Shown piece by piece: positions 1-64,000 of a stretch of DNA of 64,000 nucleotides. The DNA comes from Anaerolineae bacterium (lineage in GTDB: Bacteria; Chloroflexota; Anaerolineae; S140-20). Every line of letters starts with the position of its first letter. Positions within the stretch are counted from its first letter, which is position 1. The position numbers were made by a program, and so were the translations under genes. A model generated the notes under the pieces. It worked only from the letters and a program-made list of their open reading frames with translations, was not told where the DNA came from and searched no databases. The stretch is from assembly GCA_027021705.1 (NCBI GenBank), contig JALUTT010000059.1, positions 32,001 through 96,000 of the forward strand, in the 5' to 3' direction.

Positions 1-70
1 CCACAAGGTGGACCCGGAGGACGTGGACCGGATCGCCCGCCTCTTCCATCCCCGGGGGGAGGGGCCGTAA
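1..70 (+). CDS. 3' end of a gene running in from outside the window (product unknown)
   Basis: Frame 2 reads HKVDPEDVDRIARLFHPRGEGP-TAA(68-70) with GC-rich third positions; it converges on the next gene. Confidence 0.5.
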   Translation, partial: HKVDPEDVDRIARLFHPRGEGP

Positions 71-74
71 GCCC

Positions 75-866
75 TCAGACCGTCTCCCGCAGCGCCTGGA
101 TCTCGGCCTCGGTCAGCTCACGCCACCGGCCCGGCTCGAGACCGGACAGCGTGAGCGGACCGATGGCGATCCGCACCAACCGCAGCGTCGGGTGGCCCAC
201 CGCCGCCGTCATCCGGCGCACCTGCCGTTTGCGCCCCTCGTAGAGGGTGATCCGCAGCCAGGCGGTGGGCACTCGCTTGCGGTAGCGGATGGGAACAGGG
301 CGGGGAGGGAGGTTTGGGTCCTCGGCCAACCGTTCCACCTCGGCGGGGCGGGTCCGTCGGCCCTCGATCTCGACGCCCTGCCGCAGCCGCTCCAACGCCT
401 CCTCTGAAGGGATCCGTTCCACCTGCACCAGGTAGGTCCGGGGGTGACCGAACTGGGGATCGGTGAGGCGGTGGATCAGCCAGCCGTCGTCGGTCAGCAG
501 GAGCAGCCCCTCGCTGTCCCGGTCCAGCCGGCCGGCGGCGTAGACGCCGGTCACCGGGACGTAATCGGCCAGGGTGGGGCGTCCCAGCCGATCGGTGAAG
601 TGGCTCATCACCCCATAGGGCTTGTAGAAGAGCAGGTAACGGCAGTGGGGGATCGTCAGCGGCCGGCCGTCCAGGGTGATCCGGTCCCGCAGCGGGTCGG
701 CCCGGGCGCGGTGGGAGGTCACCCGGCGGTCGTTCACCCGGACCCGCCCCTGGCGGAGGGCCTGCTGGGGGTTGGGAACGCCGGCCGCCTCCAGCAGTAC
801 CGTCAGCAACTGCCGGCCGGCCACGCGGCTGGCGCAGCGAGAGCGGGGTTTGACACGTCGCTCCAT
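75..866 (-). CDS. RsuA/RluE-family rRNA pseudouridine synthase with S4-like N-terminus
   Basis: Motifs FYKPYG, catalytic GRLDRDSEGLLLLTDDG, EGRKRQVRRM and LRLVRIAIG; start moved to ATG 866, which follows GGAGAGG. Confidence 0.9.
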   Translation of the reverse strand: MERRVKPRSRCASRVAGRQLLTVLLEAAGVPNPQQALRQGRVRVNDRRVTSHRARADPLRDRITLDGRPLTIPHCRYLLFYKPYGVMSHFTDRLGRPTLADYVPVTGVYAAGRLDRDSEGLLLLTDDGWLIHRLTDPQFGHPRTYLVQVERIPSEEALERLRQGVEIEGRRTRPAEVERLAEDPNLPPRPVPIRYRKRVPTAWLRITLYEGRKRQVRRMTAAVGHPTLRLVRIAIGPLTLSGLEPGRWRELTEAEIQALRETV

Positions 867-927
867 CGAGCCTCTCCGATGCGTTCTCGACCTTCGGCAG
901 CCCACTCCTGTCGGCGAAAGCCTGCAC

Positions 928-951
928 GGGCGGGTACGAAACCCGCCCTAC
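928..951 (-). repeat. GTAG-type REP-like hairpin
   Basis: Minus strand GTAGGGCGGGT-TTCGT-ACCCGCCC: GTAG foot plus GC palindrome. Confidence 0.55.
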
Positions 952-980
952 GGTAGGGTACGGAAGAGGGACCCCTGACG

Positions 981-1101
981 GTATCTATCAGCCTACCCTC
1001 CCGCGGGCCACCGGTCGAGGGCGCTTTTAGCCCCGATGGGCTATCTGAAGCACGGTTTCGCGTCGGAAACGCGCCCAACCTGCGGGAGGGTGAACAGTTG
1101 C
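981..1101 (+). mobile_element. MITE-like family A, copy 1
   Basis: GTATCTATCAGCCTACCCTCCCGC...ACCTGCGGGAGGGTGAACAGTTGC; flanks CCCTGACG (973-980) and CCTTGACG (1102-1109) match 7/8. Confidence 0.85.
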
Positions 1102-1106
1102 CCTTG

Positions 1107-1137
1107 ACGAAAGAGAAGAGCCCCCGTTTGGGGGCTC
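1107..1137 (-). terminator. Probable intrinsic terminator downstream of tRNA-Leu
   Basis: Minus strand GAGCCCCC-AAAC-GGGGGCTC followed by TTCTCTTTC. Confidence 0.6.
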
Positions 1138-1192
1138 CTGGCGTTACGTCGTTTTCTCCCTCCCGTCAGGCTGGCAAGTTGGGTAGGCCGAG

Positions 1193-1275
1193 TGCCCCGG
1201 AGAGGACTCGAACCTCCACGCCCTTACGGGCACAGGCCCTCAACCTGCTGCGTATGCCTATTCCGCCACCGGGGC
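1193..1275 (-). tRNA. tRNA-Leu (anticodon GAG), CCA not encoded
   Basis: Reverse complement has acceptor stem GCCCCGG/CCGGGGC-A, anticodon arm GCAGG-TTGAGGG-CCTGT, a long variable arm and T-loop GGTTCGAGTCC. Confidence 0.97.
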
Positions 1276-1286
1276 ATCCGGGTAAT

Positions 1287-1314
1287 ATTATAATCCATTC
1301 TGTGGCTTTGTCAA
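1287..1314 (-). promoter_or_regulatory. Consensus sigma70 promoter of tRNA-Leu
   Basis: Minus strand TTGACA (1314-1309), 16 nt, TATAAT (1292-1287). Confidence 0.85.
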
Positions 1315-1318
1315 CCGC

Positions 1319-1535
1319 TAGGGGGAACCCTCCCGCAGGTTCCTCCCACGGCCTAAAGCGCGTTGTAGGCCGCTGCCGGTAAGCCGCTGCCGTCGCCGAG
1401 CACCTTGTGACCTGCGGGAGGGTGATAGGGGGGAACCCTCCCGCAGGTTCCTCCCACGGCCTAAAGCGCGTTGTAGGCCGCTGTCGGTAAGCCGTTGCCG
1501 TCGCCGAGCACCTTGTGACCTGCGGGAGGGTGATA
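1319..1535 (+). repeat. Repeat family B, two tandem ~107-bp copies bounded by ACCCTCCCGCAGGT/ACCTGCGGGAGGGT
   Basis: Cores at 1327-1423 and 1435-1531 are nearly identical and share the 14-bp inverted repeat of family A. Confidence 0.9.
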
Positions 1536-1546
1536 ATTGAAAAGCC

Positions 1547-1744
1547 CTACTCCGCCAGGCTGGCCACCTGCCGAAGCAATCCGAAGAGGTTGAAGGTCAC
1601 TTTGAGCAGATCGCTCGTCTTAACCTTCGGCGGGGCCTCAGCGCCGCTGTCCTCGACGGCGCGGACGTAAAGCCGGGCTGCTCCTAGGCCAACCAGCACT
1701 CCTACCACGATTCCAATCAGGTAAACCCGTTGCTTCCAGCTCAT
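1547..1744 (-). CDS. Small single-TM hypothetical protein
   Basis: 65 aa; N-terminal hydrophobic helix; GGAGGAGG RBS; ATGA overlap with the upstream gene. Confidence 0.75.
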   Translation of the reverse strand: MSWKQRVYLIGIVVGVLVGLGAARLYVRAVEDSGAEAPPKVKTSDLLKVTFNLFGLLRQVASLAE

Positions 1745-2043
1745 TGTTCCTCCTCCCTTCGGATCAGTCTGGGCAGATTTCGGACGAAAAAGCGAACCGC
1801 TGCTGCCGCTGCGGAGGCCCGGATGAAGGGTTCGGCCACTGCCGTGCTCGCCCGATCCGCCCCTTCGGCAGCGCGCCGGGCCAGCCGGCTCCCTTGCTGC
1901 AACGCCGGCCGGGCTGCCTGGTTCACCCGGCGCATCCCATAGACGGCCCCGCCGAAGAGCAGCAGCGGAACCAGACAGAGGATGAAGATTTCCACAACCA
2001 GCAAGATCGCAGCCAGGTCCGCTAGAGTCGAAATGGTCTCCAT
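1741..2043 (-). CDS. Hypothetical membrane protein
   Basis: 100 aa; N-terminal TM segment followed by an amphipathic helix; GAGG RBS. Confidence 0.7.
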   Translation of the reverse strand: METISTLADLAAILLVVEIFILCLVPLLLFGGAVYGMRRVNQAARPALQQGSRLARRAAEGADRASTAVAEPFIRASAAAAAVRFFVRNLPRLIRREEEQ

Positions 2044-2083
2044 ATCGCCCTCACCTCACGTGTTGCGTATTGCGGGTTGCGTG

Positions 2084-4681
2084 TTATGCCAGCGAGACCC
2101 GCTCGGCGGTCAACGAGGCGGCCTCGGCCTGGGCCTCCGCGTAGAGGTCCAGAGGAAAGCGTCCGTGGAGCGGGCTGAGTCGGGCCCCCACCGCCGAGGC
2201 ATAGTAGAGGGTCCAGGCCAGAGGCTTGCCCAGACTGCTCAGCCGGGCCGCCCGGCGCAGTTCCCGCAGCCCATCGTCATCCCAGCCGCCCAGGAGGGCG
2301 TTGAAAAAGCAATAGACGGGCAGCGAGGGGAGAAGGGCCACGACGAAGAGCAGCATTCCGCTGACCGGGTTCAGCCCCACCGCCCCCTCGACGAAGGCCC
2401 CCAGGCTCCGCAGGAGGGCATAGTTGAGAAGGCCGGCCAGCAACGGTGCGACCACCGTCTGCCACCAGGGGATGCGGAAGGAAAGGATCAGCCGACCGTT
2501 GATCAGCCAAGCCGCTACATCCTTCGTCGGCAGGGCGATGATGTAGGCCAACACCAACCCCATCAACTGCAGGCGGGGGACGAAGAGGAGCATTAGGATG
2601 ATGCGCAGTGCTTGCTCCCCAACGATCAGCCACATCTGCAGGTCGGGCCGACCGCTGCCCTCCTGGAATCGGTCGGAGAACCAGGCCGGAAACTGGGCCA
2701 CGCCCCAGAGCCCCATCACCGCCATCAGGGCCGCCGCCCGTTCGTAGCCCGTGCCCAGCGCTCCCAGGATGAAGCGGTCGCCAACGCCGATGAGGGCCGA
2801 GGCGATGAAGGCGCTGAAGAAGCCGCCGTAGCGAAAGCCCTGGGCGATGTAGTAGCGGGTCAGCTGGTACCGCCCGTGGGTGATGGCTTCGGAGATGGCC
2901 GGCATCATGTCCAGGTAGAGCCCGCCGACCGCGCTGTAGGCCAGCAGCAAGCCGTTGGGGGAGACGACGTCCCAGTTGCCCTGGACCTCGGCCCAGTTCA
3001 GAATGAAGGCAGCGGTCAGGACGGTCTGCACCGTGTAGCCCAGCCCGCCGGCCACCCCGGCGACGGCGATGGGAGCTCCGAACTTGAGGGCGCTGACCAC
3101 CGTCTGCCGGTCGAAGTGGGCCAGGAAGAGGACACGGGCCCGATAGCCCAGCCGCCGCAACAGCCAGTAGCCGATGAGGAAGGCCGCCACCTGGGTCAGA
3201 TAAGCCCCGACCCCCAGCCCGAAGACGCCCCCCATCGCGCTTCCGAAGATGGGATGGTTGGCTCCCCAACGCCACCCTAGGAAGTAGACGGCGACCGACT
3301 GGAGGATGACCGGCCCCAGGAAGATTACCAGGTTGAGGGCCTGGTCGTAGTCCTGCTTCTGGAAGGCTCGGAAGACCAACTGAAAGACGGTCAGGAATCC
3401 GGGGAACTGGATGAGGGCGTGGATGATTAGGTAGTAGCTCATGAAGGCGTTGGCCGTGTGGGGCACGATAAAGGCCGCCGCCAGGGCCACCAGTCCCAGT
3501 TGGATCGTCCCCGTGATCGCCTGCCACCAGATGTAGAGCTGACCGTACTTGATCCCCTCCCTGGGATCGTCTATCCGCTTCTCGGCGAAGAACTTGACGA
3601 AGGCGACGCTGGTCCCCCAATCGAAGAGGATCCAGAAGGTGTTGAAGAAAGCGAGGATGATGGACCAGGCTCCCCTGGCCTGGGCGGAGGGGAGCAGGAT
3701 GCCGTAGAGCACTACCTGCTGGTAGGTCATCAGGACGATGAAGAGGACCAGGCCGACGGCCATCAGGAAGAGGAAGCCGGCCAGGGGCCGGTGAAATCCC
3801 ACCTGTCCCCAGTCGCCCGATTCCACCTGACGGTAGCGCCCCACGTCGGCTACCAACTGGTCCAGGGCCTCGGGATGGCGCTGGCTGTAGCGCCGCACCA
3901 GCAGGAACGCCCCCACCGTCCCCGACAGGAGGAGGACTAGCAGGCCGACCAACAGCCCCCGCTCCCGCGCGTGGGGGACGGGGGAGGCGGGATAGTCGGC
4001 GTAGCTCAGGGGCGTTGCTCCGGCCCCCCGCACAGCCAGGTGGTAGACCAAGTAGTTCCAATAGGGCCATTCTAGCAGGTCCCGGTTCTGCTCTCGGTCG
4101 GCTCGGGGCCAGGGGGTGAAGACGTAGACGACCCCCGCCCCGGGTCGGGCGCGGGCCAGCACCGCCTCGCCGTCGTCCGCCGTGCGGACCAGCACTTCCA
4201 GCGCCGGACCGGTTACCGGCGTGCGGGCGCGGATCTGGGGCGCAGAGCGCCAGGCGATCTGCTCCAGCAGAGGATCGCTCACGCCGGGGACCGGCTCCAG
4301 GGAGCGGGGCTCGGTCGGGTAGCCTTCGCCCCGGGTCAGCCCTAGGTCGGCCAAGGCCGGCACCTGGGGATCCAGGCGCGGCCCGATGAAGAGGACCAAC
4401 CCGACCCGTCCTTCCCGCACCGCCTGGATGACGGGCTGGGGAGGACGCTCGTCGTGGGCGACGACAACGTCGGCCTCTTCCAGCCGGTCCACCAACGCCA
4501 ATTGATCGGTCAGCGTGAGGGCCTGGCGGATGACATCTTGGTCGGCGGCAGGGCCGGCCGGACGCAGGTAGTAGACACGAATGGGGGAAGGGGGCTGGCC
4601 ACGGGTAGCATAGGTGGCTCTCCCCACCAACAGCAGGGGGAGGAAGATCAGGGGCAGAAGCCAGAACCGTCGTCGGGACAT
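2084..4681 (-). CDS. Large membrane protein: exported N-terminal domain fused to a probable MOP (Wzx/MurJ-like) flippase domain
   Basis: 865 aa; signal peptide, ~210-aa soluble region, then roughly 14 hydrophobic helices. The family call rests on topology only. Confidence 0.6.
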   Translation of the reverse strand: MSRRRFWLLPLIFLPLLLVGRATYATRGQPPSPIRVYYLRPAGPAADQDVIRQALTLTDQLALVDRLEEADVVVAHDERPPQPVIQAVREGRVGLVLFIGPRLDPQVPALADLGLTRGEGYPTEPRSLEPVPGVSDPLLEQIAWRSAPQIRARTPVTGPALEVLVRTADDGEAVLARARPGAGVVYVFTPWPRADREQNRDLLEWPYWNYLVYHLAVRGAGATPLSYADYPASPVPHARERGLLVGLLVLLLSGTVGAFLLVRRYSQRHPEALDQLVADVGRYRQVESGDWGQVGFHRPLAGFLFLMAVGLVLFIVLMTYQQVVLYGILLPSAQARGAWSIILAFFNTFWILFDWGTSVAFVKFFAEKRIDDPREGIKYGQLYIWWQAITGTIQLGLVALAAAFIVPHTANAFMSYYLIIHALIQFPGFLTVFQLVFRAFQKQDYDQALNLVIFLGPVILQSVAVYFLGWRWGANHPIFGSAMGGVFGLGVGAYLTQVAAFLIGYWLLRRLGYRARVLFLAHFDRQTVVSALKFGAPIAVAGVAGGLGYTVQTVLTAAFILNWAEVQGNWDVVSPNGLLLAYSAVGGLYLDMMPAISEAITHGRYQLTRYYIAQGFRYGGFFSAFIASALIGVGDRFILGALGTGYERAAALMAVMGLWGVAQFPAWFSDRFQEGSGRPDLQMWLIVGEQALRIILMLLFVPRLQLMGLVLAYIIALPTKDVAAWLINGRLILSFRIPWWQTVVAPLLAGLLNYALLRSLGAFVEGAVGLNPVSGMLLFVVALLPSLPVYCFFNALLGGWDDDGLRELRRAARLSSLGKPLAWTLYYASAVGARLSPLHGRFPLDLYAEAQAEAASLTAERVSLA

Positions 4682-4782
4682 CAGGGTCCTATCCGTGCCA
4701 GCCCGGCGTCAAGAGCATTCGGTAGTCCCCTGGAGGAGGACTACCAGACATAGAACGGGAGGTATGGGAGATGACACCCTGC

Positions 4783-4944
4783 CTACTCAGGGATGGGTGC
4801 TAGAGGACTGATCTTCTTGATCTTCTCGATGATCCGCTGGCGTTCTTTGGGGTCATTGGTCTCGGCCAGACGGGCCCGCAGGCGACGCAGCTTGGCCCGC
4901 CGCCGGCGACGACGTCGGATTTCACGATCACGCTCGCGGAACAT
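4783..4944 (-). CDS. Small Arg-rich basic protein (DUF6800-like)
   Basis: MFRERDREIRRRRRRRAKLRRLRARL...KIKKISP; ATG 4944 follows GGAGG. Confidence 0.65.
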   Translation of the reverse strand: MFRERDREIRRRRRRRAKLRRLRARLAETNDPKERQRIIEKIKKISPLAPIPE

Positions 4945-5012
4945 AGGGATCGTTTCCTCCTTTCGCGTTTTCTTGTGGCTTCTCTGGACCGGTCTGCCAT
5001 CGTCAAGGATTG

Positions 5013-5107
5013 GCATCTATTCAGCCTACCCTCCTGCCCCGATGGGCTATTTGAAGCACGGTTTCGCGTCGGAAACGCGCCTAACCTACGGGAGGGTGAA
5101 CAGTTAC
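5013..5107 (+). mobile_element. MITE-like family A, copy 2 (internally deleted)
   Basis: GCATCTATTCAGCC...GGTGAACAGTTAC with a perfect 8-bp direct repeat AAGGATTG (5005-5012, 5108-5115). Confidence 0.9.
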
Positions 5108-5111
5108 AAGG

Positions 5112-5140
5112 ATTGTACCTCAAGCTTCCCTCAGAGGCAA
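5112..5140 (-). promoter_or_regulatory. sigma70-type promoter for the small basic protein gene
   Basis: Minus strand TTGCCT, 17 nt, TACAAT. Confidence 0.65.
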
Positions 5141-5266
5141 GGGGTTTCCTTTGCGGTGATTACCCACAGGCGAGGGAGGGGGAGAGAGAATAGCCTTAGG
5201 GAGGAGAAGGTCTACCGCCAACAAGCCGGAGAGGGCTTGGGATGGCGGTGGGGGGAAAGACCGGCT

Positions 5267-6064
5267 TCAGCGCATCAACCGGCGCCACTCTTCCTTCAGT
5301 TGCAGGGTGTCCAGATCGTCGGTGACCAGGAAGTCGCGCAGCAGTCGGTTGAACTTGGCCTTTTCCTCCAGCATCGGGAAGTGGCGGGTCGAGGGCAGGG
5401 TGATGAAGTGGACCTGCCCCCCTGTTCCCAACAGCCCGTTGAGCCGCTCAGCTTGGGGGGGAGGGACGACGTTATCTCGTTCCCCGTGCACCAGCAGCAC
5501 AGGGACCTGGATACGGGCCAGCTTGAGGGAAAGGTTCAGCCCCCGGACGGAGTTGGCGCTGTTGATCACGGCGGTCTCTTCCGTCTTGGTGGCCTCAACG
5601 CGTACGGGTTCGTATTCGGGGGGAAGACGCCGGCCCAGGACACGGTCCACCGGTGTGCTCCCCCCCTGGTTGGAAAGGCGAGGGTTCAGGGTTTCTCCCA
5701 GCAAAGGCAGGCTGACGGCCATCACTCGAGAGACCATATCGGGATGGCGGGCGGCCAGCAGCACAGCGGTCACAGCCCCCAGGGCGTGGCCCACCAACGG
5801 GACAGGGGGTTTGATGCCCAGGTTGGTGATGAAGTCCCGCACCAGCGCTACGTAAGATTCGACGTCGTAATGGCTGTCCAGCCGGTCCGAATCACCGAAT
5901 CCCCAGAGGTCCAGGGCATAGGTGCGGTATTCGATGGAGAGTTCCTCCATCGTCGGCACCCAATAGCGCCACGAGCCCAGCCAGCCATGGATGAAGAGCA
6001 GCGGAGGTCCTCGGCCAATGGCTTCGTAATGGACCAGGCCATCACCGATGATAATCGCGCTCAT
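5267..6064 (-). CDS. Alpha/beta hydrolase-fold protein lacking the nucleophile (GHALG)
   Basis: HGW oxyanion motif, DLWGFGDS, GERD acid and RHFPM His are present; Ala occupies the Ser position. Confidence 0.9.
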   Translation of the reverse strand: MSAIIIGDGLVHYEAIGRGPPLLFIHGWLGSWRYWVPTMEELSIEYRTYALDLWGFGDSDRLDSHYDVESYVALVRDFITNLGIKPPVPLVGHALGAVTAVLLAARHPDMVSRVMAVSLPLLGETLNPRLSNQGGSTPVDRVLGRRLPPEYEPVRVEATKTEETAVINSANSVRGLNLSLKLARIQVPVLLVHGERDNVVPPPQAERLNGLLGTGGQVHFITLPSTRHFPMLEEKAKFNRLLRDFLVTDDLDTLQLKEEWRRLMR

Positions 6065-6082
6065 CGGATTCTTATCCTCTCC

Positions 6083-6484
6083 CTATACCTGTACCTGCTC
6101 CGCTCTGCGGGCTTGGACGCGCCTCAGGATGGCACGGATCTTCTCGACCAACTCTCCCGGGTCGAAGGGCTTCAGGATATATTCCTCTGCCCCTAGCTCC
6201 AGCCCCTGCTGAATCTCCGCCTCTTGCCCTTTGGCCGAGAGGAAAACGATAGGGATGTTCTGGGTGAGCGGATCGGCCTTCAGTTGGGAACAGGCCTCGT
6301 AGCCGGTCATCTTGGGCATGCGCACATCGAGCAGAATCAGGTCGGGGATCTCCTCTCGAGCCTTCTCGACGGCTTCCTCCCCATTGTTGGCCTTGATGAT
6401 CTCAAAGCCCCCCAAACTGCTCAGGGTGAACGCGATCAACTCCCGAATATCCCGTTCGTCTTCGGCAACCAGTATCTTCGTCAT
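6083..6484 (-). CDS. Single-domain response regulator
   Basis: ILVAEDE, LILLDVRMP, FLSA and KPF receiver motifs. Confidence 0.95.
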   Translation of the reverse strand: MTKILVAEDERDIRELIAFTLSSLGGFEIIKANNGEEAVEKAREEIPDLILLDVRMPKMTGYEACSQLKADPLTQNIPIVFLSAKGQEAEIQQGLELGAEEYILKPFDPGELVEKIRAILRRVQARRAEQVQV

Positions 6485-6566
6485 TGGTAACCCCTGCTTT
6501 CCTCGCCCCTTCTTCGATGTTCTTCCCTTGCACCTGGGCTTCTGGGGCCCAGGATGACGGGCCCGA

Positions 6567-9500
6567 TCAGGCCGTCCCTTTGCCCTCCAACGTGCTTTCC
6601 ATCAACCGCTCGATCTCTTCCATCAACGTCTCGATGGCAAAGGGCTTGGTCAGAAAGTGAGACGCTCCCAGCGCCAGAACTTTCTCCCGATGCCGCTCCG
6701 GCTCCGTCAGGCTGGCGGTCATAACCACGACCGGGATCTCCCGGGTGGCGGGGTCCTCCTTCAGGCGGGTCAACGTCGTGTACCCGTCCAGTCCCGGAAT
6801 CTTCAGGTCCAACAGGATCAGGTCGGGGCGGTGTTCTCGGGCCAGGGCCAGCCCCTCCTCGCCCCGGTAAGCGGCGAGAACGGTGAACCCACGCTCCTGG
6901 AGGACCTGCTGCAGCAAGGCGATGGTGTCCCGATCGTCGTCCACCACCAGGATGCTCCCTTTGGACTCCAGGATCTGGTCAACGACGTGGAGCAGTCGGC
7001 CCTCGTCTATGGGTTTGGTCAGGTAGTCCACGGCCCCCAAACGGAGCCCTTTCTGCTTGTCCTGCAGGATGGAGACGATCACGACGGGGATGTCGGTTGT
7101 GGAAGCGTCTTCCTTCAAGCTCTGCAGGAGTTCGAACCCATCCATGTCGGGCAGCCGAATGTCCAGCGTGATCAGGTCGGGGTGCATCTGGCGGGCCAGG
7201 GCCAGGGCCGTCTGCCCCTGATGAGCGATGATGGCCTGGTAGCCGCTGCCCTCCAGGTGATGACCAAGCAGGTTGGCGATGTCCGGGTCGTCCTCAACGA
7301 TGAGCACCCGGCGCACCCGAGGACCACGACCGTTGCCGGGATGGCCTTGGACGACCTCTTCCTCGACCTCCGGGGGGGCCTGGGGAAGAGGTTCCTCTTC
7401 CTCCTCCTGCGCAATGGGGAGGGTGAAGCTGAAGGTACTCCCTTGACCCGGCTCGCTCTCCACCCAAATCTCCCCGCCGTGCATCTCCACCAGCGATTTG
7501 ACGATGGAGAGCCCCAGACCCGTCCCCCGAATCTCCTGGACGAGGGGATGATCGGCCCGGAAGAAGCGGTCAAAGATCTTCTCCTGATCCTGAGGGGTGA
7601 TGCCGATGCCGGTATCCTTAACCTGGATCAGGACCATCTCACCCTGGCGCTCTGCCTGCACCGTGATCTCCCCTTCTGGCGGGGTGTACTGGTAGGCATT
7701 GCTGACCAGGTTGGTGAGGACTTGGATGAGACGGGCCGAGTCGCCCCAGACGGGGGGCAGGTCGGGCGCGACTTGGGAGTGCAGCCGCAGCCCCTTCTCC
7801 TCGGCCTTGCGGCGCAGGCTTTCCATCACCTGTTCCACCAGGCTGGCGACGTTGACCGCCCGCTTCTCCAACTCGATGCGACCGCTGTCAATGCGACCGA
7901 TGTCCAAGAGATCGTTCACCAGGTCGCTCAAGCGGTCGGCGTTGGACTTGATGATGCGCAGGAACCGCTCCTGGCCCTCGGTCAGCCGCCCGGCCGTGCC
8001 CAGGAGGAGCAGGTCGGCATACCCCTTGATGGAGGTCATCGGGGTGCGCAGTTCGTGGGAGACGGTGGAGACGAACTCGCTCTTGGCGCGCTCAGCTTCC
8101 ACCTCCTTGGTAATGTCCCGGAAGACGGAGACGGTGCCCAGGAACTCTTCTTCCATATGGACAGGGGCCAGGTGGACGCTGACGACCCGCCCCTCAATCT
8201 CCAGCCGCTCCTCCAGGTATCGGGTCTCGGCGTCCAGCATCTCTTCTGGTTCCTGCATCCACCGCTCCACCAGGGCGACCCAGGAACGGCCAGCGGTCCC
8301 GTAGAGCCCCAGCAGCTCATCAATGGAACGGCCTATAATCTGCCGACGTGGGGTGTTGAGGATCCGTTCCGCTGCCGCGTTGAAGAGGATCACGTGGCCG
8401 GTGGTGTCGGTGACCATGACGCCATCGGCGACGCCTTCCAAGATGGCCTGGCTCTTGGCCGCCTCGACCTGGATCTTCTTGAGCATCGCTCCCAGCCGTT
8501 CAGCACCCTCCCGAATCAGCCGGTAGAGCTCGGCGTTGTTGATGGCATTGGCCACTTGGATGGCGGCCGCCTCGACCAGGCGCAGATGGTCTTCGGTGAA
8601 GCGATCGGCCTCTTTGTGGAAGAGGAGGAGGGCCCCCATCGCTTCATCTCCTACAATGAGGGGGATCGCCAGGGCGGAGCGGTAGGAGCGCGGCTGTCCG
8701 TTGTCCACCCAGCGGGGGTCATGGTGGATGTCGGGCACGATGGCCGGCTCTTTGTGGGCGATGACCCAGCCGGCCAGCCCCTCCCCTCGGCGGAAGGGTG
8801 TGGGGGCTCCCCGGGGTGGGAGCCGCCGTGAGCCTCCCAGGCTCGCCCGCTGGATCAGATGGTCGGTCTGGGGATCCACCATGAAGATGGCTCCCCGATC
8901 CGCCTCCACAGCCTCTACCACCAGTTCCAACGCCCGGTTCAGCACACGATCCAGGTCCAGACTGGCGCTCAACTCACTGGTGATCCGATAAAGGGTTTCG
9001 ACCCGATCCCGCTCCATCGTTAGTTCTTCCAGCGCCTGGGCCAGCTCCTGGGTTCGCTCCTCAACCCGCTGCTCCAGCTCCTGGCTGAAGCGGGTGACCT
9101 GCTCGAAGAGCCGGGCATTTTCAATGGCTACAGCGGCGCCGTTGGCGAAGGTGAGGGCCAGTTCTGCCTTCGCCCTGTCGTAGAAGTTGGGCTCCTTCTT
9201 GTCCAAGGTCAGCATCCCCAGCAACCGATCTCCGTAGAGGAGGGGGACGCCCATCCAGGAGCGGATGTGGTCGTGGGGCGGTTCCCGGAAGGGTGCGTAG
9301 ACGGCCGGAGCATCGGCCACGATGAAGGGGGCCCGCCGCCGCACCACCTCCGTGTTGGGGTTGTCCCCACCGATGGGGAAGGTCAGCCCTACCACCGCTT
9401 CCAACTCCTCGAAGCCTCGCCCGCCGATGATCCGCAGGTGATCCTCCTCCAGCAATTGGATGGAGGCGCTGTCATACTCGACCACCTTGCGCAGTTCGTC

Positions 9501-12500
9501 CAGGATCAGGTCCAGCACTTCCTCTAGCCGCAGGGTAGAGCTGATCACCCGGGAGACCTCGACAAGGGCGGCCAGTTCCGCTGCCCGCCGCTCGGCGGCC
9601 TCGTACAGACGGGCGTTGACGATGGCCACGGCGGCTTGGGCCGCCACCGTGGTCAGCACCCGCAGGTGCTCCTCGTCGTAAGCCTGACTGTCTTGGAAAT
9701 CTTGGACGGCGATGACGCCGATCACCTCTTCGCCGGCGATCATCGGGACGCCCAACCAGGAGCAGGCTGGTCGGCCCAAGGGGGTGATGCCCATCCTCTC
9801 CATCTGGGCTTCAATATCGCCGACCAGGAGCAACGGCTGGCGGGTTCTAAGCACGTAGCCCGTCAGGCCAGCGTGGAGGGGGATGGGCTCCTGGAAGACC
9901 GGCTTCCCTTCCTCGTAGAAGAGGGGGAAGCAGATCTGCCCTTTTTCCTCCTCCAGCAGCGCGACGAAGATGTTGGAAGTGTCCATCAACCGGCCCAACT
10001 GCTGGCGGAGCGATTCTAGCACGTCGTCCAAGCGAACCGTGGCGGACAGGGCCCGTCCGATCTCGTTAACGATGGAGAGCTCGGTGAGTCGTCGCTCCTT
10101 CTCGGCATAGAGCCGGGCGTTCTCGATGGCGATGGCCGCCTGGGTGGCGAAGATCTCCAGCACCTCCACCGTGTTGCGGTCGGGGATGCGGTCGTCGCGG
10201 GGCTCGTCCACGGACATAATGCCCCAGATCTGACCGCCGGGGCCGCGCAGGGGCACGATGAGCATATCCTCCGCGTGCCAGTGTCCTGGCTCCCGCTCGA
10301 CCACGGGCAGGAGGGTGTAGGTATCCAGCCCCTCGGTCACCTCGGTCCTCTCGGCCGGGATGTAGTAGCTCTGACTGATGCGGAACTCGTCACATAGGAC
10401 CTTCTCCACTTCGGACCAGGGCTGAGTGACCTGCTTCAGCCGCTCGAAGACGGCCAAGGGGAGGCCGGCCATCGCCGCCCGGCGCAGGTGCTCGCCCTCC
10501 AAGACGCTGATGAGGACGATGTTGAACCCCACCGCCTCCTGGACGGCGTAGGCCACCTCCTCCAGGATCTCCTCCAGAGGGCGGTCGGCCCGGAAGGCCT
10601 GGCTGATCTGGAAGAGGTTGGCCAACTGCTCGGCCCGGCGGCGGAGCAGGTCACTGCGTTCCAACTGTTCCTGGTAGCGCCGAGCATTGCCGATGGCCAA
10701 GGCCGCCTGGGCCGCCAGCGCCTCCAGGAACTCGACGTGGCTGGGGGTGAAAGCGGCCTGGCGCGGGCTCTCCAGGTTGAGCACCCCGACCACGGTGGCG
10801 GCGTGCCGGATAGGGATGGCCACTTCGGAACGGGTCTCTGGAATGACCGGCAGGTAGTCGGGATCCTGGTGCACATCATCCACCCGGGCCGGCTCCCCGG
10901 TCTGAGCGACCCGTCCGACGATCCCTACCCCGGGCTGGAGCTCTATCTTCATCTCCCGGCGAGGACGGGCAGCTCCCTTGCTCGCCCGCAGGACCAGGTG
11001 CTCTCCTTCGGGGTCCAGCAGGTAGATGCTCCCGTAGAAGGCATCAGTGGCCCGGAGCGCCTCCGTCAGCACCATGTCCAAGATGCGGTTCAGGTCCAAC
11101 GTAGCATTGAGTTCCTGACCAATGCGGCTCAGGGCGGTTAGTTCCTCCACCCGCTCCTGGAGTTGCTCATCGGTCTGGCCGTAGAGGCGGGCGTTCTGGA
11201 TGGCCACGGTGACGTGCTGGGCGAAGATGCGGGCCACTTCGATCTCATCCTGGCTGAAACGGCGAGGGGCTCCCTTGCTGGCGACGGCCAGGGCTCCCAT
11301 CACCTCATCCCCGAAGATGAGGGGGATGGCCAAGACGGAGCGCAGCCCCTCACGATCGGCCAATCCAGGCCGCCCCAGGTTGGCCTCGGGAAGATCGGGG
11401 ATGACGATGGGAGTCCAAGAGCGATCGGGAGAGGTAATCAGGGCGAGAGCCCGGTCCCGGAGGATTTGCTCCTGGGCGACGTACTCCTGGGAGAGGCCGT
11501 AGCTGGCCTGGAAACGGAGCACTTCGTCGTCCGGCTCACTCATCAGGAGGGCGGTGGCCGGGGCGTCGAAGAGATGGGCGGCCTGCTCCACGATGGTGGG
11601 CAGGAGCTCCGGCAGGTTGAGCTTGGTGCTGATGGTGGCAACGCTGCTCTGGAGACGCTCCAGGGCCAGGCGTCGCCGCTGCTCCGCCCGGTAGAGGCGG
11701 GCGTTTTCTACGACGGCTGCCGCCTGGTGGGCGAAGAGGGCCAGCAGCCGGGCGTCGGCCTCGCTAAAGGGTTTCCCATCGCGCCGGTTGGATGCCTGGA
11801 TGATGCCGATCCGACGCTCCCCGACAATCATCGGGGCCAGGATGGTCGCCCGGACGCCGGCGATGAGGGCCAGAGGCTTGAGGCCCGCCTCGGCAACCAG
11901 CGGTTCCCCGGGTAGGTCGTTGCTCATCCAGTACTCCCCCTCGGTCCAGATCTGCCAGGCGGTCGTGTCCGGCTGGAGGGGGATTCGATAGCGCTGCACG
12001 ATCTCGTCGGGCACGCCATAGAAAGGAGCCTGAGCGACCAGGGCCTGCTCCTCTTCCTCGTAGAGGAGGACGCCTACCATCTCCACGTCCATCAGGTCCG
12101 CGATCCGCTGGGTCAGGTAGGTGTAGAGCTCATGTTGGTCGGTCAAGGCCCCGATCGCCTTGGAGATCTCGTGCAGCCCCGCCATCACCGTCAGACGTTG
12201 CTCGCGCTCCTGGTAGAGTTGGGCGTTCTCGATGACCGCCGCCGCCTGGTTGGCCAGGATGCAGAGCAGGCGGATGTCGTTCTCGTCGAAGGGGGAGCCA
12301 TCGTGCTTGTTGGAGACCTGCAGGATGCCGAACCGACGTCCGCCCACCGACAGCGGGGCCAGGAGCGTGCGCTGCACCCCGACCGTCGTGGCCAAGGGGA
12401 TGAGTCCGGCCTCGGCCACCATCGGGTCCTGAGCGACCTGGTTGCTCACCCAGTACTCGCTCTCCCGCCAGATCCGCTCCATCCGGCTGCCGGGAGGGAC

Positions 12501-14129
12501 GGGAATCTTGTAGTAGGCGACCAACTCGTCGGGTACCCCGTAGAAGGGAGGGCGGCTGACCAGCGCCTGTTGGGCCTCGTTGTAGAGGAGTACACCGGCC
12601 ATCTCTACCCCCATCAGCCGGGCAACGCGCTCGCTGATGCGGGCGTAGACCTGGTCCACGTCCTCCAGGGCGCTGATGGCCTGAGAGATCTGGTAGAGAC
12701 CGGCCAGCTCCTTGAGCCGCTGCTGTCGCTCTTCGTAGAGGCGGGCGTTCTGAATGGCGATGGCCGCTTGGTTAGCCAGGGAGTTCAGGGTGCTCAGGAT
12801 GCTCTCGGGAAAGGCCCCCAGCTCGTAACTGACCAACTCCAAGGAGCCGATGAACTCGTCGCCGGCCATCAGGGGCAGCCCCACGTAGGAGCGGAAGGGG
12901 TACTCGGGGCTGTCCAGCTTGGGGCGCACGTCCCGGCGGGCTTGCACATCAGGGATCCAGAGCATCTGCCGGTGGCGAGCGATCCAGCCGCTGTATCCCT
13001 CGTCCAGGTGATAGACGTTGCCCACGCGCTCGGCGTAATCCCTGTGGCCCTCCTGGGTGAAGGAGCGCATCACCTGGGCCTCCGGGTCCCACAGGCAGAT
13101 CTCCGCAATGGCATAGGGGGCCAGTTCCCCTGCAGCCTCCAGGATGGCCTGCAGGGTCTCCTCCAAATTGAGGCTGGTGCTGATGGTGCGGCTGATGCGG
13201 TTGACGATGGAGAGTTCCTCCACTCGGCGGGCCAGGGAGGTGTCGGCGATCTGGTAGAGGCGGGCATTTTCGATGGCGATGGCGCTCTTCTCGGCGATCG
13301 CCTCCAGCAGTTCCAGGTCACTCTGCTCGAAGCCCCCCTGCACCTTGTTGTAGAAGCAGAGCAGGCCGAAGGGTTCACGACCGCGCCGCAGAGGGACGGC
13401 CAACATCGTGTGGATGAAGCCGCTGCTCCGATCTACCGTCCAGCAGTAGCGGTGGTCTGAGGGGAGATCGTTGTGCAGGAAAGGCTGGTTACGGTGCAGG
13501 ATCCAATCGGCCAGGGTCTCTCGATCGAGGGGGCGCTCATTGGCCCGTTGCACCAGTTCGGGAGGCAAGCCTCGGCTCGCCGTCAGGCGCAGACGGCGCT
13601 CTCGCTCGTCGTAGAGGAGCACCTCGGCCGCCGTGGCCGAGAGGAGGGGCATCGCCCGGTCCAAAATCAAATCCAACAACTCGTCCAGGTTCAACTCCCG
13701 GCTGAAGGCCGCCCCCAGGGTGTCCAGCGTGCGATAGAGTTCCTTCTGACGACGCTGAACGCCGGCCAGTTGGCCGACCACGTAGGCCAGGACGTTGAAG
13801 AGGACGATGGAGGTGAGCATCTCAATGGCCTGAGGTGAGAACCCCTCCTCGCTGAGGATGGGAGCCAGAAGGGGGATGAAGAGGGAAACGGCTGCCAGGG
13901 CTGTGGCCAATCCGGCACCCACCCCCCAGAAGGCGGCGGCTAGGATGATGGGGACCAGGTAGAGGTAACGAAGGGCCTGGGCCCAGGGGACCCCCATATT
14001 CGCTGTGGAGTAGACCACCACCGTGACCAGGGCAGTGCTCAGGACCACAGTGCCCAGGATGATGCCATAGGGCTGTTGGACGGAGAGTCGTAGTCTGCCT
14101 CGTTGTGTCTGGGATGTCAGGAGGTTCAT
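6567..14129 (-). CDS. Hybrid sensor histidine kinase: N-terminal TMs, 10 GAF, PAS, HisKA, HATPase, 2 REC
   Basis: 2520 aa; ten A(I/V)xNAxx(Y/F) GAF-closing helices; SHELRTPM H-box; N, G1, F and G2 boxes; two receiver domains. Confidence 0.95.
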   Translation of the reverse strand: MNLLTSQTQRGRLRLSVQQPYGIILGTVVLSTALVTVVVYSTANMGVPWAQALRYLYLVPIILAAAFWGVGAGLATALAAVSLFIPLLAPILSEEGFSPQAIEMLTSIVLFNVLAYVVGQLAGVQRRQKELYRTLDTLGAAFSRELNLDELLDLILDRAMPLLSATAAEVLLYDERERRLRLTASRGLPPELVQRANERPLDRETLADWILHRNQPFLHNDLPSDHRYCWTVDRSSGFIHTMLAVPLRRGREPFGLLCFYNKVQGGFEQSDLELLEAIAEKSAIAIENARLYQIADTSLARRVEELSIVNRISRTISTSLNLEETLQAILEAAGELAPYAIAEICLWDPEAQVMRSFTQEGHRDYAERVGNVYHLDEGYSGWIARHRQMLWIPDVQARRDVRPKLDSPEYPFRSYVGLPLMAGDEFIGSLELVSYELGAFPESILSTLNSLANQAAIAIQNARLYEERQQRLKELAGLYQISQAISALEDVDQVYARISERVARLMGVEMAGVLLYNEAQQALVSRPPFYGVPDELVAYYKIPVPPGSRMERIWRESEYWVSNQVAQDPMVAEAGLIPLATTVGVQRTLLAPLSVGGRRFGILQVSNKHDGSPFDENDIRLLCILANQAAAVIENAQLYQEREQRLTVMAGLHEISKAIGALTDQHELYTYLTQRIADLMDVEMVGVLLYEEEEQALVAQAPFYGVPDEIVQRYRIPLQPDTTAWQIWTEGEYWMSNDLPGEPLVAEAGLKPLALIAGVRATILAPMIVGERRIGIIQASNRRDGKPFSEADARLLALFAHQAAAVVENARLYRAEQRRRLALERLQSSVATISTKLNLPELLPTIVEQAAHLFDAPATALLMSEPDDEVLRFQASYGLSQEYVAQEQILRDRALALITSPDRSWTPIVIPDLPEANLGRPGLADREGLRSVLAIPLIFGDEVMGALAVASKGAPRRFSQDEIEVARIFAQHVTVAIQNARLYGQTDEQLQERVEELTALSRIGQELNATLDLNRILDMVLTEALRATDAFYGSIYLLDPEGEHLVLRASKGAARPRREMKIELQPGVGIVGRVAQTGEPARVDDVHQDPDYLPVIPETRSEVAIPIRHAATVVGVLNLESPRQAAFTPSHVEFLEALAAQAALAIGNARRYQEQLERSDLLRRRAEQLANLFQISQAFRADRPLEEILEEVAYAVQEAVGFNIVLISVLEGEHLRRAAMAGLPLAVFERLKQVTQPWSEVEKVLCDEFRISQSYYIPAERTEVTEGLDTYTLLPVVEREPGHWHAEDMLIVPLRGPGGQIWGIMSVDEPRDDRIPDRNTVEVLEIFATQAAIAIENARLYAEKERRLTELSIVNEIGRALSATVRLDDVLESLRQQLGRLMDTSNIFVALLEEEKGQICFPLFYEEGKPVFQEPIPLHAGLTGYVLRTRQPLLLVGDIEAQMERMGITPLGRPACSWLGVPMIAGEEVIGVIAVQDFQDSQAYDEEHLRVLTTVAAQAAVAIVNARLYEAAERRAAELAALVEVSRVISSTLRLEEVLDLILDELRKVVEYDSASIQLLEEDHLRIIGGRGFEELEAVVGLTFPIGGDNPNTEVVRRRAPFIVADAPAVYAPFREPPHDHIRSWMGVPLLYGDRLLGMLTLDKKEPNFYDRAKAELALTFANGAAVAIENARLFEQVTRFSQELEQRVEERTQELAQALEELTMERDRVETLYRITSELSASLDLDRVLNRALELVVEAVEADRGAIFMVDPQTDHLIQRASLGGSRRLPPRGAPTPFRRGEGLAGWVIAHKEPAIVPDIHHDPRWVDNGQPRSYRSALAIPLIVGDEAMGALLLFHKEADRFTEDHLRLVEAAAIQVANAINNAELYRLIREGAERLGAMLKKIQVEAAKSQAILEGVADGVMVTDTTGHVILFNAAAERILNTPRRQIIGRSIDELLGLYGTAGRSWVALVERWMQEPEEMLDAETRYLEERLEIEGRVVSVHLAPVHMEEEFLGTVSVFRDITKEVEAERAKSEFVSTVSHELRTPMTSIKGYADLLLLGTAGRLTEGQERFLRIIKSNADRLSDLVNDLLDIGRIDSGRIELEKRAVNVASLVEQVMESLRRKAEEKGLRLHSQVAPDLPPVWGDSARLIQVLTNLVSNAYQYTPPEGEITVQAERQGEMVLIQVKDTGIGITPQDQEKIFDRFFRADHPLVQEIRGTGLGLSIVKSLVEMHGGEIWVESEPGQGSTFSFTLPIAQEEEEEPLPQAPPEVEEEVVQGHPGNGRGPRVRRVLIVEDDPDIANLLGHHLEGSGYQAIIAHQGQTALALARQMHPDLITLDIRLPDMDGFELLQSLKEDASTTDIPVVIVSILQDKQKGLRLGAVDYLTKPIDEGRLLHVVDQILESKGSILVVDDDRDTIALLQQVLQERGFTVLAAYRGEEGLALAREHRPDLILLDLKIPGLDGYTTLTRLKEDPATREIPVVVMTASLTEPERHREKVLALGASHFLTKPFAIETLMEEIERLMESTLEGKGTA

Positions 14130-15025
14130 CGTAGCACGCTCATCAGACCAAAGACCACGTTGCTAGCATAGCCTGGCAGGATGCTGCGGGACCAGCGGAA
14201 GAGGGCCGAGGCCGTGAACGCAGCAGTCAGGCTGTAGAAGGCCGCGCCTACGATGATCAAAGGATCCGCACTGAAGTTCTGCTTGACCAAGACGGTAGCC
14301 GCTTCCAGCCCGGCAGTCAGGAAGGCAGCCGTCCAGAATCCGAGCCCTCGGGAGAAGTAGAGTTCGTTGAAGACAACCCCACGCATGAAGAGCTCTTCGG
14401 ACAGGGACTGAGGCCCAACCTCGTAGCAGGTTTGCCAGAAGAAATAGGGCCAGGGTTTCCAGGAGAGAGAGTCCAGGCCAGAGAGGGCGATAATGGCGAG
14501 GAGGTGACTGCCGATGAGCAGGCCCACACTCGCACCCACCGGCACCTGGGCCCGCCAGTGACGGAAATCGAGCCCCACCCGGCGCATTGCTTCGGGCTTC
14601 TTCTTCACGGCGAAGGCTACGATGCCCCAGAAGAGGAGCATTATCCCCCCCCAGAGCAGGCGGAGGCTGGAGGCGCGGGGACTTCGGAGCAGTTCTCCTT
14701 GGAGTCCGCCCTTCGTCAGAAGATCGCTCCCGATCATCACGCCTAGCCCCACGACATAGGCGAAGAAGGTCCAGCGCCGAGCCTGTCGGGGGCGGTGGCG
14801 CAATCCGTACCAGATGGCGGCTGCCAGGTAGAGACAGAGTGAGAAAGCCTCAGCGGTAATGGAGGTGATCACCGTTGGCCATCCCATCCGGTCCACGATG
14901 CCCACACCTGCTATGGACAACACGGCTACCAGAAAGATGACGCCCGTGGTCCGGCGGCGTTCTTGCCTCAGTCTCTCCGTTCGCTCTACCCAGTCGTCGC
15001 GGACGGTGTAAACAAGGGCCGACAT
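14126..15025 (-). CDS. CPBP/Abi (CAAX protease)-like membrane protein with degenerate metal motifs
   Basis: Multi-TM protein; SEELFMRG motif 1 is present but no His follows it; ATG 15025 follows GGAGGAGG; ATGA overlap with the kinase. Confidence 0.75.
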   Translation of the reverse strand: MSALVYTVRDDWVERTERLRQERRRTTGVIFLVAVLSIAGVGIVDRMGWPTVITSITAEAFSLCLYLAAAIWYGLRHRPRQARRWTFFAYVVGLGVMIGSDLLTKGGLQGELLRSPRASSLRLLWGGIMLLFWGIVAFAVKKKPEAMRRVGLDFRHWRAQVPVGASVGLLIGSHLLAIIALSGLDSLSWKPWPYFFWQTCYEVGPQSLSEELFMRGVVFNELYFSRGLGFWTAAFLTAGLEAATVLVKQNFSADPLIIVGAAFYSLTAAFTASALFRWSRSILPGYASNVVFGLMSVLR

Positions 15026-15162
15026 AGCCTCCTCCCCTGATGAGCTCCTCACTGCCCTAGCTCCGGCCCTCTGAGGCCGAGAGGCGGCGAGGAGGTCCTT
15101 TCCGCTGACCCTGCCCTCTCGGTGCCTGAGGACCCTCCAAGGCGTCCGTCAGGGCGGGGGGA

Positions 15163-16089
15163 TCAGGCAGGCAGGCGGCTCTGACTCTGGGCCTGCATCT
15201 GGCGGGCGGCGATACGGCGTTTCTCTGCCGCGACTTCGGTGATCTCGCGGATGTCGGAGAACGGCCCATCGTCAGGGGTCACAATGCCGACGGCCAAGCT
15301 CATCAGCGGGACCTTCTGCTCCTGCCCCCGTTCATCTTTAGCAACGATGTAACCCCGCTCCCGATCCATGAAGTTGTAGTGGGTCCCGACCTCCTGAGAG
15401 AAGCGGGCCACGATCCGGTCGCGGATGGCCGGCCCACGCTCGGTCGTGGTGATGACGACGAAATCGTCACCTCCCCGATGGCCCACGAAGTCGTCGGGCG
15501 TCCCCAGTTCGTTCAGGGTCTGGTTCAGGATGTGGGCGAGGGAGCGGAGCACCTGGTTGCCTGCGATGAAACCGTAGACGTTGTCGAACTGCTCCTTGTA
15601 GTTGATGCCGATGAAGAGAAAGCTCCAATCATCCCGCCGCATCAGCTCTCGGAGCTGTTCTTCGATCAGCTTGCCGCTGGGCAGTCCCGTGTTGGGCTCC
15701 GTCAAGCCCTCCCGACGATACCACTCCAAGGCGCGCTGCACCCGCAGTCGGAGCTCTTCGATGTCGAAGGGCTTGGTAATGTAGTCGTCGGCCCCGAGTT
15801 CCAGCCCCTGGATTTTGTCGGAGCGCTCATCCCGCTGGGTCAGGAAGATGATGGGGATGTGGCTGGTGCGCAAGGTGCTGCGCAGGCGCCGGCAGACCTC
15901 GAACCCATCAATGTCGGGCAGGTTGATGTCCAGCACGATCACTTCTGGAGGCTGCTGGCGGCATCGTTCCAGCGCTTCTCCTCCCCGGGGAGCGACCTCG
16001 ACCTCGTATTCCTGCGACTGGAAGTAGATACGCAGCATGTTCGAGATGTCGAAGTCGTCCTCGACGATCAGGATATGACCCTTGCTCAT
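15163..16089 (-). CDS. Response regulator with a degenerate GGDEF (GGDDF) domain
   Basis: N-terminal REC domain; TGLP...YG...GGDDFVV in the C-terminal half. Confidence 0.9.
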   Translation of the reverse strand: MSKGHILIVEDDFDISNMLRIYFQSQEYEVEVAPRGGEALERCRQQPPEVIVLDINLPDIDGFEVCRRLRSTLRTSHIPIIFLTQRDERSDKIQGLELGADDYITKPFDIEELRLRVQRALEWYRREGLTEPNTGLPSGKLIEEQLRELMRRDDWSFLFIGINYKEQFDNVYGFIAGNQVLRSLAHILNQTLNELGTPDDFVGHRGGDDFVVITTTERGPAIRDRIVARFSQEVGTHYNFMDRERGYIVAKDERGQEQKVPLMSLAVGIVTPDDGPFSDIREITEVAAEKRRIAARQMQAQSQSRLPA

Positions 16090-16174
16090 TGGCTCACCTC
16101 CGCCTGCTCAAGTGGCATCACCTACGCTCCCAAAGGCGATGGCCTGGACATCGCCGGGATGACCAGGCATCCAT

Positions 16175-17257
16175 CTACCCCCCCGTCCGTTGGGCCTTGG
16201 TGCGAATGCGTTCAATCTCCTCCTCGCTCACCGGGCGTTCGAAGCTGCGAAACCCCTCGACCCGAAACCCGTGTTTCTCGGCCAGATGACCAATCTCCTG
16301 CACCCTCTCGATCTGGATCTCCTTGCCCAAGGTGAAGGGCTCAAAGCGTCCCTCCAGGGCCAGGATCATCGTCTCTGCCATACAGGCGTAAGCCTTGCCT
16401 GGTGGAAAGCCGAAGTCGAAGTGGAAGTCCACCGGACCCGGCACTTTGACCATGCCTCCCTCGATGACCAGGACGTCGTCCCGGGCCTCGACGACCTGGC
16501 GCGAAACGTCCCGAGGACGGGCCACGTCGCAGACCACAGCTCCTGATTTCAGATGGTGCGGTTCGATGATGGACTCGATCGCGCTGGTCACGGTGATCAC
16601 AACGTCGGCCTGACGCAGGGCGCTTAGGTCTGTCGTGGTGCGGACCTTGGCGTCCGTCTCCGCCTCGATCTGCTCGCGCAATGCGTCCAACCGCTCCTGA
16701 CGGCGACCGACGAGGATCATCTCGGGGACCTCCCGACTGAGCAGCCGGGCGGAGACGGAACCGATGGCCCCCGTCGCTCCCACCACGGCGGCCACCGCCT
16801 GGTTCAAGACAATCCCCATTCGCTGCGCGGCCTGGCGCGCTGCCTCCACAGCCACGTAGACGGTGTAGCTGTCCCCCGTCGTGACGGGTATCCGCAGGCC
16901 CTTGGAGATGGTCACGCCCGCATCTCCGATCACCGAGGTGAAGGCCCCCAATCCCAAGATCTGGGCTCCCAGCCGTTCGGCCAGCCGCCCTGTCTGGATG
17001 ATCTTCTTGTAGACCACCGGAGGCGGCAGTGTCATCATCCGCTGAGGGGTGAAAGGGCAGGCCACGAACCATCCCTCGACCTCCTCCCCCGTCGCTTCCG
17101 AGCGCACGCCGGTGATGTGGGAGATGTAGACCGGGGGGAAGTAACGGGAGAAGAAGTTGATGGCTGCGACGGGCAACAGCTTCCCCAGCAGCGGGAACTT
17201 GCGCTGGACGTCTTTCTTGGGGTCTATGGGATGGATGATGAAGGCGAAGGTGTTCAT
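16175..17257 (-). CDS. Acyl-ACP/acyl-CoA reductase-like NAD(P)-binding protein (shikimate-DH-like fold)
   Basis: FAFIIHP, LGLGAFTS, TTGDSYT, GATGAIG, DVARPRD and YACMAETMIL parallel cyanobacterial AAR motifs. Confidence 0.75.
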   Translation of the reverse strand: MNTFAFIIHPIDPKKDVQRKFPLLGKLLPVAAINFFSRYFPPVYISHITGVRSEATGEEVEGWFVACPFTPQRMMTLPPPVVYKKIIQTGRLAERLGAQILGLGAFTSVIGDAGVTISKGLRIPVTTGDSYTVYVAVEAARQAAQRMGIVLNQAVAAVVGATGAIGSVSARLLSREVPEMILVGRRQERLDALREQIEAETDAKVRTTTDLSALRQADVVITVTSAIESIIEPHHLKSGAVVCDVARPRDVSRQVVEARDDVLVIEGGMVKVPGPVDFHFDFGFPPGKAYACMAETMILALEGRFEPFTLGKEIQIERVQEIGHLAEKHGFRVEGFRSFERPVSEEEIERIRTKAQRTGG

Positions 17258-17297
17258 TGTCTCCCCAGGCTTCGTCGTAGGGTGGGATGGGAATCGC

Positions 17298-18566
17298 TCA
17301 CGCCTCGGCCTGCGGCTCTCGGGGGTAGAGGCGTGGATGCATCTCTGTCCCGCCGGGAATCTTGTGATGGTCGCTCTCCTCGTAACGGACGTTCTTGGCG
17401 ATGACCCGCCGCTCCGGTGACGCGAAGAGCACCGTGTCCGATTCGATCATCCGGGCCGGGTAGATGATCAGTCCGGAGCCCAGACGGCAGTTGTGCCCCA
17501 CGCACCCTCCCAGGACGGGGAACCCTGCCTCTTGTAACTCCCCTTCGTGCAGGGCCCGAATGGGCTTGGGGAGCAGGTTGAAGTCGGTGAAGGTGGTCCC
17601 AGCACCGATGAAGGTGTTGCGTCCCACCACGCACATCTGCAGGCAGGTGTTCTGGGCCACGATGGAGTGTTCCATCAACGTGGTCATGAACAGGGAGGCG
17701 CGAAAGGGTAGATAGCAGCCGTCGGAGACGACGCTCAGCAGCAATTGGGCTCCCTGCATGATGTTCACGTTCTCGCCCACGATGGAGTTGCAGACGTAGG
17801 CGCCGGCGTGAATCCGACTGTTGTCCCCAATGTAGGTCGGTCCTTGAATGACCGCTGTCGGATCGATCTCGACGTTCTTGCCCACGTAGACGAGGGCGGA
17901 ACTGGAGAGGAACTGGCGACGCTCCAGGAGCGAACGGCCCAGGATGCGCAGCTTGGCCCACAGGTTCTGCTTGACTTCCTTTTCCTTGCGTGCTCCCTCG
18001 GCGAAGATACCGAAAACGATGTTGGCCACGAAAACGTGCACCCAGTGTTCGATGGAGAGAAACGCCTTGGTGGGAACCTGGTAGACCAGGTCACCCTGCT
18101 GGGGGGCCATGTAGGTCGGCACGTGGTAGTATCCGACTTCGTAGGCCTCCGTGTCGATCACCAAGGGGACGACTTCCTCCTCCAGACCCCGGGGGAAGTA
18201 CCACATGTCGGCCACGTAGACATCCCCCTGACGTCGGATCCCCTTTTGCAGCGTCAGGGCGTGGGAGGTGATCGCCTTGTCCTCTAGGGAGAAGGCGACC
18301 CGACAAGCCTTGCCCAGCTCACGCGCCCGCTGGATGAACTCCTCGAAGAAGGGCTTGTCGAAGAAGAGGTTATCCCGGTAGACCAGGGTCTCGACGCGGT
18401 CCTTGGGGATCTCTTCGAAGGAGTGGACGGGCCGTTCCCGATCACAGTAGGGGGCCAGGATGTCCCGCTGATGGAGCCAGAGCCGCTTGTTGAGCACGGT
18501 CAGCTCTCGGGCCGGCTCGTTGAAAGGGGGAATGTACCGCTTATCCTCGATAATGATCTTGCGCAT
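17298..18566 (-). CDS. GlmU-like protein: degenerate nucleotidyltransferase domain plus left-handed beta-helix
   Basis: Hexapeptide repeats (VGKNVEIDPTAVIQGPTYIGDN...); no GxG(T/S)R motif. Confidence 0.75.
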   Translation of the reverse strand: MRKIIIEDKRYIPPFNEPARELTVLNKRLWLHQRDILAPYCDRERPVHSFEEIPKDRVETLVYRDNLFFDKPFFEEFIQRARELGKACRVAFSLEDKAITSHALTLQKGIRRQGDVYVADMWYFPRGLEEEVVPLVIDTEAYEVGYYHVPTYMAPQQGDLVYQVPTKAFLSIEHWVHVFVANIVFGIFAEGARKEKEVKQNLWAKLRILGRSLLERRQFLSSSALVYVGKNVEIDPTAVIQGPTYIGDNSRIHAGAYVCNSIVGENVNIMQGAQLLLSVVSDGCYLPFRASLFMTTLMEHSIVAQNTCLQMCVVGRNTFIGAGTTFTDFNLLPKPIRALHEGELQEAGFPVLGGCVGHNCRLGSGLIIYPARMIESDTVLFASPERRVIAKNVRYEESDHHKIPGGTEMHPRLYPREPQAEA

Positions 18567-18666
18567 TGCGGTTGGCCCTCATCTCAAACCGTCCCAACGA
18601 TCACCAAGACCATCCCCGACCGATGAGCTGTTGAAGACACCACTGTCCTGCTCCTCCCAAGCGCCG

Positions 18667-19317
18667 TCAGTCCAGGGGTTGCTTGTCAATGAGGATGGTG
18701 CATGTCTCGTCTCCCTGGGCGATGCAGGAAACCTCTTCCACGTAGAAGTTCTTCCCTCCGCTGACCCAGTATAGCGATTCCTGCAGGATGCCCACGGCCA
18801 GGAAACAGGCCGGGTAGGAGGTGTGGCGTCCCCAGCAGACGGGACACCGTTCGATGATCCAGAAGAAGTGCTCCTCGTCCTCGTCCAGGCGCACCACCTG
18901 GTCGGTGAACTTGTTGAAGGTCTCGGCGAAGACCTCAAACCCCACCTTGAGCTTCATCCCCAGGGGGAGCAATCGAAAGGCCAGGTCGGCGATGCCCAGG
19001 ACAGGTCCAAATTCCTTGATGCCGTACTTGAAACAGGCCCGTCCGGCCCGTAGGGCCAGGCCCCGTCCTCCCCGGGGGCCGTACATCTCGTCGAGAGCCC
19101 GTTGGATGGCTCCGATCTCCTCGAAGCTGAACTGAAGGTCAAAGTTGTTGGGGGGGTAGTTGTTCACCCGATGTTGCAACCGAGCCAGGTTTAGCACTGC
19201 GTTGACCCCATTGCGTCCCATCACCTCCTCCATAGCCAGGAGGATGATGCGGCCCATCTTGTTGGGGTAGTGGTAGCCGGATGAGCGTTCTGTCGCAGCT
19301 TCGCGCATTGGTGTCAA
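18667..19317 (-). CDS. V4R (4-vinyl reductase) domain protein
   Basis: C-terminal CPVC...C...EVSCIAQGDETC pattern; start uncertain (19317 or 19308). Confidence 0.85.
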   Translation of the reverse strand: MTPMREAATERSSGYHYPNKMGRIILLAMEEVMGRNGVNAVLNLARLQHRVNNYPPNNFDLQFSFEEIGAIQRALDEMYGPRGGRGLALRAGRACFKYGIKEFGPVLGIADLAFRLLPLGMKLKVGFEVFAETFNKFTDQVVRLDEDEEHFFWIIERCPVCWGRHTSYPACFLAVGILQESLYWVSGGKNFYVEEVSCIAQGDETCTILIDKQPLD

Positions 19318-20123
19318 CCGCCCTTTCGTATCGGTGTGCTCGTGCTCAGAAAGTCCTGGATGGTCGCGATGAACCGCTCGGGTTCATCCAGCATTGGGAA
19401 GTGGCGGGAACGGGGCATCATCTGGACGCGGGCGTGGGGGACTCCCTGGGTGAGCATCTCTGCCTGATTGGGATTGACGATGTTGTCCCGCACGCCGAAG
19501 ACGCCTAGCGTGGGCACCCGGATCTCCTGGAGGCGGGGGAAGAGGTTGGTGTGGTGGAGATCCCCAATGCTTCGGAAGAAGGACTCGGTGTTGGCCTTCG
19601 AGACATCCCGGAAGATCATCCGGCGGACTTTGGGAGAATCCCCGGCTAGAACGATCCACATCACCATCCGGAGGATGAGGGGGATGCGCCAGATCAGATG
19701 GGCGATCCAGCGCACGCCGGCCAGCTTCAGGAAGAGGTTCAGCGACCGCCCGTCTATGGGAGAGCCCACGATGGCCACCCGGGTCACCCGCTGGGGGTGG
19801 TCGAGGGTGAGCTTGAGGGCCACGGTTCCCCCCATTGAGTGGCCGAACACCGGCGCCCGTTCAATCCCCAGCGCCTCCATGAACTGGTCCACCATCTGGG
19901 CGTAGGAATCAATTTTGAAGGGCGGTGCCTGCTCCTTGGCGGATTCCCCAAAGCCCCAGAAGTCGAGGGCGTAGACCTTGTAACGTCCCAGGCTCGCAAT
20001 GGCGATCATCGAGTCCCGCCACACATCCCAGGAGTTGATCCAACCGTGGAGCAGGATGACTGGCTTGCCCCGGCCATAGGCTTCGTAGTGAACAATCCCT
20101 TGGTCGGTAACAATGGAACTCAC
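19314..20123 (-). CDS. Alpha/beta hydrolase with an intact triad (GHSMG)
   Basis: HGW, DFWGFGES, GHSMGG, GVRD and RHFPM. Confidence 0.92.
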   Translation of the reverse strand: MSSIVTDQGIVHYEAYGRGKPVILLHGWINSWDVWRDSMIAIASLGRYKVYALDFWGFGESAKEQAPPFKIDSYAQMVDQFMEALGIERAPVFGHSMGGTVALKLTLDHPQRVTRVAIVGSPIDGRSLNLFLKLAGVRWIAHLIWRIPLILRMVMWIVLAGDSPKVRRMIFRDVSKANTESFFRSIGDLHHTNLFPRLQEIRVPTLGVFGVRDNIVNPNQAEMLTQGVPHARVQMMPRSRHFPMLDEPERFIATIQDFLSTSTPIRKGG

Positions 20124-20409
20124 CGTCTGTTCCTATCTCCCTCATCCCGCACGCAGGCGGTCGGGTTCCCCGGGCTCCGGGGATACCTCAGTCCTTTCGA
20201 CGCAGCAGGATAATTCGCAGACGCGCCCGCCACCGAAGGCAGGCGCGACCTGAACCAGAACCTTTGAACGGCTCAGGTGCCCGGCCCTCGCGAGCCAGCG
20301 TGCGGAATCGTCTGGACGCAGAACCCCTCTCCGATGATCCCCTGAGATCACAGTCGAAAGTGCCGGGCACCCTCTGATTCTGCCTGTAGCGATACAGGCC
20401 CCAGACGTG

Positions 20410-20967
20410 TTACTCGCTTTCCGCCTCTTCAGCGTCCATCCGTTCCAGAATGGAGTAGAGGAGTTCCAGGAGAACCCGCTTCACGCTCTCCCGGTCGGTG
20501 GCTACACAGGGCAGGACCTTCACGCCATCCTCAATCCGCAGGGCGATGCGCAGGTCCTCCACAGACCAGGCATCTTCCATATCCTGCTTGTTCGCCGCCA
20601 CCACGTAAGGGGTTGGGGCGTAGGCGCGGAAGGTGTCCAGGATATTCCGCGCCTCCCGGAAGGTCTCCGGACGCACACTGTCAATCAACACAATGAAGCC
20701 TAGCATTCCTTCGGAGAGGATCTCCCACATGAAGTCGAAGCGCTTCTGTCCGGGGGTGCCGAAGAGGTAGAGCACCAGGTCCTCGTCCACGGTGATCCGA
20801 CCAAAGTCCATGGCCACCGTGGTGCGCTCTTTGATACGCTCCGACTCGCTGGAGATTTTGCGCTCCGTGGAGACGACCTCGATCTCACTGATCGTCTGGA
20901 TGAACTGGGTTTTGCCTGCCGCGAAGGGGCCTGTGACGACCATCTTGACGGTTTGTACTTTGCCCAT
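20410..20967 (-). CDS. MglA/CvnD-like small GTPase
   Basis: GPFAAGKT P-loop, TTVAMDFG, LFGTPGQKRF and ANKQD. Confidence 0.92.
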   Translation of the reverse strand: MGKVQTVKMVVTGPFAAGKTQFIQTISEIEVVSTERKISSESERIKERTTVAMDFGRITVDEDLVLYLFGTPGQKRFDFMWEILSEGMLGFIVLIDSVRPETFREARNILDTFRAYAPTPYVVAANKQDMEDAWSVEDLRIALRIEDGVKVLPCVATDRESVKRVLLELLYSILERMDAEEAESE

Positions 20968-21043
20968 TGTCCTGCGACCACCCTGTTGTGTCAATGACGA
21001 GAAGTAGGATTGCTTAGTCGAGAAGGGAAAGGGCCGATGGGGC

Positions 21044-21889
21044 TCAGAGTTGCTTGATGCGGTCTATCAACCGCATAACGACGGAGCGCTTGACCGCTGG
21101 CGGCCGTTGGGCCGGCGGTGGGAGGGGAGCTTCCCGGCGCTCCCCACCCCGACTGGGTGGAGCGACCTCTCTGCCCTCTGGACGGACCAGTTCGACCAGC
21201 CCCGCCTGCAGCATCCCGTAGACGATCTTCCGAATCTGGAACTCGCTCATGTTGGTGGCTTGAGCGATCTGGCGGATGGTGTTGCGCGGGTTGATAAAGG
21301 AAATCACCCGCCACTCCTCAATGCTCAGGCTGATGTTGCGCAAGGAGGTGCCGGGGCGATCGGTGAAGCGCAAGGCCATATCCAGGTCGGGCAGTTCGTC
21401 CTGGAGCTGCTCCCACTCCTTCATCCGCCGGGTGCCCTCGATGATGACGTTCTCCAGGCCGATGGGCACCGTGATCCGTTCCGGCGGGGGGAGTTGATTG
21501 GGTTCGAAGCGGAACTTCCCATCCGTCCAGGTGAAGAGCTGGTAGACGATCTCCAGCATGTGCTGCCGCACGCTCTGCAGGATGTCCTTCTGCGTAACGT
21601 AGCCCGCGTTGATGAGCCAGAGTCCCAGCTCCTTGTCGTCCGTCGCGTTCACCTGGGCCTGGATGAGCCGGGTCTGCTCGGTCGTTAGCCGCCCTGCCTT
21701 GAGCAGAATCTGGTCCAGCCGGTTGTGCTGGTTGCCCAGGGAGGCATAGACCAGTTTCCCCTCGCGAAAGCAGAGGTCTGCCCGCTCTGAAGAGCGTTCC
21801 ACCGTCAGGGTACCCGTCTTTCGGGCCAGATTGATGAGGTTCAACAGTTGGGTAATGCTAAAATCACGCAGGTTTCCTTTTAATGCCAT
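21044..21889 (-). CDS. DUF4388 (PatA-N-like) domain protein with a C-terminal wHTH-like region
   Basis: MALKGNLRDFSITQLLNLI..KTGTL, WTDGKFRF; C-terminal TIRQIAQATNMSEFQIRKIVYGMLQAGLV. Confidence 0.88.
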   Translation of the reverse strand: MALKGNLRDFSITQLLNLINLARKTGTLTVERSSERADLCFREGKLVYASLGNQHNRLDQILLKAGRLTTEQTRLIQAQVNATDDKELGLWLINAGYVTQKDILQSVRQHMLEIVYQLFTWTDGKFRFEPNQLPPPERITVPIGLENVIIEGTRRMKEWEQLQDELPDLDMALRFTDRPGTSLRNISLSIEEWRVISFINPRNTIRQIAQATNMSEFQIRKIVYGMLQAGLVELVRPEGREVAPPSRGGERREAPLPPPAQRPPAVKRSVVMRLIDRIKQL

Positions 21890-22024
21890 GGCTCCCCGCC
21901 TTGCCGTCCGGTCTTGAAGACCTGCTTAGTTTGGCATAGTTGTCCCACGATCCTACGTCTCTCTATCCTTTCTCCCCCCTCCTGCTGCTCTGGGCCATAT
22001 GGGCAGACAGAAGAGGATATGGAG

Positions 22025-22053
22025 ATTATACCCGTTCTTATACAGCAAGTCAA
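22025..22053 (-). promoter_or_regulatory. sigma70 promoter heading the signalling cluster
   Basis: Minus strand TTGACT, 17 nt, TATAAT. Confidence 0.75.
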
Positions 22054-22305
22054 CCGTCTTCTCTCTCCGCGTCCCGCGCCCGTTTTGTGAGGTTCTCTCG
22101 GTTCGTCGGAACGACGAGGGCAGACAGGGTAGCCGGATCGCAGGGTGGTCGCCGGTTTGTTGGGCCTGTGCTATAATTACAGGGCGTTGTCATACCTCCT
22201 CTTTCAGTCCAAGCTGCTCGATGCGCCACGCCAACGTTCCCTCAGATCGCGCTTGCGGATCTGGGGGAAGCGCGGATCCAGCTACGAGCGCGGAGGGATA
22301 AGCCT

Positions 22306-23502
22306 ATGCGCATTGCACCTTTTCGGCATCCCGCGGCCACGGTAGGGGTGTTGGTCTCCTTGCTCCTGGGGCTGATGTTGGGACTGGGGGGCTGCAAGGG
22401 CCGAGAGGAGCCTACACCTACGGCGACTTTGCCGCCTACCTCGCCCCCCCGGCTGACCGCACCGCTGGTGCCATCGCCATCTCCCCCACCGACACCAACC
22501 CCGACTACAGCACCCACGCCAACTCCTACACCGGAGCCTACTCCCACGCCCTTGATGGACTTCCCCCCCGACGTGAACCCCTTGACCGGGGAGAAGGTGG
22601 AGGACGTCCGGGTCCTGGAACGTCGTCCTCTGGCGATCAAGATCTCCAACTCTCCTCCCATCGTGCGCCCCCAGGCGGGCCTGAGCTTCGCGGACTTGGT
22701 CTTCGAGCACTACGCTGAGGGCGGTGTCACCCGATTCACCGCTGTCTTCCTGGGGCACGACGCGGAGAAGGTGGGCTCTATCCGCAGTGGCCGCCTCATT
22801 GATCTGGAGATTCCGGCGATGTACAAGGCGATGTTTGCCTACTCGGGCTCCAGCGGTGGCGTCAAGGAGCGGATTCGCAACGCCGACTTCTTCCCCGATC
22901 GGGTAATCTCCCCCGACTTCGGCGTAGGTGCCCCCGTCTTCGTCCGCATCCCGGCCGAGGGCAAGGCTTTCGAGCACACCCTCTTCACCAGCACCCAGGC
23001 TCTCTGGCAGCTCACGGAGCAGCGGGGGCTAAACCAGCGCCAGGACCTGCGGGGGATGGTCTTCAGTGAGTCCCCACCCGCTGGCGGGCAGCCGGCCCGC
23101 TACGTCGAGATCCCTTACGCTGCCTCCCCAGCCGCCTGGGAGTACGACGAGGCGCTGGGGAAGTACCGCCGCTTCACCGATGGCCAGGTCCACACAGACG
23201 AGTTGACCGGCGAACAGCTGACAGCCGCCAACGTCATCGTCGTCTACGCCAACCACGTGGAGACCGACATCCTGGAGGATATGGTGGGCGGCGGCCACTA
23301 CTCCATCGAGATTCAGATATGGGGAGAAGGGCCGGTGACCATCTTCCGGGACGGGTTGATGTTCCAGGGCGTTTGGAAGCGATGGGCACGGGAGGAGATG
23401 CTGACCTTCTGGGATGCTCAAGGCAATCCGATCCCGTTGAAACCCGGCAACTCCTGGTTCCAGCTTGTCCCCCTCGACTTCCAGATCCGCGTGACGGAGT
23501 GA
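22306..23502 (+). CDS. DUF3048-like lipoprotein with a Pro/Thr linker
   Basis: Lipobox LGGC, PT repeats, NPLTG...RPLAIKISN...RPQAGL...EGGVTRF...GSIRSGR; extended -10 TGcTATAAT at 22169-22177. Confidence 0.85.
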   Translation: MRIAPFRHPAATVGVLVSLLLGLMLGLGGCKGREEPTPTATLPPTSPPRLTAPLVPSPSPPPTPTPTTAPTPTPTPEPTPTPLMDFPPDVNPLTGEKVEDVRVLERRPLAIKISNSPPIVRPQAGLSFADLVFEHYAEGGVTRFTAVFLGHDAEKVGSIRSGRLIDLEIPAMYKAMFAYSGSSGGVKERIRNADFFPDRVISPDFGVGAPVFVRIPAEGKAFEHTLFTSTQALWQLTEQRGLNQRQDLRGMVFSESPPAGGQPARYVEIPYAASPAAWEYDEALGKYRRFTDGQVHTDELTGEQLTAANVIVVYANHVETDILEDMVGGGHYSIEIQIWGEGPVTIFRDGLMFQGVWKRWAREEMLTFWDAQGNPIPLKPGNSWFQLVPLDFQIRVTE

Positions 23503-23606
23503 CCAGGTGGCGCTCCTCTCGATTGTTAAAGAGCGGTGAAAGTCAGTTTCATCCTAGCATGAAGCGGTGCAAGCGGTGTTACAGCCAGGTTACAAAAGCA
23601 TAAACA

Positions 23607-23660
23607 GCGCGTGGGGGAGGTTCTTGGGATCGCCCCACGCGCCTCTCTTTTCTCTCTTTT
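23607..23660 (+). terminator. GC hairpin followed by a pyrimidine tract
   Basis: GCGCGTGGGG (23607-23616) and CCCCACGCGC (23633-23642), then CTCTCTTTTCTCTCTTTT. Confidence 0.6.
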
Positions 23661-23671
23661 GTAAGTAATCG

Positions 23672-23770
23672 CCAGTCCCCCGGTGGGTTGACGATGGAAG
23701 TCCGGCGTATCGTCCGCTCATCCCTGGCGACGGTCGCATCGCCGTAGTCGTCGTAGGTGTAGGCGACCCA
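23672..23770 (-). pseudogene. Possible short relic of an RHS/YD-repeat gene
   Basis: Minus-strand frame WVAYTYDDYGDATVARDERTIRRTSIVNPPGDW carries a YxYDxxG signature and has no start. Confidence 0.35.
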
Positions 23771-23818
23771 TCAGGAGGGAGAGCGAAGAGGGAGGGGATG
23801 CGGAGGCGAGGTTTGAAG

Positions 23819-25360
23819 TTATGGAGGCGGTTCGAGGCTCAACACCGGTCCCGTGGCCGGGTCGGGTGTCGTCATCCAGAGGACGTGCCGCCCTGGGAAG
23901 GCGGCGATGACCCCCGCGTTGACCTCAGGACCGCTGTCCCGGGCCGTCACGATCTCCCCCCGCAGCAGCGGGTCGTTGTGGGTCAGCAGCGCCCCGTACT
24001 CTAGCCAGCGCTCGGCCCGGACGATGACCAGGACCGGTCGCAGCCCCGTGGCCTGAACCGCTTCCAAAGGGCGTCGGGTCACCCCGTAGAGGCCCTGCAT
24101 CCGGGCCAGCTTGGGGGGGAGCACCCGGGTGAGGTTGATCAGCACCAGGCCGAGGAGGAGGAGCACCAGCAGCGGGCGGAGCGCGGCCCTCCCCCGGTGC
24201 AGGACCGTCCTGTCCATCCCCGCCGGCCTTCCCAGCGCCCACAGCTTGCGCACCCCCACCGCCGTCAGCAGCCACAGGAAGGGGCTCCCCTCGAACTGAT
24301 AGCGCGGACCGAAGAGCGATCCCGAGGCGATCCAGTAGGTGCTCTGGACCAGGACCAGGGAGAGCGGGGGGAGGAGCAGGGCGCCGTCGCGCCGTCGCCA
24401 GGGGGGGAGCAGCAGCGCCACAGGAAGAAAGAGCCAGCTCAGGCGCGGCCAACCCAGCAGCTCCGTCGCCAGATTCCCCAGGTCGTAGAGGGCGTTGTAG
24501 TAGGCGATGGCGGGCGTGTGCCCCCCCTCCCGCCAGCCGTGCCCCGGCCCGAAGCCGATCCGGTCGTAGGGCCACCAGAGGGTGTAGAGGCTCAGCATCC
24601 AGCGGTGGACCAGGGCGTAGTTGTAGAGCAGGTAGAGGGGGATGGCGGGCAGGGCGGCCAGGGCCAGGATCAGAAGCCGTCGGCGCTGCGCCCGCCGACC
24701 GCCCAGGAACCGGACCAATCCGTGCAGTGCGAAGGGGAGGGCGATTCCGAAAGCGGTCAGAGGTCGGATGAGGATGGCCATCCCCAGGGCCAGGCCGGCC
24801 AGCAGCGGGGTAGCACGCCCGTCTCCCTGGAGCGTTCGGACGTAGAGCCAGGCGAAGAGGGTGAGGGCCAGGGCGGCGGCCACGTGGGCCATATGGGTCC
24901 CGGCCAGGACGAGGAAGAGGGGGGAGGTCGCCCCCAGGGCGGCTGCCAGCAGGCCCGTCCCGTTGTCGTAGAGGCTCCTCCCCAGCCCGAAGAGGGCGGC
25001 CATCAGCAGGCCGGCCAGCACCGGGTTCACCAGCCAGTCGGCGCCCAGCCGGACGCCAACGGCCAGGAGGAGGGGGAAGCCGGGCGGGTACTTGCTGAAA
25101 CGCCGGCCCTCCACATCCAGGACGAAGGGGATCCAGAACGCCTCTTCTCCGTAGGGCGGGGTGGGCACGTAGAGCCGCCCCAGGGCGAAGACCTTGGCCT
25201 GGAAGAGGTAGGCCACCTCGTCCTCCACGTGGGGGATGCCCTCGAAGACGAACCAGGCGATGGCCGCCGTTGCCAGCAGCGTGATCAGGCAGATCAAGAG
25301 GAGCAGGGTGCGGGGGGAGAGCAGCCTTGTCCAAGGCCCTGTTGCCGAACGTTCTGCCAT
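23819..25360 (-). CDS. GT-C membrane glycosyltransferase (ArnT/PMT-like)
   Basis: PHVEDEVAY loop, KYPPG and multiple TMs; ATG 25360 follows GGAGG; promoter TTGCCT-16-TATGAT (25406-25379). Confidence 0.85.
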   Translation of the reverse strand: MAERSATGPWTRLLSPRTLLLLICLITLLATAAIAWFVFEGIPHVEDEVAYLFQAKVFALGRLYVPTPPYGEEAFWIPFVLDVEGRRFSKYPPGFPLLLAVGVRLGADWLVNPVLAGLLMAALFGLGRSLYDNGTGLLAAALGATSPLFLVLAGTHMAHVAAALALTLFAWLYVRTLQGDGRATPLLAGLALGMAILIRPLTAFGIALPFALHGLVRFLGGRRAQRRRLLILALAALPAIPLYLLYNYALVHRWMLSLYTLWWPYDRIGFGPGHGWREGGHTPAIAYYNALYDLGNLATELLGWPRLSWLFLPVALLLPPWRRRDGALLLPPLSLVLVQSTYWIASGSLFGPRYQFEGSPFLWLLTAVGVRKLWALGRPAGMDRTVLHRGRAALRPLLVLLLLGLVLINLTRVLPPKLARMQGLYGVTRRPLEAVQATGLRPVLVIVRAERWLEYGALLTHNDPLLRGEIVTARDSGPEVNAGVIAAFPGRHVLWMTTPDPATGPVLSLEPPP

Positions 25361-25408
25361 AGGGACCTCCTCCCCGACATCATACCACAACCTGGCGGGG
25401 AGGCAAGC

Positions 25409-25437
25409 TTGCCCAAATGGTCACTTTGTGGTATCAT
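25409..25437 (+). promoter_or_regulatory. sigma70 promoter of the rpsF operon
   Basis: TTGCCC, 17 nt, TATCAT with an extended -10 TG. Confidence 0.7.
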
Positions 25438-25454
25438 ATCAGCCGCTGCGCCCG

Positions 25455-25500
25455 CTTTCCGCTCCTGACGGCGTTCAGGGGCAAACCCGTGGAAAGGAGA
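25455..25500 (+). promoter_or_regulatory. Probable S6:S18 autoregulatory leader
   Basis: CTTTCC pairs with GGAAAG (overlapping the RBS); inner hairpin GCTCCTGA/TCAGGGGC; unpaired AAACCCG. Confidence 0.65.
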
Positions 25501-25510
25501 ACGACATCTT

Positions 25511-25801
25511 ATGCGTAGCTACGAATTGACGTTTATCATTCACCCGGAGGTGGAGGAGCCGGACTTCAGTCAGCTCATCGAGAAGGTCAAGGGCTACATC
25601 ACCTCCAATGGCGGACAGGTGACCAACGTAGACATCTGGGGCAGACGTCGGCTGGCCTATCCCATTCGTCGGGTACGGGAGGGCCAGTACGTGTATATGG
25701 AGATGGAGATGGACGGTCAGGCCATCGCCAACCTGGAACGCAGCCTGCGCCTGACGGAACCGATTATGCGCCATCTGATCGTCCGCACCGATGAGGACTG
25801 A
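25511..25801 (+). CDS. rpsF: 30S ribosomal protein S6
   Basis: MRSYELTFII, WGRRRLAYPI, IMRHLIVR. Confidence 0.98.
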   Translation: MRSYELTFIIHPEVEEPDFSQLIEKVKGYITSNGGQVTNVDIWGRRRLAYPIRRVREGQYVYMEMEMDGQAIANLERSLRLTEPIMRHLIVRTDED

Positions 25802-25824
25802 GGAGCCTGGGAAGGAGAGGCGTA

Positions 25825-26211
25825 ATGGCAAGGGGGTTGAACAAGGTTATGATCATCGGCTATCTGGGCTCAGACCCAGAGATGCGCTATACACCCAGTG
25901 GACGCCCGGTGACCTCCTTCAGCGTGGCCACGACCCGCACCTGGACGTCGGCCGACGGAGAGCGGCGGGAGGAGACCGAATGGTTCAACGTGGTGGCCTG
26001 GGGGAACCTGGCAGAGATCTGCAAGCAGTACCTGAGCAAGGGGCAGCAGGTCTACATCGAAGGCCGTCTGCAAACCCGAGGCTGGGAGGATGAGCACGGC
26101 AAGAAGCACTTCCGCACCGAGTTGGTTGCCAGCGAGATGATCATGCTGGGGGACCGCCGGGGCGGCAGCGATGCCGGCGAACGCGAGCGCGACGACGAAT
26201 TCACCTTCTAG
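25825..26211 (+). CDS. ssb: Single-stranded DNA-binding protein
   Basis: NKVMIIGYLGSDPEMRYT, EWFNVVAW, YIEGRLQTR and acidic tail DDEFTF. Confidence 0.97.
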   Translation: MARGLNKVMIIGYLGSDPEMRYTPSGRPVTSFSVATTRTWTSADGERREETEWFNVVAWGNLAEICKQYLSKGQQVYIEGRLQTRGWEDEHGKKHFRTELVASEMIMLGDRRGGSDAGERERDDEFTF

Positions 26212-26229
26212 CCCTTCGCATAGAGAGAG

Positions 26230-26520
26230 ATGGAGCAAGGTATGAGCAATCACAGCGCCGGTCAATCCAGCCGTCGTCGGCGTCGGGTCCGGGGCCGACG
26301 ACGTTCCAAGGTCTGTGCCTTCTGCGTCGAGCAGGTGGACAAGATTGATTACAAGCAGCCGGAACTGCTGATCCGCTACCTGACGGACCAGGGGAAGATT
26401 CGCCCCCGTCGTCAGACGGGGACCTGTGCCCGTCACCAACGGCGGTTGGCCGTGGCCATCAAGCGGGCCCGCCACCTGGCGTTGTTGCCCTTCACGGCCG
26501 AACATCTCCGCACGATGTAA
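26230..26520 (+). CDS. rpsR: 30S ribosomal protein S18 (Zn-binding C+ form)
   Basis: [37 protein letters not shown]. Confidence 0.98.
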
Positions 26521-26551
26521 TCCCCAACGGTCAAACATCGGACGTGCCGGG

Positions 26552-26581
26552 AAAGGGCATAGGAGTTTTCCTATGCCCTTT
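26552..26581. terminator. Terminator-like hairpin after rpsR
   Basis: AAAGGGCATAGGA-GTTT-TCCTATGCCCTTT, a perfect 13-bp stem. Confidence 0.75.
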
Positions 26582-26664
26582 GTGCGTGGGGTGACGGTCA
26601 CCTCAGGCTCACCGGCCTCCGATGGGGAACGCTACCCAGCCCACAAAGGACGCAAGGACGGGAA

Positions 26665-27843
26665 ATGGCCAAGAAGAAGCGAAAGAAGGCGGTTGCACCC
26701 AGGCTCACCCGCAAGCAGGTCTCCCGAGCAAAGCGGGAAGCCCGCCAGCGCAGGCTCCTGCTCATCGGCAGCGGCGTGGTGGCTGCCATCCTCGTTCTGG
26801 TGTTGGCCTGGGGGATCTACCACGACAAGGTGGCCGTGCCTAACCAGCCGGTGGTGCTGGTCAACGGGGAGCCCATCACCACCGCCGAGTTTCAGAAGCA
26901 GGTGATCTACCAGCGGATGAACATGATCGAGCAGGCTCGGGCCCTGCCCCAGTTGGCCGACCAGGTCCGCCAGCAGTTGGACAGCCCGCTGGTGCTGGGC
27001 CAGCAAGTGCTCACCGACCTCATCGAGGAGCGGATCATCCGCCAGGAGGCGGCCCGCCGGGGGATCACCGTCACCCCTGACGAGGTGCAGAAACGCATCG
27101 AGGAACTGATCGGCTATCCCTACCGGCCCACGCCGGAACCCCTGCCCACCCTCCCCCCACCGACCGTGCCCCCCACGGTGACGGTGACACCTCGACCGAC
27201 GCTGACGCCGACGCTGACGCCCACACCGATGAGCCGGGAGGCCTTCGAGGCGGCTTACCAGAGTGCCGTAGAACGGGCCCGCCGGGCCGGCCTCACGGAA
27301 GCGGACCTGCGTCGCTCGGTGGAGACGAGCCTCTACCGGGAGCGCCTGATGGAAGCGATGGGGCCGGAGTTGGTCCCCGAAGTGCAGGACCAGATCCAGA
27401 TCACCTACATCGTCGTCTCCACCACCCAGGAGGCCCAGGCGATGCTGGACCGGCTGGCGGCAGGGGAGGTCACCTTCGACGACCTGGCGGACGAGGTGCA
27501 GGATGACGACCGCCCCGATACGGCCAGCCGGGAGGTGGACTGGCAGACCCAGGACTTTCTGGGGCAGGTCTTCGGCGAGGAGACAGCGTCCCTGCTCTTC
27601 GAGCTGGAGGTGGGGGGCTACACCCGCGAACCGGTGCTGGGTCCTGACGGTCGGGTCTACCTGATCCGGGTGGACGGCCACGAGGAGCGTCCTCTCCCCG
27701 CCCTCGCGCTGGAGCAGTTGCGCCGCCAGGCTTTCCAGGAGTGGCTCGACGAGCAGGTGAACAACCCCGAGATCGTCCAGTACATCCTTGAAGGAGGAGT
27801 GCCCCGCTGGCAGGCCCGGGTACCTCAAGAGCCCACGCTGTGA
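26665..27843 (+). CDS. Membrane-anchored SurA/PrsA-like foldase with a degenerate parvulin domain
   Basis: Basic N-terminus, TM, VNGEPIT, LIEERIIRQEAARRGITVT and PT linker; parvulin HILV reads YIVV. Confidence 0.8.
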   Translation: MAKKKRKKAVAPRLTRKQVSRAKREARQRRLLLIGSGVVAAILVLVLAWGIYHDKVAVPNQPVVLVNGEPITTAEFQKQVIYQRMNMIEQARALPQLADQVRQQLDSPLVLGQQVLTDLIEERIIRQEAARRGITVTPDEVQKRIEELIGYPYRPTPEPLPTLPPPTVPPTVTVTPRPTLTPTLTPTPMSREAFEAAYQSAVERARRAGLTEADLRRSVETSLYRERLMEAMGPELVPEVQDQIQITYIVVSTTQEAQAMLDRLAAGEVTFDDLADEVQDDDRPDTASREVDWQTQDFLGQVFGEETASLLFELEVGGYTREPVLGPDGRVYLIRVDGHEERPLPALALEQLRRQAFQEWLDEQVNNPEIVQYILEGGVPRWQARVPQEPTL

Positions 27844-27899
27844 CGGGCCGCAGGAGGCGGGCAGCAGCCCCGGAATCCCCATTCCGGCGTTCTATCGGA

Positions 27900-28010
27900 G
27901 TTCAGCCTACCCTCCCGCAGGTCACCGGTCGAGGGCGCTTTCAGCCCCGATGGGCTATTGGAAGCACGGTTTTGCGTCGGAAACGTGCCTAACCTGCGGG
28001 AGGGTGAACA
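27900..28010 (+). mobile_element. MITE-like family A, copy 3
   Basis: GTTCAGCC...GGTGAACA with a perfect 8-bp direct repeat CTATCGGA (27892-27899, 28011-28018). Confidence 0.9.
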
Positions 28011-28033
28011 CTATCGGAAAAGGAGGGGGAACG

Positions 28034-29209
28034 ATGGCTCAGACCTTTGACGCGGTGGTCATCGGCGCGGGCATTATGGGGTGCAGCACCGCCTTCCAAC
28101 TGGCCCGGCGCGGGCTGAAGGTAGCCCTGCTGGAAAAGGAGGCCATTGGCGCGGGCTCAACGGGCCGGTCCTCGGCCATCATCCGTCAGCACTACTCCAA
28201 CGAACTGACCGCCCGGATGGCCCTCTACAGCCTGCGGGTCTTCCAGAACTTCGACGAGGCGGTGGGGGGTGAGTGCGGCTTCACCCGGACGGGCTTCGTC
28301 GTCCTCGTCGCGGCCGAGGACCGGGAAGGGCTGGAGGCCAACGTGGCCCTGCAACGGCGGGTGGGCATTCAGACGGAGATCATCCCGCCGGAGGCGCTGC
28401 ACGAACTGATGCCGGGGCTGGAGACGGCGGACCTGGTGGCCGCGGCCTACGAGCCGGAGAGCGGTTACGCCGACCCCCACCTGACGGTGAACGCCTACGC
28501 CAGCGCTGCCCGCCGGCACGGAGCCCAACTCTTCCTGGATAGCGAGGTGGTCGGGGTGCGCTTCGCCGGGGATCGGGTGGTCGGCGTGGACACCCCCCGG
28601 GGGGCCTTCGACGCCCCCATCGTCATCAACTGCGCGGGGCCGTGGGGGGCACGGGTGGCCCGGATGGTCGGGGTGGAGGTGCCCATCAACCCCTGCCGCG
28701 TGCAGGTGGCCTTCTTCCGGCGTCCGGCCGGCTACGAGGCCCCCCATCCCGTCGTCGCCGACTTCATCTACGCCACCTACTTCCGCCCCGAGACGGGGGC
28801 GCTGACGCTGGTGGGGCTGATTGACCCCTCGGAGGCCGACAACGTCGTGGACCCCGACGGCTACAAGGAGTGGGTGGATGACGAGTTCGTGCTGACCATC
28901 GGCGAGCAGTTGGTGCGCCGCTACCCGATTATGGAGCAAAGCGAGAGCCGGGGCGGCTACGCGGCCCTCTACGCCATCACCCCCGACTGGCACCCGTTGG
29001 TGGACGAATTGATTGAGGGAAGCGGCTTCTACATCTGCGCCGGCTTCAGTGGCCACGGCTTCAAGCTTGGCCCGGCGGTGGGCGTGATGGTGGCCGATAT
29101 GGTCACCGGCGCGTCGGACCCCACCTTCGACCCCCATCTCTTCCGCCTCCGCCGCTACGCCGAAAACGAGCCGGTGCGCGGCCAGTACGAGTATAGCATC
29201 GCCGGGTAG
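28034..29209 (+). CDS. FAD-dependent oxidoreductase (DAO/sarcosine oxidase beta-like)
   Basis: VIGAGIMG, GSTGRSSA, TPDWHP, GFSGHGFKLGP; ATG 28034 follows AGGAGG. Confidence 0.92.
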   Translation: MAQTFDAVVIGAGIMGCSTAFQLARRGLKVALLEKEAIGAGSTGRSSAIIRQHYSNELTARMALYSLRVFQNFDEAVGGECGFTRTGFVVLVAAEDREGLEANVALQRRVGIQTEIIPPEALHELMPGLETADLVAAAYEPESGYADPHLTVNAYASAARRHGAQLFLDSEVVGVRFAGDRVVGVDTPRGAFDAPIVINCAGPWGARVARMVGVEVPINPCRVQVAFFRRPAGYEAPHPVVADFIYATYFRPETGALTLVGLIDPSEADNVVDPDGYKEWVDDEFVLTIGEQLVRRYPIMEQSESRGGYAALYAITPDWHPLVDELIEGSGFYICAGFSGHGFKLGPAVGVMVADMVTGASDPTFDPHLFRLRRYAENEPVRGQYEYSIAG

Positions 29210-29240
29210 TTCCCCGGCGCCGACGCTCAGGCCGGTGCCT

Positions 29241-29279
29241 GCCCAGCACCGCCGTAAACCGGCGGTGCTGGGCTTTTCT
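29241..29279 (+). terminator. Intrinsic terminator
   Basis: 14-bp stem GCCCAGCACCGCCG/CGGCGGTGCTGGGC followed by TTTTCT. Confidence 0.8.
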
Positions 29280-29292
29280 CTCCTTTGCCCCT

Positions 29293-29315
29293 GCTCCCAC
29301 GCTCTGCGTGGGAGC
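29293..29315. repeat. REP-like palindrome
   Basis: GCTCCCACGC-TCT-GCGTGGGAGC. Confidence 0.55.
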
Positions 29316-29449
29316 CCTTTCGTCCGGGGCTGCTTTCGCCTGACTACGGAATCTCGACAAGTTTCGAGAATTGTGGTAAGCTCTCGATACGGTCGAGCGA
29401 CTTCCCGTGGTGGATGAACGGGAAGGGGAGATTGGAAAGAGAGGATGCT

Positions 29450-30853
29450 ATGCTCAACGGACGATGGGTGGGAAGAACCTTGTTGGTCCTCGGTGTGCTG
29501 CTCCTGGCAGCCTGCGGCGGAAAGTCATCGCCGGGCCTGATTCTGTACCAGCCGGCGGACGAGGCCGGACAGCCGGCCCTGGAGTTGGTCGTGGTTAACG
29601 TGAACGGCGATGAGCAGCGTCGGATCCCCTTATCCGGCCCGTTGCGCATGAAGGGGGTGGCCACGCAAACCAGTTACCGGGCTCTGTTCTTCACCGAGGA
29701 TGGCGCGGTCTATCTGGTGGACGCGCGGGATGGCACGGCCCAGAAACTGGACCTGTTGCCCCAGGACGGCCGCCAGTTATATCCTAACCATCTCGGCTTT
29801 AGTTGGGCCCACGGCAAGCGATGGACGGTGCTGGGCGATGTTCGGGGCAACCTGGCATATCTTACCGATCTGAAAACTGGGCAGGTCACGGATCTGGTAT
29901 ACGACCGCCTCGTTTTCTTTGGCCGCTTCTCCCCCGATGACGCTTATCTGGCCCTGGCCGGCGACAAAGGGTTCTGGCTGGTCCCTACCTCGTCTCCTGA
30001 GGATGCCCGAAGGTTGGATGCATGGAACGTCAGATTTTCCAACGATGGTCGTCAAATCGTCTACATTGAGATCGATCGAGAGGTAGGAGAACACCGAATT
30101 GTGGTGGAAGCGGTGGATGGCTCCGAATCGGAGGTCGTCTTCACTGCCGACTCGCCTCTCCTCGATGTGGCCTTTGGCCCGCGCGACAACCAACTCTTCG
30201 TCCGGGGTGAGGATGCGCTCTTTCTCCTGAACACTGACGACGGGACCAGCGAGGAACTGCTTCCCTATGACCCTCCGGCGCAGCTCCAGTTTTCGTCCGA
30301 TGGCACGAAGCTGGTTTTTGGCTACAAGCGTGAGGAAACGATGGTCTGGTACTGGATAGACCTGACCGAGGGCACGGTGAAACCGTTGGACAACCTGCCA
30401 CCCGACTATCCCATTCCCTGTCAAAACGCCCCAACCCGCCAGATGCTGTTTGCAGAACAGGCGTTAGAGGTCGAAGAGCGCCACTACACCCTCCTGAATC
30501 TGGAGAGCGGCGAGGCGAAGGACATGGCGCTCTCCGGCAAGGAGGCTGGGATGCCGTTTGTCCTGGAGTGTTCTGGGGATGGTCGTTTTGGGCTCGTCCT
30601 CAGCCTGTTTCAGGGGGCAGGGCAGCAGCAGCGTCAGCTCTGGCTCCTGGACGTGGGGAAGGGCCAGGCCCGGCTGCTGGCCCAGGCGGATGAGGTTCGT
30701 GGGGCGCTGTCCCCCGACGGTCAATGGGTTGCCGTCAACACGATCAAGCAAGAGGGAGAGACAGCGGAACCCACCCTGACGCTCGTGAGGACGGAAGGTG
30801 AGGAGACCCGCCCCCTGGGCGCAGGGTATTTGCATGCCTGGGTACGTCCTTGA
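29450..30853 (+). CDS. Lipoprotein with a TolB/PD40-like beta-propeller
   Basis: Lipobox LAAC; repeats FSPDD, FSNDG, FSSDG and LSPDG; visibly more A/T-rich than its neighbours. Confidence 0.8.
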   Translation: MLNGRWVGRTLLVLGVLLLAACGGKSSPGLILYQPADEAGQPALELVVVNVNGDEQRRIPLSGPLRMKGVATQTSYRALFFTEDGAVYLVDARDGTAQKLDLLPQDGRQLYPNHLGFSWAHGKRWTVLGDVRGNLAYLTDLKTGQVTDLVYDRLVFFGRFSPDDAYLALAGDKGFWLVPTSSPEDARRLDAWNVRFSNDGRQIVYIEIDREVGEHRIVVEAVDGSESEVVFTADSPLLDVAFGPRDNQLFVRGEDALFLLNTDDGTSEELLPYDPPAQLQFSSDGTKLVFGYKREETMVWYWIDLTEGTVKPLDNLPPDYPIPCQNAPTRQMLFAEQALEVEERHYTLLNLESGEAKDMALSGKEAGMPFVLECSGDGRFGLVLSLFQGAGQQQRQLWLLDVGKGQARLLAQADEVRGALSPDGQWVAVNTIKQEGETAEPTLTLVRTEGEETRPLGAGYLHAWVRP

Positions 30854-30981
30854 GCCTTGGGCAGGGTGGGTACGACCGTTTCCAACACCCCCCTGGAAAG
30901 CCCGGACCTCGTGCTGGACACCGGCTTCCTGCTGGACGAGGTCAAGGTGCTGACCGTCTCCGAGAACGGCGACGTTTCCCC

Positions 30982-31128
30982 GGTGATTACCCTTGGAGAT
31001 GGGGAGACGAGCCGTCCACGAATGGGGCACGAATACACGAATTAAGGACCGCCTCATTCGTGCATTTGTGAGAAATTCGTGGATGGCCTGCTACGGATCA
31101 CTCTCTCGCTCACTTGTGGGTAATCACC
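30982..31128. mobile_element. 147-bp MITE-like element (family C)
   Basis: TIR GGTGATTACCC/GGGTAATCACC; direct repeat GCGACGTTTCCCC at 30969-30981 and 31129-31141; internal CACGAAT/ATTCGTG hairpin. Confidence 0.85.
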
Positions 31129-31142
31129 GCGACGTTTCCCCC

Positions 31143-31193
31143 TTGACACCCTTCTTCCTTTGTGCTATACTGATAACTGACCGACCGGTCAGT
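31143..31193 (+). promoter_or_regulatory. sigma70 promoter with a palindromic operator upstream of TetR
   Basis: TTGACA-17-TATACT; ACTGACCG-AC-CGGTCAGT at 31176-31193. Confidence 0.85.
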
Positions 31194-31212
31194 CAATTAT
31201 CAGGAGCCCCCT

Positions 31213-31815
31213 ATGAGCCCTCGTCCCGACGTCAGCGAGCAGCGCAAGGACCAGATCCTCGACGCCGCCATCAACGTCTTCGCCCGGCTGGGCTTCCACA
31301 AAGCCCGGATGGACGACATCGCCCAGGAGGCCGGCCTGAGCAAAGGGGCCCTCTACTGGTACTACAAGGGGAAGGACGCCATCATCGCCGCCCTCCTGGA
31401 CCGCATCTTCGCCTGGGAGATGAAGGACCTGGAGGCCGTCCGCACCGCCGAAGGGCCGGTCGGCGACCGGCTGCTGGACCTGACCCGCCGGATGGCGGCC
31501 TATATGTGGCGCCTCTCCCTCCTCCTGCCCATCGCCTTCGAGTTCTACGCCGTCGCTGCCCGACAGGAGTCCGTGCGCCGTGCCCTGCAGCGCTACTTCC
31601 AGACCTACCGGGAGGCGATGGCCGACCTCATCCGGCAGGGCGTAGAGCGAGGGGAGTTCCACCCTGTGGATGCGGAGGAGGTCGCCATCACCTTCATCGG
31701 GCTCTTTGAAGGGCTCTTTCTCCTGTGGGCCGTGGACCCCCAGGCGGTGGACCTCCCCCAGGTCGGAGAGGTGGCCGTCCGCCTGTTGCTGGACGGTCTG
31801 AGAGCCAAGGAGTGA
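31213..31815 (+). CDS. TetR/AcrR-family regulator
   Basis: ILDAAINVFARLGFHKARMDDIAQEAGLSKGALYWYY HTH. Confidence 0.95.
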   Translation: MSPRPDVSEQRKDQILDAAINVFARLGFHKARMDDIAQEAGLSKGALYWYYKGKDAIIAALLDRIFAWEMKDLEAVRTAEGPVGDRLLDLTRRMAAYMWRLSLLLPIAFEFYAVAARQESVRRALQRYFQTYREAMADLIRQGVERGEFHPVDAEEVAITFIGLFEGLFLLWAVDPQAVDLPQVGEVAVRLLLDGLRAKE

Positions 31816-31818
31816 GCG

Positions 31819-33450
31819 ATGGCCACCGTCTTTATGAAGTGGTTGGAGACCAGCCCCCGCGACTACGACCGGGGCATCCGGCTTCTCACCCTGGGCCGGC
31901 TCCAGACCCTCCAGGAGGAGATCGCTCGCCGGTACGTGGGCGAGGGCACCCGGGTGCTGGAGGTCGGCTGCGGCACGGGCACGCTGGCCACCTTGATGGC
32001 CGCCCGGGGCGCACGGGTCACCGCCATTGACGTCTCCCCGGCGATGCTGGCCGAGGCCCGCAAGAAGGTCGAGGCCCAGGGGCTGGAGGGGCGGGTGACG
32101 CTGCTGCCCCTGGAGGCGGCGCTGATCGGTGAGCGCTTCCCGCCCGCCAGCTTCGACCGGATCGTCTCCACCCTCGTCTTCAGCGAGCTGCCCCCCGACG
32201 AGCAGCGCTACGTCCTGGAGGCCTGCGCCCGGCTGCTGGCCCCCGGCGGTCGCCTGCTCATCGCCGACGAGGTGGTGCCCACCTCCCGGCTCGCCCGCCT
32301 GCTCTACGTCCTCGTCCGGCTCCCGCTGATGCTGCTGACCTGGCTGCTCACCCGCACCACCACCCACGCCCTGCGCGATTTCGAGGCCCTGCTGACCCAG
32401 ACCGGCTTCCGCGTCCGCCACCGTCTCGCCTACCTGGGCGGCAGCCTGGTCCTGTACGAGGCCGTCCCCGTCGCCGAAGCGGAGGAGGTGGAGGAGGCCG
32501 AGTTGCCCCCCGGCGTCGTCGGGCGTCTGCGCCACCGGACGACCCTGCGCACCCGGCTCCTGGACCTGTGGGCCCTCTTCTTCCGCATCGTCCCGCCCTA
32601 CCCCAAGGTCCGCCCCGGCCTCTACGCCGTCGGCAACCCCGGCCCCGAGGCCCCCGTCCTGGTGACCGGCAACTTCGACCTGACGGTGCGCCGGCTGGTG
32701 CGGGCCCTGGACGGTCGCCTCGACGCCTGGGTGCTGGTGGCCGACTCGGCCGGCATCAACGTCTGGTGCGCGGCCGGCGGGGGCTTCTTCACCGCCGAGA
32801 AGGTGATCGCCGCCGTGAAGACCTCCCGCCTGGGCGAGATCGTCCGCCACCGCGCCCTCATCCTGCCCCAGCTCTGCGCCAACGGTGTGGACGGCTGGAA
32901 GATACGCCGGGAGACGGGCTGGGGGGTCCACTGGGGGCCGGTGCGGGCGACCGACATCCCCGCCTACCTGGCCGCCGGCCGCAAGAAGGACGACGCGATG
33001 CGCCTGGTCCGCTTTCCCCTCAAGGACCGGCTGGAGATGGTGACCGTCACGCTGGGCTTCTACGGCCTGCTCCTCCTGCTGCCCATCTTCCTCTTCTGGC
33101 GGCACCTCTTCGGCCCGGTGGCCCTCAGCCTGATCGGCCTCTCCTACTTCTACGCCGTCGTCCATCCCTGGCTGCCGGGGTGGGATGGCCTGGCCAAGAG
33201 CGTGCCCCTGGCCGCCATCGCCCTGGCCGGGATGCTGGTTTACACCCTCCTCTGGGACCCGGTCCCGCCGTCCCACCTCTTCAACCGAGTGCTGGGGATG
33301 ATCGCCCTCTCCGTCTTCACCGGCGCGGAGCTGCAGGGGATGTCTCCGCTGATGCGGGGGGAGCAGGCCAACTGGGGCTGGGAGGCGGCCATCGGTGCGG
33401 TCCTGGCGCTGGCCTGGTGGCTGGTGCCTCTGGCCATGGGCTGGAGGTGA
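31819..33450 (+). CDS. Fusion: class I SAM methyltransferase + HgcA/CdhD-like corrinoid-binding domain + ~5 TM helices
   Basis: VLEVGCGTG; PGLYAVGNP..PVLVTGNF, GINVWCAAGG, LILPQL, WGPVRA; hydrophobic C-terminus. Confidence 0.9.
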   Translation: MATVFMKWLETSPRDYDRGIRLLTLGRLQTLQEEIARRYVGEGTRVLEVGCGTGTLATLMAARGARVTAIDVSPAMLAEARKKVEAQGLEGRVTLLPLEAALIGERFPPASFDRIVSTLVFSELPPDEQRYVLEACARLLAPGGRLLIADEVVPTSRLARLLYVLVRLPLMLLTWLLTRTTTHALRDFEALLTQTGFRVRHRLAYLGGSLVLYEAVPVAEAEEVEEAELPPGVVGRLRHRTTLRTRLLDLWALFFRIVPPYPKVRPGLYAVGNPGPEAPVLVTGNFDLTVRRLVRALDGRLDAWVLVADSAGINVWCAAGGGFFTAEKVIAAVKTSRLGEIVRHRALILPQLCANGVDGWKIRRETGWGVHWGPVRATDIPAYLAAGRKKDDAMRLVRFPLKDRLEMVTVTLGFYGLLLLLPIFLFWRHLFGPVALSLIGLSYFYAVVHPWLPGWDGLAKSVPLAAIALAGMLVYTLLWDPVPPSHLFNRVLGMIALSVFTGAELQGMSPLMRGEQANWGWEAAIGAVLALAWWLVPLAMGWR

Positions 33451-33454
33451 GGCG

Positions 33455-33727
33455 ATGTCAGAAGCGATGTCGGAGGAACGGACTTTCTGGTCGGCGCTGG
33501 CCGAACACTGGCGGATCGCCCGCACGCTGCGCAGCCTCACCATCCACTTCTACCCGGAGCGGTGCAAGGGCGTTTGGGAGTGCTACGAGGTCTGTCCGGT
33601 GGGCTGCTGGACCCCCGACTACGAGCGGCGGGTGGTCCGCTTCCACGACCCGGAGCGCTGCATCGCCTGCGGGGCCTGTGTGCTCCAGTGTCCCGAAGCC
33701 GCGATCGAGCTGAAGCCGGGAGGGTGA
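33455..33727 (+). CDS. Dicluster-type ferredoxin in the HgcB-like position
   Basis: CKGVWECYEVCP and CIACGACVLQCP; ATG 33455 follows GGAGGTGA. Confidence 0.9.
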   Translation: MSEAMSEERTFWSALAEHWRIARTLRSLTIHFYPERCKGVWECYEVCPVGCWTPDYERRVVRFHDPERCIACGACVLQCPEAAIELKPGG

Positions 33728-33757
33728 AGCCGGCTCTGGCGAGAAGGGAGGTACCCC

Positions 33758-34030
33758 ATGGTCTGGATCGTGCTCTTCCTCGTCTGGATCGTCGGGGGTG
33801 CGCTCATCGGCTGGGGCGTGCCCAAGCTCTTCAAGAGCGAGCCCCCCTATGGATTGGCGGTGGACCTGCTGGCCAGCATCCTCGCCACCGTCCTCCTGGG
33901 TGTGGCGGAGTGGGCGTGGATTCTGCCGGCCCTGGGCTTCACCGGTCCGTTGAAGCTGGGCACGGCTCTCGCAGATCCCTTGGGCCTCTCCCTCATCATC
34001 CTCTGGCTCCTGCGTCGGGCCAAGGGGTAG
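33758..34030 (+). CDS. Small 3-TM membrane protein
   Basis: 90 aa; three hydrophobic segments; GGAGG RBS. Confidence 0.8.
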   Translation: MVWIVLFLVWIVGGALIGWGVPKLFKSEPPYGLAVDLLASILATVLLGVAEWAWILPALGFTGPLKLGTALADPLGLSLIILWLLRRAKG

Positions 34031-34039
34031 AGGGGGGCG

Positions 34040-35179
34040 ATGAACCTGCGGCGGACCTTGGCGGTGATGCGCAAGGAGAGCTGGCACGTCCTGCGGGACC
34101 GGACCGCCTTCTCTCTGACGTTGCTCTCGCCCGCCTTCCTGCTGGTGGCCCTGGCCTATACCCTCTCCATTCAGGTGCGGGAGGTGGCCGTGGCCGTGCT
34201 GGACGGGGATCGGACCCTCCTCTCCCGCCAATACGTCCAAGGGCTGGGGGCCAGCGGCGACGTGGTGGTGCGCTATCGGGCGGACGATTACGTCCAGGTC
34301 AAGCGCTGGCTGCTGCACGGCCAGGCCAAGGCGGCGGTGATCATCCCGGCCGGCTTCGAGGCGGACCTGCGGGCCGGACGCCAACCCGCCCTCCAGGTGC
34401 TGGTCGAGGGCACCGATCCCAACGCGGCCAACGTGGCCTTGGCCCACATCAGCGGCTACAGTCAACGCTTCATCGCCCGCCTGGCTGCCCGGACGCTGGC
34501 ACGGGCCGGCCTGCCGGCTCACCAGAGCGGCCTGCTGCCTGTGGAACTGCGCCTCCGCGTCTGGTACAACCCGACCCTGAAGCTGCTCTTCGGCCTCCTG
34601 CCGGCCTTCATCGCCGTCGTCCTGGGGATGCCGGCCGTCGCCGCCACCACTGCCCTGGTGCGGGAGAAGGAACAGGGCACCTTTGAGCAACTCGTCGCCT
34701 CCCCCATCGGCCGCGCCGAACTGATCGTCGGCAAGCTGGTCCCCTACATCGTCAGCGGGATGCTCAGCACCTTGCTCTGTACCGCCGTAGCCGTCTTCTG
34801 GTTCGGCGCCCCCTTCCGGGGGAGCTTGGGCCTCTACCTGCTCCTCTCGGCCGACTTCTTCTTGGCGACGATGGCCATCGCCCTCATCATCTCGGCCCTT
34901 ACCGGCACCCAGCAGGCCGCCCAGATCGGCGCCGTGATGATCTTCTTCTTCCCCGGTCTCTTCCTCTCCGGCATCTTCTACCCCATCTTCAGCATGGAGC
35001 CGATGATGAAGATGGAAGCCCTCATGGTGCCGACGACCCACTATGTCTTCATCGGCCGGGGCATCTTCCTGAAGGGGCAGGGGATGGCGCTGCTCTGGCC
35101 CTACGCGCTGGCCTTGCTGGTGATGGGATTCCTCTTTCTGAGCATGGCCGTCCTGCTCTTCCGCAAGCGGTTGGGGTAA
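34040..35179 (+). CDS. ABC-2 exporter permease (YbhS-like)
   Basis: RKESWHVLRD, WYNP, REKEQGTFEQL, SGIFYPI. Confidence 0.92.
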   Translation: MNLRRTLAVMRKESWHVLRDRTAFSLTLLSPAFLLVALAYTLSIQVREVAVAVLDGDRTLLSRQYVQGLGASGDVVVRYRADDYVQVKRWLLHGQAKAAVIIPAGFEADLRAGRQPALQVLVEGTDPNAANVALAHISGYSQRFIARLAARTLARAGLPAHQSGLLPVELRLRVWYNPTLKLLFGLLPAFIAVVLGMPAVAATTALVREKEQGTFEQLVASPIGRAELIVGKLVPYIVSGMLSTLLCTAVAVFWFGAPFRGSLGLYLLLSADFFLATMAIALIISALTGTQQAAQIGAVMIFFFPGLFLSGIFYPIFSMEPMMKMEALMVPTTHYVFIGRGIFLKGQGMALLWPYALALLVMGFLFLSMAVLLFRKRLG

Positions 35180-35181
35180 CG

Positions 35182-36318
35182 ATGGGCTACCGCGTCTGGA
35201 ACCTCATCGTCAAGGAGTTGATCCAGCTCTGGCGGGACCGCCTCCTCGTCCTCTTCATCACGCTGGGGCCGGTGATGGAGTTGGTCCTGGTCGCCTGGGC
35301 GACCTCGGGTGAGATCGAGAGGATTCCCACGGCCATCGTGGACCTGGACCGCTCGCCGGCCAGCCGGTCGTTGGTCCAGGCCCTGGACAACAGCCGGACC
35401 TTCGACCCCCGCTTTTACCCCGACGACGTGGAGGCGGCCCAGGACCTGGTGGAGCGGGGGAGGACGCCGGTCGCCGTCCTCATCCCGCCCGACTTCCAGG
35501 AGCGGCTGGATGACCCGGTGCGTGGCCCGGCCTATGTCCAGGTCATCCTGGACGGCGCGGAGGCGAGCGTGGCCCAGACCGCCCTCCTGAGCGCCGAAGG
35601 GGTGGTGGGGAGTTACGCCCAGACGCGGATGGAGACCCGGCGGGGCCAGGTCGCGGCCCTCTCGGTCCCGCTGCCGGCGCTGGAGCTGCGGGTGCGGACC
35701 TGGTTCAACGAGGCGCTGAAGCTCTCCTACTACGAGGTGCCCTCGGAACTGGGCTTTATGCTCATCGGTGTGGCCCTGATGATCTCCTCGCTGGGCATCG
35801 CCCGCGAGCGGGAGCTGGGGACGCTGGAGCAGCTCCTGGTGACGCCGATGCGGGGGATCGAGCTGGTGATCGGCAAGGCGGTGCCGGCCATCGTCCTGGC
35901 CTACGTGGACTTCCTCCTGATGCTGGGCTTGGTGCTCTACCTCTTCCACATCCCGATGCGGGGTTCCTTTGCCTTGCTGCTGACCATCGCTCTCTTCTAC
36001 CTCCTCGTCGAGATCGGGTGGGGGCTGATGATCTCGGCCATCTCCCGCACCCAGTGGCAGGCGTTGCTTCTCGTCTTCTCCCTGATGATGGGGGAGATGA
36101 TCTTCTCCGGCTACGCCTCGCCGGTGGAGAACATGCCTTGGCTGCTGCGCAACGCGGCCAACCTGGTGCCCATCAAGCACTGGCTCATCATCCTGCGCAG
36201 CATCCTGCTCAAGGGAGCGGGCGTGGAGGTCTTCTGGCGGGAACTGCTGGCCCTGGCCGGGCTGGGGGTGGTGATCAACCTGTTGACCCTCACCGTCCTG
36301 CGCCGACGGCTGGAGTAA
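35182..36318 (+). CDS. ABC-2 exporter permease (YbhR-like)
   Basis: KELIQLWRD, RERELGTLEQLLVTP, PVENMP. Confidence 0.92.
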   Translation: MGYRVWNLIVKELIQLWRDRLLVLFITLGPVMELVLVAWATSGEIERIPTAIVDLDRSPASRSLVQALDNSRTFDPRFYPDDVEAAQDLVERGRTPVAVLIPPDFQERLDDPVRGPAYVQVILDGAEASVAQTALLSAEGVVGSYAQTRMETRRGQVAALSVPLPALELRVRTWFNEALKLSYYEVPSELGFMLIGVALMISSLGIARERELGTLEQLLVTPMRGIELVIGKAVPAIVLAYVDFLLMLGLVLYLFHIPMRGSFALLLTIALFYLLVEIGWGLMISAISRTQWQALLLVFSLMMGEMIFSGYASPVENMPWLLRNAANLVPIKHWLIILRSILLKGAGVEVFWRELLALAGLGVVINLLTLTVLRRRLE

Positions 36319-36397
36319 AGGGGAAGGGAGGCAACGAGGTGCTGAGGGGTGAGGTGCTGGGGGATGAGGCAACGAGGGACGGGGGGCAAGGGGCAAG

Positions 36398-36511
36398 GAC
36401 CACCCGACCACCTGACCAAGTGACCAAGTGACCATTCGACCACTCGACCACCCGACCAAGTGACCAGGCGACCAAAGACCGAGGACTGAGGACCAAGGAC
36501 TGAGGACTAAG
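36398..36511 (+). repeat. Compound short tandem array: 9 x GACCANNN, then 6 x GACYRAR
   Basis: Units read directly: 8-mers at 36398-36469 and 7-mers at 36470-36511. Confidence 0.9.
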
Positions 36512-36525
36512 TGAGGAGGGAACTT

Positions 36526-37059
36526 ATGGCAGAGAAGACCTCTCCCTTCAAGCAGATGAAGCCGCCGCGTGGGCTGCGGGCCATCCCGTGGCGGCTGCCC
36601 ATCTGGCTCTACCGGCTTCGTCTGGGCTGGCTGCTGGGGAATCGCTTCCTGCTCCTCACCCACATCGGGCGGGTGAGCGGCCGGCCCCGCCAGGCGGTGC
36701 TGGAGGTCGTCCGGCACGATCCAGAGAGCGATACGTACTACGTCGCCTCCGGCTTTGGGGAGAAGTCGCACTGGTTCCGCAACATCATGAAGACGCCGGA
36801 GGTCACCATCCAGGTAGGGCGGCGACGGATCGAGGCGGTGGCGGAGCGGTTGCCGGTCGAGGAGGCGGAGCGCGAATTGGCGGACTACGCCCGGCGCAAC
36901 CCCCGCGCCTTCCGCACCCTGACCCGCCTCCTGGGCTATCAGGTCGAGGACCTGGAGGAAGGGGCCCGCACGATGGCCCAATGGATTCCCATCGTCGCCT
37001 TCCGCCCTCGCCGGGGAAGCGGGGATCGGGAGTCACAGACTGCTGATCAACGGCGTTAA
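36526..37059 (+). CDS. Nitroreductase-family deazaflavin (F420)-dependent oxidoreductase (DUF385-like)
   Basis: LLLTHIGRVSGRPR, VASGFG..SHWFRNI..TPEVTIQVG; ATG 36526 follows AGGAGG. Confidence 0.85.
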   Translation: MAEKTSPFKQMKPPRGLRAIPWRLPIWLYRLRLGWLLGNRFLLLTHIGRVSGRPRQAVLEVVRHDPESDTYYVASGFGEKSHWFRNIMKTPEVTIQVGRRRIEAVAERLPVEEAERELADYARRNPRAFRTLTRLLGYQVEDLEEGARTMAQWIPIVAFRPRRGSGDRESQTADQRR

Positions 37060-37160
37060 ATCCACCACAGGAGCATAATAGCCCTGCTTGACCATCTCGG
37101 CCAGCCAGTGATTGGCTTGATCCAGAGAGCAGAGACCGCGTTCAACGGCCAGGACTAAAG
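37033..37160 (-). pseudogene. C-terminal relic resembling a DUF3368/PIN-domain protein
   Basis: LVLAVERGLCSLDQANHWLAEMVKQGYYAPV-; lower GC; upstream part replaced by the TetR promoter. Confidence 0.45.
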
Positions 37161-37166
37161 GGACCC

Positions 37167-37229
37167 TTGACAGGAGAAGCCTTCCGGTGTATAATGAACG
37201 CGCGTTCAGAAAAATGAACGTCCGTTCAT
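37167..37229 (+). promoter_or_regulatory. Consensus sigma70 promoter with two tandem palindromic operators
   Basis: TTGACA-17-TATAAT; TGAACGCGCGTTCA (37195-37208) and ATGAACG-TC-CGTTCAT (37214-37229). Confidence 0.9.
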
Positions 37230-37245
37230 ACCCCGGAGGTCCTGA

Positions 37246-37860
37246 ATGGCCTGGCGAGACGCCCTTCGTGAACAACGCCGGATGGCGATCCTAGAGGCGG
37301 CGGCCCGCGTCTTCGCCCGCAAGGGCTACCAGCGGGCCACGATGCGCGAAGTCGCGGCCGAGGCCGGCATCGCTCCCGGTACCATCTACCTGTACTTTCA
37401 CAACAAACGGGACCTTCTCCTGAGCATCGCCGAGCGGCTGGTGGGGGAGATCGGCCGGCTGCTGGTCCAGCCTCCCGAAGGAGAACTGCGCCCCTTCATC
37501 GCAACGCTGTTGCGCAACCAATTGGAGATGATGCGGCGCAACCGCCCCTTCACCCGCGTTCTGCTCACCGAAGTGATGACCGATGAGGCACTGCGCCGCC
37601 AGTACCAGGAGCGGGTCGTGGCCCCGGTGCTGGCCCAACTGGAGGCCCGCCTGCAGGCCGGCGTCGAGGCCGGGGAGGTCCGTCCCCTCAACGCCTCCAT
37701 CGTCACCCGCGCCATCGTGGGGGCGGTCGTCTTCCTGCTCCTCTCCGCCGGGGAGCCCTTGGGCGACTTCTTGGCCGAGGAGCGCCAGGACGAGGTGGTC
37801 GCGGAGCTGACCGACTTTTTCCTCTGTGGCCTGCAGCCGTGTAAGGGGGAGGAGGGATGA
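37246..37860 (+). CDS. TetR/AcrR-family regulator
   Basis: ILEAAARVFARKGYQRATMREVAAEAGIAPGTIYLYF. Confidence 0.95.
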   Translation: MAWRDALREQRRMAILEAAARVFARKGYQRATMREVAAEAGIAPGTIYLYFHNKRDLLLSIAERLVGEIGRLLVQPPEGELRPFIATLLRNQLEMMRRNRPFTRVLLTEVMTDEALRRQYQERVVAPVLAQLEARLQAGVEAGEVRPLNASIVTRAIVGAVVFLLLSAGEPLGDFLAEERQDEVVAELTDFFLCGLQPCKGEEG

Positions 37861-38978
37861 TCGAGCGGACGCTGACGGTAATGCGCAAGGAGTTCCTCCA
37901 CATCCGGCGGGACCCGCGCACGCTGATCATTATGTTCCTCATCCCCGTCATCCAGTTGATCCTGCTGGGCTACGCGGCCACCACCGACGTGAAGCACATC
38001 GCCACGGCGGTGCTGGACTACGACCGCTCGGCCCAGAGCCGGGAGCTGGCCGCCACCTACCAGGCGTCCAACTACTTCGACCTGGTGCGCTACGTGGACG
38101 ACGAGGAGACGCTGGCCTACCTGCTGGATCGGGGGGAGGTGCGGGCCGGGTTGATCATCCCCGCCGGCTACGGCGAAGATGTCGTCGCCGGACGCCCGAC
38201 CAACATCGCTTTCATCATTGACGGCTCCGATCCCAATGTCGCCAACACCGTCTTCTCCGCCTCCCAGTCCGTGGGGCAGGCCCACAACCTGCGACTGATC
38301 GAGCGCCGGTTCGGCACCGCCGCCGAGGACCTGCCCGGCGTCCAGGTCCACCCCCGGGTCTGGTACAACCCGGAGATGAAGAGCGTCAACTTTATGATCC
38401 CCGGCCTGATGGCGATGGTCCTCTTCCTGCTCACCACGATGCTCACCTCCCTCTCCATCGTGCGGGAGCGGGAGCGGGGGACCATCGAGCAGTTGATGGT
38501 CACCCCCATCCGGCCCATCGAGTTGGTGGTGGGCAAGGTGGTGCCCTACGTCGCCGTCGCCTTCTTCGACCTGCTGGAGGTGCTGACCATCGGCGTCTTC
38601 TGGTTCGGCGTGCCCATCCAGGGCAGCGTGTTGCTCCTGCTGGCCCTCTCGGGGGTCTTCCTGATGACCTCCCTGGGATTGGGTATCTTCGTCTCCAGCG
38701 TCGCCAACACCCAGCAGGAGGCGATGTTCATGGTCTGGCTGATGCTCTTGCCGTCCATCTTCCTGGCCGGCTTCTTCTTCCCCATCGAAGCTATGCCGCT
38801 GGCGCTGCGGATGCTGAGCTACCTCGTGCCGCTGCGCTACATGCTCGTCATCTTCCGGGGCGTCATCATGAAAGGCGTGGGGCTGGGGGTGCTGAAGGAG
38901 CAGGTCGCCGCCTTAGCCCTCTTCGGCCTCGTCATCATGGTGCTGGCCGCCACCCGCTTCCGCAAGCGGCTGGAGTGA
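37857..38978 (+). CDS. ABC-2 exporter permease
   Basis: RKEFLHIRRDPR, WYNP, RERERGTIEQLMVTP. Confidence 0.93.
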   Translation: MIERTLTVMRKEFLHIRRDPRTLIIMFLIPVIQLILLGYAATTDVKHIATAVLDYDRSAQSRELAATYQASNYFDLVRYVDDEETLAYLLDRGEVRAGLIIPAGYGEDVVAGRPTNIAFIIDGSDPNVANTVFSASQSVGQAHNLRLIERRFGTAAEDLPGVQVHPRVWYNPEMKSVNFMIPGLMAMVLFLLTTMLTSLSIVRERERGTIEQLMVTPIRPIELVVGKVVPYVAVAFFDLLEVLTIGVFWFGVPIQGSVLLLLALSGVFLMTSLGLGIFVSSVANTQQEAMFMVWLMLLPSIFLAGFFFPIEAMPLALRMLSYLVPLRYMLVIFRGVIMKGVGLGVLKEQVAALALFGLVIMVLAATRFRKRLE

Positions 38979-38993
38979 GACACGTTACCGACC

Positions 38994-39088
38994 ACCCTCC
39001 CGCAGGTCACCCGGTGGCCGGCGATAGCAATGGCCTGTCGAAAGCTGCCTATGAGGCGCTTCAGGCCATGGGGGGACCTGCGGGAGGG
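38994..39088 (-). repeat. Repeat family B, diverged third copy
   Basis: Reverse complement aligns end to end with 1327-1423; same core inverted repeat. Confidence 0.8.
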
Positions 39089-39123
39089 CCCCTGGGAATA
39101 GGTCAAGTACCTCGGAACGCCGT

Positions 39124-40053
39124 ATGGAACCTCAACCCATCATCGAGATGCGGGACCTCACCCGGGCTTTCCGGGGCAGGGTCGCCGTGGACCACCTGAA
39201 CCTGACCATCTATCGGGGCGAGATCTTCGGCCTGGTGGGGCCGGACGGAGCAGGCAAGACGACGACCATCCGCCTGCTGGCCGGCATCATGCGTCCCACC
39301 GAGGGGACGGCCATCGTCGCCGGCCACGACGTGGCCCGGGACCCGGAGGCGATCAAGACCCGCATCGGCTATATGGCCCAGCAGTTCAGCCTCTACGGGG
39401 ACCTGACGGTGCTGGAGAACCTGAACTTCTTCGCCGACATCTACGAGGTGCGCGGGCGGGAGCGGGAGGCCCGCATCGAGCGGCTGCTCCGCTTCGCCCG
39501 GCTGACGGAGTTCACCGGTCGGCGGGCCGCCCACCTCTCCGGCGGGATGCAGAAGAAGCTGGCCCTGGCCTGTGCCCTCATCCACCAGCCGGAGATCATC
39601 TTCCTCGACGAGCCCACCACCGGCGTGGACCCTGTCTCTCGCCGGGAGTTCTGGGAGATCCTCACCGAACTGCACCTGGAGGGGGTGACCATCTTCGTCA
39701 GCACGCCCTACATGGACGAGGCCGAGCGCTGCTCCCGGGTGGGGCTGATCTACGAGGGGCGGATCATCGTCTGCGACGTGCCGGGCAAGGTGCGGGGGAT
39801 GGTCCAGGGCGACCTGCTGGAACTGCGCCCTGACGACTTCCGGCGGGCGCGACAGCTTATGGAGACGCTGGAGGGGGTACTGGAGGTTCAGACCTACGGG
39901 GACCTGCTCCACGTCTTCGTAGACGATGCGGACCGGCGGCAGGAGACGGTGGCGAAGGCGCTCCGGGAGGCCGGCATCGGCTTCACCGGCTTGCGCCAGA
40001 CCCGTCCTCGAATGGAAGAGGCCTTCATCTCGTTGATCCGGCGGCAGGAGTGA
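39124..40053 (+). CDS. ABC exporter ATP-binding protein
   Basis: GPDGAGKT, LSGGM, LDEPT, STPYMDEA. Confidence 0.95.
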   Translation: MEPQPIIEMRDLTRAFRGRVAVDHLNLTIYRGEIFGLVGPDGAGKTTTIRLLAGIMRPTEGTAIVAGHDVARDPEAIKTRIGYMAQQFSLYGDLTVLENLNFFADIYEVRGREREARIERLLRFARLTEFTGRRAAHLSGGMQKKLALACALIHQPEIIFLDEPTTGVDPVSRREFWEILTELHLEGVTIFVSTPYMDEAERCSRVGLIYEGRIIVCDVPGKVRGMVQGDLLELRPDDFRRARQLMETLEGVLEVQTYGDLLHVFVDDADRRQETVAKALREAGIGFTGLRQTRPRMEEAFISLIRRQE

Positions 40054-40062
40054 GCGCGTCCT

Positions 40063-41022
40063 ATGGGGGAGCAACCGACGGCGGACCGTCACGCCATCAT
40101 CACCAAGGACCTGACGAAGAAGTTCGGTGACTTCACGGCGGTGGACCACGTCACCTTCAGCGTCCGGCGGGGGGAGATCTTCGGCTTCCTGGGGCCGAAC
40201 GGGGCCGGCAAGACGACGACCATCCGCATGCTCTTGGGGCTGCTCCGCCCCACCGAAGGGACGGCCTGGGTCCTGGGCTACGACATCCGGGGGGATGTGC
40301 GGGCGATGCGGGAGCGCATCGGCTACATGTCTCAGCGCTTCACCCTCTACCGAGACCTGACGGTGGACGAGAACCTGAACTTCTACGGCCAGGCTTACGG
40401 GGTGCGGGGGGAGCGGCTGCGGCAGCGGAAGGCGGAGATCGTCCAGATGGCCGGCCTGGTGGGGCGGGAGCGGGAACTGACGAAGAACCTGGCCGGTGGC
40501 TGGCGTCAGCGGCTGGCCCTCGGCTGTGCGATGGTCCACGAGCCGGAACTGCTCTTCCTGGATGAGCCGACGGCGGGGATGGATCCGGTCTCCCGGCGGG
40601 CCTTCTGGGACCTGCTCTACGAGCTGGCCGAGGGCGGGACCACCATCTTCGTCACCACCCACTACATGGACGAAGCGGAGCATTGCCACCGGCTGGCCTT
40701 CATCTATGCCGGGCGCATCGTCGCCCTGGGCTCCCCCCAGGAGATCAAAGAGACGGTGATGCAGGGGCAGGTGCTGGAGATTGACTGCGATCAGCCGGAC
40801 CGGGCGCTCCAGATTCTACGGACAACGGGGCACTTCGACGAGGTGGCTCTCTACGGGGCGCTCATCCACGTCGTGGCCCCGGAGGTGGATCGGTATCGGG
40901 GGGAGATTCAAGCCCTGCTGAGCGGAGAGGGCATCACAGTGCACAGCATGGATGTCATCGCCCCATCGTTGGAGGACGTCTTCATCTCCAGCGTGCGTCA
41001 ACAGGAGCAGCGGGCGGGATAA
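40063..41022 (+). CDS. ABC exporter ATP-binding protein
   Basis: GPNGAGKT, LAGGW, LDEPT, TTHYMDEA. Confidence 0.95.
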   Translation: MGEQPTADRHAIITKDLTKKFGDFTAVDHVTFSVRRGEIFGFLGPNGAGKTTTIRMLLGLLRPTEGTAWVLGYDIRGDVRAMRERIGYMSQRFTLYRDLTVDENLNFYGQAYGVRGERLRQRKAEIVQMAGLVGRERELTKNLAGGWRQRLALGCAMVHEPELLFLDEPTAGMDPVSRRAFWDLLYELAEGGTTIFVTTHYMDEAEHCHRLAFIYAGRIVALGSPQEIKETVMQGQVLEIDCDQPDRALQILRTTGHFDEVALYGALIHVVAPEVDRYRGEIQALLSGEGITVHSMDVIAPSLEDVFISSVRQQEQRAG

Positions 41023-41105
41023 GGCGGACGCTGTGATCGGTTCCTCGGGTTCCGTGTCTGCCGGACGGGGTATCTGACTGCTACATTGCTTTGTGGGAGG
41101 TCGTG

Positions 41106-42608
41106 ATGCGGAGGGTGCTGAAGATCGTCTTCGTGGTTGGGGTGCTGGCCCTCCTCGCCGGCGGCGTCGTCGGCACGGTGCGCTATTTCTCCGTCCACCC
41201 TGACCAGTGGGAGCGGCTCCTGGTGGAACTGGAGCTGAAAGAGGCCGGCCCGGCCCGGCGGGAGGGCATCGTCGCCTCCGGCTTCATCGAGGCCACCCAG
41301 GTCGCCGTCAGCAGCCAGGTCGGAGGCCGCGTCCTGGCCGTCCACGCCGACGAGGGCGAGGAGGTAGAGGCCGGTCAGGTGCTCGTCGAACTGGACCCGG
41401 CTCTCCTCGACGCCCAGATCGAGGTCGCTCGGGCGGAGATCGAGGCCGCCGAGGCCCAACTGGCCCAGATCAAGGCCGGCGTCAAGCCGGAGACCATCGC
41501 CGTGGCCGAAGCCGAACTGGAGCAGGCCAAGGTGGCCCGGGACGTGGCCCGCCAGGCCTGGGAGGATGCCCAGACGCTCCTGGAGAACCCCCAGGAGCTG
41601 GAGATGCAGGTCGCCATCGCGGCGGCCCAGGTCAAGGTGGCCGAGCACCAACTGGCCCAGGCCGAGGCCCTGCGGGACGCAGCCCAGGTGGGAGCCGACG
41701 CTTTCGAGCAGGCGATGGAGAAGATCGGCCCCGGCGGGCAGGTGGAGATCGCCAGCGGTCCCCTCCCCGCCCTCGCCCCGCTGCTCCAGCAGCTCCTCCC
41801 GCCGGAGGTCTACAAACAGGTGATGAGCGGCCAAGATGGGACCTACACCAGCGGCAACATCACCGTCGTCGTCTCCGGGGGGATCGCCACCGTCTACAAG
41901 AAGATCGGGATGCAGTTCGAGGCCCACCTGTTGCCCCTCCGCTACTGGCAGAGCAACGTCGCCGTCAACCAGGCCCAGGCCGCCCTCAAAGGGGCCAAAG
42001 CGACCCTCTATCGCCTGAACCAGCTCAAGGAGAACCCCGTCGCCCTCCAGGCCCAGGTGAACGCGGCCCAGGCCGACTACGAGACGGCGAAGGCCAGCGT
42101 CCAGGTGGCCCAGGCCGCCCTCGACGCCCTCAAGGCCGGCGCGACCGAGGAGGAGATCGCCGTCGCCGAGGCCCAGGTCGAGCAGGCCCGAGCCGCCCTC
42201 GCCTCGCTGGAGGCTCAGCGGGAGCTGCTCACGCTGACCGCCCCCCTCTCCGGCCTCGTCCTAGAGCGGGTCGTCCAGCCGGGGGAGCTGGCCGCGCCGG
42301 GAGCCACCCTCCTGACCATCGCCGACCTCAGCGAAGTGACGCTGACCATCTACGTGCCGGAGACGGCCATTGGGCGGGTGCGGGTTGGGCAGCGGGTGGA
42401 GGTGATGGTGGACACCTTCCCTGACCGGGCCTTTGAGGGGACGGTGGCCCGCATCGCCGACGAGGCCGAGTTCACCCCCCGCAACGTCCAGACGAAGGAA
42501 GAGCGGGTCAACCTGGTCTTCGCCGTCGAGGTGCGCATCCCCAACCCCGATGGGGTCCTGAAGCCGGGGATGCCGGCCGATGCGGTGATTGTGGAAGGGG
42601 AATCGTGA
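41106..42608 (+). CDS. HlyD/YbhG-like membrane fusion protein with a long hairpin and tip insertion
   Basis: ASGFIEAT, lipoyl-like halves, Ala/Gln coiled coils, AEFTPRNVQT, LKPGMPAD. Confidence 0.9.
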   Translation: MRRVLKIVFVVGVLALLAGGVVGTVRYFSVHPDQWERLLVELELKEAGPARREGIVASGFIEATQVAVSSQVGGRVLAVHADEGEEVEAGQVLVELDPALLDAQIEVARAEIEAAEAQLAQIKAGVKPETIAVAEAELEQAKVARDVARQAWEDAQTLLENPQELEMQVAIAAAQVKVAEHQLAQAEALRDAAQVGADAFEQAMEKIGPGGQVEIASGPLPALAPLLQQLLPPEVYKQVMSGQDGTYTSGNITVVVSGGIATVYKKIGMQFEAHLLPLRYWQSNVAVNQAQAALKGAKATLYRLNQLKENPVALQAQVNAAQADYETAKASVQVAQAALDALKAGATEEEIAVAEAQVEQARAALASLEAQRELLTLTAPLSGLVLERVVQPGELAAPGATLLTIADLSEVTLTIYVPETAIGRVRVGQRVEVMVDTFPDRAFEGTVARIADEAEFTPRNVQTKEERVNLVFAVEVRIPNPDGVLKPGMPADAVIVEGES

Positions 42609-42621
42609 ACCTATCCCGGAG

Positions 42622-42737
42622 GTATCTACAGCCTACCCTCCCGCAGGTCACCGGTCGAGGGCGCTTTCAGCCCCGATGGGCCATTGGAAGCACGGTTTCG
42701 CGTCGGAAACGCGCCTAACCTGCGGGAGGGTGAGCAC
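42622..42737 (+). mobile_element. MITE-like family A, copy 4
   Basis: GTATCTACAGCC...GGTGAGCAC with a perfect 8-bp direct repeat TCCCGGAG (42614-42621, 42738-42745). Confidence 0.9.
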
Positions 42738-42763
42738 TCCCGGAGATCGAAGAGGAGCAGGCG

Positions 42764-43987
42764 ATGAACAAGGCGGTTGTGTGGATCCTTCTGCTGCTGG
42801 CGTTGTTGCCCCTCGGCTGTGGGACGCCCTCGGTCGAGGCCCAAGGGCCCATTGAGGCCTCCGGCACCATTGAGGGGCGGGAGATCGTGATCGCTGCCGA
42901 GGTGGGCGGGACGGTGGCAGAGCTGGCCGTCCGCGAGGGTGACGAGGTGGCCCCGGGCGACCTTCTGCTGCGGCTGGATGACCGGATCGCTCAGGCCCAG
43001 CGGGCGGAGGCCGAAGCTGCCGTCAGGACGGCCGAGGCCAACCTGGCCCGGGTGAAGGCCGGCCCTCGCCCCCAGGAGATCGCCGCCGCCGAGGCTGCCG
43101 TGGCCGCTGCCCAGGCCCGGCGGGATGGGGCCTACACCGCCTGGCAGGACGCGCTGGCCGCCCTGGAGGCTCCCCAGGACCTGGACGTACAGATCGCCGC
43201 CGCCCAGAGCGATCTGGAGATCGCCAAGAAAGAGGTGGAACGGCTGGAACTGGAGCTGAAGGCCGTCGAGATGAAGCGCAACCTGACCGAGGAAGGCACC
43301 GACGACCGCAAGGTCCAGGATGCCGTCTGGCGGGCGACGAAGGAGGCGATTGAGGCGGCGAAGGCGAACCAGCGGGTCGTCGAAATCCGGCTCTACTGGC
43401 TGCGCAAGATGAAGGAGGAGCCGCTGAAACTCCAGGCCCAGGCCAACGCCGCCGAGGGAGCCTACCGCCTGGCCGAGGCCGCGTTGCGGGTCGCCCAGGC
43501 GAAGCTGGCCGAGGCGAAGGCCGGCCCCACCCCCGAGGAGATCGCCGTCGCCGAGGCCCAGGTGCGTCAGGCCAAAGCGGCCCTGGGGCTGTTGCAGGTC
43601 CAGCAGGAGAAGCTCACCCTCACCGCGCCGGCCGGCGGGCTGGTCAGCAGCGTCGAGGTCCACCGGGGCGAAGCGGTCCTGGCCGGCACCCCCCTCCTGA
43701 CCTTGGTGCAGCTCGACCCGGTGGTGCTGACCCTCTACATCCCCGAGGAGAAGATCGGCCTGGTGAAGGTGGGGCAGCGGGTGGAGGTCTCCGTGGACAG
43801 CTTCCCCGGTGAGACCTTCGTCGGGCAGGTCGTTCACATCGCCGAGGAGGCCGAGTTCACCCCCCGCAACGTCCAGACCAAAGAGGAGCGGGTGACCATC
43901 GTCTTCGCCGTCAAGGTCCACATCCCCAACCCCGACGGGCGGCTCAAGCCGGGGATGCCGGCCGACGCGGTGATCGTGGGGTCGTAG
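42764..43987 (+). CDS. HlyD/YbhG-like membrane fusion lipoprotein
   Basis: Lipobox-like PLGC, ASGTIEG, AEFTPRNVQT, LKPGMPAD. Confidence 0.9.
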   Translation: MNKAVVWILLLLALLPLGCGTPSVEAQGPIEASGTIEGREIVIAAEVGGTVAELAVREGDEVAPGDLLLRLDDRIAQAQRAEAEAAVRTAEANLARVKAGPRPQEIAAAEAAVAAAQARRDGAYTAWQDALAALEAPQDLDVQIAAAQSDLEIAKKEVERLELELKAVEMKRNLTEEGTDDRKVQDAVWRATKEAIEAAKANQRVVEIRLYWLRKMKEEPLKLQAQANAAEGAYRLAEAALRVAQAKLAEAKAGPTPEEIAVAEAQVRQAKAALGLLQVQQEKLTLTAPAGGLVSSVEVHRGEAVLAGTPLLTLVQLDPVVLTLYIPEEKIGLVKVGQRVEVSVDSFPGETFVGQVVHIAEEAEFTPRNVQTKEERVTIVFAVKVHIPNPDGRLKPGMPADAVIVGS

Positions 43988-43993
43988 CGCGGT

Positions 43994-45211
43994 CTACGCC
44001 CACGCCCTTTCGTCCACCATCGTCGGCGCATCCTCGGCGATGCTCCCCGCCGGAACCAACTCGATGGCGTCGGCCCGGACGCGACACAGGTCCTGGATGG
44101 CACGGCGGAGGGCCTCAACCAGCGCTTCCCGGTCGGCCTCCTCCTGGAGGAGCTCGGCCCGGATGGTCATCTCGTCCCGGTGGGCGGGGCGGGTGATGGT
44201 AGCCTGGACCCTGCCCACGCCGGCCACCTGCGCTGCGGCCGCCCGAAGCTGGTTGGGGTGCACGAACATCCCCCGCACCTTGACCGCGTCCCCCACCCGT
44301 CCCACCAGGATGATGGAGCGGTCGCGCTGGCGACTCCTCCCCGGTGCCGGGTCCACGTTGACCGCCAGATCGCCGGTGCCCAGGCGGATCAGCGGGTAGG
44401 TGGCGTTGAAGGTGGTGACGACCACCTCCCCCACATCGCCGGGGCCGACGGACCGGCCGCTTTCGGGGTTGACGACCTGGACGATGGAGGATTCCAACAG
44501 GCGCATGGGAAGGCCCCCCTCGGTGTTGTAGGCCAGGAAGCCCAGCTCTGCCGTGCCGTAGGCGTTGGTGACCCGAAGCCCGTAGCCTTCGACGAAGGTC
44601 TGCCGCAGCGAGGGGGGCAGCGGCTCGGCGGAGACGAGGACCTTGCGCAGGGCGGACCACTCGCGGAAGTCCACCCCCATCTCCTTCGCCTTCTCCAGCA
44701 GGGCCATCAGCCAGGAGGGGGTGCCGATGTAGCCGGTGACCCCCAGGTCCAGCATCATCTTGAGCTGCAGGCCGGCGTTGCCCACCCCGGCGGGGATCAC
44801 CGTTGCGCCGAGGTCCCGGAGCACCCGGTCGAGCACCAGGCCGGTGGGGATCAGGTGGTAGCCGAAGGTATTGATCACCACATCGCCCGCCCCGAAGCCG
44901 GCGATCTGAAGCACCTCGCGGACCGTGTCGGCGACGGCATCCTCCCCCGTCGAGGGCTCGTAGAGGGGGCCGGGGGAGAGGAAGACGTGTTGCAGGCGCT
45001 CCAGCGGCACCGCCAGGAAGCCACCGAAGGGGGGATCGGCCTGTTGGAGCTGGGCCAGCCGGTCCTTGCTGGTCACAGGGACCCGGTCCAGGTCCTCCAC
45101 CGTCTGGATTTGGTCCGGGGCGACACCGGCCTCGTCGAAGATGCGGCGGATGGCCGGTGCGTTCTCATAGGCGTGTTGGACGATCTGACGTAGCCGCTCT
45201 GCCAGGTCCAT
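43994..45211 (-). CDS. Phenylacetate-CoA ligase-like AMP-binding enzyme
   Basis: YGTAELG, YPLIRLGTGDL, GRVGDAVKVRGMFVHP. Confidence 0.88.
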   Translation of the reverse strand: MDLAERLRQIVQHAYENAPAIRRIFDEAGVAPDQIQTVEDLDRVPVTSKDRLAQLQQADPPFGGFLAVPLERLQHVFLSPGPLYEPSTGEDAVADTVREVLQIAGFGAGDVVINTFGYHLIPTGLVLDRVLRDLGATVIPAGVGNAGLQLKMMLDLGVTGYIGTPSWLMALLEKAKEMGVDFREWSALRKVLVSAEPLPPSLRQTFVEGYGLRVTNAYGTAELGFLAYNTEGGLPMRLLESSIVQVVNPESGRSVGPGDVGEVVVTTFNATYPLIRLGTGDLAVNVDPAPGRSRQRDRSIILVGRVGDAVKVRGMFVHPNQLRAAAAQVAGVGRVQATITRPAHRDEMTIRAELLQEEADREALVEALRRAIQDLCRVRADAIELVPAGSIAEDAPTMVDERAWA

Positions 45212-45230
45212 CGTTTCCTCCTCCCGTGAT

Positions 45231-46034
<804 letters not shown>

Positions 46035-46099
46035 GGTCTCCTTCCCACGGTGGGGCGGGGGAGCGCCCGGCGGGGGCGCTCCCCTCGCGCGTTGGGCCG

Positions 46100-47500
46100 T
46101 TACTCCTTCGGTCGCAGGTCCGGTGTCTCCGTCCAGTCCTGGATGACGACGAAGGCGTCGGGTCCGCCCTGGATCATCCGAATCTGTGCCATATGGGGGG
46201 AACGGCTGCCGCCGGAGTAGTCCACCCGCAGCACGCCGTCCAGGGCCTCATAGGGGCTGATGGCGATCAGGGCGTCGTGGACGGCCTCACCGGTGAGGTT
46301 CTCGTAGCCGACGGTGTCAATGGCGTGCTTGATGGCGGCCGCGGCCATATCCACGCCGGCCACCATCAGCAGGTAGCCCACGTTGTGCTCCGCCGGCTCT
46401 CGGTTGTTGGCCTCGAAGAGGCTCTGGGCGTACTGGATGCCGGGGTGGTCGGTGTCGTTCCACCACAGGTAGGGGAAGGCGGCGATGAGCCCGACGGCGT
46501 AGGAGGGATCGGCCAGGAAGGCGTAGGTGGCCAGGTCCATCGCCCAGTTGTCGGCGGCGACCACGAACTGGTCCCGCAGGCCCAGGCTGTACAGGTCGTT
46601 GAGGATGGCCGCCGGACCGAAGGCGAGGGTGTTGGTCCAGATGACGTTGGCGCCGGCCGCCTGAGCGTTCAGGATGGCGGTGGTGGTGTCGGCGGTGGGG
46701 GAGACGTCGAAGGTCTCCTCCAGGACCAACTCGATGCCCAGCTCCTCCAAGTAGGCCCGGCTCTCATCGGTCAGCGCCCCCTGACCGAAGGCGGTGGGCC
46801 AACTGATGTAGGCCAGCTTGATCTCGTCCCCGGCCCCCTCGGGCTTGTAGGTGTCCCAGTTCTCCTTGAGGAACTTCATCACCAGGCCGAACTGGTCGGG
46901 GTAGATGGGGCCGAGGCCAAAGGTGTAGCCGGAGTTCACGTAGAAGCCCCGGGCGCTCAGCCCGGCGGTGATGTTGGGGATCTTGTCCTCAACCATCCGC
47001 TGGGCCAGCGCTTCCACCTCGCCGGAGCCGTAGGTGATCATCACCAGGATGTTGTCGTCCTCGCTGGTGAAGCGCTCGTAGGCGGCGACGGCCTCGTCAA
47101 TGTTGCCGGCGGTGTCGGCGAACTTCACCTCCAGGGTGGCTCCGTAGATGCCCCCTGACTCGTTGATGGCGGCCACCGCGTCCTCAACGCCGTGGATGAG
47201 GGGGGCTGTGATCGCCGCGTAGGGGCCGGACAGGTCGCCGAAGTGGTAGATGGTGATGGTCTTCCCCGTCAGGTCCGGTGGACCGGCCGGGGCGGCCTCC
47301 GTGGGAGCCTCAGTGGGGGCCGGGGTGGGCGAGGGGGGTTGGGTGGGCTTCGGGGTAGGGGTGGGGGGCTTGGTCGGCTCCGCCGCTGTGGGGGGAGCCT
47401 CCGTCGGGGCAGGAGCCTTGGTCGCCGGGGGGGCACAGGCCCCCAGGACCAGCGACCCCACGATCAGGAAGGATAACAGGGAAAGCAGGTGTTTGCGCAT
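46100..47500 (-). CDS. Liv-type ABC substrate-binding lipoprotein
   Basis: Lipobox LGAC, PT linker, DLSGPYA, INESGGIYG. Confidence 0.92.
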   Translation of the reverse strand: MRKHLLSLLSFLIVGSLVLGACAPPATKAPAPTEAPPTAAEPTKPPTPTPKPTQPPSPTPAPTEAPTEAAPAGPPDLTGKTITIYHFGDLSGPYAAITAPLIHGVEDAVAAINESGGIYGATLEVKFADTAGNIDEAVAAYERFTSEDDNILVMITYGSGEVEALAQRMVEDKIPNITAGLSARGFYVNSGYTFGLGPIYPDQFGLVMKFLKENWDTYKPEGAGDEIKLAYISWPTAFGQGALTDESRAYLEELGIELVLEETFDVSPTADTTTAILNAQAAGANVIWTNTLAFGPAAILNDLYSLGLRDQFVVAADNWAMDLATYAFLADPSYAVGLIAAFPYLWWNDTDHPGIQYAQSLFEANNREPAEHNVGYLLMVAGVDMAAAAIKHAIDTVGYENLTGEAVHDALIAISPYEALDGVLRVDYSGGSRSPHMAQIRMIQGGPDAFVVIQDWTETPDLRPKE

Positions 47501-47570
47501 CTTCCTCTCCTCCTTGAGCAGTGCAGAAGGGCCGTCGCCCTCGTCGGGAACCGATGACGATGCTCGGATG

Positions 47571-47692
47571 GTAACGGTTCACCCTCCCGCAGGTTAGGCG
47601 CGTTTCCGACGCGAAACCGTGCTTCCAATAGCCCATCGAGGCTGAGAGCGCCCTCGACCGGCGACCTGCGGGAGGGTAGGCTGAACAGATAC
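47571..47692 (-). mobile_element. MITE-like family A, copy 5 (full length, inverted)
   Basis: GTAACGGTTCACC...GGCTGAACAGATAC with a perfect 8-bp direct repeat CTCGGATG (47563-47570, 47693-47700). Confidence 0.92.
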
Positions 47693-47737
47693 CTCGGATG
47701 GACGGTGGAGCCGTTTATCACCCCCCTTCATCGGTGG

Positions 47738-48802
47738 TCAGCGGTGGGAGAAGGGCCGCAGACGCCAGGCGGCCTTGACCAACTGCCAGCGGTGGGCCAG
47801 CCCCCGGGGCTCGAAGATCAGGAAGAGCATCAGCGCCGTGCCGAAAAAGAGGGGGCGTAGCGCCTGCACCGCACCGGCGGCCGTCGAGGGGAAGAGGCGG
47901 ATGAAGAAGGGGCCGAAGAGCGTGGCCGCCTCGATCAGCAGTTCCACCACCGTCGCCCCCAGGATCGCCCCCAGGTTGGTCCCCAGCCCACCGATCACCA
48001 ACATCCCCAGGAAGAAGATCGAATCGGTCAGGCCGAAGGTCTCCGAGTTGATGTGGCGCAGGTAGTGAGCGGAGAGGGAGCCCGCCACCCCGGCGTAGAC
48101 GGCGGCCAGGAAGAAGGCCTGGAGCTTGTACCGGAAGAGGCTGATGCCCAGCACCTCGGCGGCCAGGTCGTTGTCGCGGATGGTGACGAAGGCCCGGCCC
48201 AGCCGGGAGCGGGAGACGTTGTGGGCGGCGATGGTCGAGAGGATTAGGACGGTCAGGGTCAGGTAGAGGTAGCGCTGGGGGGTGTTGAAGGCCAGGCCGA
48301 AGAGGACAGGCACCTGGACGTTCAGCCCCTGGGCTCCGTTGAGCAGGTCGGGAAAGGCGTTGCGGGTGAACCAGGGGATGATGAACTGGGCGGCCAGGGT
48401 GGCCATGACCAGGTAGAAGCCTTTGACCCGCAACGAGGGCAGCCCGAAGATCAGCCCTACAATCCCCGTGCCCACGGCGGCCGCGGGCAGGGCCAGCAGG
48501 AAGGGCCAGCCCAGGTTGTTGACCAGCAGCGCCGAGATGTAGCCCCCCGTGGTCATAAAGGCCGCTTGACCGAGGGAGATCTGGCCGGTGTACCCGGTCA
48601 ATAGGTTCAACCCCTGCACGGCGATGATGGTGATGCCGATGCGGTTGACCAGGGCGACCAGGCTCTGGCTGGCGTAGAGGGGCAGGGTGTAGAGGGCCAG
48701 GATGAAGGCGAAGAGCAGCCCCCACTGCCACCGCCGTCGAATGACGGCCATGTCGGATGCGTAGCTTTCGTCGAATTCACCAGCCGGACGCAGGACAGCC
48801 AT
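47738..48802 (-). CDS. LivM-like ABC permease
   Basis: GLNLLTGYTGQISLG, GRAFVTIRDN. Confidence 0.93.
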   Translation of the reverse strand: MAVLRPAGEFDESYASDMAVIRRRWQWGLLFAFILALYTLPLYASQSLVALVNRIGITIIAVQGLNLLTGYTGQISLGQAAFMTTGGYISALLVNNLGWPFLLALPAAAVGTGIVGLIFGLPSLRVKGFYLVMATLAAQFIIPWFTRNAFPDLLNGAQGLNVQVPVLFGLAFNTPQRYLYLTLTVLILSTIAAHNVSRSRLGRAFVTIRDNDLAAEVLGISLFRYKLQAFFLAAVYAGVAGSLSAHYLRHINSETFGLTDSIFFLGMLVIGGLGTNLGAILGATVVELLIEAATLFGPFFIRLFPSTAAGAVQALRPLFFGTALMLFLIFEPRGLAHRWQLVKAAWRLRPFSHR

Positions 48803-48805
48803 AGG

Positions 48806-49726
48806 TCAAATCCGTTCGATCCGCTTCTGGCCGAAGAGTCCTTCGGGTCGGATGAGGAGCACGATGAGCAGCACCAGGTAGGGCATGATCTCGGCGGCGT
48901 TGCGCACGCTCTGCGCTTTGGCGGCTGCGACCACCCCTTGGGAGAGCCCGATGATCAGGCCGCCGACGATGGTCCCGGGGATGGACTCCAGCCCGCCCAG
49001 GAGGACGGCGGGGAAAGCGGCCAGCACGACCACCGAGAGGCTCAGGTCGAGGCCGCTGGAGGTGGCCAGCAGGACGCCCCCCGTCGTGGCGACCATCGCC
49101 GCCATCGCCCAGGAGAGGCCGAAGATGCGGTGAATGCGCAGGCCGAGGCTCTGGGCCAGCTCGTGGTCCTCCGAGGTCCCCCGCATCGCCAGGCCGGTGC
49201 GGGTGAATTGGAAGAAAGCCCCGATCACGATGACGCCCAGGATGGCGATGATGAAGGACCAGACCAGGTTCTGCTTTAGGATGATGATGATGGGGCGACC
49301 GTTGTGGGTGAAGGGGGTGGTGATCCGGTAGGGGTTGGCCGCCGAGAAGATCTGAGGGAAGTTGCGCTGGGCACCGCCGAAGAGGAGCAGGGCCAGCCCT
49401 TGCAGGACCTGGCTCAGGCCCAGGGTCATCAGGATGATGGAGAGCAGCGGTTGGCCGGTCATCGGGCGCAGGGCCAGCCGTTCGATGGCCAGCCCTAGGA
49501 GCGCCGAGAGCAGGAGGGCCAGCACAATGGAGAGGGCCAGCGGCAGGCCCTGCTCGACGGAGAGCCACCAGGTGATCAGCGCCCCCATCAGCAGCAACTG
49601 GCCCTGGGCGAAGTTGAAGATGTAGGACGACTTGAAGATGAGCACCAGCCCCAGCGCCATCAGGGCGATAGGGCCGCCGGCCAGCAGGCCGGTGACGGCG
49701 AATTGGGGCAGCAGTTGCCAGTTCAT
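48806..49726 (-). CDS. LivH-like ABC permease
   Basis: ALGLVLIFK..FNFAQG, GLAMRG, RPEGLFG. Confidence 0.93.
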   Translation of the reverse strand: MNWQLLPQFAVTGLLAGGPIALMALGLVLIFKSSYIFNFAQGQLLLMGALITWWLSVEQGLPLALSIVLALLLSALLGLAIERLALRPMTGQPLLSIILMTLGLSQVLQGLALLLFGGAQRNFPQIFSAANPYRITTPFTHNGRPIIIILKQNLVWSFIIAILGVIVIGAFFQFTRTGLAMRGTSEDHELAQSLGLRIHRIFGLSWAMAAMVATTGGVLLATSSGLDLSLSVVVLAAFPAVLLGGLESIPGTIVGGLIIGLSQGVVAAAKAQSVRNAAEIMPYLVLLIVLLIRPEGLFGQKRIERI

Positions 49727-51654
49727 ACCGGCGCCTCCTCTCTCAGCGTGGCGATGCGCACCGTGGTCTCGACGACACCCTCACGCCCATCCCGATACCG
49801 GACCGGCGCTTTGACCCTCACCCGATCCCCGTCGCCGTACATCGCGGTGATGATGGTCTGATAGCGTTCTCCCAGCAGGCCCCGGCGCAGCTTCCGGGTG
49901 CGGGTGAGCTCCCCCTCGTCGGCGTCGAAGGCTTTGTGCAGCAGGACGAACTTGCGCACCCGGGCCGCCGGCGGCAGCGTCCGGTTGACCCGCTCCACAT
50001 CCTGGCGGATCAGCTCGTAGACCTCCGGCTTCTGGGAGAGGTCCACGAAGGTGGTGTAGGGCAACCCCCGCCGCTCTGCCCACCGACCGACGTTCTCGAA
50101 GTCAATGGTGATCAGCGCCGTCACGTACTCCTTGTCCGCCCCCCCGATGGTCATCGCGTCCCGGATGTAGGGGCTGAACTTGAGCCGACCTTCGATGTAC
50201 TGGGGCGAGTACTTCTCGCCGCTGGCCAGGGTGATCATATCCTTGAGGCGGTCCAGGTAGATCAGGTGGCCGTCGGCGTCCAGGAGGCCGGCGTCCCCGG
50301 TGCGGAACCAGCGCCGGCCCTCCTCATCTACGAAGAAAGCCTTGGCCGTGGCCTCCGGGTCTTTGTAGTAGCCTTGGAAGACCGTCGGTCCCCGCACCAG
50401 GATCTCCCCGTTCTCGGCGATCTTCAGCTCCATGCCGGGGATGGGCACGCCGACCGTCTCGAACTTAACGTCGTCGCCCACGTGCATCGTGTGGGCCTGG
50501 GCCTCCGTGGAGCCGTAGAGCTGCTTGATGTTGACCCCGATGGCCCGGAAGAAGCGGATGACTTCGGGGCTGAGGGCGGCGCCGGAGGAATAGGCTGAGC
50601 GAACGCGGGTCAGCCCCAGCTTGTCCCGCAGTGGGTGGAAGAGGGCGACCTCTCCCAGGGCGTTTAGGATGCGCCAGAGCAGCCCCACGGGGCGGCGCTG
50701 CTCGAAGCGCCGTCCGGCCACCCGGTACCCTATGGGCATGAAGAGCCGGTAGAGCAGGCGGTTGATCCAGGTGCTCTCGGCGATCCGGACCTGGACCATC
50801 GCTGCCATATCCTCCCACAGGCGGGCGCTGAAGAGCATGGAGTGGGGGGCGATCTCGCGGATGTTCTCCTGCACCGTCTCCGGCGCTTCGGGGAAGTTGA
50901 CGATCATCCCGGTCCGCAGGTGGATGGTCAGCCCCAGCACGTTCTCCGTGATCCAGGCGGGAGGTAGGAAGGAGACGTACTCATCCTCGTCCCGGCGGGG
51001 ATCCACCCGCATCACCAGGTCACAGCCGGCGATGAGGTTCTGGTGGCTGATCATCGCCCCCTTGGGCCGCCCTGTGGTGCCGGAGGTGTAGCAGAAGACG
51101 GCCAGGTCCTCCCCCCGCCCCTTGTCAACGAGGCGGGCGAAGAGGTCCGGCTGCCTGGCGTCCAGTGCCCGTCCCAGGGCTTGCACCTCCTCGAAGCTGA
51201 TCAGCCAGGGCTCGTTGTAGTTCCACAGCCCCTTGTCATCCCAGTAGATCACCCGGCGGACGGCGGGGATTTGCTCGCGGATGGCGAGGAGCTTGTCGCA
51301 CTGCTCCTGGTCCTTGGCGAAGACGAAGACGGCGTCGGCGTGCTGGACGATGTACTGGATCTCGGGCGGGGTGCTGTCGGTGAAGATGCCGACGGCGACG
51401 CCTCCGCCGGCCTGGATGGCCAGTTGGGCCCAGAAGTACTGGGGATCGTTGTCGCCGATGATGCAGACCTTCTCGCCCCGCTGCAGCCCCAGTTCGACCA
51501 GGCCCAGGCTGAGTTGGCGGACCTGCTGGTAGGAGTCGGCCCAGGTGTAGGGTCGCCAGATGCCCAGGTCCTTCTTGCGCATGGCGACCTTGCGGTGGCC
51601 GTACTTCCGGTAGCCGGCGATCAGCAGTTTGGGCAGGGTGTCGAGGTGGTCCAC
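49723..51654 (-). CDS. Long-chain acyl-CoA synthetase (AMP-binding)
   Basis: YTSGTTGRPKG, YGSTE, WFRTGD. Confidence 0.93.
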   Translation of the reverse strand: MDHLDTLPKLLIAGYRKYGHRKVAMRKKDLGIWRPYTWADSYQQVRQLSLGLVELGLQRGEKVCIIGDNDPQYFWAQLAIQAGGGVAVGIFTDSTPPEIQYIVQHADAVFVFAKDQEQCDKLLAIREQIPAVRRVIYWDDKGLWNYNEPWLISFEEVQALGRALDARQPDLFARLVDKGRGEDLAVFCYTSGTTGRPKGAMISHQNLIAGCDLVMRVDPRRDEDEYVSFLPPAWITENVLGLTIHLRTGMIVNFPEAPETVQENIREIAPHSMLFSARLWEDMAAMVQVRIAESTWINRLLYRLFMPIGYRVAGRRFEQRRPVGLLWRILNALGEVALFHPLRDKLGLTRVRSAYSSGAALSPEVIRFFRAIGVNIKQLYGSTEAQAHTMHVGDDVKFETVGVPIPGMELKIAENGEILVRGPTVFQGYYKDPEATAKAFFVDEEGRRWFRTGDAGLLDADGHLIYLDRLKDMITLASGEKYSPQYIEGRLKFSPYIRDAMTIGGADKEYVTALITIDFENVGRWAERRGLPYTTFVDLSQKPEVYELIRQDVERVNRTLPPAARVRKFVLLHKAFDADEGELTRTRKLRRGLLGERYQTIITAMYGDGDRVRVKAPVRYRDGREGVVETTVRIATLREEAPV

Positions 51655-51655
51655 G

Positions 51656-52432
51656 TCACACGCTCTCCCCCAGGTAGGCGTTGATGACCGCCTCGTTGTG
51701 CCGGATCTCCTCCGGGGTCCCCTCGGCGATCTTGGTTCCGAAATCCAGCACGACGACCCGGTCGGCGATGTCCATCACCAGCCCCATATCGTGCTCGATC
51801 AGGAGGATGGTCGTCCCTCGGCGTTCGTGGATGTCCAGGATGAAGCGGGCCATATCCTCTTTCTCCTCCTGGTTCATCCCGGTCATCGGCTCGTCCAGGA
51901 GCAGCAGGCGGGGTTCGAGGGCCAGGGCCCGTCCCAGTTCGACCCGCTTGCGGAGGCCGTAGGGCAGCGTGCCCACGATGGCCTTGCGGATGTGCTGGAT
52001 CTCGAGGAAGTCAATGATCTCCTCCACCACCTGGCGGTGGGCGATCTCCTCGCGGTGGGCAGGCCCCCAGTAGAGCAGGCACTGGAGCATCCCGGCCCGC
52101 ATGTGGACGTGTCGGGCGGCCATCAGGTTGTCCAACGTGCTGAGGCCGGTGTAGAGGGCGATGTTCTGGAAGGTGCGGGCGATGCCCAGTTGGGCGATGC
52201 GGTGGGGGGGCAGGCGGGTGAGGTCGTGGCCCTCGAAGAGGATGCGGCCCGCGTCGGGGTGGTAGAAGTTGTTGAGGCAGTTCAGGAGGGAGGTCTTGCC
52301 GGCCCCGTTGGGACCGATGATTGCCAAAATCTCGCCAGCGTAGACATCGAAGCTGACGTCGTTCAGCACCTGAGCTCGGCCAAAGCTCAGCGATACGTTC
52401 TGCACGCTGAGATGTACGCGATCCGTCGTCAT
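51656..52432 (-). CDS. LivG-like ABC ATP-binding protein
   Basis: GPNGAGKT, RTFQN, LPYG, EHDM; candidate promoter TTGACG-17-TACCCT at 52566-52538. Confidence 0.95.
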   Translation of the reverse strand: MTTDRVHLSVQNVSLSFGRAQVLNDVSFDVYAGEILAIIGPNGAGKTSLLNCLNNFYHPDAGRILFEGHDLTRLPPHRIAQLGIARTFQNIALYTGLSTLDNLMAARHVHMRAGMLQCLLYWGPAHREEIAHRQVVEEIIDFLEIQHIRKAIVGTLPYGLRKRVELGRALALEPRLLLLDEPMTGMNQEEKEDMARFILDIHERRGTTILLIEHDMGLVMDIADRVVVLDFGTKIAEGTPEEIRHNEAVINAYLGESV

Positions 52433-52645
52433 CAGAAGGCTATCGGCGGAGGTGGACAGTCGGGTCAGGGCTGCGTTCCCAGGGTCCCAGGCGGTCTAGG
52501 GCTGCGAAAGGGGGCTGGTGAACCTGGGTGGGGGCATAGGGTACCATAAAAGTGGGGCATCGTCAAGGGGAAGTCGGCTTGCCTAAGCGAGTTTTGTATA
52601 ACCCGAGGCCGGAGCACGAAAAATAACTCCGTTTTGAGGTTTCTT

Positions 52646-53098
52646 TCAAGCTGTGAGTGAAAGTGTCCAGGTGAGAAGAGGACGGCTACTTCCTTGTTCT
52701 TCCCCGACTATCTTAAAACCCAAGCGAGCGTAGAAGCCTCGTGCCGATAAGTCAGCAGGACATTTGAGGAAAATCGTCTGTTTCCCCAGTGTGATTGCTT
52801 CAATACGCAGTGCCTCGACCAATGCACGCCCGACTCCCTGTCGGCGGCACTGAGGAATCACGGCGATATGGTAAAGGGTGGTCTGTGCATCGCGGCGATG
52901 GTGATACTCGACGAAGCCGATTAGTCCTTGATGATCCTCTGCAACCAATACCTCCCCGCGATGGATAGACTCCGCTAAAGCCGGACGCAAGACAAAGCCC
53001 AACTCGTATCGGTGTGCATCGGCAATGGTTTTGATGGCGTCCAGGTCGGCAAGAGAGGCTTTGCGGACCGTCAGGGTTTCATTCGTTCCAGAGGTCAA
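52646..53098 (-). CDS. GNAT-family acetyltransferase
   Basis: IAV..CRRQGVGRAL and ARGFYARLGF; probable TTG start at 53098 after AGGAGG. Confidence 0.85.
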   Translation of the reverse strand: MTSGTNETLTVRKASLADLDAIKTIADAHRYELGFVLRPALAESIHRGEVLVAEDHQGLIGFVEYHHRRDAQTTLYHIAVIPQCRRQGVGRALVEALRIEAITLGKQTIFLKCPADLSARGFYARLGFKIVGEEQGSSRPLLTWTLSLTA

Positions 53099-53687
53099 GA
53101 CGCTCCTCCTCGGCTGGGGCAATGCTACTGCCACCGTGGCGGCTTCGGCGCGGACGGATGCTCAGGTGGTGTACCGTCTCGCGTTCGTCGTCCACTAGAA
53201 TGGCTTCTCCTACTCGCTTCAGCTTCCTAATAAGCGCCTGGAGTTCGCTGCCCATATAATCCTGACTGAGCCGGTTAAGGGCGTTGACGTCATCCCGAGT
53301 CGTGAGTTTGTGACTCAGGATCACATCGCATTGTGACAGCACCTCACGATCAATGGCCGATGGTTGCTGGCTGGCAACAATGAGCGAGAGGCCGGGCTGG
53401 CGTCCTTCCTTGGCCCAGCGCACCAACTGCTCTTTCGACAGCGTTGTGCCACCAGCAGGCATAAACTGATGGGCTTCATCGATCGCCAACCAGATGCGTG
53501 GCAGTGGTGAGGCCAGACCGAACTCTTCGCGCAATCGAGCGTCCGCGCGAGCACGGAAAAGATTGCGGGCAATGACGGAAATGGTCAGATTGCGCCGGCC
53601 GCGCGGTCCGCTTTCCAGTCGGCTCAGGTCGACAATATTAGCGATCCCAGGCTGGAAGATGGTGTCCATTGGCACATAACCTTCTTC
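53079..53687 (-). pseudogene. C-terminal half of a HerA/DUF87-like ATPase
   Basis: Walker B WLAIDEAHQF, KEGRQPG, SQQPS; Walker A and N-terminus are absent. Confidence 0.8.
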
Positions 53688-54510
53688 TTTGCCCTCCTTG
53701 ACCCCGGCCTCGATGGTCTGGCGTCCGTTGTAGAAAGTGAACCAGCCCTCCAGGTCTGCGGTCACCGGCTCTTGGCCATAGTGCAGGAGGAGGCCGTATC
53801 GCTCCTGGTCACCGGTGTGGAACCGCTCCAGGGCGACGTCCAGCGGATAGGGGCAGTTGGCGACCATCTCGTTCTCCAAAGCCACCATCTCGGCGTTCTT
53901 GCCCACCCGAATCCAGTCGGTATAGGGCCGAAAGAGTGGACACCTCCTGGGCCCACTTTTGACGTTCCTTTTCCACCTGGGCCAGACGCTCTTGGGCCTG
54001 TTCTAATCGGGCTTGGGCACGGGCCTGCTTGACCTCCGCTCTCTCCAGCAGGGCTTTGTGCTGGGCAATGCGCCGGCTCAAAAGGGCTGTCCTCCGCCAG
54101 GGGCGAGCCCCTGTGCGTGCCTCGGCCGCCCGAACCAGAGCCTCGGCCTGGGAGGAAGAGATGGTATCGCCAGGATGCTGTTCCACCGACAGCCACAGCC
54201 GGCCGTAGGTGGGACTGTGCAGGCTGACCAAGGCTGCTTGGTAGCCCAGTTGCACAGCGTCGCTCATCCAGCCGAAGGCAGCCCCCGGATAGGTGGTACT
54301 GGCGTTGGAGACGGGCCGCCCTGTCAGGTCACCGTCGTAGATCAGAACCCCTCGGTCCCGCAAAGCCAGCAGGACTTCCCGCTCGATGAAGGGGCGGCCA
54401 ATGACTTCCAGGGCCTCCTTCACGGCGGTTACGGTCTCCTCGGTGCAAGCCTTGAGGGTGCGGCTGACGCCGCTGTAGTCGGCCCAGCCTTCCTGCCCCC
54501 AGGCTTGGGA
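53688..54510 (-). pseudogene. Fragmented DDE transposase (IS1380-like)
   Basis: AWGQEGWADYSGVSRTL...YDGDLTGRPVS...GY, frame break near 53920, then FYNGRQTIEAGVKEGK and abrupt truncation. Confidence 0.7.
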
Positions 54511-54597
54511 TGAGTTTACCCCAAGGCTGCTCAGTTGTAAAAGTTCTGTTTCTAGCCCGTTTTGAACGGTTTGGGCTCCATTTGCACAAAAGTTGCG

Positions 54598-55098
54598 CTA
54601 GGGGTCGGGGAGCCACACCGCCACGGTCGTCACCGTGCCGCCGGAGCCGGGTAGATCGAAAGGTTCGCTCGTGCCCAGCGGCCGACCTCCCCGGCCCGCA
54701 TAGACCACCCAGCGGAAAGGCCCCTTGCCCAGGTCGGCCTCGGCTACCCACCACACCTGCCGGCCCACTACTCCCTCATCGCTCACGGCGACCTCGTTCA
54801 GCGTCCCCTGCCAGCCCTCGACGTCGTGCCACTCGCCCCGGCCATCCTGCCACTGGACGATGGTCCACAGGGTCTGCCAGTGCACCTCGGCCCAGGGCCA
54901 GGCGGCGGGAAAGTGCGCTTGCAGTTCGATGAGGGCGCCGACAAGGGCCGGCGGGGTCACGTATGGTGGCGTGGGCGTGGCGGGCCGGGGCGGCAGCGCA
55001 GGCCGGGCCCGCGCCGGCCCCGGTAACAGGGCGAACAGGATCAACACACCCAGGCCGGCCGTTAGCGCGGCGCGGGGATGAATCTGGGTCTTGGCCAT
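54598..55098 (-). CDS. Small secreted hypothetical protein
   Basis: Signal peptide, Pro-rich linker and Trp-rich beta domain (VQWQD..GEWHDVEGW). Confidence 0.75.
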   Translation of the reverse strand: MAKTQIHPRAALTAGLGVLILFALLPGPARARPALPPRPATPTPPYVTPPALVGALIELQAHFPAAWPWAEVHWQTLWTIVQWQDGRGEWHDVEGWQGTLNEVAVSDEGVVGRQVWWVAEADLGKGPFRWVVYAGRGGRPLGTSEPFDLPGSGGTVTTVAVWLPDP

Positions 55099-58000
55099 CG
55101 TTCCCTCTCTCCCGGCTCGTCTTGGGGGCGGGGTGGCAGATGGCCCTCGGCGGGCCGCGCCGCCGATCCTCCGGCGGTCGCAGATGCTGCTCCCGCTGCG
55201 CGCAAAACCGAGTCCACCGGCCCCCTGATGTTGTCGTACTCACCGCCGATCACCTCGTGGCTCTCCAGCACCGCGCCATAGTCCGTGGCGGTGTTGGCCG
55301 AGTCCACCTGGGCCCACACCTGGGTCTCATCGGCCAGGAGCCAGGCAACATGGCTCAGGTCCGCCCAGTAGTAGGCATCGCCCACGGTGAGGGTGAGCAC
55401 CCCGCCCGGCGTGAGGGCGGGCAGAGCGTCGGCGGTGACGCCCCACACGATCCCCTGCTCCCCCAACCGGCTCCAGGTCTGGTTGACGCCGGTCGGCTCG
55501 GCCTCCGGGGCGATGTAGACATCCACCCAGAACTCATCGGTGACGGGCCTGTCCCCGACGTTCTGGATGACCACCTGCACGTTGTCGGGGGTGGCGACGA
55601 TGCGCTTTACCACCAGATTGGGCGCCGGTACATGGTTCATCGCGACCATCGGCATGTAGATCGTCGGCGGGGGAATGACCTCCACCTCGAACGGCCCCGT
55701 CGTGGTCACGTTGCCCGCCCTGTCAGCGGCGGTGACCCACAGGAGATAGGTCCCGGCGGTCAGCGGATGTAGGTCGTAGCGCCACGCCTCTCCCGAACGC
55801 ACCGGCGGCTCGCTGTAGAACTCGCCCGTCGGGGTCTGGACGTCCACCCGCAGGTGGCTCACCGGCCCGCCGTCGCTCACCACGCCCGCCAGCACCCGGA
55901 CGGTGGCGGTGTAGACCGATGTGCTCACCACCTGCGTCACCGTGATCACTGGCGCGACGTTGTCTATGATGACGTTCATCGTCGTCGGGTCGGCGGTGCG
56001 GTTGCCCACCGCGTCTGTGCCGTAGAGAGAGATGGTCTCGGTCACGTAGTCCAGCGGCTCGTCGTTGGTCACCTGGTAGGACCAGCGGCCCGAAGTGGCG
56101 GCGCTGTAGCGCGGCGTCAGCACCAACCGGCTGCGGGTGTAGGCCCCGTCGTCGGTGGACGGGTTCAGGTCGCAGATGCGCAGCGTCCACGTGCCCGCTG
56201 CGTCCTCGCCCCGGAAGGATTGCAGCGGCTCGTAGGGCCTGGCCCGCTGCTCGTAGTAGGGAGCGGCCGGGTCCTGGTCCCCGTGCAGGCCGCCCAGACC
56301 CACCAGCTCAACGTCGTCCAGGAACAGGTCGTAGTTCTGGAAGTTGGTGCCGGAGACGCCATCGTCGTCGAGCAGCCGCACGCTCGTCCCGGACGGCGAT
56401 TCCAGCGTGACCCGGAGGTCGTCGCGGTGGGCGTGAGCGGCGACGAAGCCGACGCTCACCTGGCCGATGGGAAAACTCTCGGTGACCGTGAAGGTGCGCT
56501 CGATCTCGCCGCCGCTGCAGGTCGTGGTGCCGTCTATGGCGATGGGCGCGGAGGGCACGTCCTCCTGGACGATGACGGAGGGGCTGGGGGCGTCCGTCAG
56601 CAGGACGGCCGGCTCGCAGGCGGTGTCTATGCAGACCTCGACCCCGGCCACGCCGCCGTCGTCCAGCACGTCGCCCTCCAGGGCGAAGATGCCCCCCCGC
56701 AGCAGGCTGCCGGAGATGATCCCCGTGGCGGTCACGTCGAAGGTGACCGTCGGCGGCCTGGCATCCACCAGGAAGGGCTGCCAACCGGTCCATCCGCTCT
56801 CCTGCCCCCAGCCGTCCGCGGCCCTGAGGCGCAGGTTGAGGACCTGACCATCGGGGGCGCTGCTCGTATCCCAGGCGCACGACCATTGGCCATCCTGCGG
56901 GGTACCGTCCGGGCAGGCGAACGCGCCGCTTCCCTGGACCTCCACCGTGACCCGGGGCACGCCGGAGTCGTCGTAGGCGTAGCCGTACAGCGTGTTCTCC
57001 CCGGCGGGGATCCGGTAGGCCGGCTCCCGGAGCCCCAGGAAGACCGGGCCGTCGCCGTCCACCCGGTGGTCGGCCCACATCCGCTCCAGCGGCGGGCCGG
57101 AGGAGGGGTGGGCGTCGTCGTAGACCTGCGCCTCGACCGAGGCCCAGCGCACGCTGCTCAGCCCCGTGTCCACCACGCCCTGGAAGACGAGCGTCCCCTC
57201 CTCGCCCGGACCGATGTCGCCCAGGTTCACCACCCGGTGGTCATCGCCGGGCGTCAGGCGCAGGGCATCGTAGGCCGAGAGGTCCACCCACACGCCGGTG
57301 GCAGGGTCCGTGCCCGCGTTGCGGTAGCGGAGGGTGTAGGTGATGACCTGCCCGTCGCCCAGCAGCGGGACGTCGGCGTTCAGCCGGTCGAGGGAGGAAC
57401 GGGCGTCGGTCGGACGGTCGCCCGGCGGCAGGTTCCACAGGTCGAACAACCCGTCGCCCAGGAAGTGATAGACGGCCCCCGGCGGCTCGACCGACAGGCG
57501 AACCCGGAGGTCGGCATCCCGGTAGGGGGTGGTCCTCCCATCGCTCCCGTTGGGGCAGACCCCCGCGCCCAACCCGTCCCAGTGGTAGCGGTGGCTGAGG
57601 GCGAACTCGTGCTCCTCCTCGGAGGGCGTCTCGACCACGCGGCTGCTGTCCACACTGTTGCCGTTGGGCATCACGGCCCACAGGCGCAGGCCGTCCTCCT
57701 CGCTGGCGAGGGCCACCAGATCCAGCGGCGTCGAGGCCGGGTCGGCGATGCCCAGGAGGTCGAAGGGCAGGTAGAGGTCGGTCTGGCCGTCGCGCAGGGC
57801 CGGGTCGAAACGGTACTGAGATGGCGAGAGAGCGCTTCCGAAGGCCCAGTCGCTCCCATCCCAGTTCAGCAGCAGGGCGGTGTCGGAATCGCGCACCCAG
57901 ACCAGGTAGTCGGCGGCCATGCCGATGGTGGGCGAGAGGGGCGTGGCGCCGGGCAGATAGATGACCGTGTTGGTCATCGTGGCGCTGTAAGGGTTGAAGG

Positions 58001-61000
58001 CGGTGATGGTGCCACCGGGCCGGACGTCCAGGTAGACGAACAGGTCGCCGTCGGTGGACCAGTTGGCGCCGGTCCAGGCCAGGCGCAGCGCCTCATCGTT
58101 CCAGGTGACGTAGAAGGTCTGCTCGGCGCTCAGGGCGGCCCGGCTCGTCGCGTTGAGGCTGACCCGCCGGTCCACGCCGACCCGGGTGCAGCCGCTCTCC
58201 ATCCAGCCGTCGTAGAGGCCGTCCGGGTCGTCCAGGACCACATAGTCGGGCGTGGTGGGGCCGTCCACGTAGACGGGGCCGATGCTCTGCGCCGTCTGCT
58301 GGCCGTACACGTCCCGGCAGGTGACCTGGACCGTCACCTTCTGGCCGTCGCCGGCCTGGTATTGGGCGCTGCGCGTGAGCGGGTCGTGCGCGGTGATGGT
58401 GGTCGTCACCGTGCCGGTCGTCTGGGCCGTCCATTCGGCCAGGTAGTCGGTCAGGCCGCTGCCGTCGCTGCTGGCGGTCCAGGTGAGGGTCAGCGTGGGT
58501 GAAAGAACGCGCAGGGTGTCGCCCGGGGCGAGGGGGCTACCGCCGCTGGTCAGGGTGAGGGTGACCGGGGCGGGTGGCACTACGTCCACGGTGATGACTT
58601 CGGTGACCTGCGCCGTGTGCCCGGCGATGTCGGTGGCCTGCGCCGTGACGGTGTAGGTCTCGCCGTCGGGCAGCGGCCCCGTGCCCAGGTACCAGGGCAC
58701 GACCCACGGGCCACCGGCGGAGCCTACACTCCCCTCGAAGTGGCGCGTACCGGTGACGACGACCCGCACCTGGGGCCGGCTGACGGTGTCGGTGACCAGG
58801 CCGGTCAGATCGAGGATATCCGGCGCGTGGTAGTGGGTGGTGGTGAGCAGTGTGGGGGTGATGACGATGCTCGGCCGCTGGGCGTCCACGGTGACGGTGA
58901 GGGTGTCGGTGGCGACGTTCCCATCCCAGTCGGTGACCCGTGCCTGGAGCCGGTGCTGGCCCTCGCCGGCCGGGGTCCAGTTGGTGGACCAGTATGTGCC
59001 GGTGACGGTGCCGCTGGCCCAGGCGTCGGTGTAGAGGGTGGTGCTATCCACGGTGACAGTGAGGGCCCGCAGCGAGGAGGTGACCGACTCGGCCTGGCCG
59101 GTGACGGTGACGGGGTCCAGGCTGCCCAGCACCGGCGGCACGCTGAGGATGGAGACGGTGAGGCTGGGCTGGCTCTGGGCCTGGACCAGGGCCGTCGTGT
59201 GGAGGGTCTGTTGAGCGGAGGCCAGGGTGACCGTGGTGCAGTTGCCGGCCGTGTCGCAGGCTGTGGCCTGCTCGCCGCCGGCCGGGTCGCAGGCCGCAGT
59301 CCCCCCGCCGCCGGCCCCGACCAGGCTCAGCACCCGCAGCCCGTAGTCCCAGGCGGCCACGTAGGCGTAGTCGCCGGAGACGGCGACGCCCCGGGCGTAG
59401 CCCGGCGTGTAGAGGCCGTCTGTGAACTGGGGGTTGGTGGGGTCGGAGACGTTGATGATGGGCAGGCCGCTGAGGCCATCGGCCAGGTAGACGGAACCTC
59501 CCTGGAGGGCCACATCCCCGGCATAGCCTGGCGTGTCGTAGGAGCCGACCTCGGTCGGGCTGGACGGGTTCGAGACGTCAATGACCCGCAGACCGGCCTG
59601 GCCGTCGGCCACGTAGGCGTGGGTGCCGGAGAGGGCGACGCCGACGGCATTCCCCGAGGTGTCGTAGGAGGCGACCTCGGTCGGACTGGACGGGTTCGAC
59701 ACGTCAAGGACCCACAGGCCAGCGCTGCCACCAGCTACATAGGCATAATTGCCGGAGACGGCGACGTCGTAGGCCGGGGCGATGCCGGGCTCAATGCCCA
59801 GGAGAACTGGGGAGGCGGGGTTAGAGATGTCGAACACCTCCAAGCCATTTCCCTTATCGGCCACGTAGGCATAGTCCCCCGCGACGGCGACGCCCTGGGC
59901 ATCCGGTGTCTCGGCACCCCCGACCAAGGTCGGATGGGTCGGGTCTGAGACATCCACGATGACCAGGCCGTCGGTATCGTCGGCCAGGTAGACATAGTTG
60001 CCGACCACGTCTACGCCCAGCACCTTCCCCGCTGTGTCGTACCGGCCCACAAGGGCCGGCTGGTCGGGCTTCGAGACGTCCACCACGTAGAGGCCGCTCT
60101 CCCCGGCGGCGACGTAGGCGTGGGTGCCGGAGACGGCAACGGCGTGGGCGACGCGGGCGGAGCCCAGAGCGCCGACCTCTTCGAGCGTTGCGGGGAAGAG
60201 GTCGCAGACGGCGGTGAGTTGGTAGAGGGGCCGCGCCGTGTCGGACGTCCCGCCGGAGAGGGCGGCGTACCAGGGGGATTGGAAGTAGCGGTGCTCGGTG
60301 GCAACGCCCACGCCGCACGGCGTCTCAAAACGGTCCGCGTCCAGGCTGAAGTCCTGGGCGACGGTGGTGTAGCGGCAGTAGGGACCGACGATGGTGCGCG
60401 TCATCGTCAGGCGCGGGGCCAGGGTGTCCACCTCGCCGCGCCACGCGCCCCGGCTCTCCACGGAGTTGTCGGCGTGGCCGGCCGCGTCCCAGCCGCGCAG
60501 GTCGAGCCGGTAGGAGCCCTCCAGCCCGGCGGGCGGCGCGTCGGTCCAACTGGCCAGTTCCCCACCGGCGGGGGCGACCGTCGTCTCGCGCCACCGGCTC
60601 TGGTAGAGGGCGTTGATCTCGATCTCCGAAAGGGCGCGCGGGTAGATGCGCACGTCGTCCAGCCGCCCCTGCCAGTACGCCAGCGTAGATGGGTCGGCGG
60701 TCACGTCCCAGCGGAGCGTGGCCGAGGTGGAGGCATCGGCGAAGGTGTGGCTGCCGGATCCGAGGGTGGTATCGAGGGCAAAGGTGCCCAGGCGAACGAT
60801 GCCCAGGCCGAGGTGCTTCCACACCTCGAGGTTGGCCGAGCCACAAAAAAGGATAGCCTTGTCGAGGGGGATGCTCTCGTCGGGCGTGGGCCAACGCGGG
60901 GCAGAGTACACCCACCTGCCGTCGAATTTAACGACGTAGCCAAAGGTCCACCGGGGATGGGGGATGAATTCTCGTAGGCTGAGGACGGCGCAGGAGGAGT

Positions 61001-64000
61001 TGGCGACCGCATCCCGACCGATGTCGAACCGCTGCGCAGGGTAGGGGGTGCGGCCGGCGAACTGGTCGGTCGCGGCCCGCTCGACGCCGTTGACGTAGAT
61101 CCGATACGTGGTGCCGTCGAAGGTGACCGCTACGTGGTTCCAGGTGTTTTCGGTGAGGATGCTGCCGGTGGTGAAGGTGTCCAGGTTGCTACCGTCGCCA
61201 AAGCCGACCTGCAATGCCGTGCGGTTCACGACCCGCAGGAAGGGGTAGGCGTAGGGAGCCTCGCTGTAGGCCCCGCTGCCCAGGATGGGGTGGGCACCGT
61301 CGTCGGCCGGGGTGGGGTAGACCCAGGCCATCTGGGTGAAGCGGCCACGGCTCAGGTCGAGGCCGGCGTCCGGGGCGACGCCGACGTAGTCGTCCGTGCC
61401 GTCGAAGGGCAGGGCGTAGGCGCCGGCCGGGCCAGGCACGGCCTGCCTGGTGGGGTCATCCGCGCCAGTGTGCAGTGTGCCGTGGTGCTCCCAGCCCGAG
61501 ACGTCGTCCAGGCGCGTGCCGTCGGCGGCCCAGGCGGTCTCGAAGGGCAGCCGCAGCAGCGGGCCGGCGCCCAGGTAGAGGGTTTTGATCTCGTCGGCGG
61601 AGAGGGCGCGGTCGAAGACGCGCACCTCGTCGATCCGGCCGGCAAAGGGTTCGTTGCCCCAGAGGTCCCGGCCGATGAGCAGGCCATCGTCGGTATCGGG
61701 GTTGGCGGGAGCGCTTCCGGCGATGGTCTGGCGGGCCTGGCCGTCCACGTAGAAGGTGACGCTGTTGTCGGCACCCATCACGGCGGCGACGTGATACCAT
61801 ACCCCCGGCCTCAGTTGGACGTTCGTGGTGTCGTACTCCTGCACGCCAAAGGTGGCGAAGCGCAGGCCGGCCCCATTGAGGAAGAACCCGAACCCGTCCA
61901 CGCTGTGCCAGCGCTCGGTGCCGAGGATGCGCTGCACGCCGGTGACCCGGTCGGGGTTGATCCAGGCCATCACGGTGAAATCGTTGGTCAGTCGGTTGAT
62001 GGCGCTGTTTCTGATCCAGACCTGGTCGTCCAGCCCGTCGAAACGGGCCGCGCCGCCGTCGTGGCCGGTCGCTCCGACGGTCGGGCAGAGCGCGCCATAG
62101 CACCAGCCATCGTTCCCCTGGCCGGAAACGTCCTGGAAGGTGACGTTGCCCCTCCGGTCGCGGTCGTCCTCGAAGGGGAGGTGGAGGAGTTCGCCGGCGG
62201 GCGGGGTCTCGTTGTAGAAGGGCGAGCCGGGCAGGGTGGACTCAAAGGCCGCCTCGACGCGGGAGACGCCGGCGACGGAGACATCCGGGCAGGTGGACGC
62301 GGTGGCGATAAAGGGCACGGTGGTCCCGGCCCCGTAGTTCCCATCCCACGTGGCCACCGTCGTGCCGCAGACCTGCACCGTGCCGGTCACGCCGCCGTCT
62401 CCGCCGCTGTCGCTCAGGCCGACCTGGCAGGCCGCGCCCTGGTGGACCCGCCCGTCCCACGTGTAGGTCGTCTGGGAGGCGAAGGCCCCCTGCTCGACCC
62501 AGTAGAGCGTCCTGCCCAGGCACCGGATCTCGATGCCGGATTCGTCGCCCGCTGCGTCGGTCGTCCAGGAGACGACGAGGGGCACGGGCCGGTCGGTGAC
62601 GTCGCCCTGGAGGGTGACCGTGCCGGTGAGGGTGGCCGTGGGGATGCCCGCCAGGTCGAGGTGGGCAGCGGGGGCGGCGGCGTCCACGTAGACGGTCGCC
62701 AGGTTGATGCTTGTCTGGTTGCCGACCCGGTCGGCGGCCTCGGCGTGGACGGTGTAGGAGCCTTCGGGAGCGCCGTCGGCGAAGACGTACTCGACGCTCC
62801 ACGTGTCCCCCGTCACCGTGGCGGCCTGGGTGCCCTGGCCGGCGGGCGTGCCGTCGGGGGTCAGCAGCGTCACCCGGAGGCTGCCCGCGGCCAGGCCGCT
62901 GCCGGCGTACCCGCCGGGGAGGGGCGGGTCGCTCACCGTGCCGCTCAGGCGCACCAGCCAGGCCTGTCCGATGGTAGGATGGGGAGCGGCGTCAATGCGC
63001 GAACCGTTGGCCGCGTCCAGGGTCACCACGGGGGGCGTGCCGTCCACGTAGAGGGTGTAATCCTGGGGCGAGCGCTGCCGGTGGCCGACCCGGTCCACGG
63101 CGCTGGCGCGCAGGGTGTAGCGGCCCTCACCGGAGGGGGTGAAGGTGGGGCACCAAGCAGCGCCGTTCGGAGCATCCATGCAGCGCGGGGCACTGACCCA
63201 GGTAAAGGCGCTCTGGCCCTCCCGGCGGAAGCCCAATCCCACTTGCATCACGTCGGAGGTGGGGTCGAGGGCCTCGATGTGCATCACCACGTCCTGCTCG
63301 GCCCGGTAGTCGGGCGCGTCGGTGCGGACGGAGCGCAGGACCGGCGTGGGGTCGTCGGCGTCCACGGTGACGGGGTGGCTCTGGCGGTCCTCGGCCCACT
63401 TGCCCTGGTAGAGGAAGATCTCGCGCACCTGGCGGGGCGAGAGGGCATAGTCGTAGAGGGTGACCTCGTCTATGCGGCCGACGAAGGGCGTGAAGGCGTC
63501 CCACTGGCGCCCGATGTTGAGCGGGGTGTCGCTCTGGCAGACGGTGCCGGCGAGCGGCACGCTCCGATCCAGAGTGCCGTTGATGTAAAGGTTGACCTGC
63601 TGCCCATCGTAGGTCATCATCACGTGGTTCCACCGGTTCAGGAGCAGTTCACCCACGCTGTCGTAGGCCCGCCAGGTAGTGCAGTCCCCGGCCTGGAAGG
63701 AGAAGCGCACCCGGGTCGAGTTGGGCAGCAGCATCAGGCTGTAGTTGCGTTCCCCGCCGGTGCTGTTCTCTTTGGCCAGGATAACCTGTTGCTCGTTCTT
63801 GAGTTGGGTGGGCATGACCCACGCGCCGACGCTGAAGGTGGTGACGTCCAGGGCCGAGTCGTCGGGGACGGTGATGATGTCGTCCAGGCCGTCGAACTGG
63901 GGGGCCAGGCCGACCCGCCCCCGGGCGCCGACGGCCGGACAGGCGGCGCTGTCGCCACAGGCGCCGTGGTTGTCGTGGCCCGAAGCGTCCATGAAGAACG
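55062..64000 (-). CDS. Giant surface/secreted protein, 5' end outside the window (LamG x3, Ig-like repeats, LVIVD propeller, DUF11-like, P-proprotein, CARDB-like)
   Basis: Frame stays open past ATG 63992 to the window edge; GRIDEV/GRLDDV LamG ends, DxAGN Ig repeats, GLxVxDVS repeats, GTWTLRICD and IYMPMV. Confidence 0.9.
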   Translation of the reverse strand, partial: FFMDASGHDNHGACGDSAACPAVGARGRVGLAPQFDGLDDIITVPDDSALDVTTFSVGAWVMPTQLKNEQQVILAKENSTGGERNYSLMLLPNSTRVRFSFQAGDCTTWRAYDSVGELLLNRWNHVMMTYDGQQVNLYINGTLDRSVPLAGTVCQSDTPLNIGRQWDAFTPFVGRIDEVTLYDYALSPRQVREIFLYQGKWAEDRQSHPVTVDADDPTPVLRSVRTDAPDYRAEQDVVMHIEALDPTSDVMQVGLGFRREGQSAFTWVSAPRCMDAPNGAAWCPTFTPSGEGRYTLRASAVDRVGHRQRSPQDYTLYVDGTPPVVTLDAANGSRIDAAPHPTIGQAWLVRLSGTVSDPPLPGGYAGSGLAAGSLRVTLLTPDGTPAGQGTQAATVTGDTWSVEYVFADGAPEGSYTVHAEAADRVGNQTSINLATVYVDAAAPAAHLDLAGIPTATLTGTVTLQGDVTDRPVPLVVSWTTDAAGDESGIEIRCLGRTLYWVEQGAFASQTTYTWDGRVHQGAACQVGLSDSGGDGGVTGTVQVCGTTVATWDGNYGAGTTVPFIATASTCPDVSVAGVSRVEAAFESTLPGSPFYNETPPAGELLHLPFEDDRDRRGNVTFQDVSGQGNDGWCYGALCPTVGATGHDGGAARFDGLDDQVWIRNSAINRLTNDFTVMAWINPDRVTGVQRILGTERWHSVDGFGFFLNGAGLRFATFGVQEYDTTNVQLRPGVWYHVAAVMGADNSVTFYVDGQARQTIAGSAPANPDTDDGLLIGRDLWGNEPFAGRIDEVRVFDRALSADEIKTLYLGAGPLLRLPFETAWAADGTRLDDVSGWEHHGTLHTGADDPTRQAVPGPAGAYALPFDGTDDYVGVAPDAGLDLSRGRFTQMAWVYPTPADDGAHPILGSGAYSEAPYAYPFLRVVNRTALQVGFGDGSNLDTFTTGSILTENTWNHVAVTFDGTTYRIYVNGVERAATDQFAGRTPYPAQRFDIGRDAVANSSCAVLSLREFIPHPRWTFGYVVKFDGRWVYSAPRWPTPDESIPLDKAILFCGSANLEVWKHLGLGIVRLGTFALDTTLGSGSHTFADASTSATLRWDVTADPSTLAYWQGRLDDVRIYPRALSEIEINALYQSRWRETTVAPAGGELASWTDAPPAGLEGSYRLDLRGWDAAGHADNSVESRGAWRGEVDTLAPRLTMTRTIVGPYCRYTTVAQDFSLDADRFETPCGVGVATEHRYFQSPWYAALSGGTSDTARPLYQLTAVCDLFPATLEEVGALGSARVAHAVAVSGTHAYVAAGESGLYVVDVSKPDQPALVGRYDTAGKVLGVDVVGNYVYLADDTDGLVIVDVSDPTHPTLVGGAETPDAQGVAVAGDYAYVADKGNGLEVFDISNPASPVLLGIEPGIAPAYDVAVSGNYAYVAGGSAGLWVLDVSNPSSPTEVASYDTSGNAVGVALSGTHAYVADGQAGLRVIDVSNPSSPTEVGSYDTPGYAGDVALQGGSVYLADGLSGLPIINVSDPTNPQFTDGLYTPGYARGVAVSGDYAYVAAWDYGLRVLSLVGAGGGGTAACDPAGGEQATACDTAGNCTTVTLASAQQTLHTTALVQAQSQPSLTVSILSVPPVLGSLDPVTVTGQAESVTSSLRALTVTVDSTTLYTDAWASGTVTGTYWSTNWTPAGEGQHRLQARVTDWDGNVATDTLTVTVDAQRPSIVITPTLLTTTHYHAPDILDLTGLVTDTVSRPQVRVVVTGTRHFEGSVGSAGGPWVVPWYLGTGPLPDGETYTVTAQATDIAGHTAQVTEVITVDVVPPAPVTLTLTSGGSPLAPGDTLRVLSPTLTLTWTASSDGSGLTDYLAEWTAQTTGTVTTTITAHDPLTRSAQYQAGDGQKVTVQVTCRDVYGQQTAQSIGPVYVDGPTTPDYVVLDDPDGLYDGWMESGCTRVGVDRRVSLNATSRAALSAEQTFYVTWNDEALRLAWTGANWSTDGDLFVYLDVRPGGTITAFNPYSATMTNTVIYLPGATPLSPTIGMAADYLVWVRDSDTALLLNWDGSDWAFGSALSPSQYRFDPALRDGQTDLYLPFDLLGIADPASTPLDLVALASEEDGLRLWAVMPNGNSVDSSRVVETPSEEEHEFALSHRYHWDGLGAGVCPNGSDGRTTPYRDADLRVRLSVEPPGAVYHFLGDGLFDLWNLPPGDRPTDARSSLDRLNADVPLLGDGQVITYTLRYRNAGTDPATGVWVDLSAYDALRLTPGDDHRVVNLGDIGPGEEGTLVFQGVVDTGLSSVRWASVEAQVYDDAHPSSGPPLERMWADHRVDGDGPVFLGLREPAYRIPAGENTLYGYAYDDSGVPRVTVEVQGSGAFACPDGTPQDGQWSCAWDTSSAPDGQVLNLRLRAADGWGQESGWTGWQPFLVDARPPTVTFDVTATGIISGSLLRGGIFALEGDVLDDGGVAGVEVCIDTACEPAVLLTDAPSPSVIVQEDVPSAPIAIDGTTTCSGGEIERTFTVTESFPIGQVSVGFVAAHAHRDDLRVTLESPSGTSVRLLDDDGVSGTNFQNYDLFLDDVELVGLGGLHGDQDPAAPYYEQRARPYEPLQSFRGEDAAGTWTLRICDLNPSTDDGAYTRSRLVLTPRYSAATSGRWSYQVTNDEPLDYVTETISLYGTDAVGNRTADPTTMNVIIDNVAPVITVTQVVSTSVYTATVRVLAGVVSDGGPVSHLRVDVQTPTGEFYSEPPVRSGEAWRYDLHPLTAGTYLLWVTAADRAGNVTTTGPFEVEVIPPPTIYMPMVAMNHVPAPNLVVKRIVATPDNVQVVIQNVGDRPVTDEFWVDVYIAPEAEPTGVNQTWSRLGEQGIVWGVTADALPALTPGGVLTLTVGDAYYWADLSHVAWLLADETQVWAQVDSANTATDYGAVLESHEVIGGEYDNIRGPVDSVLRAAGAASATAGGSAARPAEGHLPPRPQDEPGERERWPRPRFIPAPR

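Follow-up and report, generated by a model that had tools for sequence, protein, structure and literature searches.

In filamentous Chloroflexota, a strongly conserved putative operon links a Ras-like GTPase switch, together with the partner protein of the GTPase, to a giant sensor kinase and to several catalytically degenerate enzyme-shaped proteins. The operon lies in the window, a 64,000-nucleotide stretch of an Anaerolineae bacterium genome; it is apparently undescribed so far, and literature searches found no description of it. We somewhat favor reading it as one cytoplasmic phosphorelay-to-GTPase signaling system built from two modules. Module A consists of a PATAN/DUF4388 protein and an MglA-family GTPase; module B comprises a V4R protein, a GlmU-shaped left-handed beta-helix (LbH) protein, a REC-degenerate-GGDEF regulator, a multi-GAF hybrid kinase, and a serine-less hydrolase.

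All eleven open reading frames lie on the minus strand, and Pfam reproduced the domain calls; these genes, their domains, and a promoter-like site are all where a first-pass annotation of the window had placed them. Intergenic gaps run from -4 to 110 nt, with the exception of 286 nt between the GTPase gene (g02) and the first hydrolase gene (g03, "hydrolase 1"). That spacer (20124..20409, minus strand) is predicted to be structured (MFE -139.3 kcal/mol, z -3.57), with 0 of 200 shuffles equally stable; it has no Rfam match, occurs once in the genome, and is not conserved in sequence among relatives. The putative sigma-70-like promoter TTGACT-17-TATAAT (22025..22053, minus strand) lies 136 nt upstream of g01 and agrees with 11 of 12 consensus positions, but the consensus match alone is weak promoter evidence, because 5 such sites turned up across the whole scan where shuffles gave 2.5 +/- 1.6.

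When we ran the synteny check that the first-pass annotation had called for, ten of the eleven genes held the same order in other Chloroflexota, at dozens of loci representing two classes; because the order recurs in other genomes, the arrangement is not due to chance. The comparison covered 100 related loci (20 picked across families and 80 further), and for each gene we counted the loci that carry it in order among those with enough flank. The REC-GGDEF gene (g07) follows the LbH gene at 85 of 90 loci and the kinase gene (g09) is in order at 78/86, with corresponding counts of 68/87 for the GTPase, 62/80 for the DUF4388 gene (g01), 70/90 for hydrolase 1, 65/94 for the V4R gene (g04), and 71/94 for the reductase gene (g06). 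After the kinase come the serine-less hydrolase gene (g11; 28 of 29 loci) and a single REC gene (g10; 16/29). The regulator–kinase gap is at most about 135 nt in all but 7 of 71 measurable loci, and typically 10–20 nt; about 10–25 nt is usual for this gap and for the one between the GTPase and hydrolase 1, which in several relatives reaches 200–600 nt. At all nine other-class loci (L039-L042, L044-L047, L052), the LbH, REC-GGDEF, and kinase genes are all kept, with the serine-less hydrolase present in 7/9 (by tblastn) and the V4R gene in 5/9.

The eleventh gene, g08 (14126..15052, minus strand), encodes a lineage-specific membrane protein that is CPBP-like at a marginal score (Pfam Rce1-like, 19.3 bits against a cut-off of 22.4). 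Its translation contains an EExxxR-like stretch (EELFMR), and no His motifs were seen in it; we take EExxxR and His motifs to be signatures of CPBP/Rce1-like intramembrane proteases. Its 45 relatives, at 41–100% identity, include four that match PF02517, and none was found in the 100 related loci, even where the regulator–kinase gap is larger. The gene is a local insertion, and since it has no match in the related loci the conserved unit comprises ten genes.

In module A, the 281-residue g01 protein (21044..21889, minus strand) matches Pfam DUF4388 (PF14332) at 114.8 bits (3.2e-33; cut-off 25), as do 32 of 32 orthologues. It combines a PATAN domain carrying an alpha-clip insertion with a winged helix, a disordered linker, and a conserved C-terminal helix, and was modeled at a pLDDT of 84.3. 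No REC domain was found in it, its C-terminal domain being the winged helix (residues 165–239), which resembles GATOR1 chain 8fw5_C (Z 11.4, rmsd 1.6 over 75 residues); a MarR_2-like winged helix was found in 23/32 orthologues. Its neighbor g02 (20410..20994, minus strand; the start is likely the ATG at 20967) is an MglA-family small GTPase of Group 2–5 type that matches Pfam ATP_bind_1, Ras, and Arf and, in PDB profile searches, Sec4, Arf, and MglA. The G3 motif GTPGQ is found in the window protein and all 73 aligned sequences, G2 carries Thr-Thr in 73/73 (Thr replacing the intrinsic Arg finger), and G4 reads NKQD in 71/73. In the available part of the MglA classification, GTPGQ instead of DxxGQ together with Thr-Thr in G2 is the signature of Groups 2–5 (PMC4316618). 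Judged by its motifs, g02 is unlikely to belong to Group 2, because G4 is NKQD in nearly all sequences and not NxFD.

The DUF4388 and GTPase genes adjoin in every context examined, including genomes that lack the LbH gene, and structure prediction supports binding of g01 to g02. The predicted PATAN–GTPase complex passed its controls, scoring 0.75 where the best of three controls scored 0.33; this mark was reached by 116/157 solved complexes and 2/215 mismatched pairs, rates that apply only roughly here, where our own alignments were used and GTP and Mg were included. Prediction runs agreed on at least 77% of contacts, with a partner pLDDT of at least 79; these figures express the confidence of a model and are no measurement of binding. 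Of the 25 named PATAN interface residues, 16 reach 90% conservation or more, versus 77/281 across the whole protein. We found no solved chains matching the PATAN core, so the prediction is unlikely to have passed by reproducing known structures. In the model, the PATAN–winged-helix protein would hold the GTPase through its invariant N-terminus and C-terminal helix, with the PATAN contacts packing on a GTPase face formed by beta1, the beta2–beta3 hairpin, and the C-terminal helix. The GTPase switch proposed at first pass, taken with a PATAN partner, is well supported by both its conserved motifs and the complex prediction. The cluster contains no MglB/Roadblock gene, and no GAP or GEF was identified; the genome has six matches to PF03259, five of them above the family cut-off, and none lies on contig C59, which carries the operon, or on C132, which carries the paralogue.

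MglA-family GTPases with neighboring PATAN genes are reportedly also the subject of Makarova et al. (2006), as cited by Wuichet and Sogaard-Andersen. The accessible text of the latter study describes such neighbors for MglA Groups 2–5 (Wuichet and Sogaard-Andersen 2014, PMC4316618), and our pair resembles these in its single-domain Ras-like GTPase with GTPGQ in G3 and Thr for the Arg finger in G2, and in having the PATAN gene directly upstream of the GTPase gene. It differs from the PATAN neighbors of those groups in that g01 carries a winged helix and C-terminal helix and not REC, from the MglA–MglB module in that the operon has no MglB/Roadblock partner, and from Groups 2–5, as far as the accessible sections of PMC4316618 describe them, in being embedded in or co-occurring with an eight-gene phosphorelay/pseudoenzyme module. 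Conservons, which in the portions available of three sources consist of a CvnA kinase, a CvnB Roadblock protein, CvnC (DUF742), and a CvnD GTPase (PMC13343842, PMC13621833, PMC4316618), likewise couple a histidine kinase to an MglA-family GTPase with accessory proteins that would modulate it. Unlike conservons, however, the operon has no Roadblock gene, no DUF742/CvnC was found among the Pfam matches of g01 or its 32 orthologues at E <= 1, the G4 motif departs from the NxFD of Group 2, and the kinase is a hybrid with ten GAF and two REC domains, accompanied by real response regulators. With cyanobacterial PatA-type (PATAN-REC) regulators, so far as the available descriptions go, g01 shares a PATAN domain that carries an alpha-clip insertion and serves as an output module for protein binding. 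It lacks their fused REC, so that phosphorylation would act in trans, and the motor they are known to target, PilB1/PilC, was not found in this genome.

Module B is headed by the hybrid histidine kinase g09 (6567..14129, minus strand), whose 2520 residues hold 10 GAF domains, PAS, HisKA, HATPase_c, and 2 REC domains by Pfam, an H-box reading SHELRTP, and an N-terminal hydrophobic region with four hydrophobic segments by a crude hydropathy count. The regulator g07 (15163..16089, minus strand) joins a REC domain that retains its Asp motif to a degenerate GGDEF-like domain, with a Pfam match that spans only profile positions 6–92 of 161. We considered g07 as a GGDEF diguanylate cyclase and rejected this role, as the active-site motif GG[DE]EF is absent from the window protein (GGDDF) and from all 85 orthologues (GGDNF in 55). 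A single-domain REC protein, g10 (6083..6484, minus strand; Pfam 1.3e-30), completes the set of regulators. In g11 (5267..6064, minus strand), the alpha/beta-hydrolase fold match is clear (Pfam Abhydrolase_1, 9e-25); a catalytic role was rejected, since the Ser of G-x-S-x-G is absent, the elbow reading GHALGA with Ser replaced by Ala. Among 30 orthologues the nucleophile is replaced by Gly (21), Ala (5), or Asp (2) and survives as Ser in only 2, while the His is kept in 30/30. The degenerate sites picked out at first pass are therefore conserved features across orthologues of both the regulator and the second hydrolase, and not local decay.

The best-conserved marker of the system is the LbH protein g05 (17298..18566, minus strand; Hexapep/LbH), at 55–62% identity across classes. 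It is GlmU/ST0452-shaped, with a nucleotidyltransferase-like N-domain followed by the beta-helix, and Foldseek recovered this two-domain fold in ST0452 (8.4e-11), GMPPA/B, GlmU, and eIF2B (model pLDDT 71). Its NCBIfam scores are all far under the cut-offs (best 37.1 bits versus 292.1), and its N-terminus, IIIEDKRYIPPF, lacks G-x-G; presumably G-x-G-T-R is the N-terminal signature of GlmU and sugar-1-phosphate nucleotidyltransferases. The LbH protein could still be an enzyme, because wider relatives occur in biosynthetic settings, among them a GT2 fusion (P0262) and one in a radical-SAM cluster. The V4R-domain protein g04 (18667..19317, minus strand; PF02830, 33.1 bits versus a cut-off of 31) has five cysteines (C158, C161, C171, C198, and C206), each retained in 91% or more of 66 sequences, a pattern no less compatible with redox or metal sensing than with lipid binding. 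Its gene lies upstream of g01 in 4/100 loci, adjoins the GTPase gene in G210, which lacks the LbH gene, and adjoins the LbH gene in the other class; together with a separate V4R-REC-GGDEF pair on G000:C2, these placements speak for V4R as the link between the modules.

How tightly the two modules belong together bears on the most serious alternative, namely that the block comprises two or three units that are independent of each other and only happen to be neighbors in one class: a PATAN–GTPase(–hydrolase) switch, a small-molecule unit of V4R–LbH(–reductase), and a standard two-component system next to a hydrolase-like gene. The window's class has modules A and B fused; in another class the two are unlinked, with the DUF4388–GTPase pair at a separate locus, and therefore each module may work alone. 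Four LbH-negative genomes also retain the PATAN–GTPase pair, V4R-REC-GGDEF pairs exist on their own (a separate paralogous pair is found at G000:C2:56719-58263), and the structured spacer in the window, like the longer spacers of several relatives, separates g02 from what follows. Set against this are the shared order, kept at dozens of loci where spacers measure about 20–25 nt, the constancy with which the REC-GGDEF gene follows the LbH gene, and the co-occurrence of the modules. The LbH gene was found in 66 of 401 genomes of the phylum, and a GTPase orthologue (E <= 1e-74) is present in 64 of these 66 versus 4 of the 335 LbH-negative genomes, counts that come from related genomes and hence are not independent evidence; two LbH-positive genomes have no close GTPase orthologue. 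The two genes are also lost together within families: among the nine genomes of f4 both occur in G234 only, and of the two in f8 both occur in G250 only. Overall, we regard the independent-units explanation as unlikely.

Another possibility, advanced at first pass, is an acyl-signal circuit: an acyl-derived aldehyde would be produced by the reductase and broken down by the intact hydrolase, and the dead hydrolase, the V4R protein, and the GAF domains would detect this signal and control the GTPase. By sequence, g06 (16175..17257, minus strand) would be a thioester reductase of the AAR/PigE-N family with a Shikimate_DH-type NAD(P) domain (Pfam) and PDB matches to 4ppm and 6jzq; its catalytic Cys is found in 72/72 orthologues and the NAD(P) motif is also kept. 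The best NCBIfam match is the PigE N-terminal reductase (1e-65, 222.6 bits; cut-off 850), and the AcACP_reductase match (TIGR04058; 1.4e-40, 139.6 bits) falls far below the equivalog cut-off of 449.7. The alpha/beta hydrolase g03 (19314..20123, minus strand; Pfam Abhydrolase_1 9.7e-32) has an intact Ser-Asp-His triad, with GHSMGG in the window protein and 73/75 orthologues. The invariant His of g11 means that its pocket may still bind a ligand, and V4R domains are thought, in the available part of the source, to bind hydrophobic ligands (PMC2253512). Nevertheless, the reductase is absent from 23/94 loci and hydrolase 1 from 20/90, and both enzymes are missing from all nine other-class loci; they are accessory, in our proposal a later addition by the window's class, and for this reason the make/destroy/sense circuit does not hold up as the core of the system. 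The block also contains no acyl carrier protein, synthase, or aldehyde-consuming enzyme, no aldehyde-deformylating oxygenase (PF11266) was matched in the genome (94.9% complete), and the five conserved cysteines of the V4R protein weigh on the same side. Such a circuit thus seems quite improbable to us.

Several folds of the operon have eukaryotic counterparts. Proteins with the NT-LbH fold of the GMPPA/eIF2B type and Bet3/TRAPP work in GTPase or nucleotide-sugar regulation. The likeness of g05 to the non-catalytic NT-LbH proteins (GMPPA, eIF2B gamma/epsilon), and of g04 to Bet3/TRAPP, which according to the accessible text descends from V4R (PMC2253512), is one of fold only, and any exchange-factor or allosteric role that these counterparts might suggest for g04 and g05 would be hypothetical. 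We give a slim chance to the larger proposition that the gene products form a multi-subunit bacterial platform that regulates a Ras-like GTPase, is switched by a phosphorelay, and uses folds that serve eukaryotes in the same role (a PATAN winged helix nearest a GATOR1 subunit, V4R akin to TRAPP Bet3, and a dead NT-LbH akin to eIF2B gamma/epsilon or GMPPA); such a platform would steer the gliding or polarity machinery of filamentous Chloroflexota. Very unlikely is a type IV pilus motility regulator comparable to cyanobacterial PATAN regulators and MglA/SofG of Myxococcus: a PATAN domain binds PilB1 and PilC in Synechocystis (10.1101/2021.06.11.447907, available part), the g01 alpha-clip (residues 53–110) resembles the N-termini of PilF, PilB, and MshE, and gliding is reported for filamentous Chloroflexota (PMC13104615, available part), but the genome has no MshEN-domain ATPase and only three T2SSE ATPases of about 450 aa, and PilT (TIGR01420), above cut-off in 53/401 genomes of the phylum, was found in 0/66 LbH-positive ones, which leaves a type IVa pilus output unsupported. 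The motor of that pilus would be the obvious PATAN target for the filament development or motility suggested at first pass, and it was not found in this genome.

Returning to the phosphorelay-to-GTPase reading, we infer the direction of signal flow, the V4R protein as link, the ligands, and the output as follows. Cytoplasmic small-molecule or redox cues would reach the GAF domains, the V4R protein, and the pseudoenzymes, with the three enzyme look-alikes (the cysteine-rich V4R, the GlmU-shaped LbH protein, and the serine-less alpha/beta hydrolase) acting as ligand-binding or scaffold proteins. The phosphorelay would respond, the multi-GAF/PAS hybrid kinase phosphorylating the REC regulator, whose GGDEF-like domain could not make c-di-GMP, and, in the window's class, the single-domain REC protein as well. 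Acting jointly with V4R, the phosphorylated regulator would then engage the PATAN–GTPase switch, whose response would place or activate an envelope, surface, or motility machine of the filament other than a type IVa pilus.

On the minus strand of the window, eleven open reading frames follow one another in tandem from position 21889 to position 5267. Re-examination of the reading frames, their translations and their Pfam and NCBIfam matches agreed with the first-pass annotation on the gene block, the domain calls and the promoter-like site, which we located at 22053..22025. In Pfam, the leading gene (g01) encodes a DUF4388/PATAN protein (3.2e-33) and is followed by genes for a Ras/Arf-type GTPase (g02), an alpha/beta hydrolase with GHSMGG in its translation (g03, hydrolase 1), a V4R protein that narrowly exceeds the cut-off (g04) and a hexapeptide/LbH protein (g05). 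The sixth product is a reductase, nearest in NCBIfam to the PigE N-terminal domain (1e-65) and then to acyl-ACP reductase (1.4e-40), both matches lying far under the cut-offs. Further Pfam matches identify a REC domain with a partial GGDEF match that reads GGDDF (g07); a membrane protein that matches Rce1/CPBP below the threshold (g08; 14126-15052, minus strand); a 2520-aa kinase comprising ten GAF domains, PAS, HisKA, HATPase_c and two REC domains (g09); a single REC protein (g10); and a second alpha/beta hydrolase with GHALGA in its translation (g11). The block is flanked by a DUF3048 gene, a PMT_2-like gene and, downstream, an 865-aa open reading frame (2084-4681, minus strand) that had no Pfam family at E <= 0.001; on inspection we saw no link between these genes and the operon, to which they appear unrelated.

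Gene order, named beforehand as a point on which the cluster could be refuted, proved to be conserved in other genomes. Among 20 loci taken from different families, the complete order of g01-g07 followed by g09-g11 recurs in the window's class, and the same order was found in 80 further loci from named records, whose titles are without exception of Chloroflexota type (Anaerolineae, Anaerolineales, Thermoflexia, Ornatilinea and Chloroflexia). Counting by tblastn only those loci with sufficient flank, we found the REC-GGDEF gene in order in 85/90 loci, the kinase in 78/86, the Ser-less hydrolase (g11) after the kinase in 28/29, the GTPase in 68/87, the PATAN gene in 62/80, hydrolase 1 in 70/90, the reductase in 71/94, the single REC gene in 16/29 and V4R in 65/94, the last being an undercount, as some V4R copies are divergent. 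The membrane-protein gene g08 had no match in the 100 compared loci. This gene, which shares 4 nt with the start of the kinase gene, lies between regulator and kinase only in the window's lineage; the spacing between these two genes is typically 10-20 nt, including in the two nearest relatives. Since g08 has 45 relatives in public data, it is a real gene and a lineage-specific insertion.

The conserved unit is thus ten genes in two modules, one formed by the PATAN-GTPase pair and the other by V4R, LbH, REC-GGDEF, kinase and Ser-less hydrolase, with hydrolase 1 and the reductase as accessory genes. The modules are unlinked in a second Chloroflexota class, where nine loci from four families (f22, f38, f59 and f68) all kept LbH, REC-GGDEF and kinase, while tblastn detected the Ser-less hydrolase in seven of the nine and V4R in five; the PATAN-GTPase pair lay away from this locus in 4/4 genomes of that class examined. 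There, loci of four families (L039, L040, L042, L045, L047 and L124) carry uvrA immediately upstream of the V4R/LbH genes and in the same orientation; we took this extra conserved neighbor as inherited synteny.

The LbH protein is the best marker of the system: a phylum-wide sample of 401 genomes yielded it in 66, at 46-62% identity, including 24/24 genomes of family f2 and 25/25 of family f22. A GTPase orthologue (E <= 1e-74 and at least 66% identity) accompanied it in 64/66 LbH-positive genomes, against 4/335 LbH-negative ones; a fifth LbH-negative genome, G049, has a cut GTPase copy. Five unpublished genomes (G173, G272, G344, G145 and G227) are counted here, all of them negative for both genes. 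Of the nine genomes of family f4, G234 carries the two genes and the other eight carry neither; in f8, both genes are present in G250 and absent from G322. Such patterns suggest that LbH and GTPase were gained or lost jointly, although co-occurrence is supportive rather than decisive because related genomes are not independent. The PATAN-GTPase pair is kept in LbH-negative genomes, and in one of them, G210, a V4R gene directly follows it. The window's genome carries, stand-alone, a second pair of V4R (53% identity) and REC-degenerate-GGDEF (44% identity) genes at G000:C2:56719-58263, and in 4/100 loci (L101, L110, L114 and L121) the PATAN gene is preceded by a further V4R and REC-GGDEF pair. 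As V4R is the sole component found adjoining each of the others, it is our candidate for the link between the modules.

Catalytic degeneracy of the REC-GGDEF regulator and the second hydrolase, which the first-pass annotation had noted in the window, was borne out and extends to their orthologues. GG[DE]EF occurs in 0/85 regulators, 55 of which carry GGDNF, and the REC Asp motif is kept. Of 30 g11 orthologues, 21 have Gly at the nucleophile position, 5 have Ala, 2 have Asp and only 2 have Ser, whereas the His is kept in 30/30. Judged by these residues, the degenerate GGDEF protein and the Ser-less hydrolase are conserved as pseudoenzymes. Hydrolase 1 keeps GHSMGG in 73/75 sequences and the reductase its catalytic Cys in 72/72; five Cys positions of the V4R protein are at least 91% conserved among 66 sequences. 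The proposal that the cluster is at its core a circuit making, destroying and sensing an acyl-derived signal was not supported, and could apply to the accessory genes only. An AAR-ADO alkane pathway was rejected, as the oxygenase gene was not found in the genome (94.9% complete).

GTPGQ and Thr-Thr are present in 73/73 GTPase sequences, a combination reported as the signature of MglA Groups 2-5 (PMC4316618). We considered whether the operon might be a conservon, but rejected this: the GTPase G4 motif is NKQD rather than the NxFD of the conservon group, no Roadblock/MglB gene was found within the operon, and DUF742 was absent from the Pfam matches (E <= 1) of 32 PATAN-protein orthologues. A paralogous GTPase (54% identity) lies at G000:C132:31233-32754 (L002:498-2019), between an OmpR-type response regulator gene and an arginyl-tRNA synthetase gene, with no PATAN gene beside it. 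The 286-nt spacer between g02 and g03 (20124-20409, minus strand) is predicted to fold at -139.3 kcal/mol (z -3.57; 0/200 shuffles as stable) and is unique in the genome. Rfam gave no match at the gathering level across the window and none at E <= 1 in this spacer. Most relatives have about 20-25 nt between GTPase and hydrolase 1, and nearer relatives 200-520 nt; the spacer sequence is not conserved in nine relatives with long spacers.

Prediction of the g01-g02 complex scored 0.75, with the best control at 0.33; the benchmark mark was reached by 116/157 solved complexes and 2/215 mismatches, counts that hold only roughly here, where GTP and Mg were included and our own alignments used. Contact agreement between runs was at least 77% and partner pLDDT at least 79. 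The model thus supports, rather than shows, binding of g02 by g01. The predicted contacts involve residues 1-22 and 267-281 of g01 and, on the GTPase, beta1 and residues 58-66 and 159-181; none of the named GTPase contacts falls in the P-loop or GTPGQ, though unnamed residues there may also take part. At least 90% conservation was seen in 16/25 named g01 interface residues versus 77/281 residues across g01. From the predicted contacts, we infer that g01 would hold the GTPase face opposite the nucleotide pocket, as would be expected of an anchor or effector but not of a GAP acting at the active site. The MglA beta2-beta3 hairpin shifts register with the nucleotide, so PATAN-GTPase binding could depend on nucleotide state.

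In the g01 model (pLDDT 84.3), a PATAN sheet with its helical insertion is joined by a winged helix and by a linker with a terminal helix, four parts in all. The helical insertion matches the N-termini of PilF, PilB and MshE. The winged helix is nearest to a chain of GATOR1 (Z 11.4; 75 residues at rmsd 1.6), then to a SEA-complex chain (Z 9.9), with generic MarR-type matches lower (Z about 6). VIA structure matches for g01 were all taken up by this winged helix, and Foldseek found no match for the PATAN core fold at E <= 0.001.

The g05 model (pLDDT 71) matches ST0452, GMPPA/B, GlmU and eIF2B. Its translated N-terminus has no signature of the G-x-G-T-R type, a feature of GlmU and sugar-1-phosphate nucleotidyltransferases. 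At E <= 0.001 the wider LbH family comprises 4067 representatives, a number that drops to 126 at E <= 1e-30, with P14, F77, W175, G247, G315, D328 and G353 invariant family-wide. One distant relative, P0262 (813 aa), is a fusion with a family-2 glycosyltransferase (GT2); another (L138:10001-11254) has B12-radical-SAM, methyltransferase, SDR and prenyl-cyclase-like genes clustered around it. The relative at 35% identity, P0182, whose neighbors are B12-radical-SAM, methyltransferase and SDR genes, has none of the operon partners and is uninformative on the operon. The wider family is probably enzymatic, and because distant members occur in biosynthetic settings, g05 may itself retain residual enzymatic activity. 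The best 120 of at least 5000 LbH homologues carry Chloroflexota names or none, and the best 80 LbH genome loci all have Chloroflexota-type titles. In the ESM Atlas, Myxococcota is the most frequent phylum in two clusters of LbH look-alikes (scores 0.99 and 0.98).

In Synechocystis, the PilB1/PilC pilus motor is a reported binding target of PATAN domains (10.1101/2021.06.11.447907), which bears on the output of the system. PilT exceeded its cut-off in 53/401 genomes, yet in 0/66 LbH-positive ones, such that PilT and LbH are mutually exclusive in the sample. The window's genome (94.9% complete) yielded no MshEN-domain ATPase, and its T2SSE ATPases number just three, each about 450 aa long; on these grounds an output through type IVa pili is not supported. 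Family f30, which lacks LbH, combines PilT with the PATAN-GTPase pair.

Taken together, the operon is a real, widely conserved variant of bacterial small-GTPase signaling. At its core would be a phosphorelay, accompanied by pseudoenzymes, that is coupled to an MglA-type GTPase bound by the PATAN protein. We found no description of it in literature on DUF4388/PATAN, V4R/Bet3, conservon GTPases or Chloroflexus gliding; an appendix table lists four of its genes as neighbors of a nitrite reductase gene (PMC8756737). The operon joins a His-Asp phosphorelay and a Ras-like GTPase, which are rarely combined in bacteria, and does so without the usual MglB partner. PATAN and MglA proteins govern motility and polarity elsewhere, making the operon a concrete candidate for a genetic handle on gliding in filamentous Chloroflexota. 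Gliding has been reported for filamentous members of the phylum, outside the characterized systems (2026 review, PMC13104615). The predicted PATAN-GTPase interface is open to direct mutational testing, and the conserved pseudoenzymes offer a natural test case for the reuse of enzyme folds as sensors or scaffolds. More generally, with at least 5000 clusters of its LbH marker at 90% identity in public data, the operon constitutes major regulatory hardware of Anaerolineae and Chloroflexia.

Follow-up and report, generated by a model that had tools for sequence, protein, structure and literature searches.

The window analyzed here, a stretch of 64,000 nucleotides from an Anaerolineae bacterium (Chloroflexota; GenBank assembly accession number GCA_027021705.1), carries on its forward strand a gene in which a CpaM-type SAM methyltransferase, an HgcA-like corrinoid domain, and a membrane domain are joined in a single ORF. 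This gene is directly followed by a ferredoxin gene, and it is flanked by genes for regulators and exporters (Table 1).

Table 1. Features of the fusion locus and its surroundings (positions refer to the window)
Feature	Position	Strand	Residues	Basis or remark
TetR-family regulator	31213-31815	+		Pfam TetR_N (4.4e-16), TetR_C_6
Fusion gene: CpaM-type SAM methyltransferase, HgcA-like corrinoid domain, five TM helices	31819-33450	+	543 aa	ATG start
CpaM domain, class I SAM methyltransferase	31828-32463	+	4-215	NCBIfam NF043040, alignment, model
Acidic linker joining both halves	32473-32502	+	219-228	Low confidence, pLDDT <50 (AlphaFold2)
HgcA-like part	32563-33369	+	249-517	Match to HgcAB-like profile NF043039 (positions 3-284 of 350)
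Cap-helix motif GINVWCAAGG	32752-32781	+	312-321	Direct codon reading
Five predicted transmembrane helices	33019-33438	+	401-540	AlphaFold2 model
2x[4Fe-4S]-type ferredoxin, 8 conserved Cys	33455-33727	+	90 aa	Pfam Fer4/Fer4_7
Hydrophobic protein without family match	33758-34030	+	90 aa	Homologue in 9/77 loci
ABC-2 type exporter permease	34040-35179	+		Pfam ABC2_membrane_3 (3.1e-45)
ABC-2 type exporter permease	35182-36318	+		Pfam ABC2_membrane_3 (9.3e-39)
Deazaflavin-dependent nitroreductase family protein	36511-37059	+		PF04075/TIGR00026
Second TetR	37246-37860	+		
Third ABC-2 permease	37857-38978	+		
DrrA-like ABC ATPase	39124-40053	+		
DrrA-like ABC ATPase	40063-41022	+		

Direct reading confirmed what the preliminary description had reported for this locus, i.e., the ORF length, the motif VLEVGCGTG (residues 46 to 54), the motif GINVWCAAGG (codons ggc atc aac gtc tgg tgc gcg gcc ggc ggg) with the Cys317 codon TGC at 32767 to 32769, and a ferredoxin start codon that lies 4 nt (GGCG) behind the stop codon of the fusion gene (TGA, 33448 to 33450). 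The proposed architecture was likewise borne out by HMM searches with Pfam and NCBIfam profiles. The N-terminal half matches Methyltransf_25 (residues 46 to 144; E value, 3.7e-21) and reaches 296.9 bits on the CpaM profile NF043040 (cut-off, 180; profile positions 3 to 214 of 216), and the C-terminal half matches CdhD (residues 263 to 383; E value, 2.1e-13). On the HgcAB-like profile NF043039 the fusion protein scores 272.6 bits and thus falls below the cut-off of 285, with 282 of the 350 positions present, because the ferredoxin part of the profile (positions 287 to 349; 66.3 bits) sits on the separate downstream protein; jointly, the two proteins cover the profile. The score on the HgcA profile NF040863 is 191.6 bits, below the cut-off of 275. 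The best PDB sequence match of the HgcA-like part is the gamma subunit of CFeSP (2h9a; 1.3e-15), and the best Foldseek match of the model is the deposited HgcA model 9a0b_A (E value, 2.4e-14; 33% identity). In 54 aligned homologues, the SAM-loop residues G50, G52, and G54 as well as D113, W316, and C317 are invariant, and D71 is conserved in at least 90%. Judged from these residues, the SAM-binding motifs of a class I methyltransferase are intact, and the homology to CFeSP and HgcA suggests that the fusion protein binds a corrinoid, with Cys317 as the presumed lower axial Co ligand.

The AlphaFold2 model of the fusion protein (mean pLDDT, 87.6) places the cap helix at residues 315 to 321, a long helix of the CpaM domain at residues 157 to 178, and five long C-terminal helices at residues 401 to 426, 428 to 451, 457 to 478, 484 to 504, and 515 to 540, in agreement with the earlier count of about five transmembrane helices. 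Since the pTM is only 0.60, the model does not settle how the two halves are positioned relative to each other, and a complex prediction of residues 1 to 218 versus 240 to 543, which gave a score of 0.00 without control runs, is evidence neither way.

The ferredoxin gene is translationally coupled to the fusion gene, and a GGAGG is located just 5' of its start. The first cluster motif of the protein is the variant CX5CX3CPX2C and the second one is the canonical CX2CX2CX3CP, behind which the window's ferredoxin has no further Cys. Of 67 members in which the second motif is recognizable (69 sequences extracted), 61 have the variant as their first motif, and the corresponding motif in the ferredoxin tails of fused HgcAB-like proteins is the canonical CX2CX2CX3CP. 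A Cys behind the second motif was present in only one of the 67 relatives; in the other flagged cases the extracted stretch extended beyond a stop codon or the match was to motif 1. On the HgcB profile NF040864 the ferredoxin scores 50 bits, below the cut-off of 99.

The full-length fusion is common to more than 120 protein clusters and 77 genome loci, nearly all of them from Chloroflexota/Anaerolineae. All of the at least 120 homologues listed cover 99 to 100% of the query with 69 to 99% identity and a length of 536 to 569 aa, and together with the 77 loci they rule out an assembly artifact. Contigs from an independent study span positions 31213 to 32544 and 32659 to 34020 but leave 32545 to 32658 unbridged, so that they add nothing on the junction itself. 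This DNA is also present in hydrothermal-vent metagenome runs of this second study (word shares of 0.64 and 0.56); in the RNA datasets checked, no match was listed for positions 31213 to 34030. The ferredoxin gene is located directly 3' of the fusion gene as a separate ORF in 67 of 68 testable loci. The distribution of CpaM within Chloroflexota is patchy: at an E value of 1e-30 it was detected in only 3 of 401 sampled genomes (G000 included), two of which exceed the family cut-off, and in one of four genomes of the window's own order.

The partnership of CpaM with HgcAB-like proteins is near-obligatory. Among 69 testable HgcAB-like metagenome loci, CpaM is encoded directly upstream by its own gene in 54 and is fused in 12 (together 66/69), and the ferredoxin is part of the same ORF in most of them, which agrees with the paralogue layout that the preliminary description had given as the usual one. 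CpaM was absent from all six loci with an HgcA-type K motif. Scanning of 67 representatives revealed seven three-part fusions of CpaM, the HgcA-like part, and a ferredoxin as well as seven CpaM-HgcA-like fusions, and unfused forms of the module also exist. The three-part fusions do not group together in the tree; their distribution requires seven changes, and at least five judging by well-supported branches. The retention of the Cys and the exchange of K for G in the cap helix, to which attention had been drawn, are both real, but the exchange is not a local novelty: the final K is missing in all 53 non-HgcA representatives with a recognizable motif and present in 13/13 proteins above the HgcA cut-off. 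The change from K to G is the signature of the entire non-HgcA group.

The preliminary description implied more novelty than is warranted. NCBIfam already has names for the two halves and records that they are partners ("corrinoid protein-associated methyltransferase" for CpaM and "HgcAB-like fusion protein"), and given the triple and unfused forms, the locus represents a variant arrangement of a catalogued module and not a new system. Literature searches with the names CpaM, corrinoid protein-associated methyltransferase, and HgcAB-like fusion retrieved no relevant paper, and a search for fused hgcA, SAM-dependent methyltransferase, and corrinoid retrieved none that describes the methyltransferase partner. 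The accessible text of the Haft preprint (10.1101/2022.07.06.499078), its supplements aside, mentions neither CpaM nor the fusion family.

In a quick tree of the corrinoid/TM part, the window protein's form constitutes a clade of its own (SH-aLRT, 99) that is found almost only in Chloroflexota and joins the HgcAB-like group (SH-aLRT, 94). This placement is not robust, and a position of the clade next to true HgcA was not rejected by the AU test (P = 0.49).

The genomic context is only partially shared. The stop codon of the TetR gene lies 3 nt before the ATG of the fusion gene, and in 17 of 69 related loci a TetR homologue immediately precedes on the same strand, at a distance of <200 nt. ABC-2 homologues occur in 17 of 77 loci, and 23 of 77 have an ABC-2, MFS, or MATE homologue nearby. 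A homologue of the nitroreductase family protein is present in 21 of 64 loci, usually directly 3' of the ferredoxin gene. In the wider family no common flanking partner was detected, and only 3 TetR and 9 transporter-type proteins are encoded by 91 flanking ORFs. The genome harbors a CFeSP-like gene of its own elsewhere. No match to CobS or CbiD was found in it, which would make uptake of the cofactor necessary, and the lack of a CofH match casts doubt on the use of F420 by the PF04075 neighbor; with a completeness of about 95%, the absence of these cofactor genes is not proven.

Taken together, these findings support the earlier interpretation in part, and a rearranged form of the CpaM/HgcAB-like module, a sister group of the mercury methylase HgcAB, acting as a SAM-to-Co(I)-to-acceptor methyl relay at the membrane is the reading that we regard as reasonably probable. 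The two [4Fe-4S] clusters of the ferredoxin would reduce the corrinoid under the cap helix of Cys317 to Co(I), the tethered CpaM would bind SAM and methylate Co(I) to methyl-Co(III) with release of SAH, and the methyl group would then be handed to an acceptor, probably one other than Hg(II), bound within or at the five-helix membrane domain. A SAM-to-cobalamin-to-acceptor relay is plausible, and it has a precedent, since in purified HgcAB itself the methyl group comes from SAM by way of Co(I) and electrons are channeled through HgcB, according to the sections available of PMC11588087. As HgcAB does so without a separate methyltransferase, CpaM may conversely not be the cobalt-methylating enzyme. 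The TetR repressor and the adjoining exporters in this genome and in part of the lineage fit an inducible modify-and-export role.

The reactivation of methionine synthase, in which SAM and a low-potential electron carrier re-methylate the oxidized protein-bound cobalamin, offers a different view of the same parts. The SAM methyltransferase and the ferredoxin might by analogy be only such a repair unit, while the normal cycle would run with other donors and acceptors. The pairing of the parts fits this idea as well as it fits the methyl relay, and the operon would not have to encode a further methyl-donor enzyme. We nevertheless consider it unlikely: HgcAB is reported to use SAM stoichiometrically, and each of its catalytic rounds is proposed to leave Co(III), which requires two electrons (PMC11588087, sections available), and a recurring second methyltransferase (MT1/MT2-type or MeTr-type) was found neither in the 91 flanking ORFs nor in the 77 loci. 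Somewhat less probable still is a corrinoid half that performs other Co(I) chemistry, e.g., the reductive dehalogenation of halomethanes, with a methyltransferase half acting directly on the substrate or product. The regulators and exporters would suit organic toxicants, the DNA recurs at hydrothermal vents, and the available text of a 2026 preprint (10.64898/2026.04.26.720869) describes the dechlorination of CCl4/trihalomethane by heterologously expressed HgcAB, but that preprint is unreviewed and concerns true HgcAB, and a near-obligatory pairing with repeated fusions is hard to explain unless the halves hand something over.

A genuine mercury methylase, i.e., a Chloroflexota HgcAB with its own SAM-binding domain, is the explanation to which we assign the least weight and hold to be very unlikely. 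The locus resembles HgcAB in its Cys-bearing cap helix, its five TM helices, and its separately encoded ferredoxin, the AU test allows a sister position to true HgcA, and Podar et al., in the part of their paper available, point out that the absence of MeHg in P. furiosus is no proof that the fused protein cannot catalyze the reaction. However, the scores on the HgcA and HgcB profiles are both well below their cut-offs, and the cap helix lacks the K of all proteins above the HgcA cut-off, so that NVWCAAGG fails the motif N(V/I)WC(A/S)(A/G/S)GK in the high-stringency motif list excerpted from PMC10087281. The ferredoxin is devoid of the two C-terminal Cys residues present in almost all HgcB proteins (preprint 10.1101/2022.07.06.499078, accessible text), and the regulator is of the TetR type instead of the ArsR-like type described with hgcAB. 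Moreover, according to the accessible portions of PMC10087281 and PMC4646819, organisms whose HgcAB-like genes are fused did not methylate Hg.

Only in 2024 was SAM established as the methyl donor of HgcAB. The natural fusion of a SAM methyltransferase with a corrinoid protein recurs in several lineages, and this comparison argues strongly for the use of SAM by the paralogue group as well. A more general scenario, which we put forward tentatively and think rather doubtful, is that the CpaM-corrinoid pairing reflects the older and general state of the HgcA superfamily, i.e., SAM-driven, cobalamin-mediated membrane methylases for a toxicant other than mercury (e.g., an organic electrophile or a different soft metal or metalloid), which in Chloroflexota would be induced by a TetR ligand and linked to efflux. 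On this view, true HgcAB would represent a derived lineage in which CpaM was lost and SAM is bound by HgcAB directly; such a history, if true, would account for the SAM dependence that was described as "unexpected" in 2024. In practical terms, the Chloroflexota form is a compact two-gene construct with an adjoining regulator that could be expressed for work on methyl-cobalamin formation and acceptors. Genes of this kind carry the NVWC cap helix and could therefore pass for mercury methylation genes in metagenome surveys.

Among the known systems, the reactivation module of MetH resembles the locus in the combination of SAM and a low-potential electron carrier acting on protein-bound cobalamin, but CpaM with its class I Rossmann fold has no sequence relation to the AdoMet domain of MetH, and the fusion protein is predicted to be membrane-bound and Cys-ligated. 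The large subunit of CFeSP (AcsC/CdhE; PDB 2h9a, 4c1n, and 4djd) has a homologous corrinoid domain (residues 263 to 384 versus 319 to 439 of 2h9a), whereas CFeSP is soluble, lacks a Cys cap helix (aligned stretch, GTSVLTAWAAG), and receives its methyl group from methyl-tetrahydrofolate. HgcA and HgcB (NF040863/NF040864) share with the locus a CdhD/CFeSP-type corrinoid domain whose cap helix carries a Cys, a set of five TM helices, and a 2x[4Fe-4S] ferredoxin encoded by its own gene immediately 3'; a methyl group supplied by SAM, as reported for HgcAB in the sections available of PMC11588087, would be a further common trait. They differ in the profile scores, in the K instead of G of the cap helix, and in the N terminus, where most HgcA proteins have an extension with a CU motif (accessible text of 10.1101/2022.07.06.499078) in place of the SAM methyltransferase. 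The window's ferredoxin also differs from HgcB, for which C73, C94, and C95 are reported to be important in the available part of PMC11588087, in having no Cys behind the second cluster motif. The closest counterpart is the CpaM plus HgcAB-like module, the "fused HgcAB" of Podar 2015, Capo 2022, and Lin 2023, which belongs to the same families by profile score, has a cap helix that also ends in G, and shares the order of methyltransferase, corrinoid/TM part, and ferredoxin. With its fused CpaM and separate ferredoxin, the locus represents the reverse of the usual layout of this module.

The fusion gene in the window is a real, conserved, and lineage-specific rearrangement of a known, uncharacterized module, in which a corrinoid protein-associated methyltransferase (CpaM) is joined to an HgcA-like corrinoid and transmembrane part. 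Its ATG lies behind an AAGGAG and 3 nt after the stop codon of a TetR gene, and its own stop codon is followed by GGCG and the start of the ferredoxin ORF, whose preceding GGAGG overlaps the 3' end of the fusion gene. With gaps of 3 and 4 nt, TetR, fusion gene, and ferredoxin thus form a single packed unit.

Gene order and sequence features around the fusion gene (positions within the window)
Order	Feature	Position	Details
1	TetR regulator	ends 31815	stop TGA 31813-31815
2	Fusion gene	31819-33450 (+)	ATG start, 543 aa; stop TGA 33448-33450
	Cap helix motif GINVWCAAGG, read directly from the sequence	32752-32781	Cys codon TGC 32767-32769
3	Ferredoxin	from 33455	ATG start, 90 aa
4	Membrane protein		90 aa, behind the ferredoxin
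5	Two ABC-2 permeases		behind the ferredoxin
6	Deazaflavin-type oxidoreductase (TIGR00026/PF04075, deazaflavin-dependent nitroreductase family)	36511-37059	
7	Second TetR regulator	within 37246-41022	
8	Third ABC-2 permease	within 37246-41022	
9	Two DrrA-like ATPases	within 37246-41022	

In the fusion protein, Pfam recovered Methyltransf_25 at residues 46-144 (E value of 3.7e-21) and CdhD at residues 263-383 (2.1e-13), as well as Fer4 families in the ferredoxin. The AlphaFold2 model, calculated with 54 homologues (mean pLDDT 87.6, pTM 0.60), folds into a Rossmann-type half at the N terminus and, behind a disordered linker (residues 219-228), a corrinoid-type domain whose short helix 315-321 bears W316-C317, with five long helices between residues 401 and 540. 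In a fold comparison, the deposited HgcA model 9a0b_A ranked first (E value of 2.4e-14, 33% identity), ahead of ordinary class I methyltransferases, e.g., Coq5 and a bacterial phosphatidylethanolamine N-methyltransferase; sequence comparison linked the corrinoid part (residues 263-384) to just one kind of solved structure, CFeSP large subunits (2h9a, E value of 1.3e-15). The preliminary description of the ORF, motif, transmembrane helices, and ferredoxin spacing was thus right wherever sequence reading, Pfam, and AlphaFold2 could check it. The comparison with HgcA and methyltransferase HMMs that it proposed assigned residues 4-215 to NCBIfam NF043040 (CpaM; 296.9 bits, cut-off of 180) and left the HgcA model below its cut-off (191.6 of 275 bits). 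Residues 249-517 scored 272.6 bits, below the cut-off of 285, by alignment with positions 3-284 of NF043039 ("HgcAB-like fusion protein", 350 positions), and the ferredoxin covers the remaining positions 287-349 (66.3 bits), its match to the HgcB model being below cut-off (50 of 99 bits). Both families and their association are already catalogued by NCBIfam, and a "fused HgcAB" clade is in print; a search of openly accessible literature found no description of the methyltransferase partner or the fused-CpaM arrangement.

When 5.8 billion protein clusters were searched and 8000 candidates scored, 1305 of these matched the window protein at an E value of ≤0.001; all 120 listed matches span 99-100% of the query (69-99% identity, 536-569 aa) and contain both the methyltransferase and the CdhD Pfam domain. 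In a scan with a single genome for each species, 93 relatives were found, from which 77 distinct loci were retained, 66 with a full-length fusion gene. Of the 68 loci where the sequence continues for 300 nt or more behind the gene, 67 have a ferredoxin homologue next on the same strand, the sole exception (L077) being also the most distant locus. The fusion is thus a trait conserved across the family, and an assembly error, considered in the preliminary description, is ruled out as the source of the fusion by the 120 listed full-length homologues and the 77 loci. Nearly all loci are labeled as Chloroflexota MAGs (Anaerolineae, Anaerolineales, Ardenticatenales, Caldilineae, and Promineifilaceae), and two short contigs are labeled Methanosarcinales and Kiritimatiellales. 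The copies at the latter two loci (L056 and L065) share 61-69% identity with the window protein, and their labels could reflect mis-binning or gene transfer. Runs from two hydrothermal-vent metagenome studies contain the window stretch, and one of these studies is possibly the source of the same DNA.

The partnership with CpaM extends beyond the fusions. Thirty aligned HgcAB-like proteins were used to scan metagenome contigs, and a CpaM-domain HMM was run on the best 80 of 591 confirmed stretches, a pattern-based scan and not a random sample. The cap helix ended in a residue other than lysine (non-K) at 74 of these best 80 loci, 69 of which had enough upstream DNA or a CpaM match; within these 69, CpaM was encoded immediately upstream in the same orientation in 54, fused in 12, and absent in 3. 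At least 100 bits were reached by 62 of the CpaM matches. The same HMM found no CpaM in the six K-type loci, five of which had more than 1.3 kb of upstream DNA.

The cap helix cleanly divides true HgcA from its paralogues. HMMER was run exhaustively with residues 240-543 on 1.84 billion representatives and matched 1209 proteins (E value of ≤0.001), and 67 of the 150 listed proteins, most short fragments being left out, were scanned with NCBIfam. Thirteen were true HgcA above the cut-off, 7 carried CpaM, corrinoid/transmembrane part, and ferredoxin in a single chain (582-644 aa), 7 had the window layout without ferredoxin (P0122, P0125, P0126, P0128, P0198, P0208, and P0260), and 40 had HgcAB-like as best match without CpaM. 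All 13 HgcA proteins contain WCAAGK, and none of the 53 other representatives with a recognizable motif ends in K, most ending in G. The K-to-G exchange is therefore a mark of the whole paralogue group: it is present in the window protein as first described, but it is not a local feature.

In a quick maximum-likelihood tree of 62 corrinoid/transmembrane parts (296 columns, CFeSP of the same genome as outgroup), true HgcA formed a single clade (SH-aLRT 99), and the window protein clustered with P0122, P0125, P0126, and P0128 (SH-aLRT 99), this clade being joined to HgcAB-like sequences (SH-aLRT 94). The window clade thus clearly lies outside true HgcA, a placement inside which had been regarded as a possible objection; a grouping of the two clades withstood an AU test (log-likelihood difference of 0.30, P = 0.49). 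The window clade may therefore be nested among the fused forms or be the sister of HgcA, and its ferredoxin may either have been detached or never have been part of a fusion. Three-part fusions are scattered over the tree, with seven changes, at least five by well-supported branches, and the CpaM fusion therefore arose repeatedly. Three further CpaM-HgcA-like fusions (P0198, P0208, and P0260) branch deeply at the base, where the order is not resolved; P0198 and P0208 score similarly against the HgcA and HgcAB-like profiles, and in P0260 the ranking is reversed. All three could be informative on the origin of HgcA.

Key residues are conserved in the ferredoxin as well, namely eight cysteines. 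The canonical form CX2CX2CX3CP is kept in the second motif, and CX5CX3CPX2C is the first motif in 61 of 67 ferredoxins with a recognizable second motif (69 extracted), the Cys behind CP appearing to substitute for the missing second Cys; in the tails of fused proteins, the first motif remains canonical CX2CX2CX3CP. HgcB nearly always terminates in Cys-Cys according to a preprint (10.1101/2022.07.06.499078), and its C73, C94, and C95 reportedly matter for methylation (PMC11588087), whereas the window ferredoxin has no Cys after the second motif.

TetR regulators typically sense organic ligands, and hgcAB has been linked to ArsR-like regulators. A TetR gene lies directly upstream of the fusion gene in 17 of 69 loci, a PF04075 homologue, mostly right behind the ferredoxin, in 21 of 64, and ABC-2 permeases in 17 of 77; within about 1 kb, MFS exporters occur at five and a MATE exporter at one of the 77 loci. 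Among 63 loci flanked by 5 kb or more, 32 have an exporter-type homologue within 5 kb, counting generic ABC ATPase matches, of which those at 3-4.5 kb may be due to chance. TetR, exporter, and PF04075 neighbors are mostly missing from the nearest relatives of the window protein, and the 91 flanking ORFs of the wider family (three TetR_N and nine transporter-type matches, the rest of unrelated functions) revealed no recurring partner function. For part of the lineage, the neighborhood gives a hint, not a strong one, of an inducible role in modification and export. Single loci encode further proteins: a separate 220-aa class I methyltransferase between TetR and fusion gene (L003:5890-6549), and, around HgcAB-like metagenome genes, a small PEMT-type membrane methyltransferase upstream (L087:128-502, L089:1966-2316) and a LolA-like protein downstream (L087:2341-3132, L089:4152-4619). 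Metal-related neighbors of HgcAB-like loci (L093, L100, and L103) are single cases: a P-type ATPase and Nramp, an ArsP-type permease, and a Metal_resist protein.

The genome (5.19 Mb, 94.9% complete, 4.5% contaminated) contains no second HgcA-like gene at this completeness. Its contigs other than that of the window encode four B12-binding-domain proteins above the cut-off and gave no match to CobS or CbiD; corrinoids are probably imported, and the organism looks like one that uses the cofactor but does not make it. CofH of F420 synthesis had no match in the 95%-complete genome, and the PF04075 neighbor may not use F420. Within L079 (C92:60942-64322), a 502-aa ORF adjoins a CFeSP-like gene (C92:62442, 451-aa ORF).

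In purified HgcAB, the methyl group has been shown to come from SAM: the HgcB clusters supply electrons for Co(I), which SAM methylates, the Cys thiolate then ligates cobalt from below, and the methyl group departs as a radical or carbanion (PMC11588087). For the paralogue module, the sequence comparisons establish the domain identities, the conserved key residues, the coupled genes, and the CpaM partnership, whereas cofactor binding, the direction of transfer, and the acceptor are inferred. The simplest reading of the window module is that CpaM would pass the SAM methyl group to Co(I) of a putatively bound corrinoid and that the membrane domain would offer the acceptor. By analogy with methionine synthase, CpaM and ferredoxin might instead serve repair only. 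True mercury methylation would be another rival explanation; in two reports (PMC4646819, PMC10087281), no methylmercury was formed by organisms that carry fused HgcAB-like genes, but Podar et al. caution that absent methylmercury is no proof of a protein's inability. Other Co(I) chemistry might also be considered, e.g., the halomethane dechlorination that a 2026 preprint claims for HgcAB (10.64898/2026.04.26.720869).

The main value of these observations is the comparative support that they lend to SAM-to-cobalamin transfer within the HgcA superfamily; the fusion gene with its ferredoxin is also valuable as a compact construct for biochemistry. Compared with HgcAB, the paralogue module has equal corrinoid, Cys, and ferredoxin parts but adds a dedicated, presumably SAM-binding enzyme, which is almost always present and often fused.
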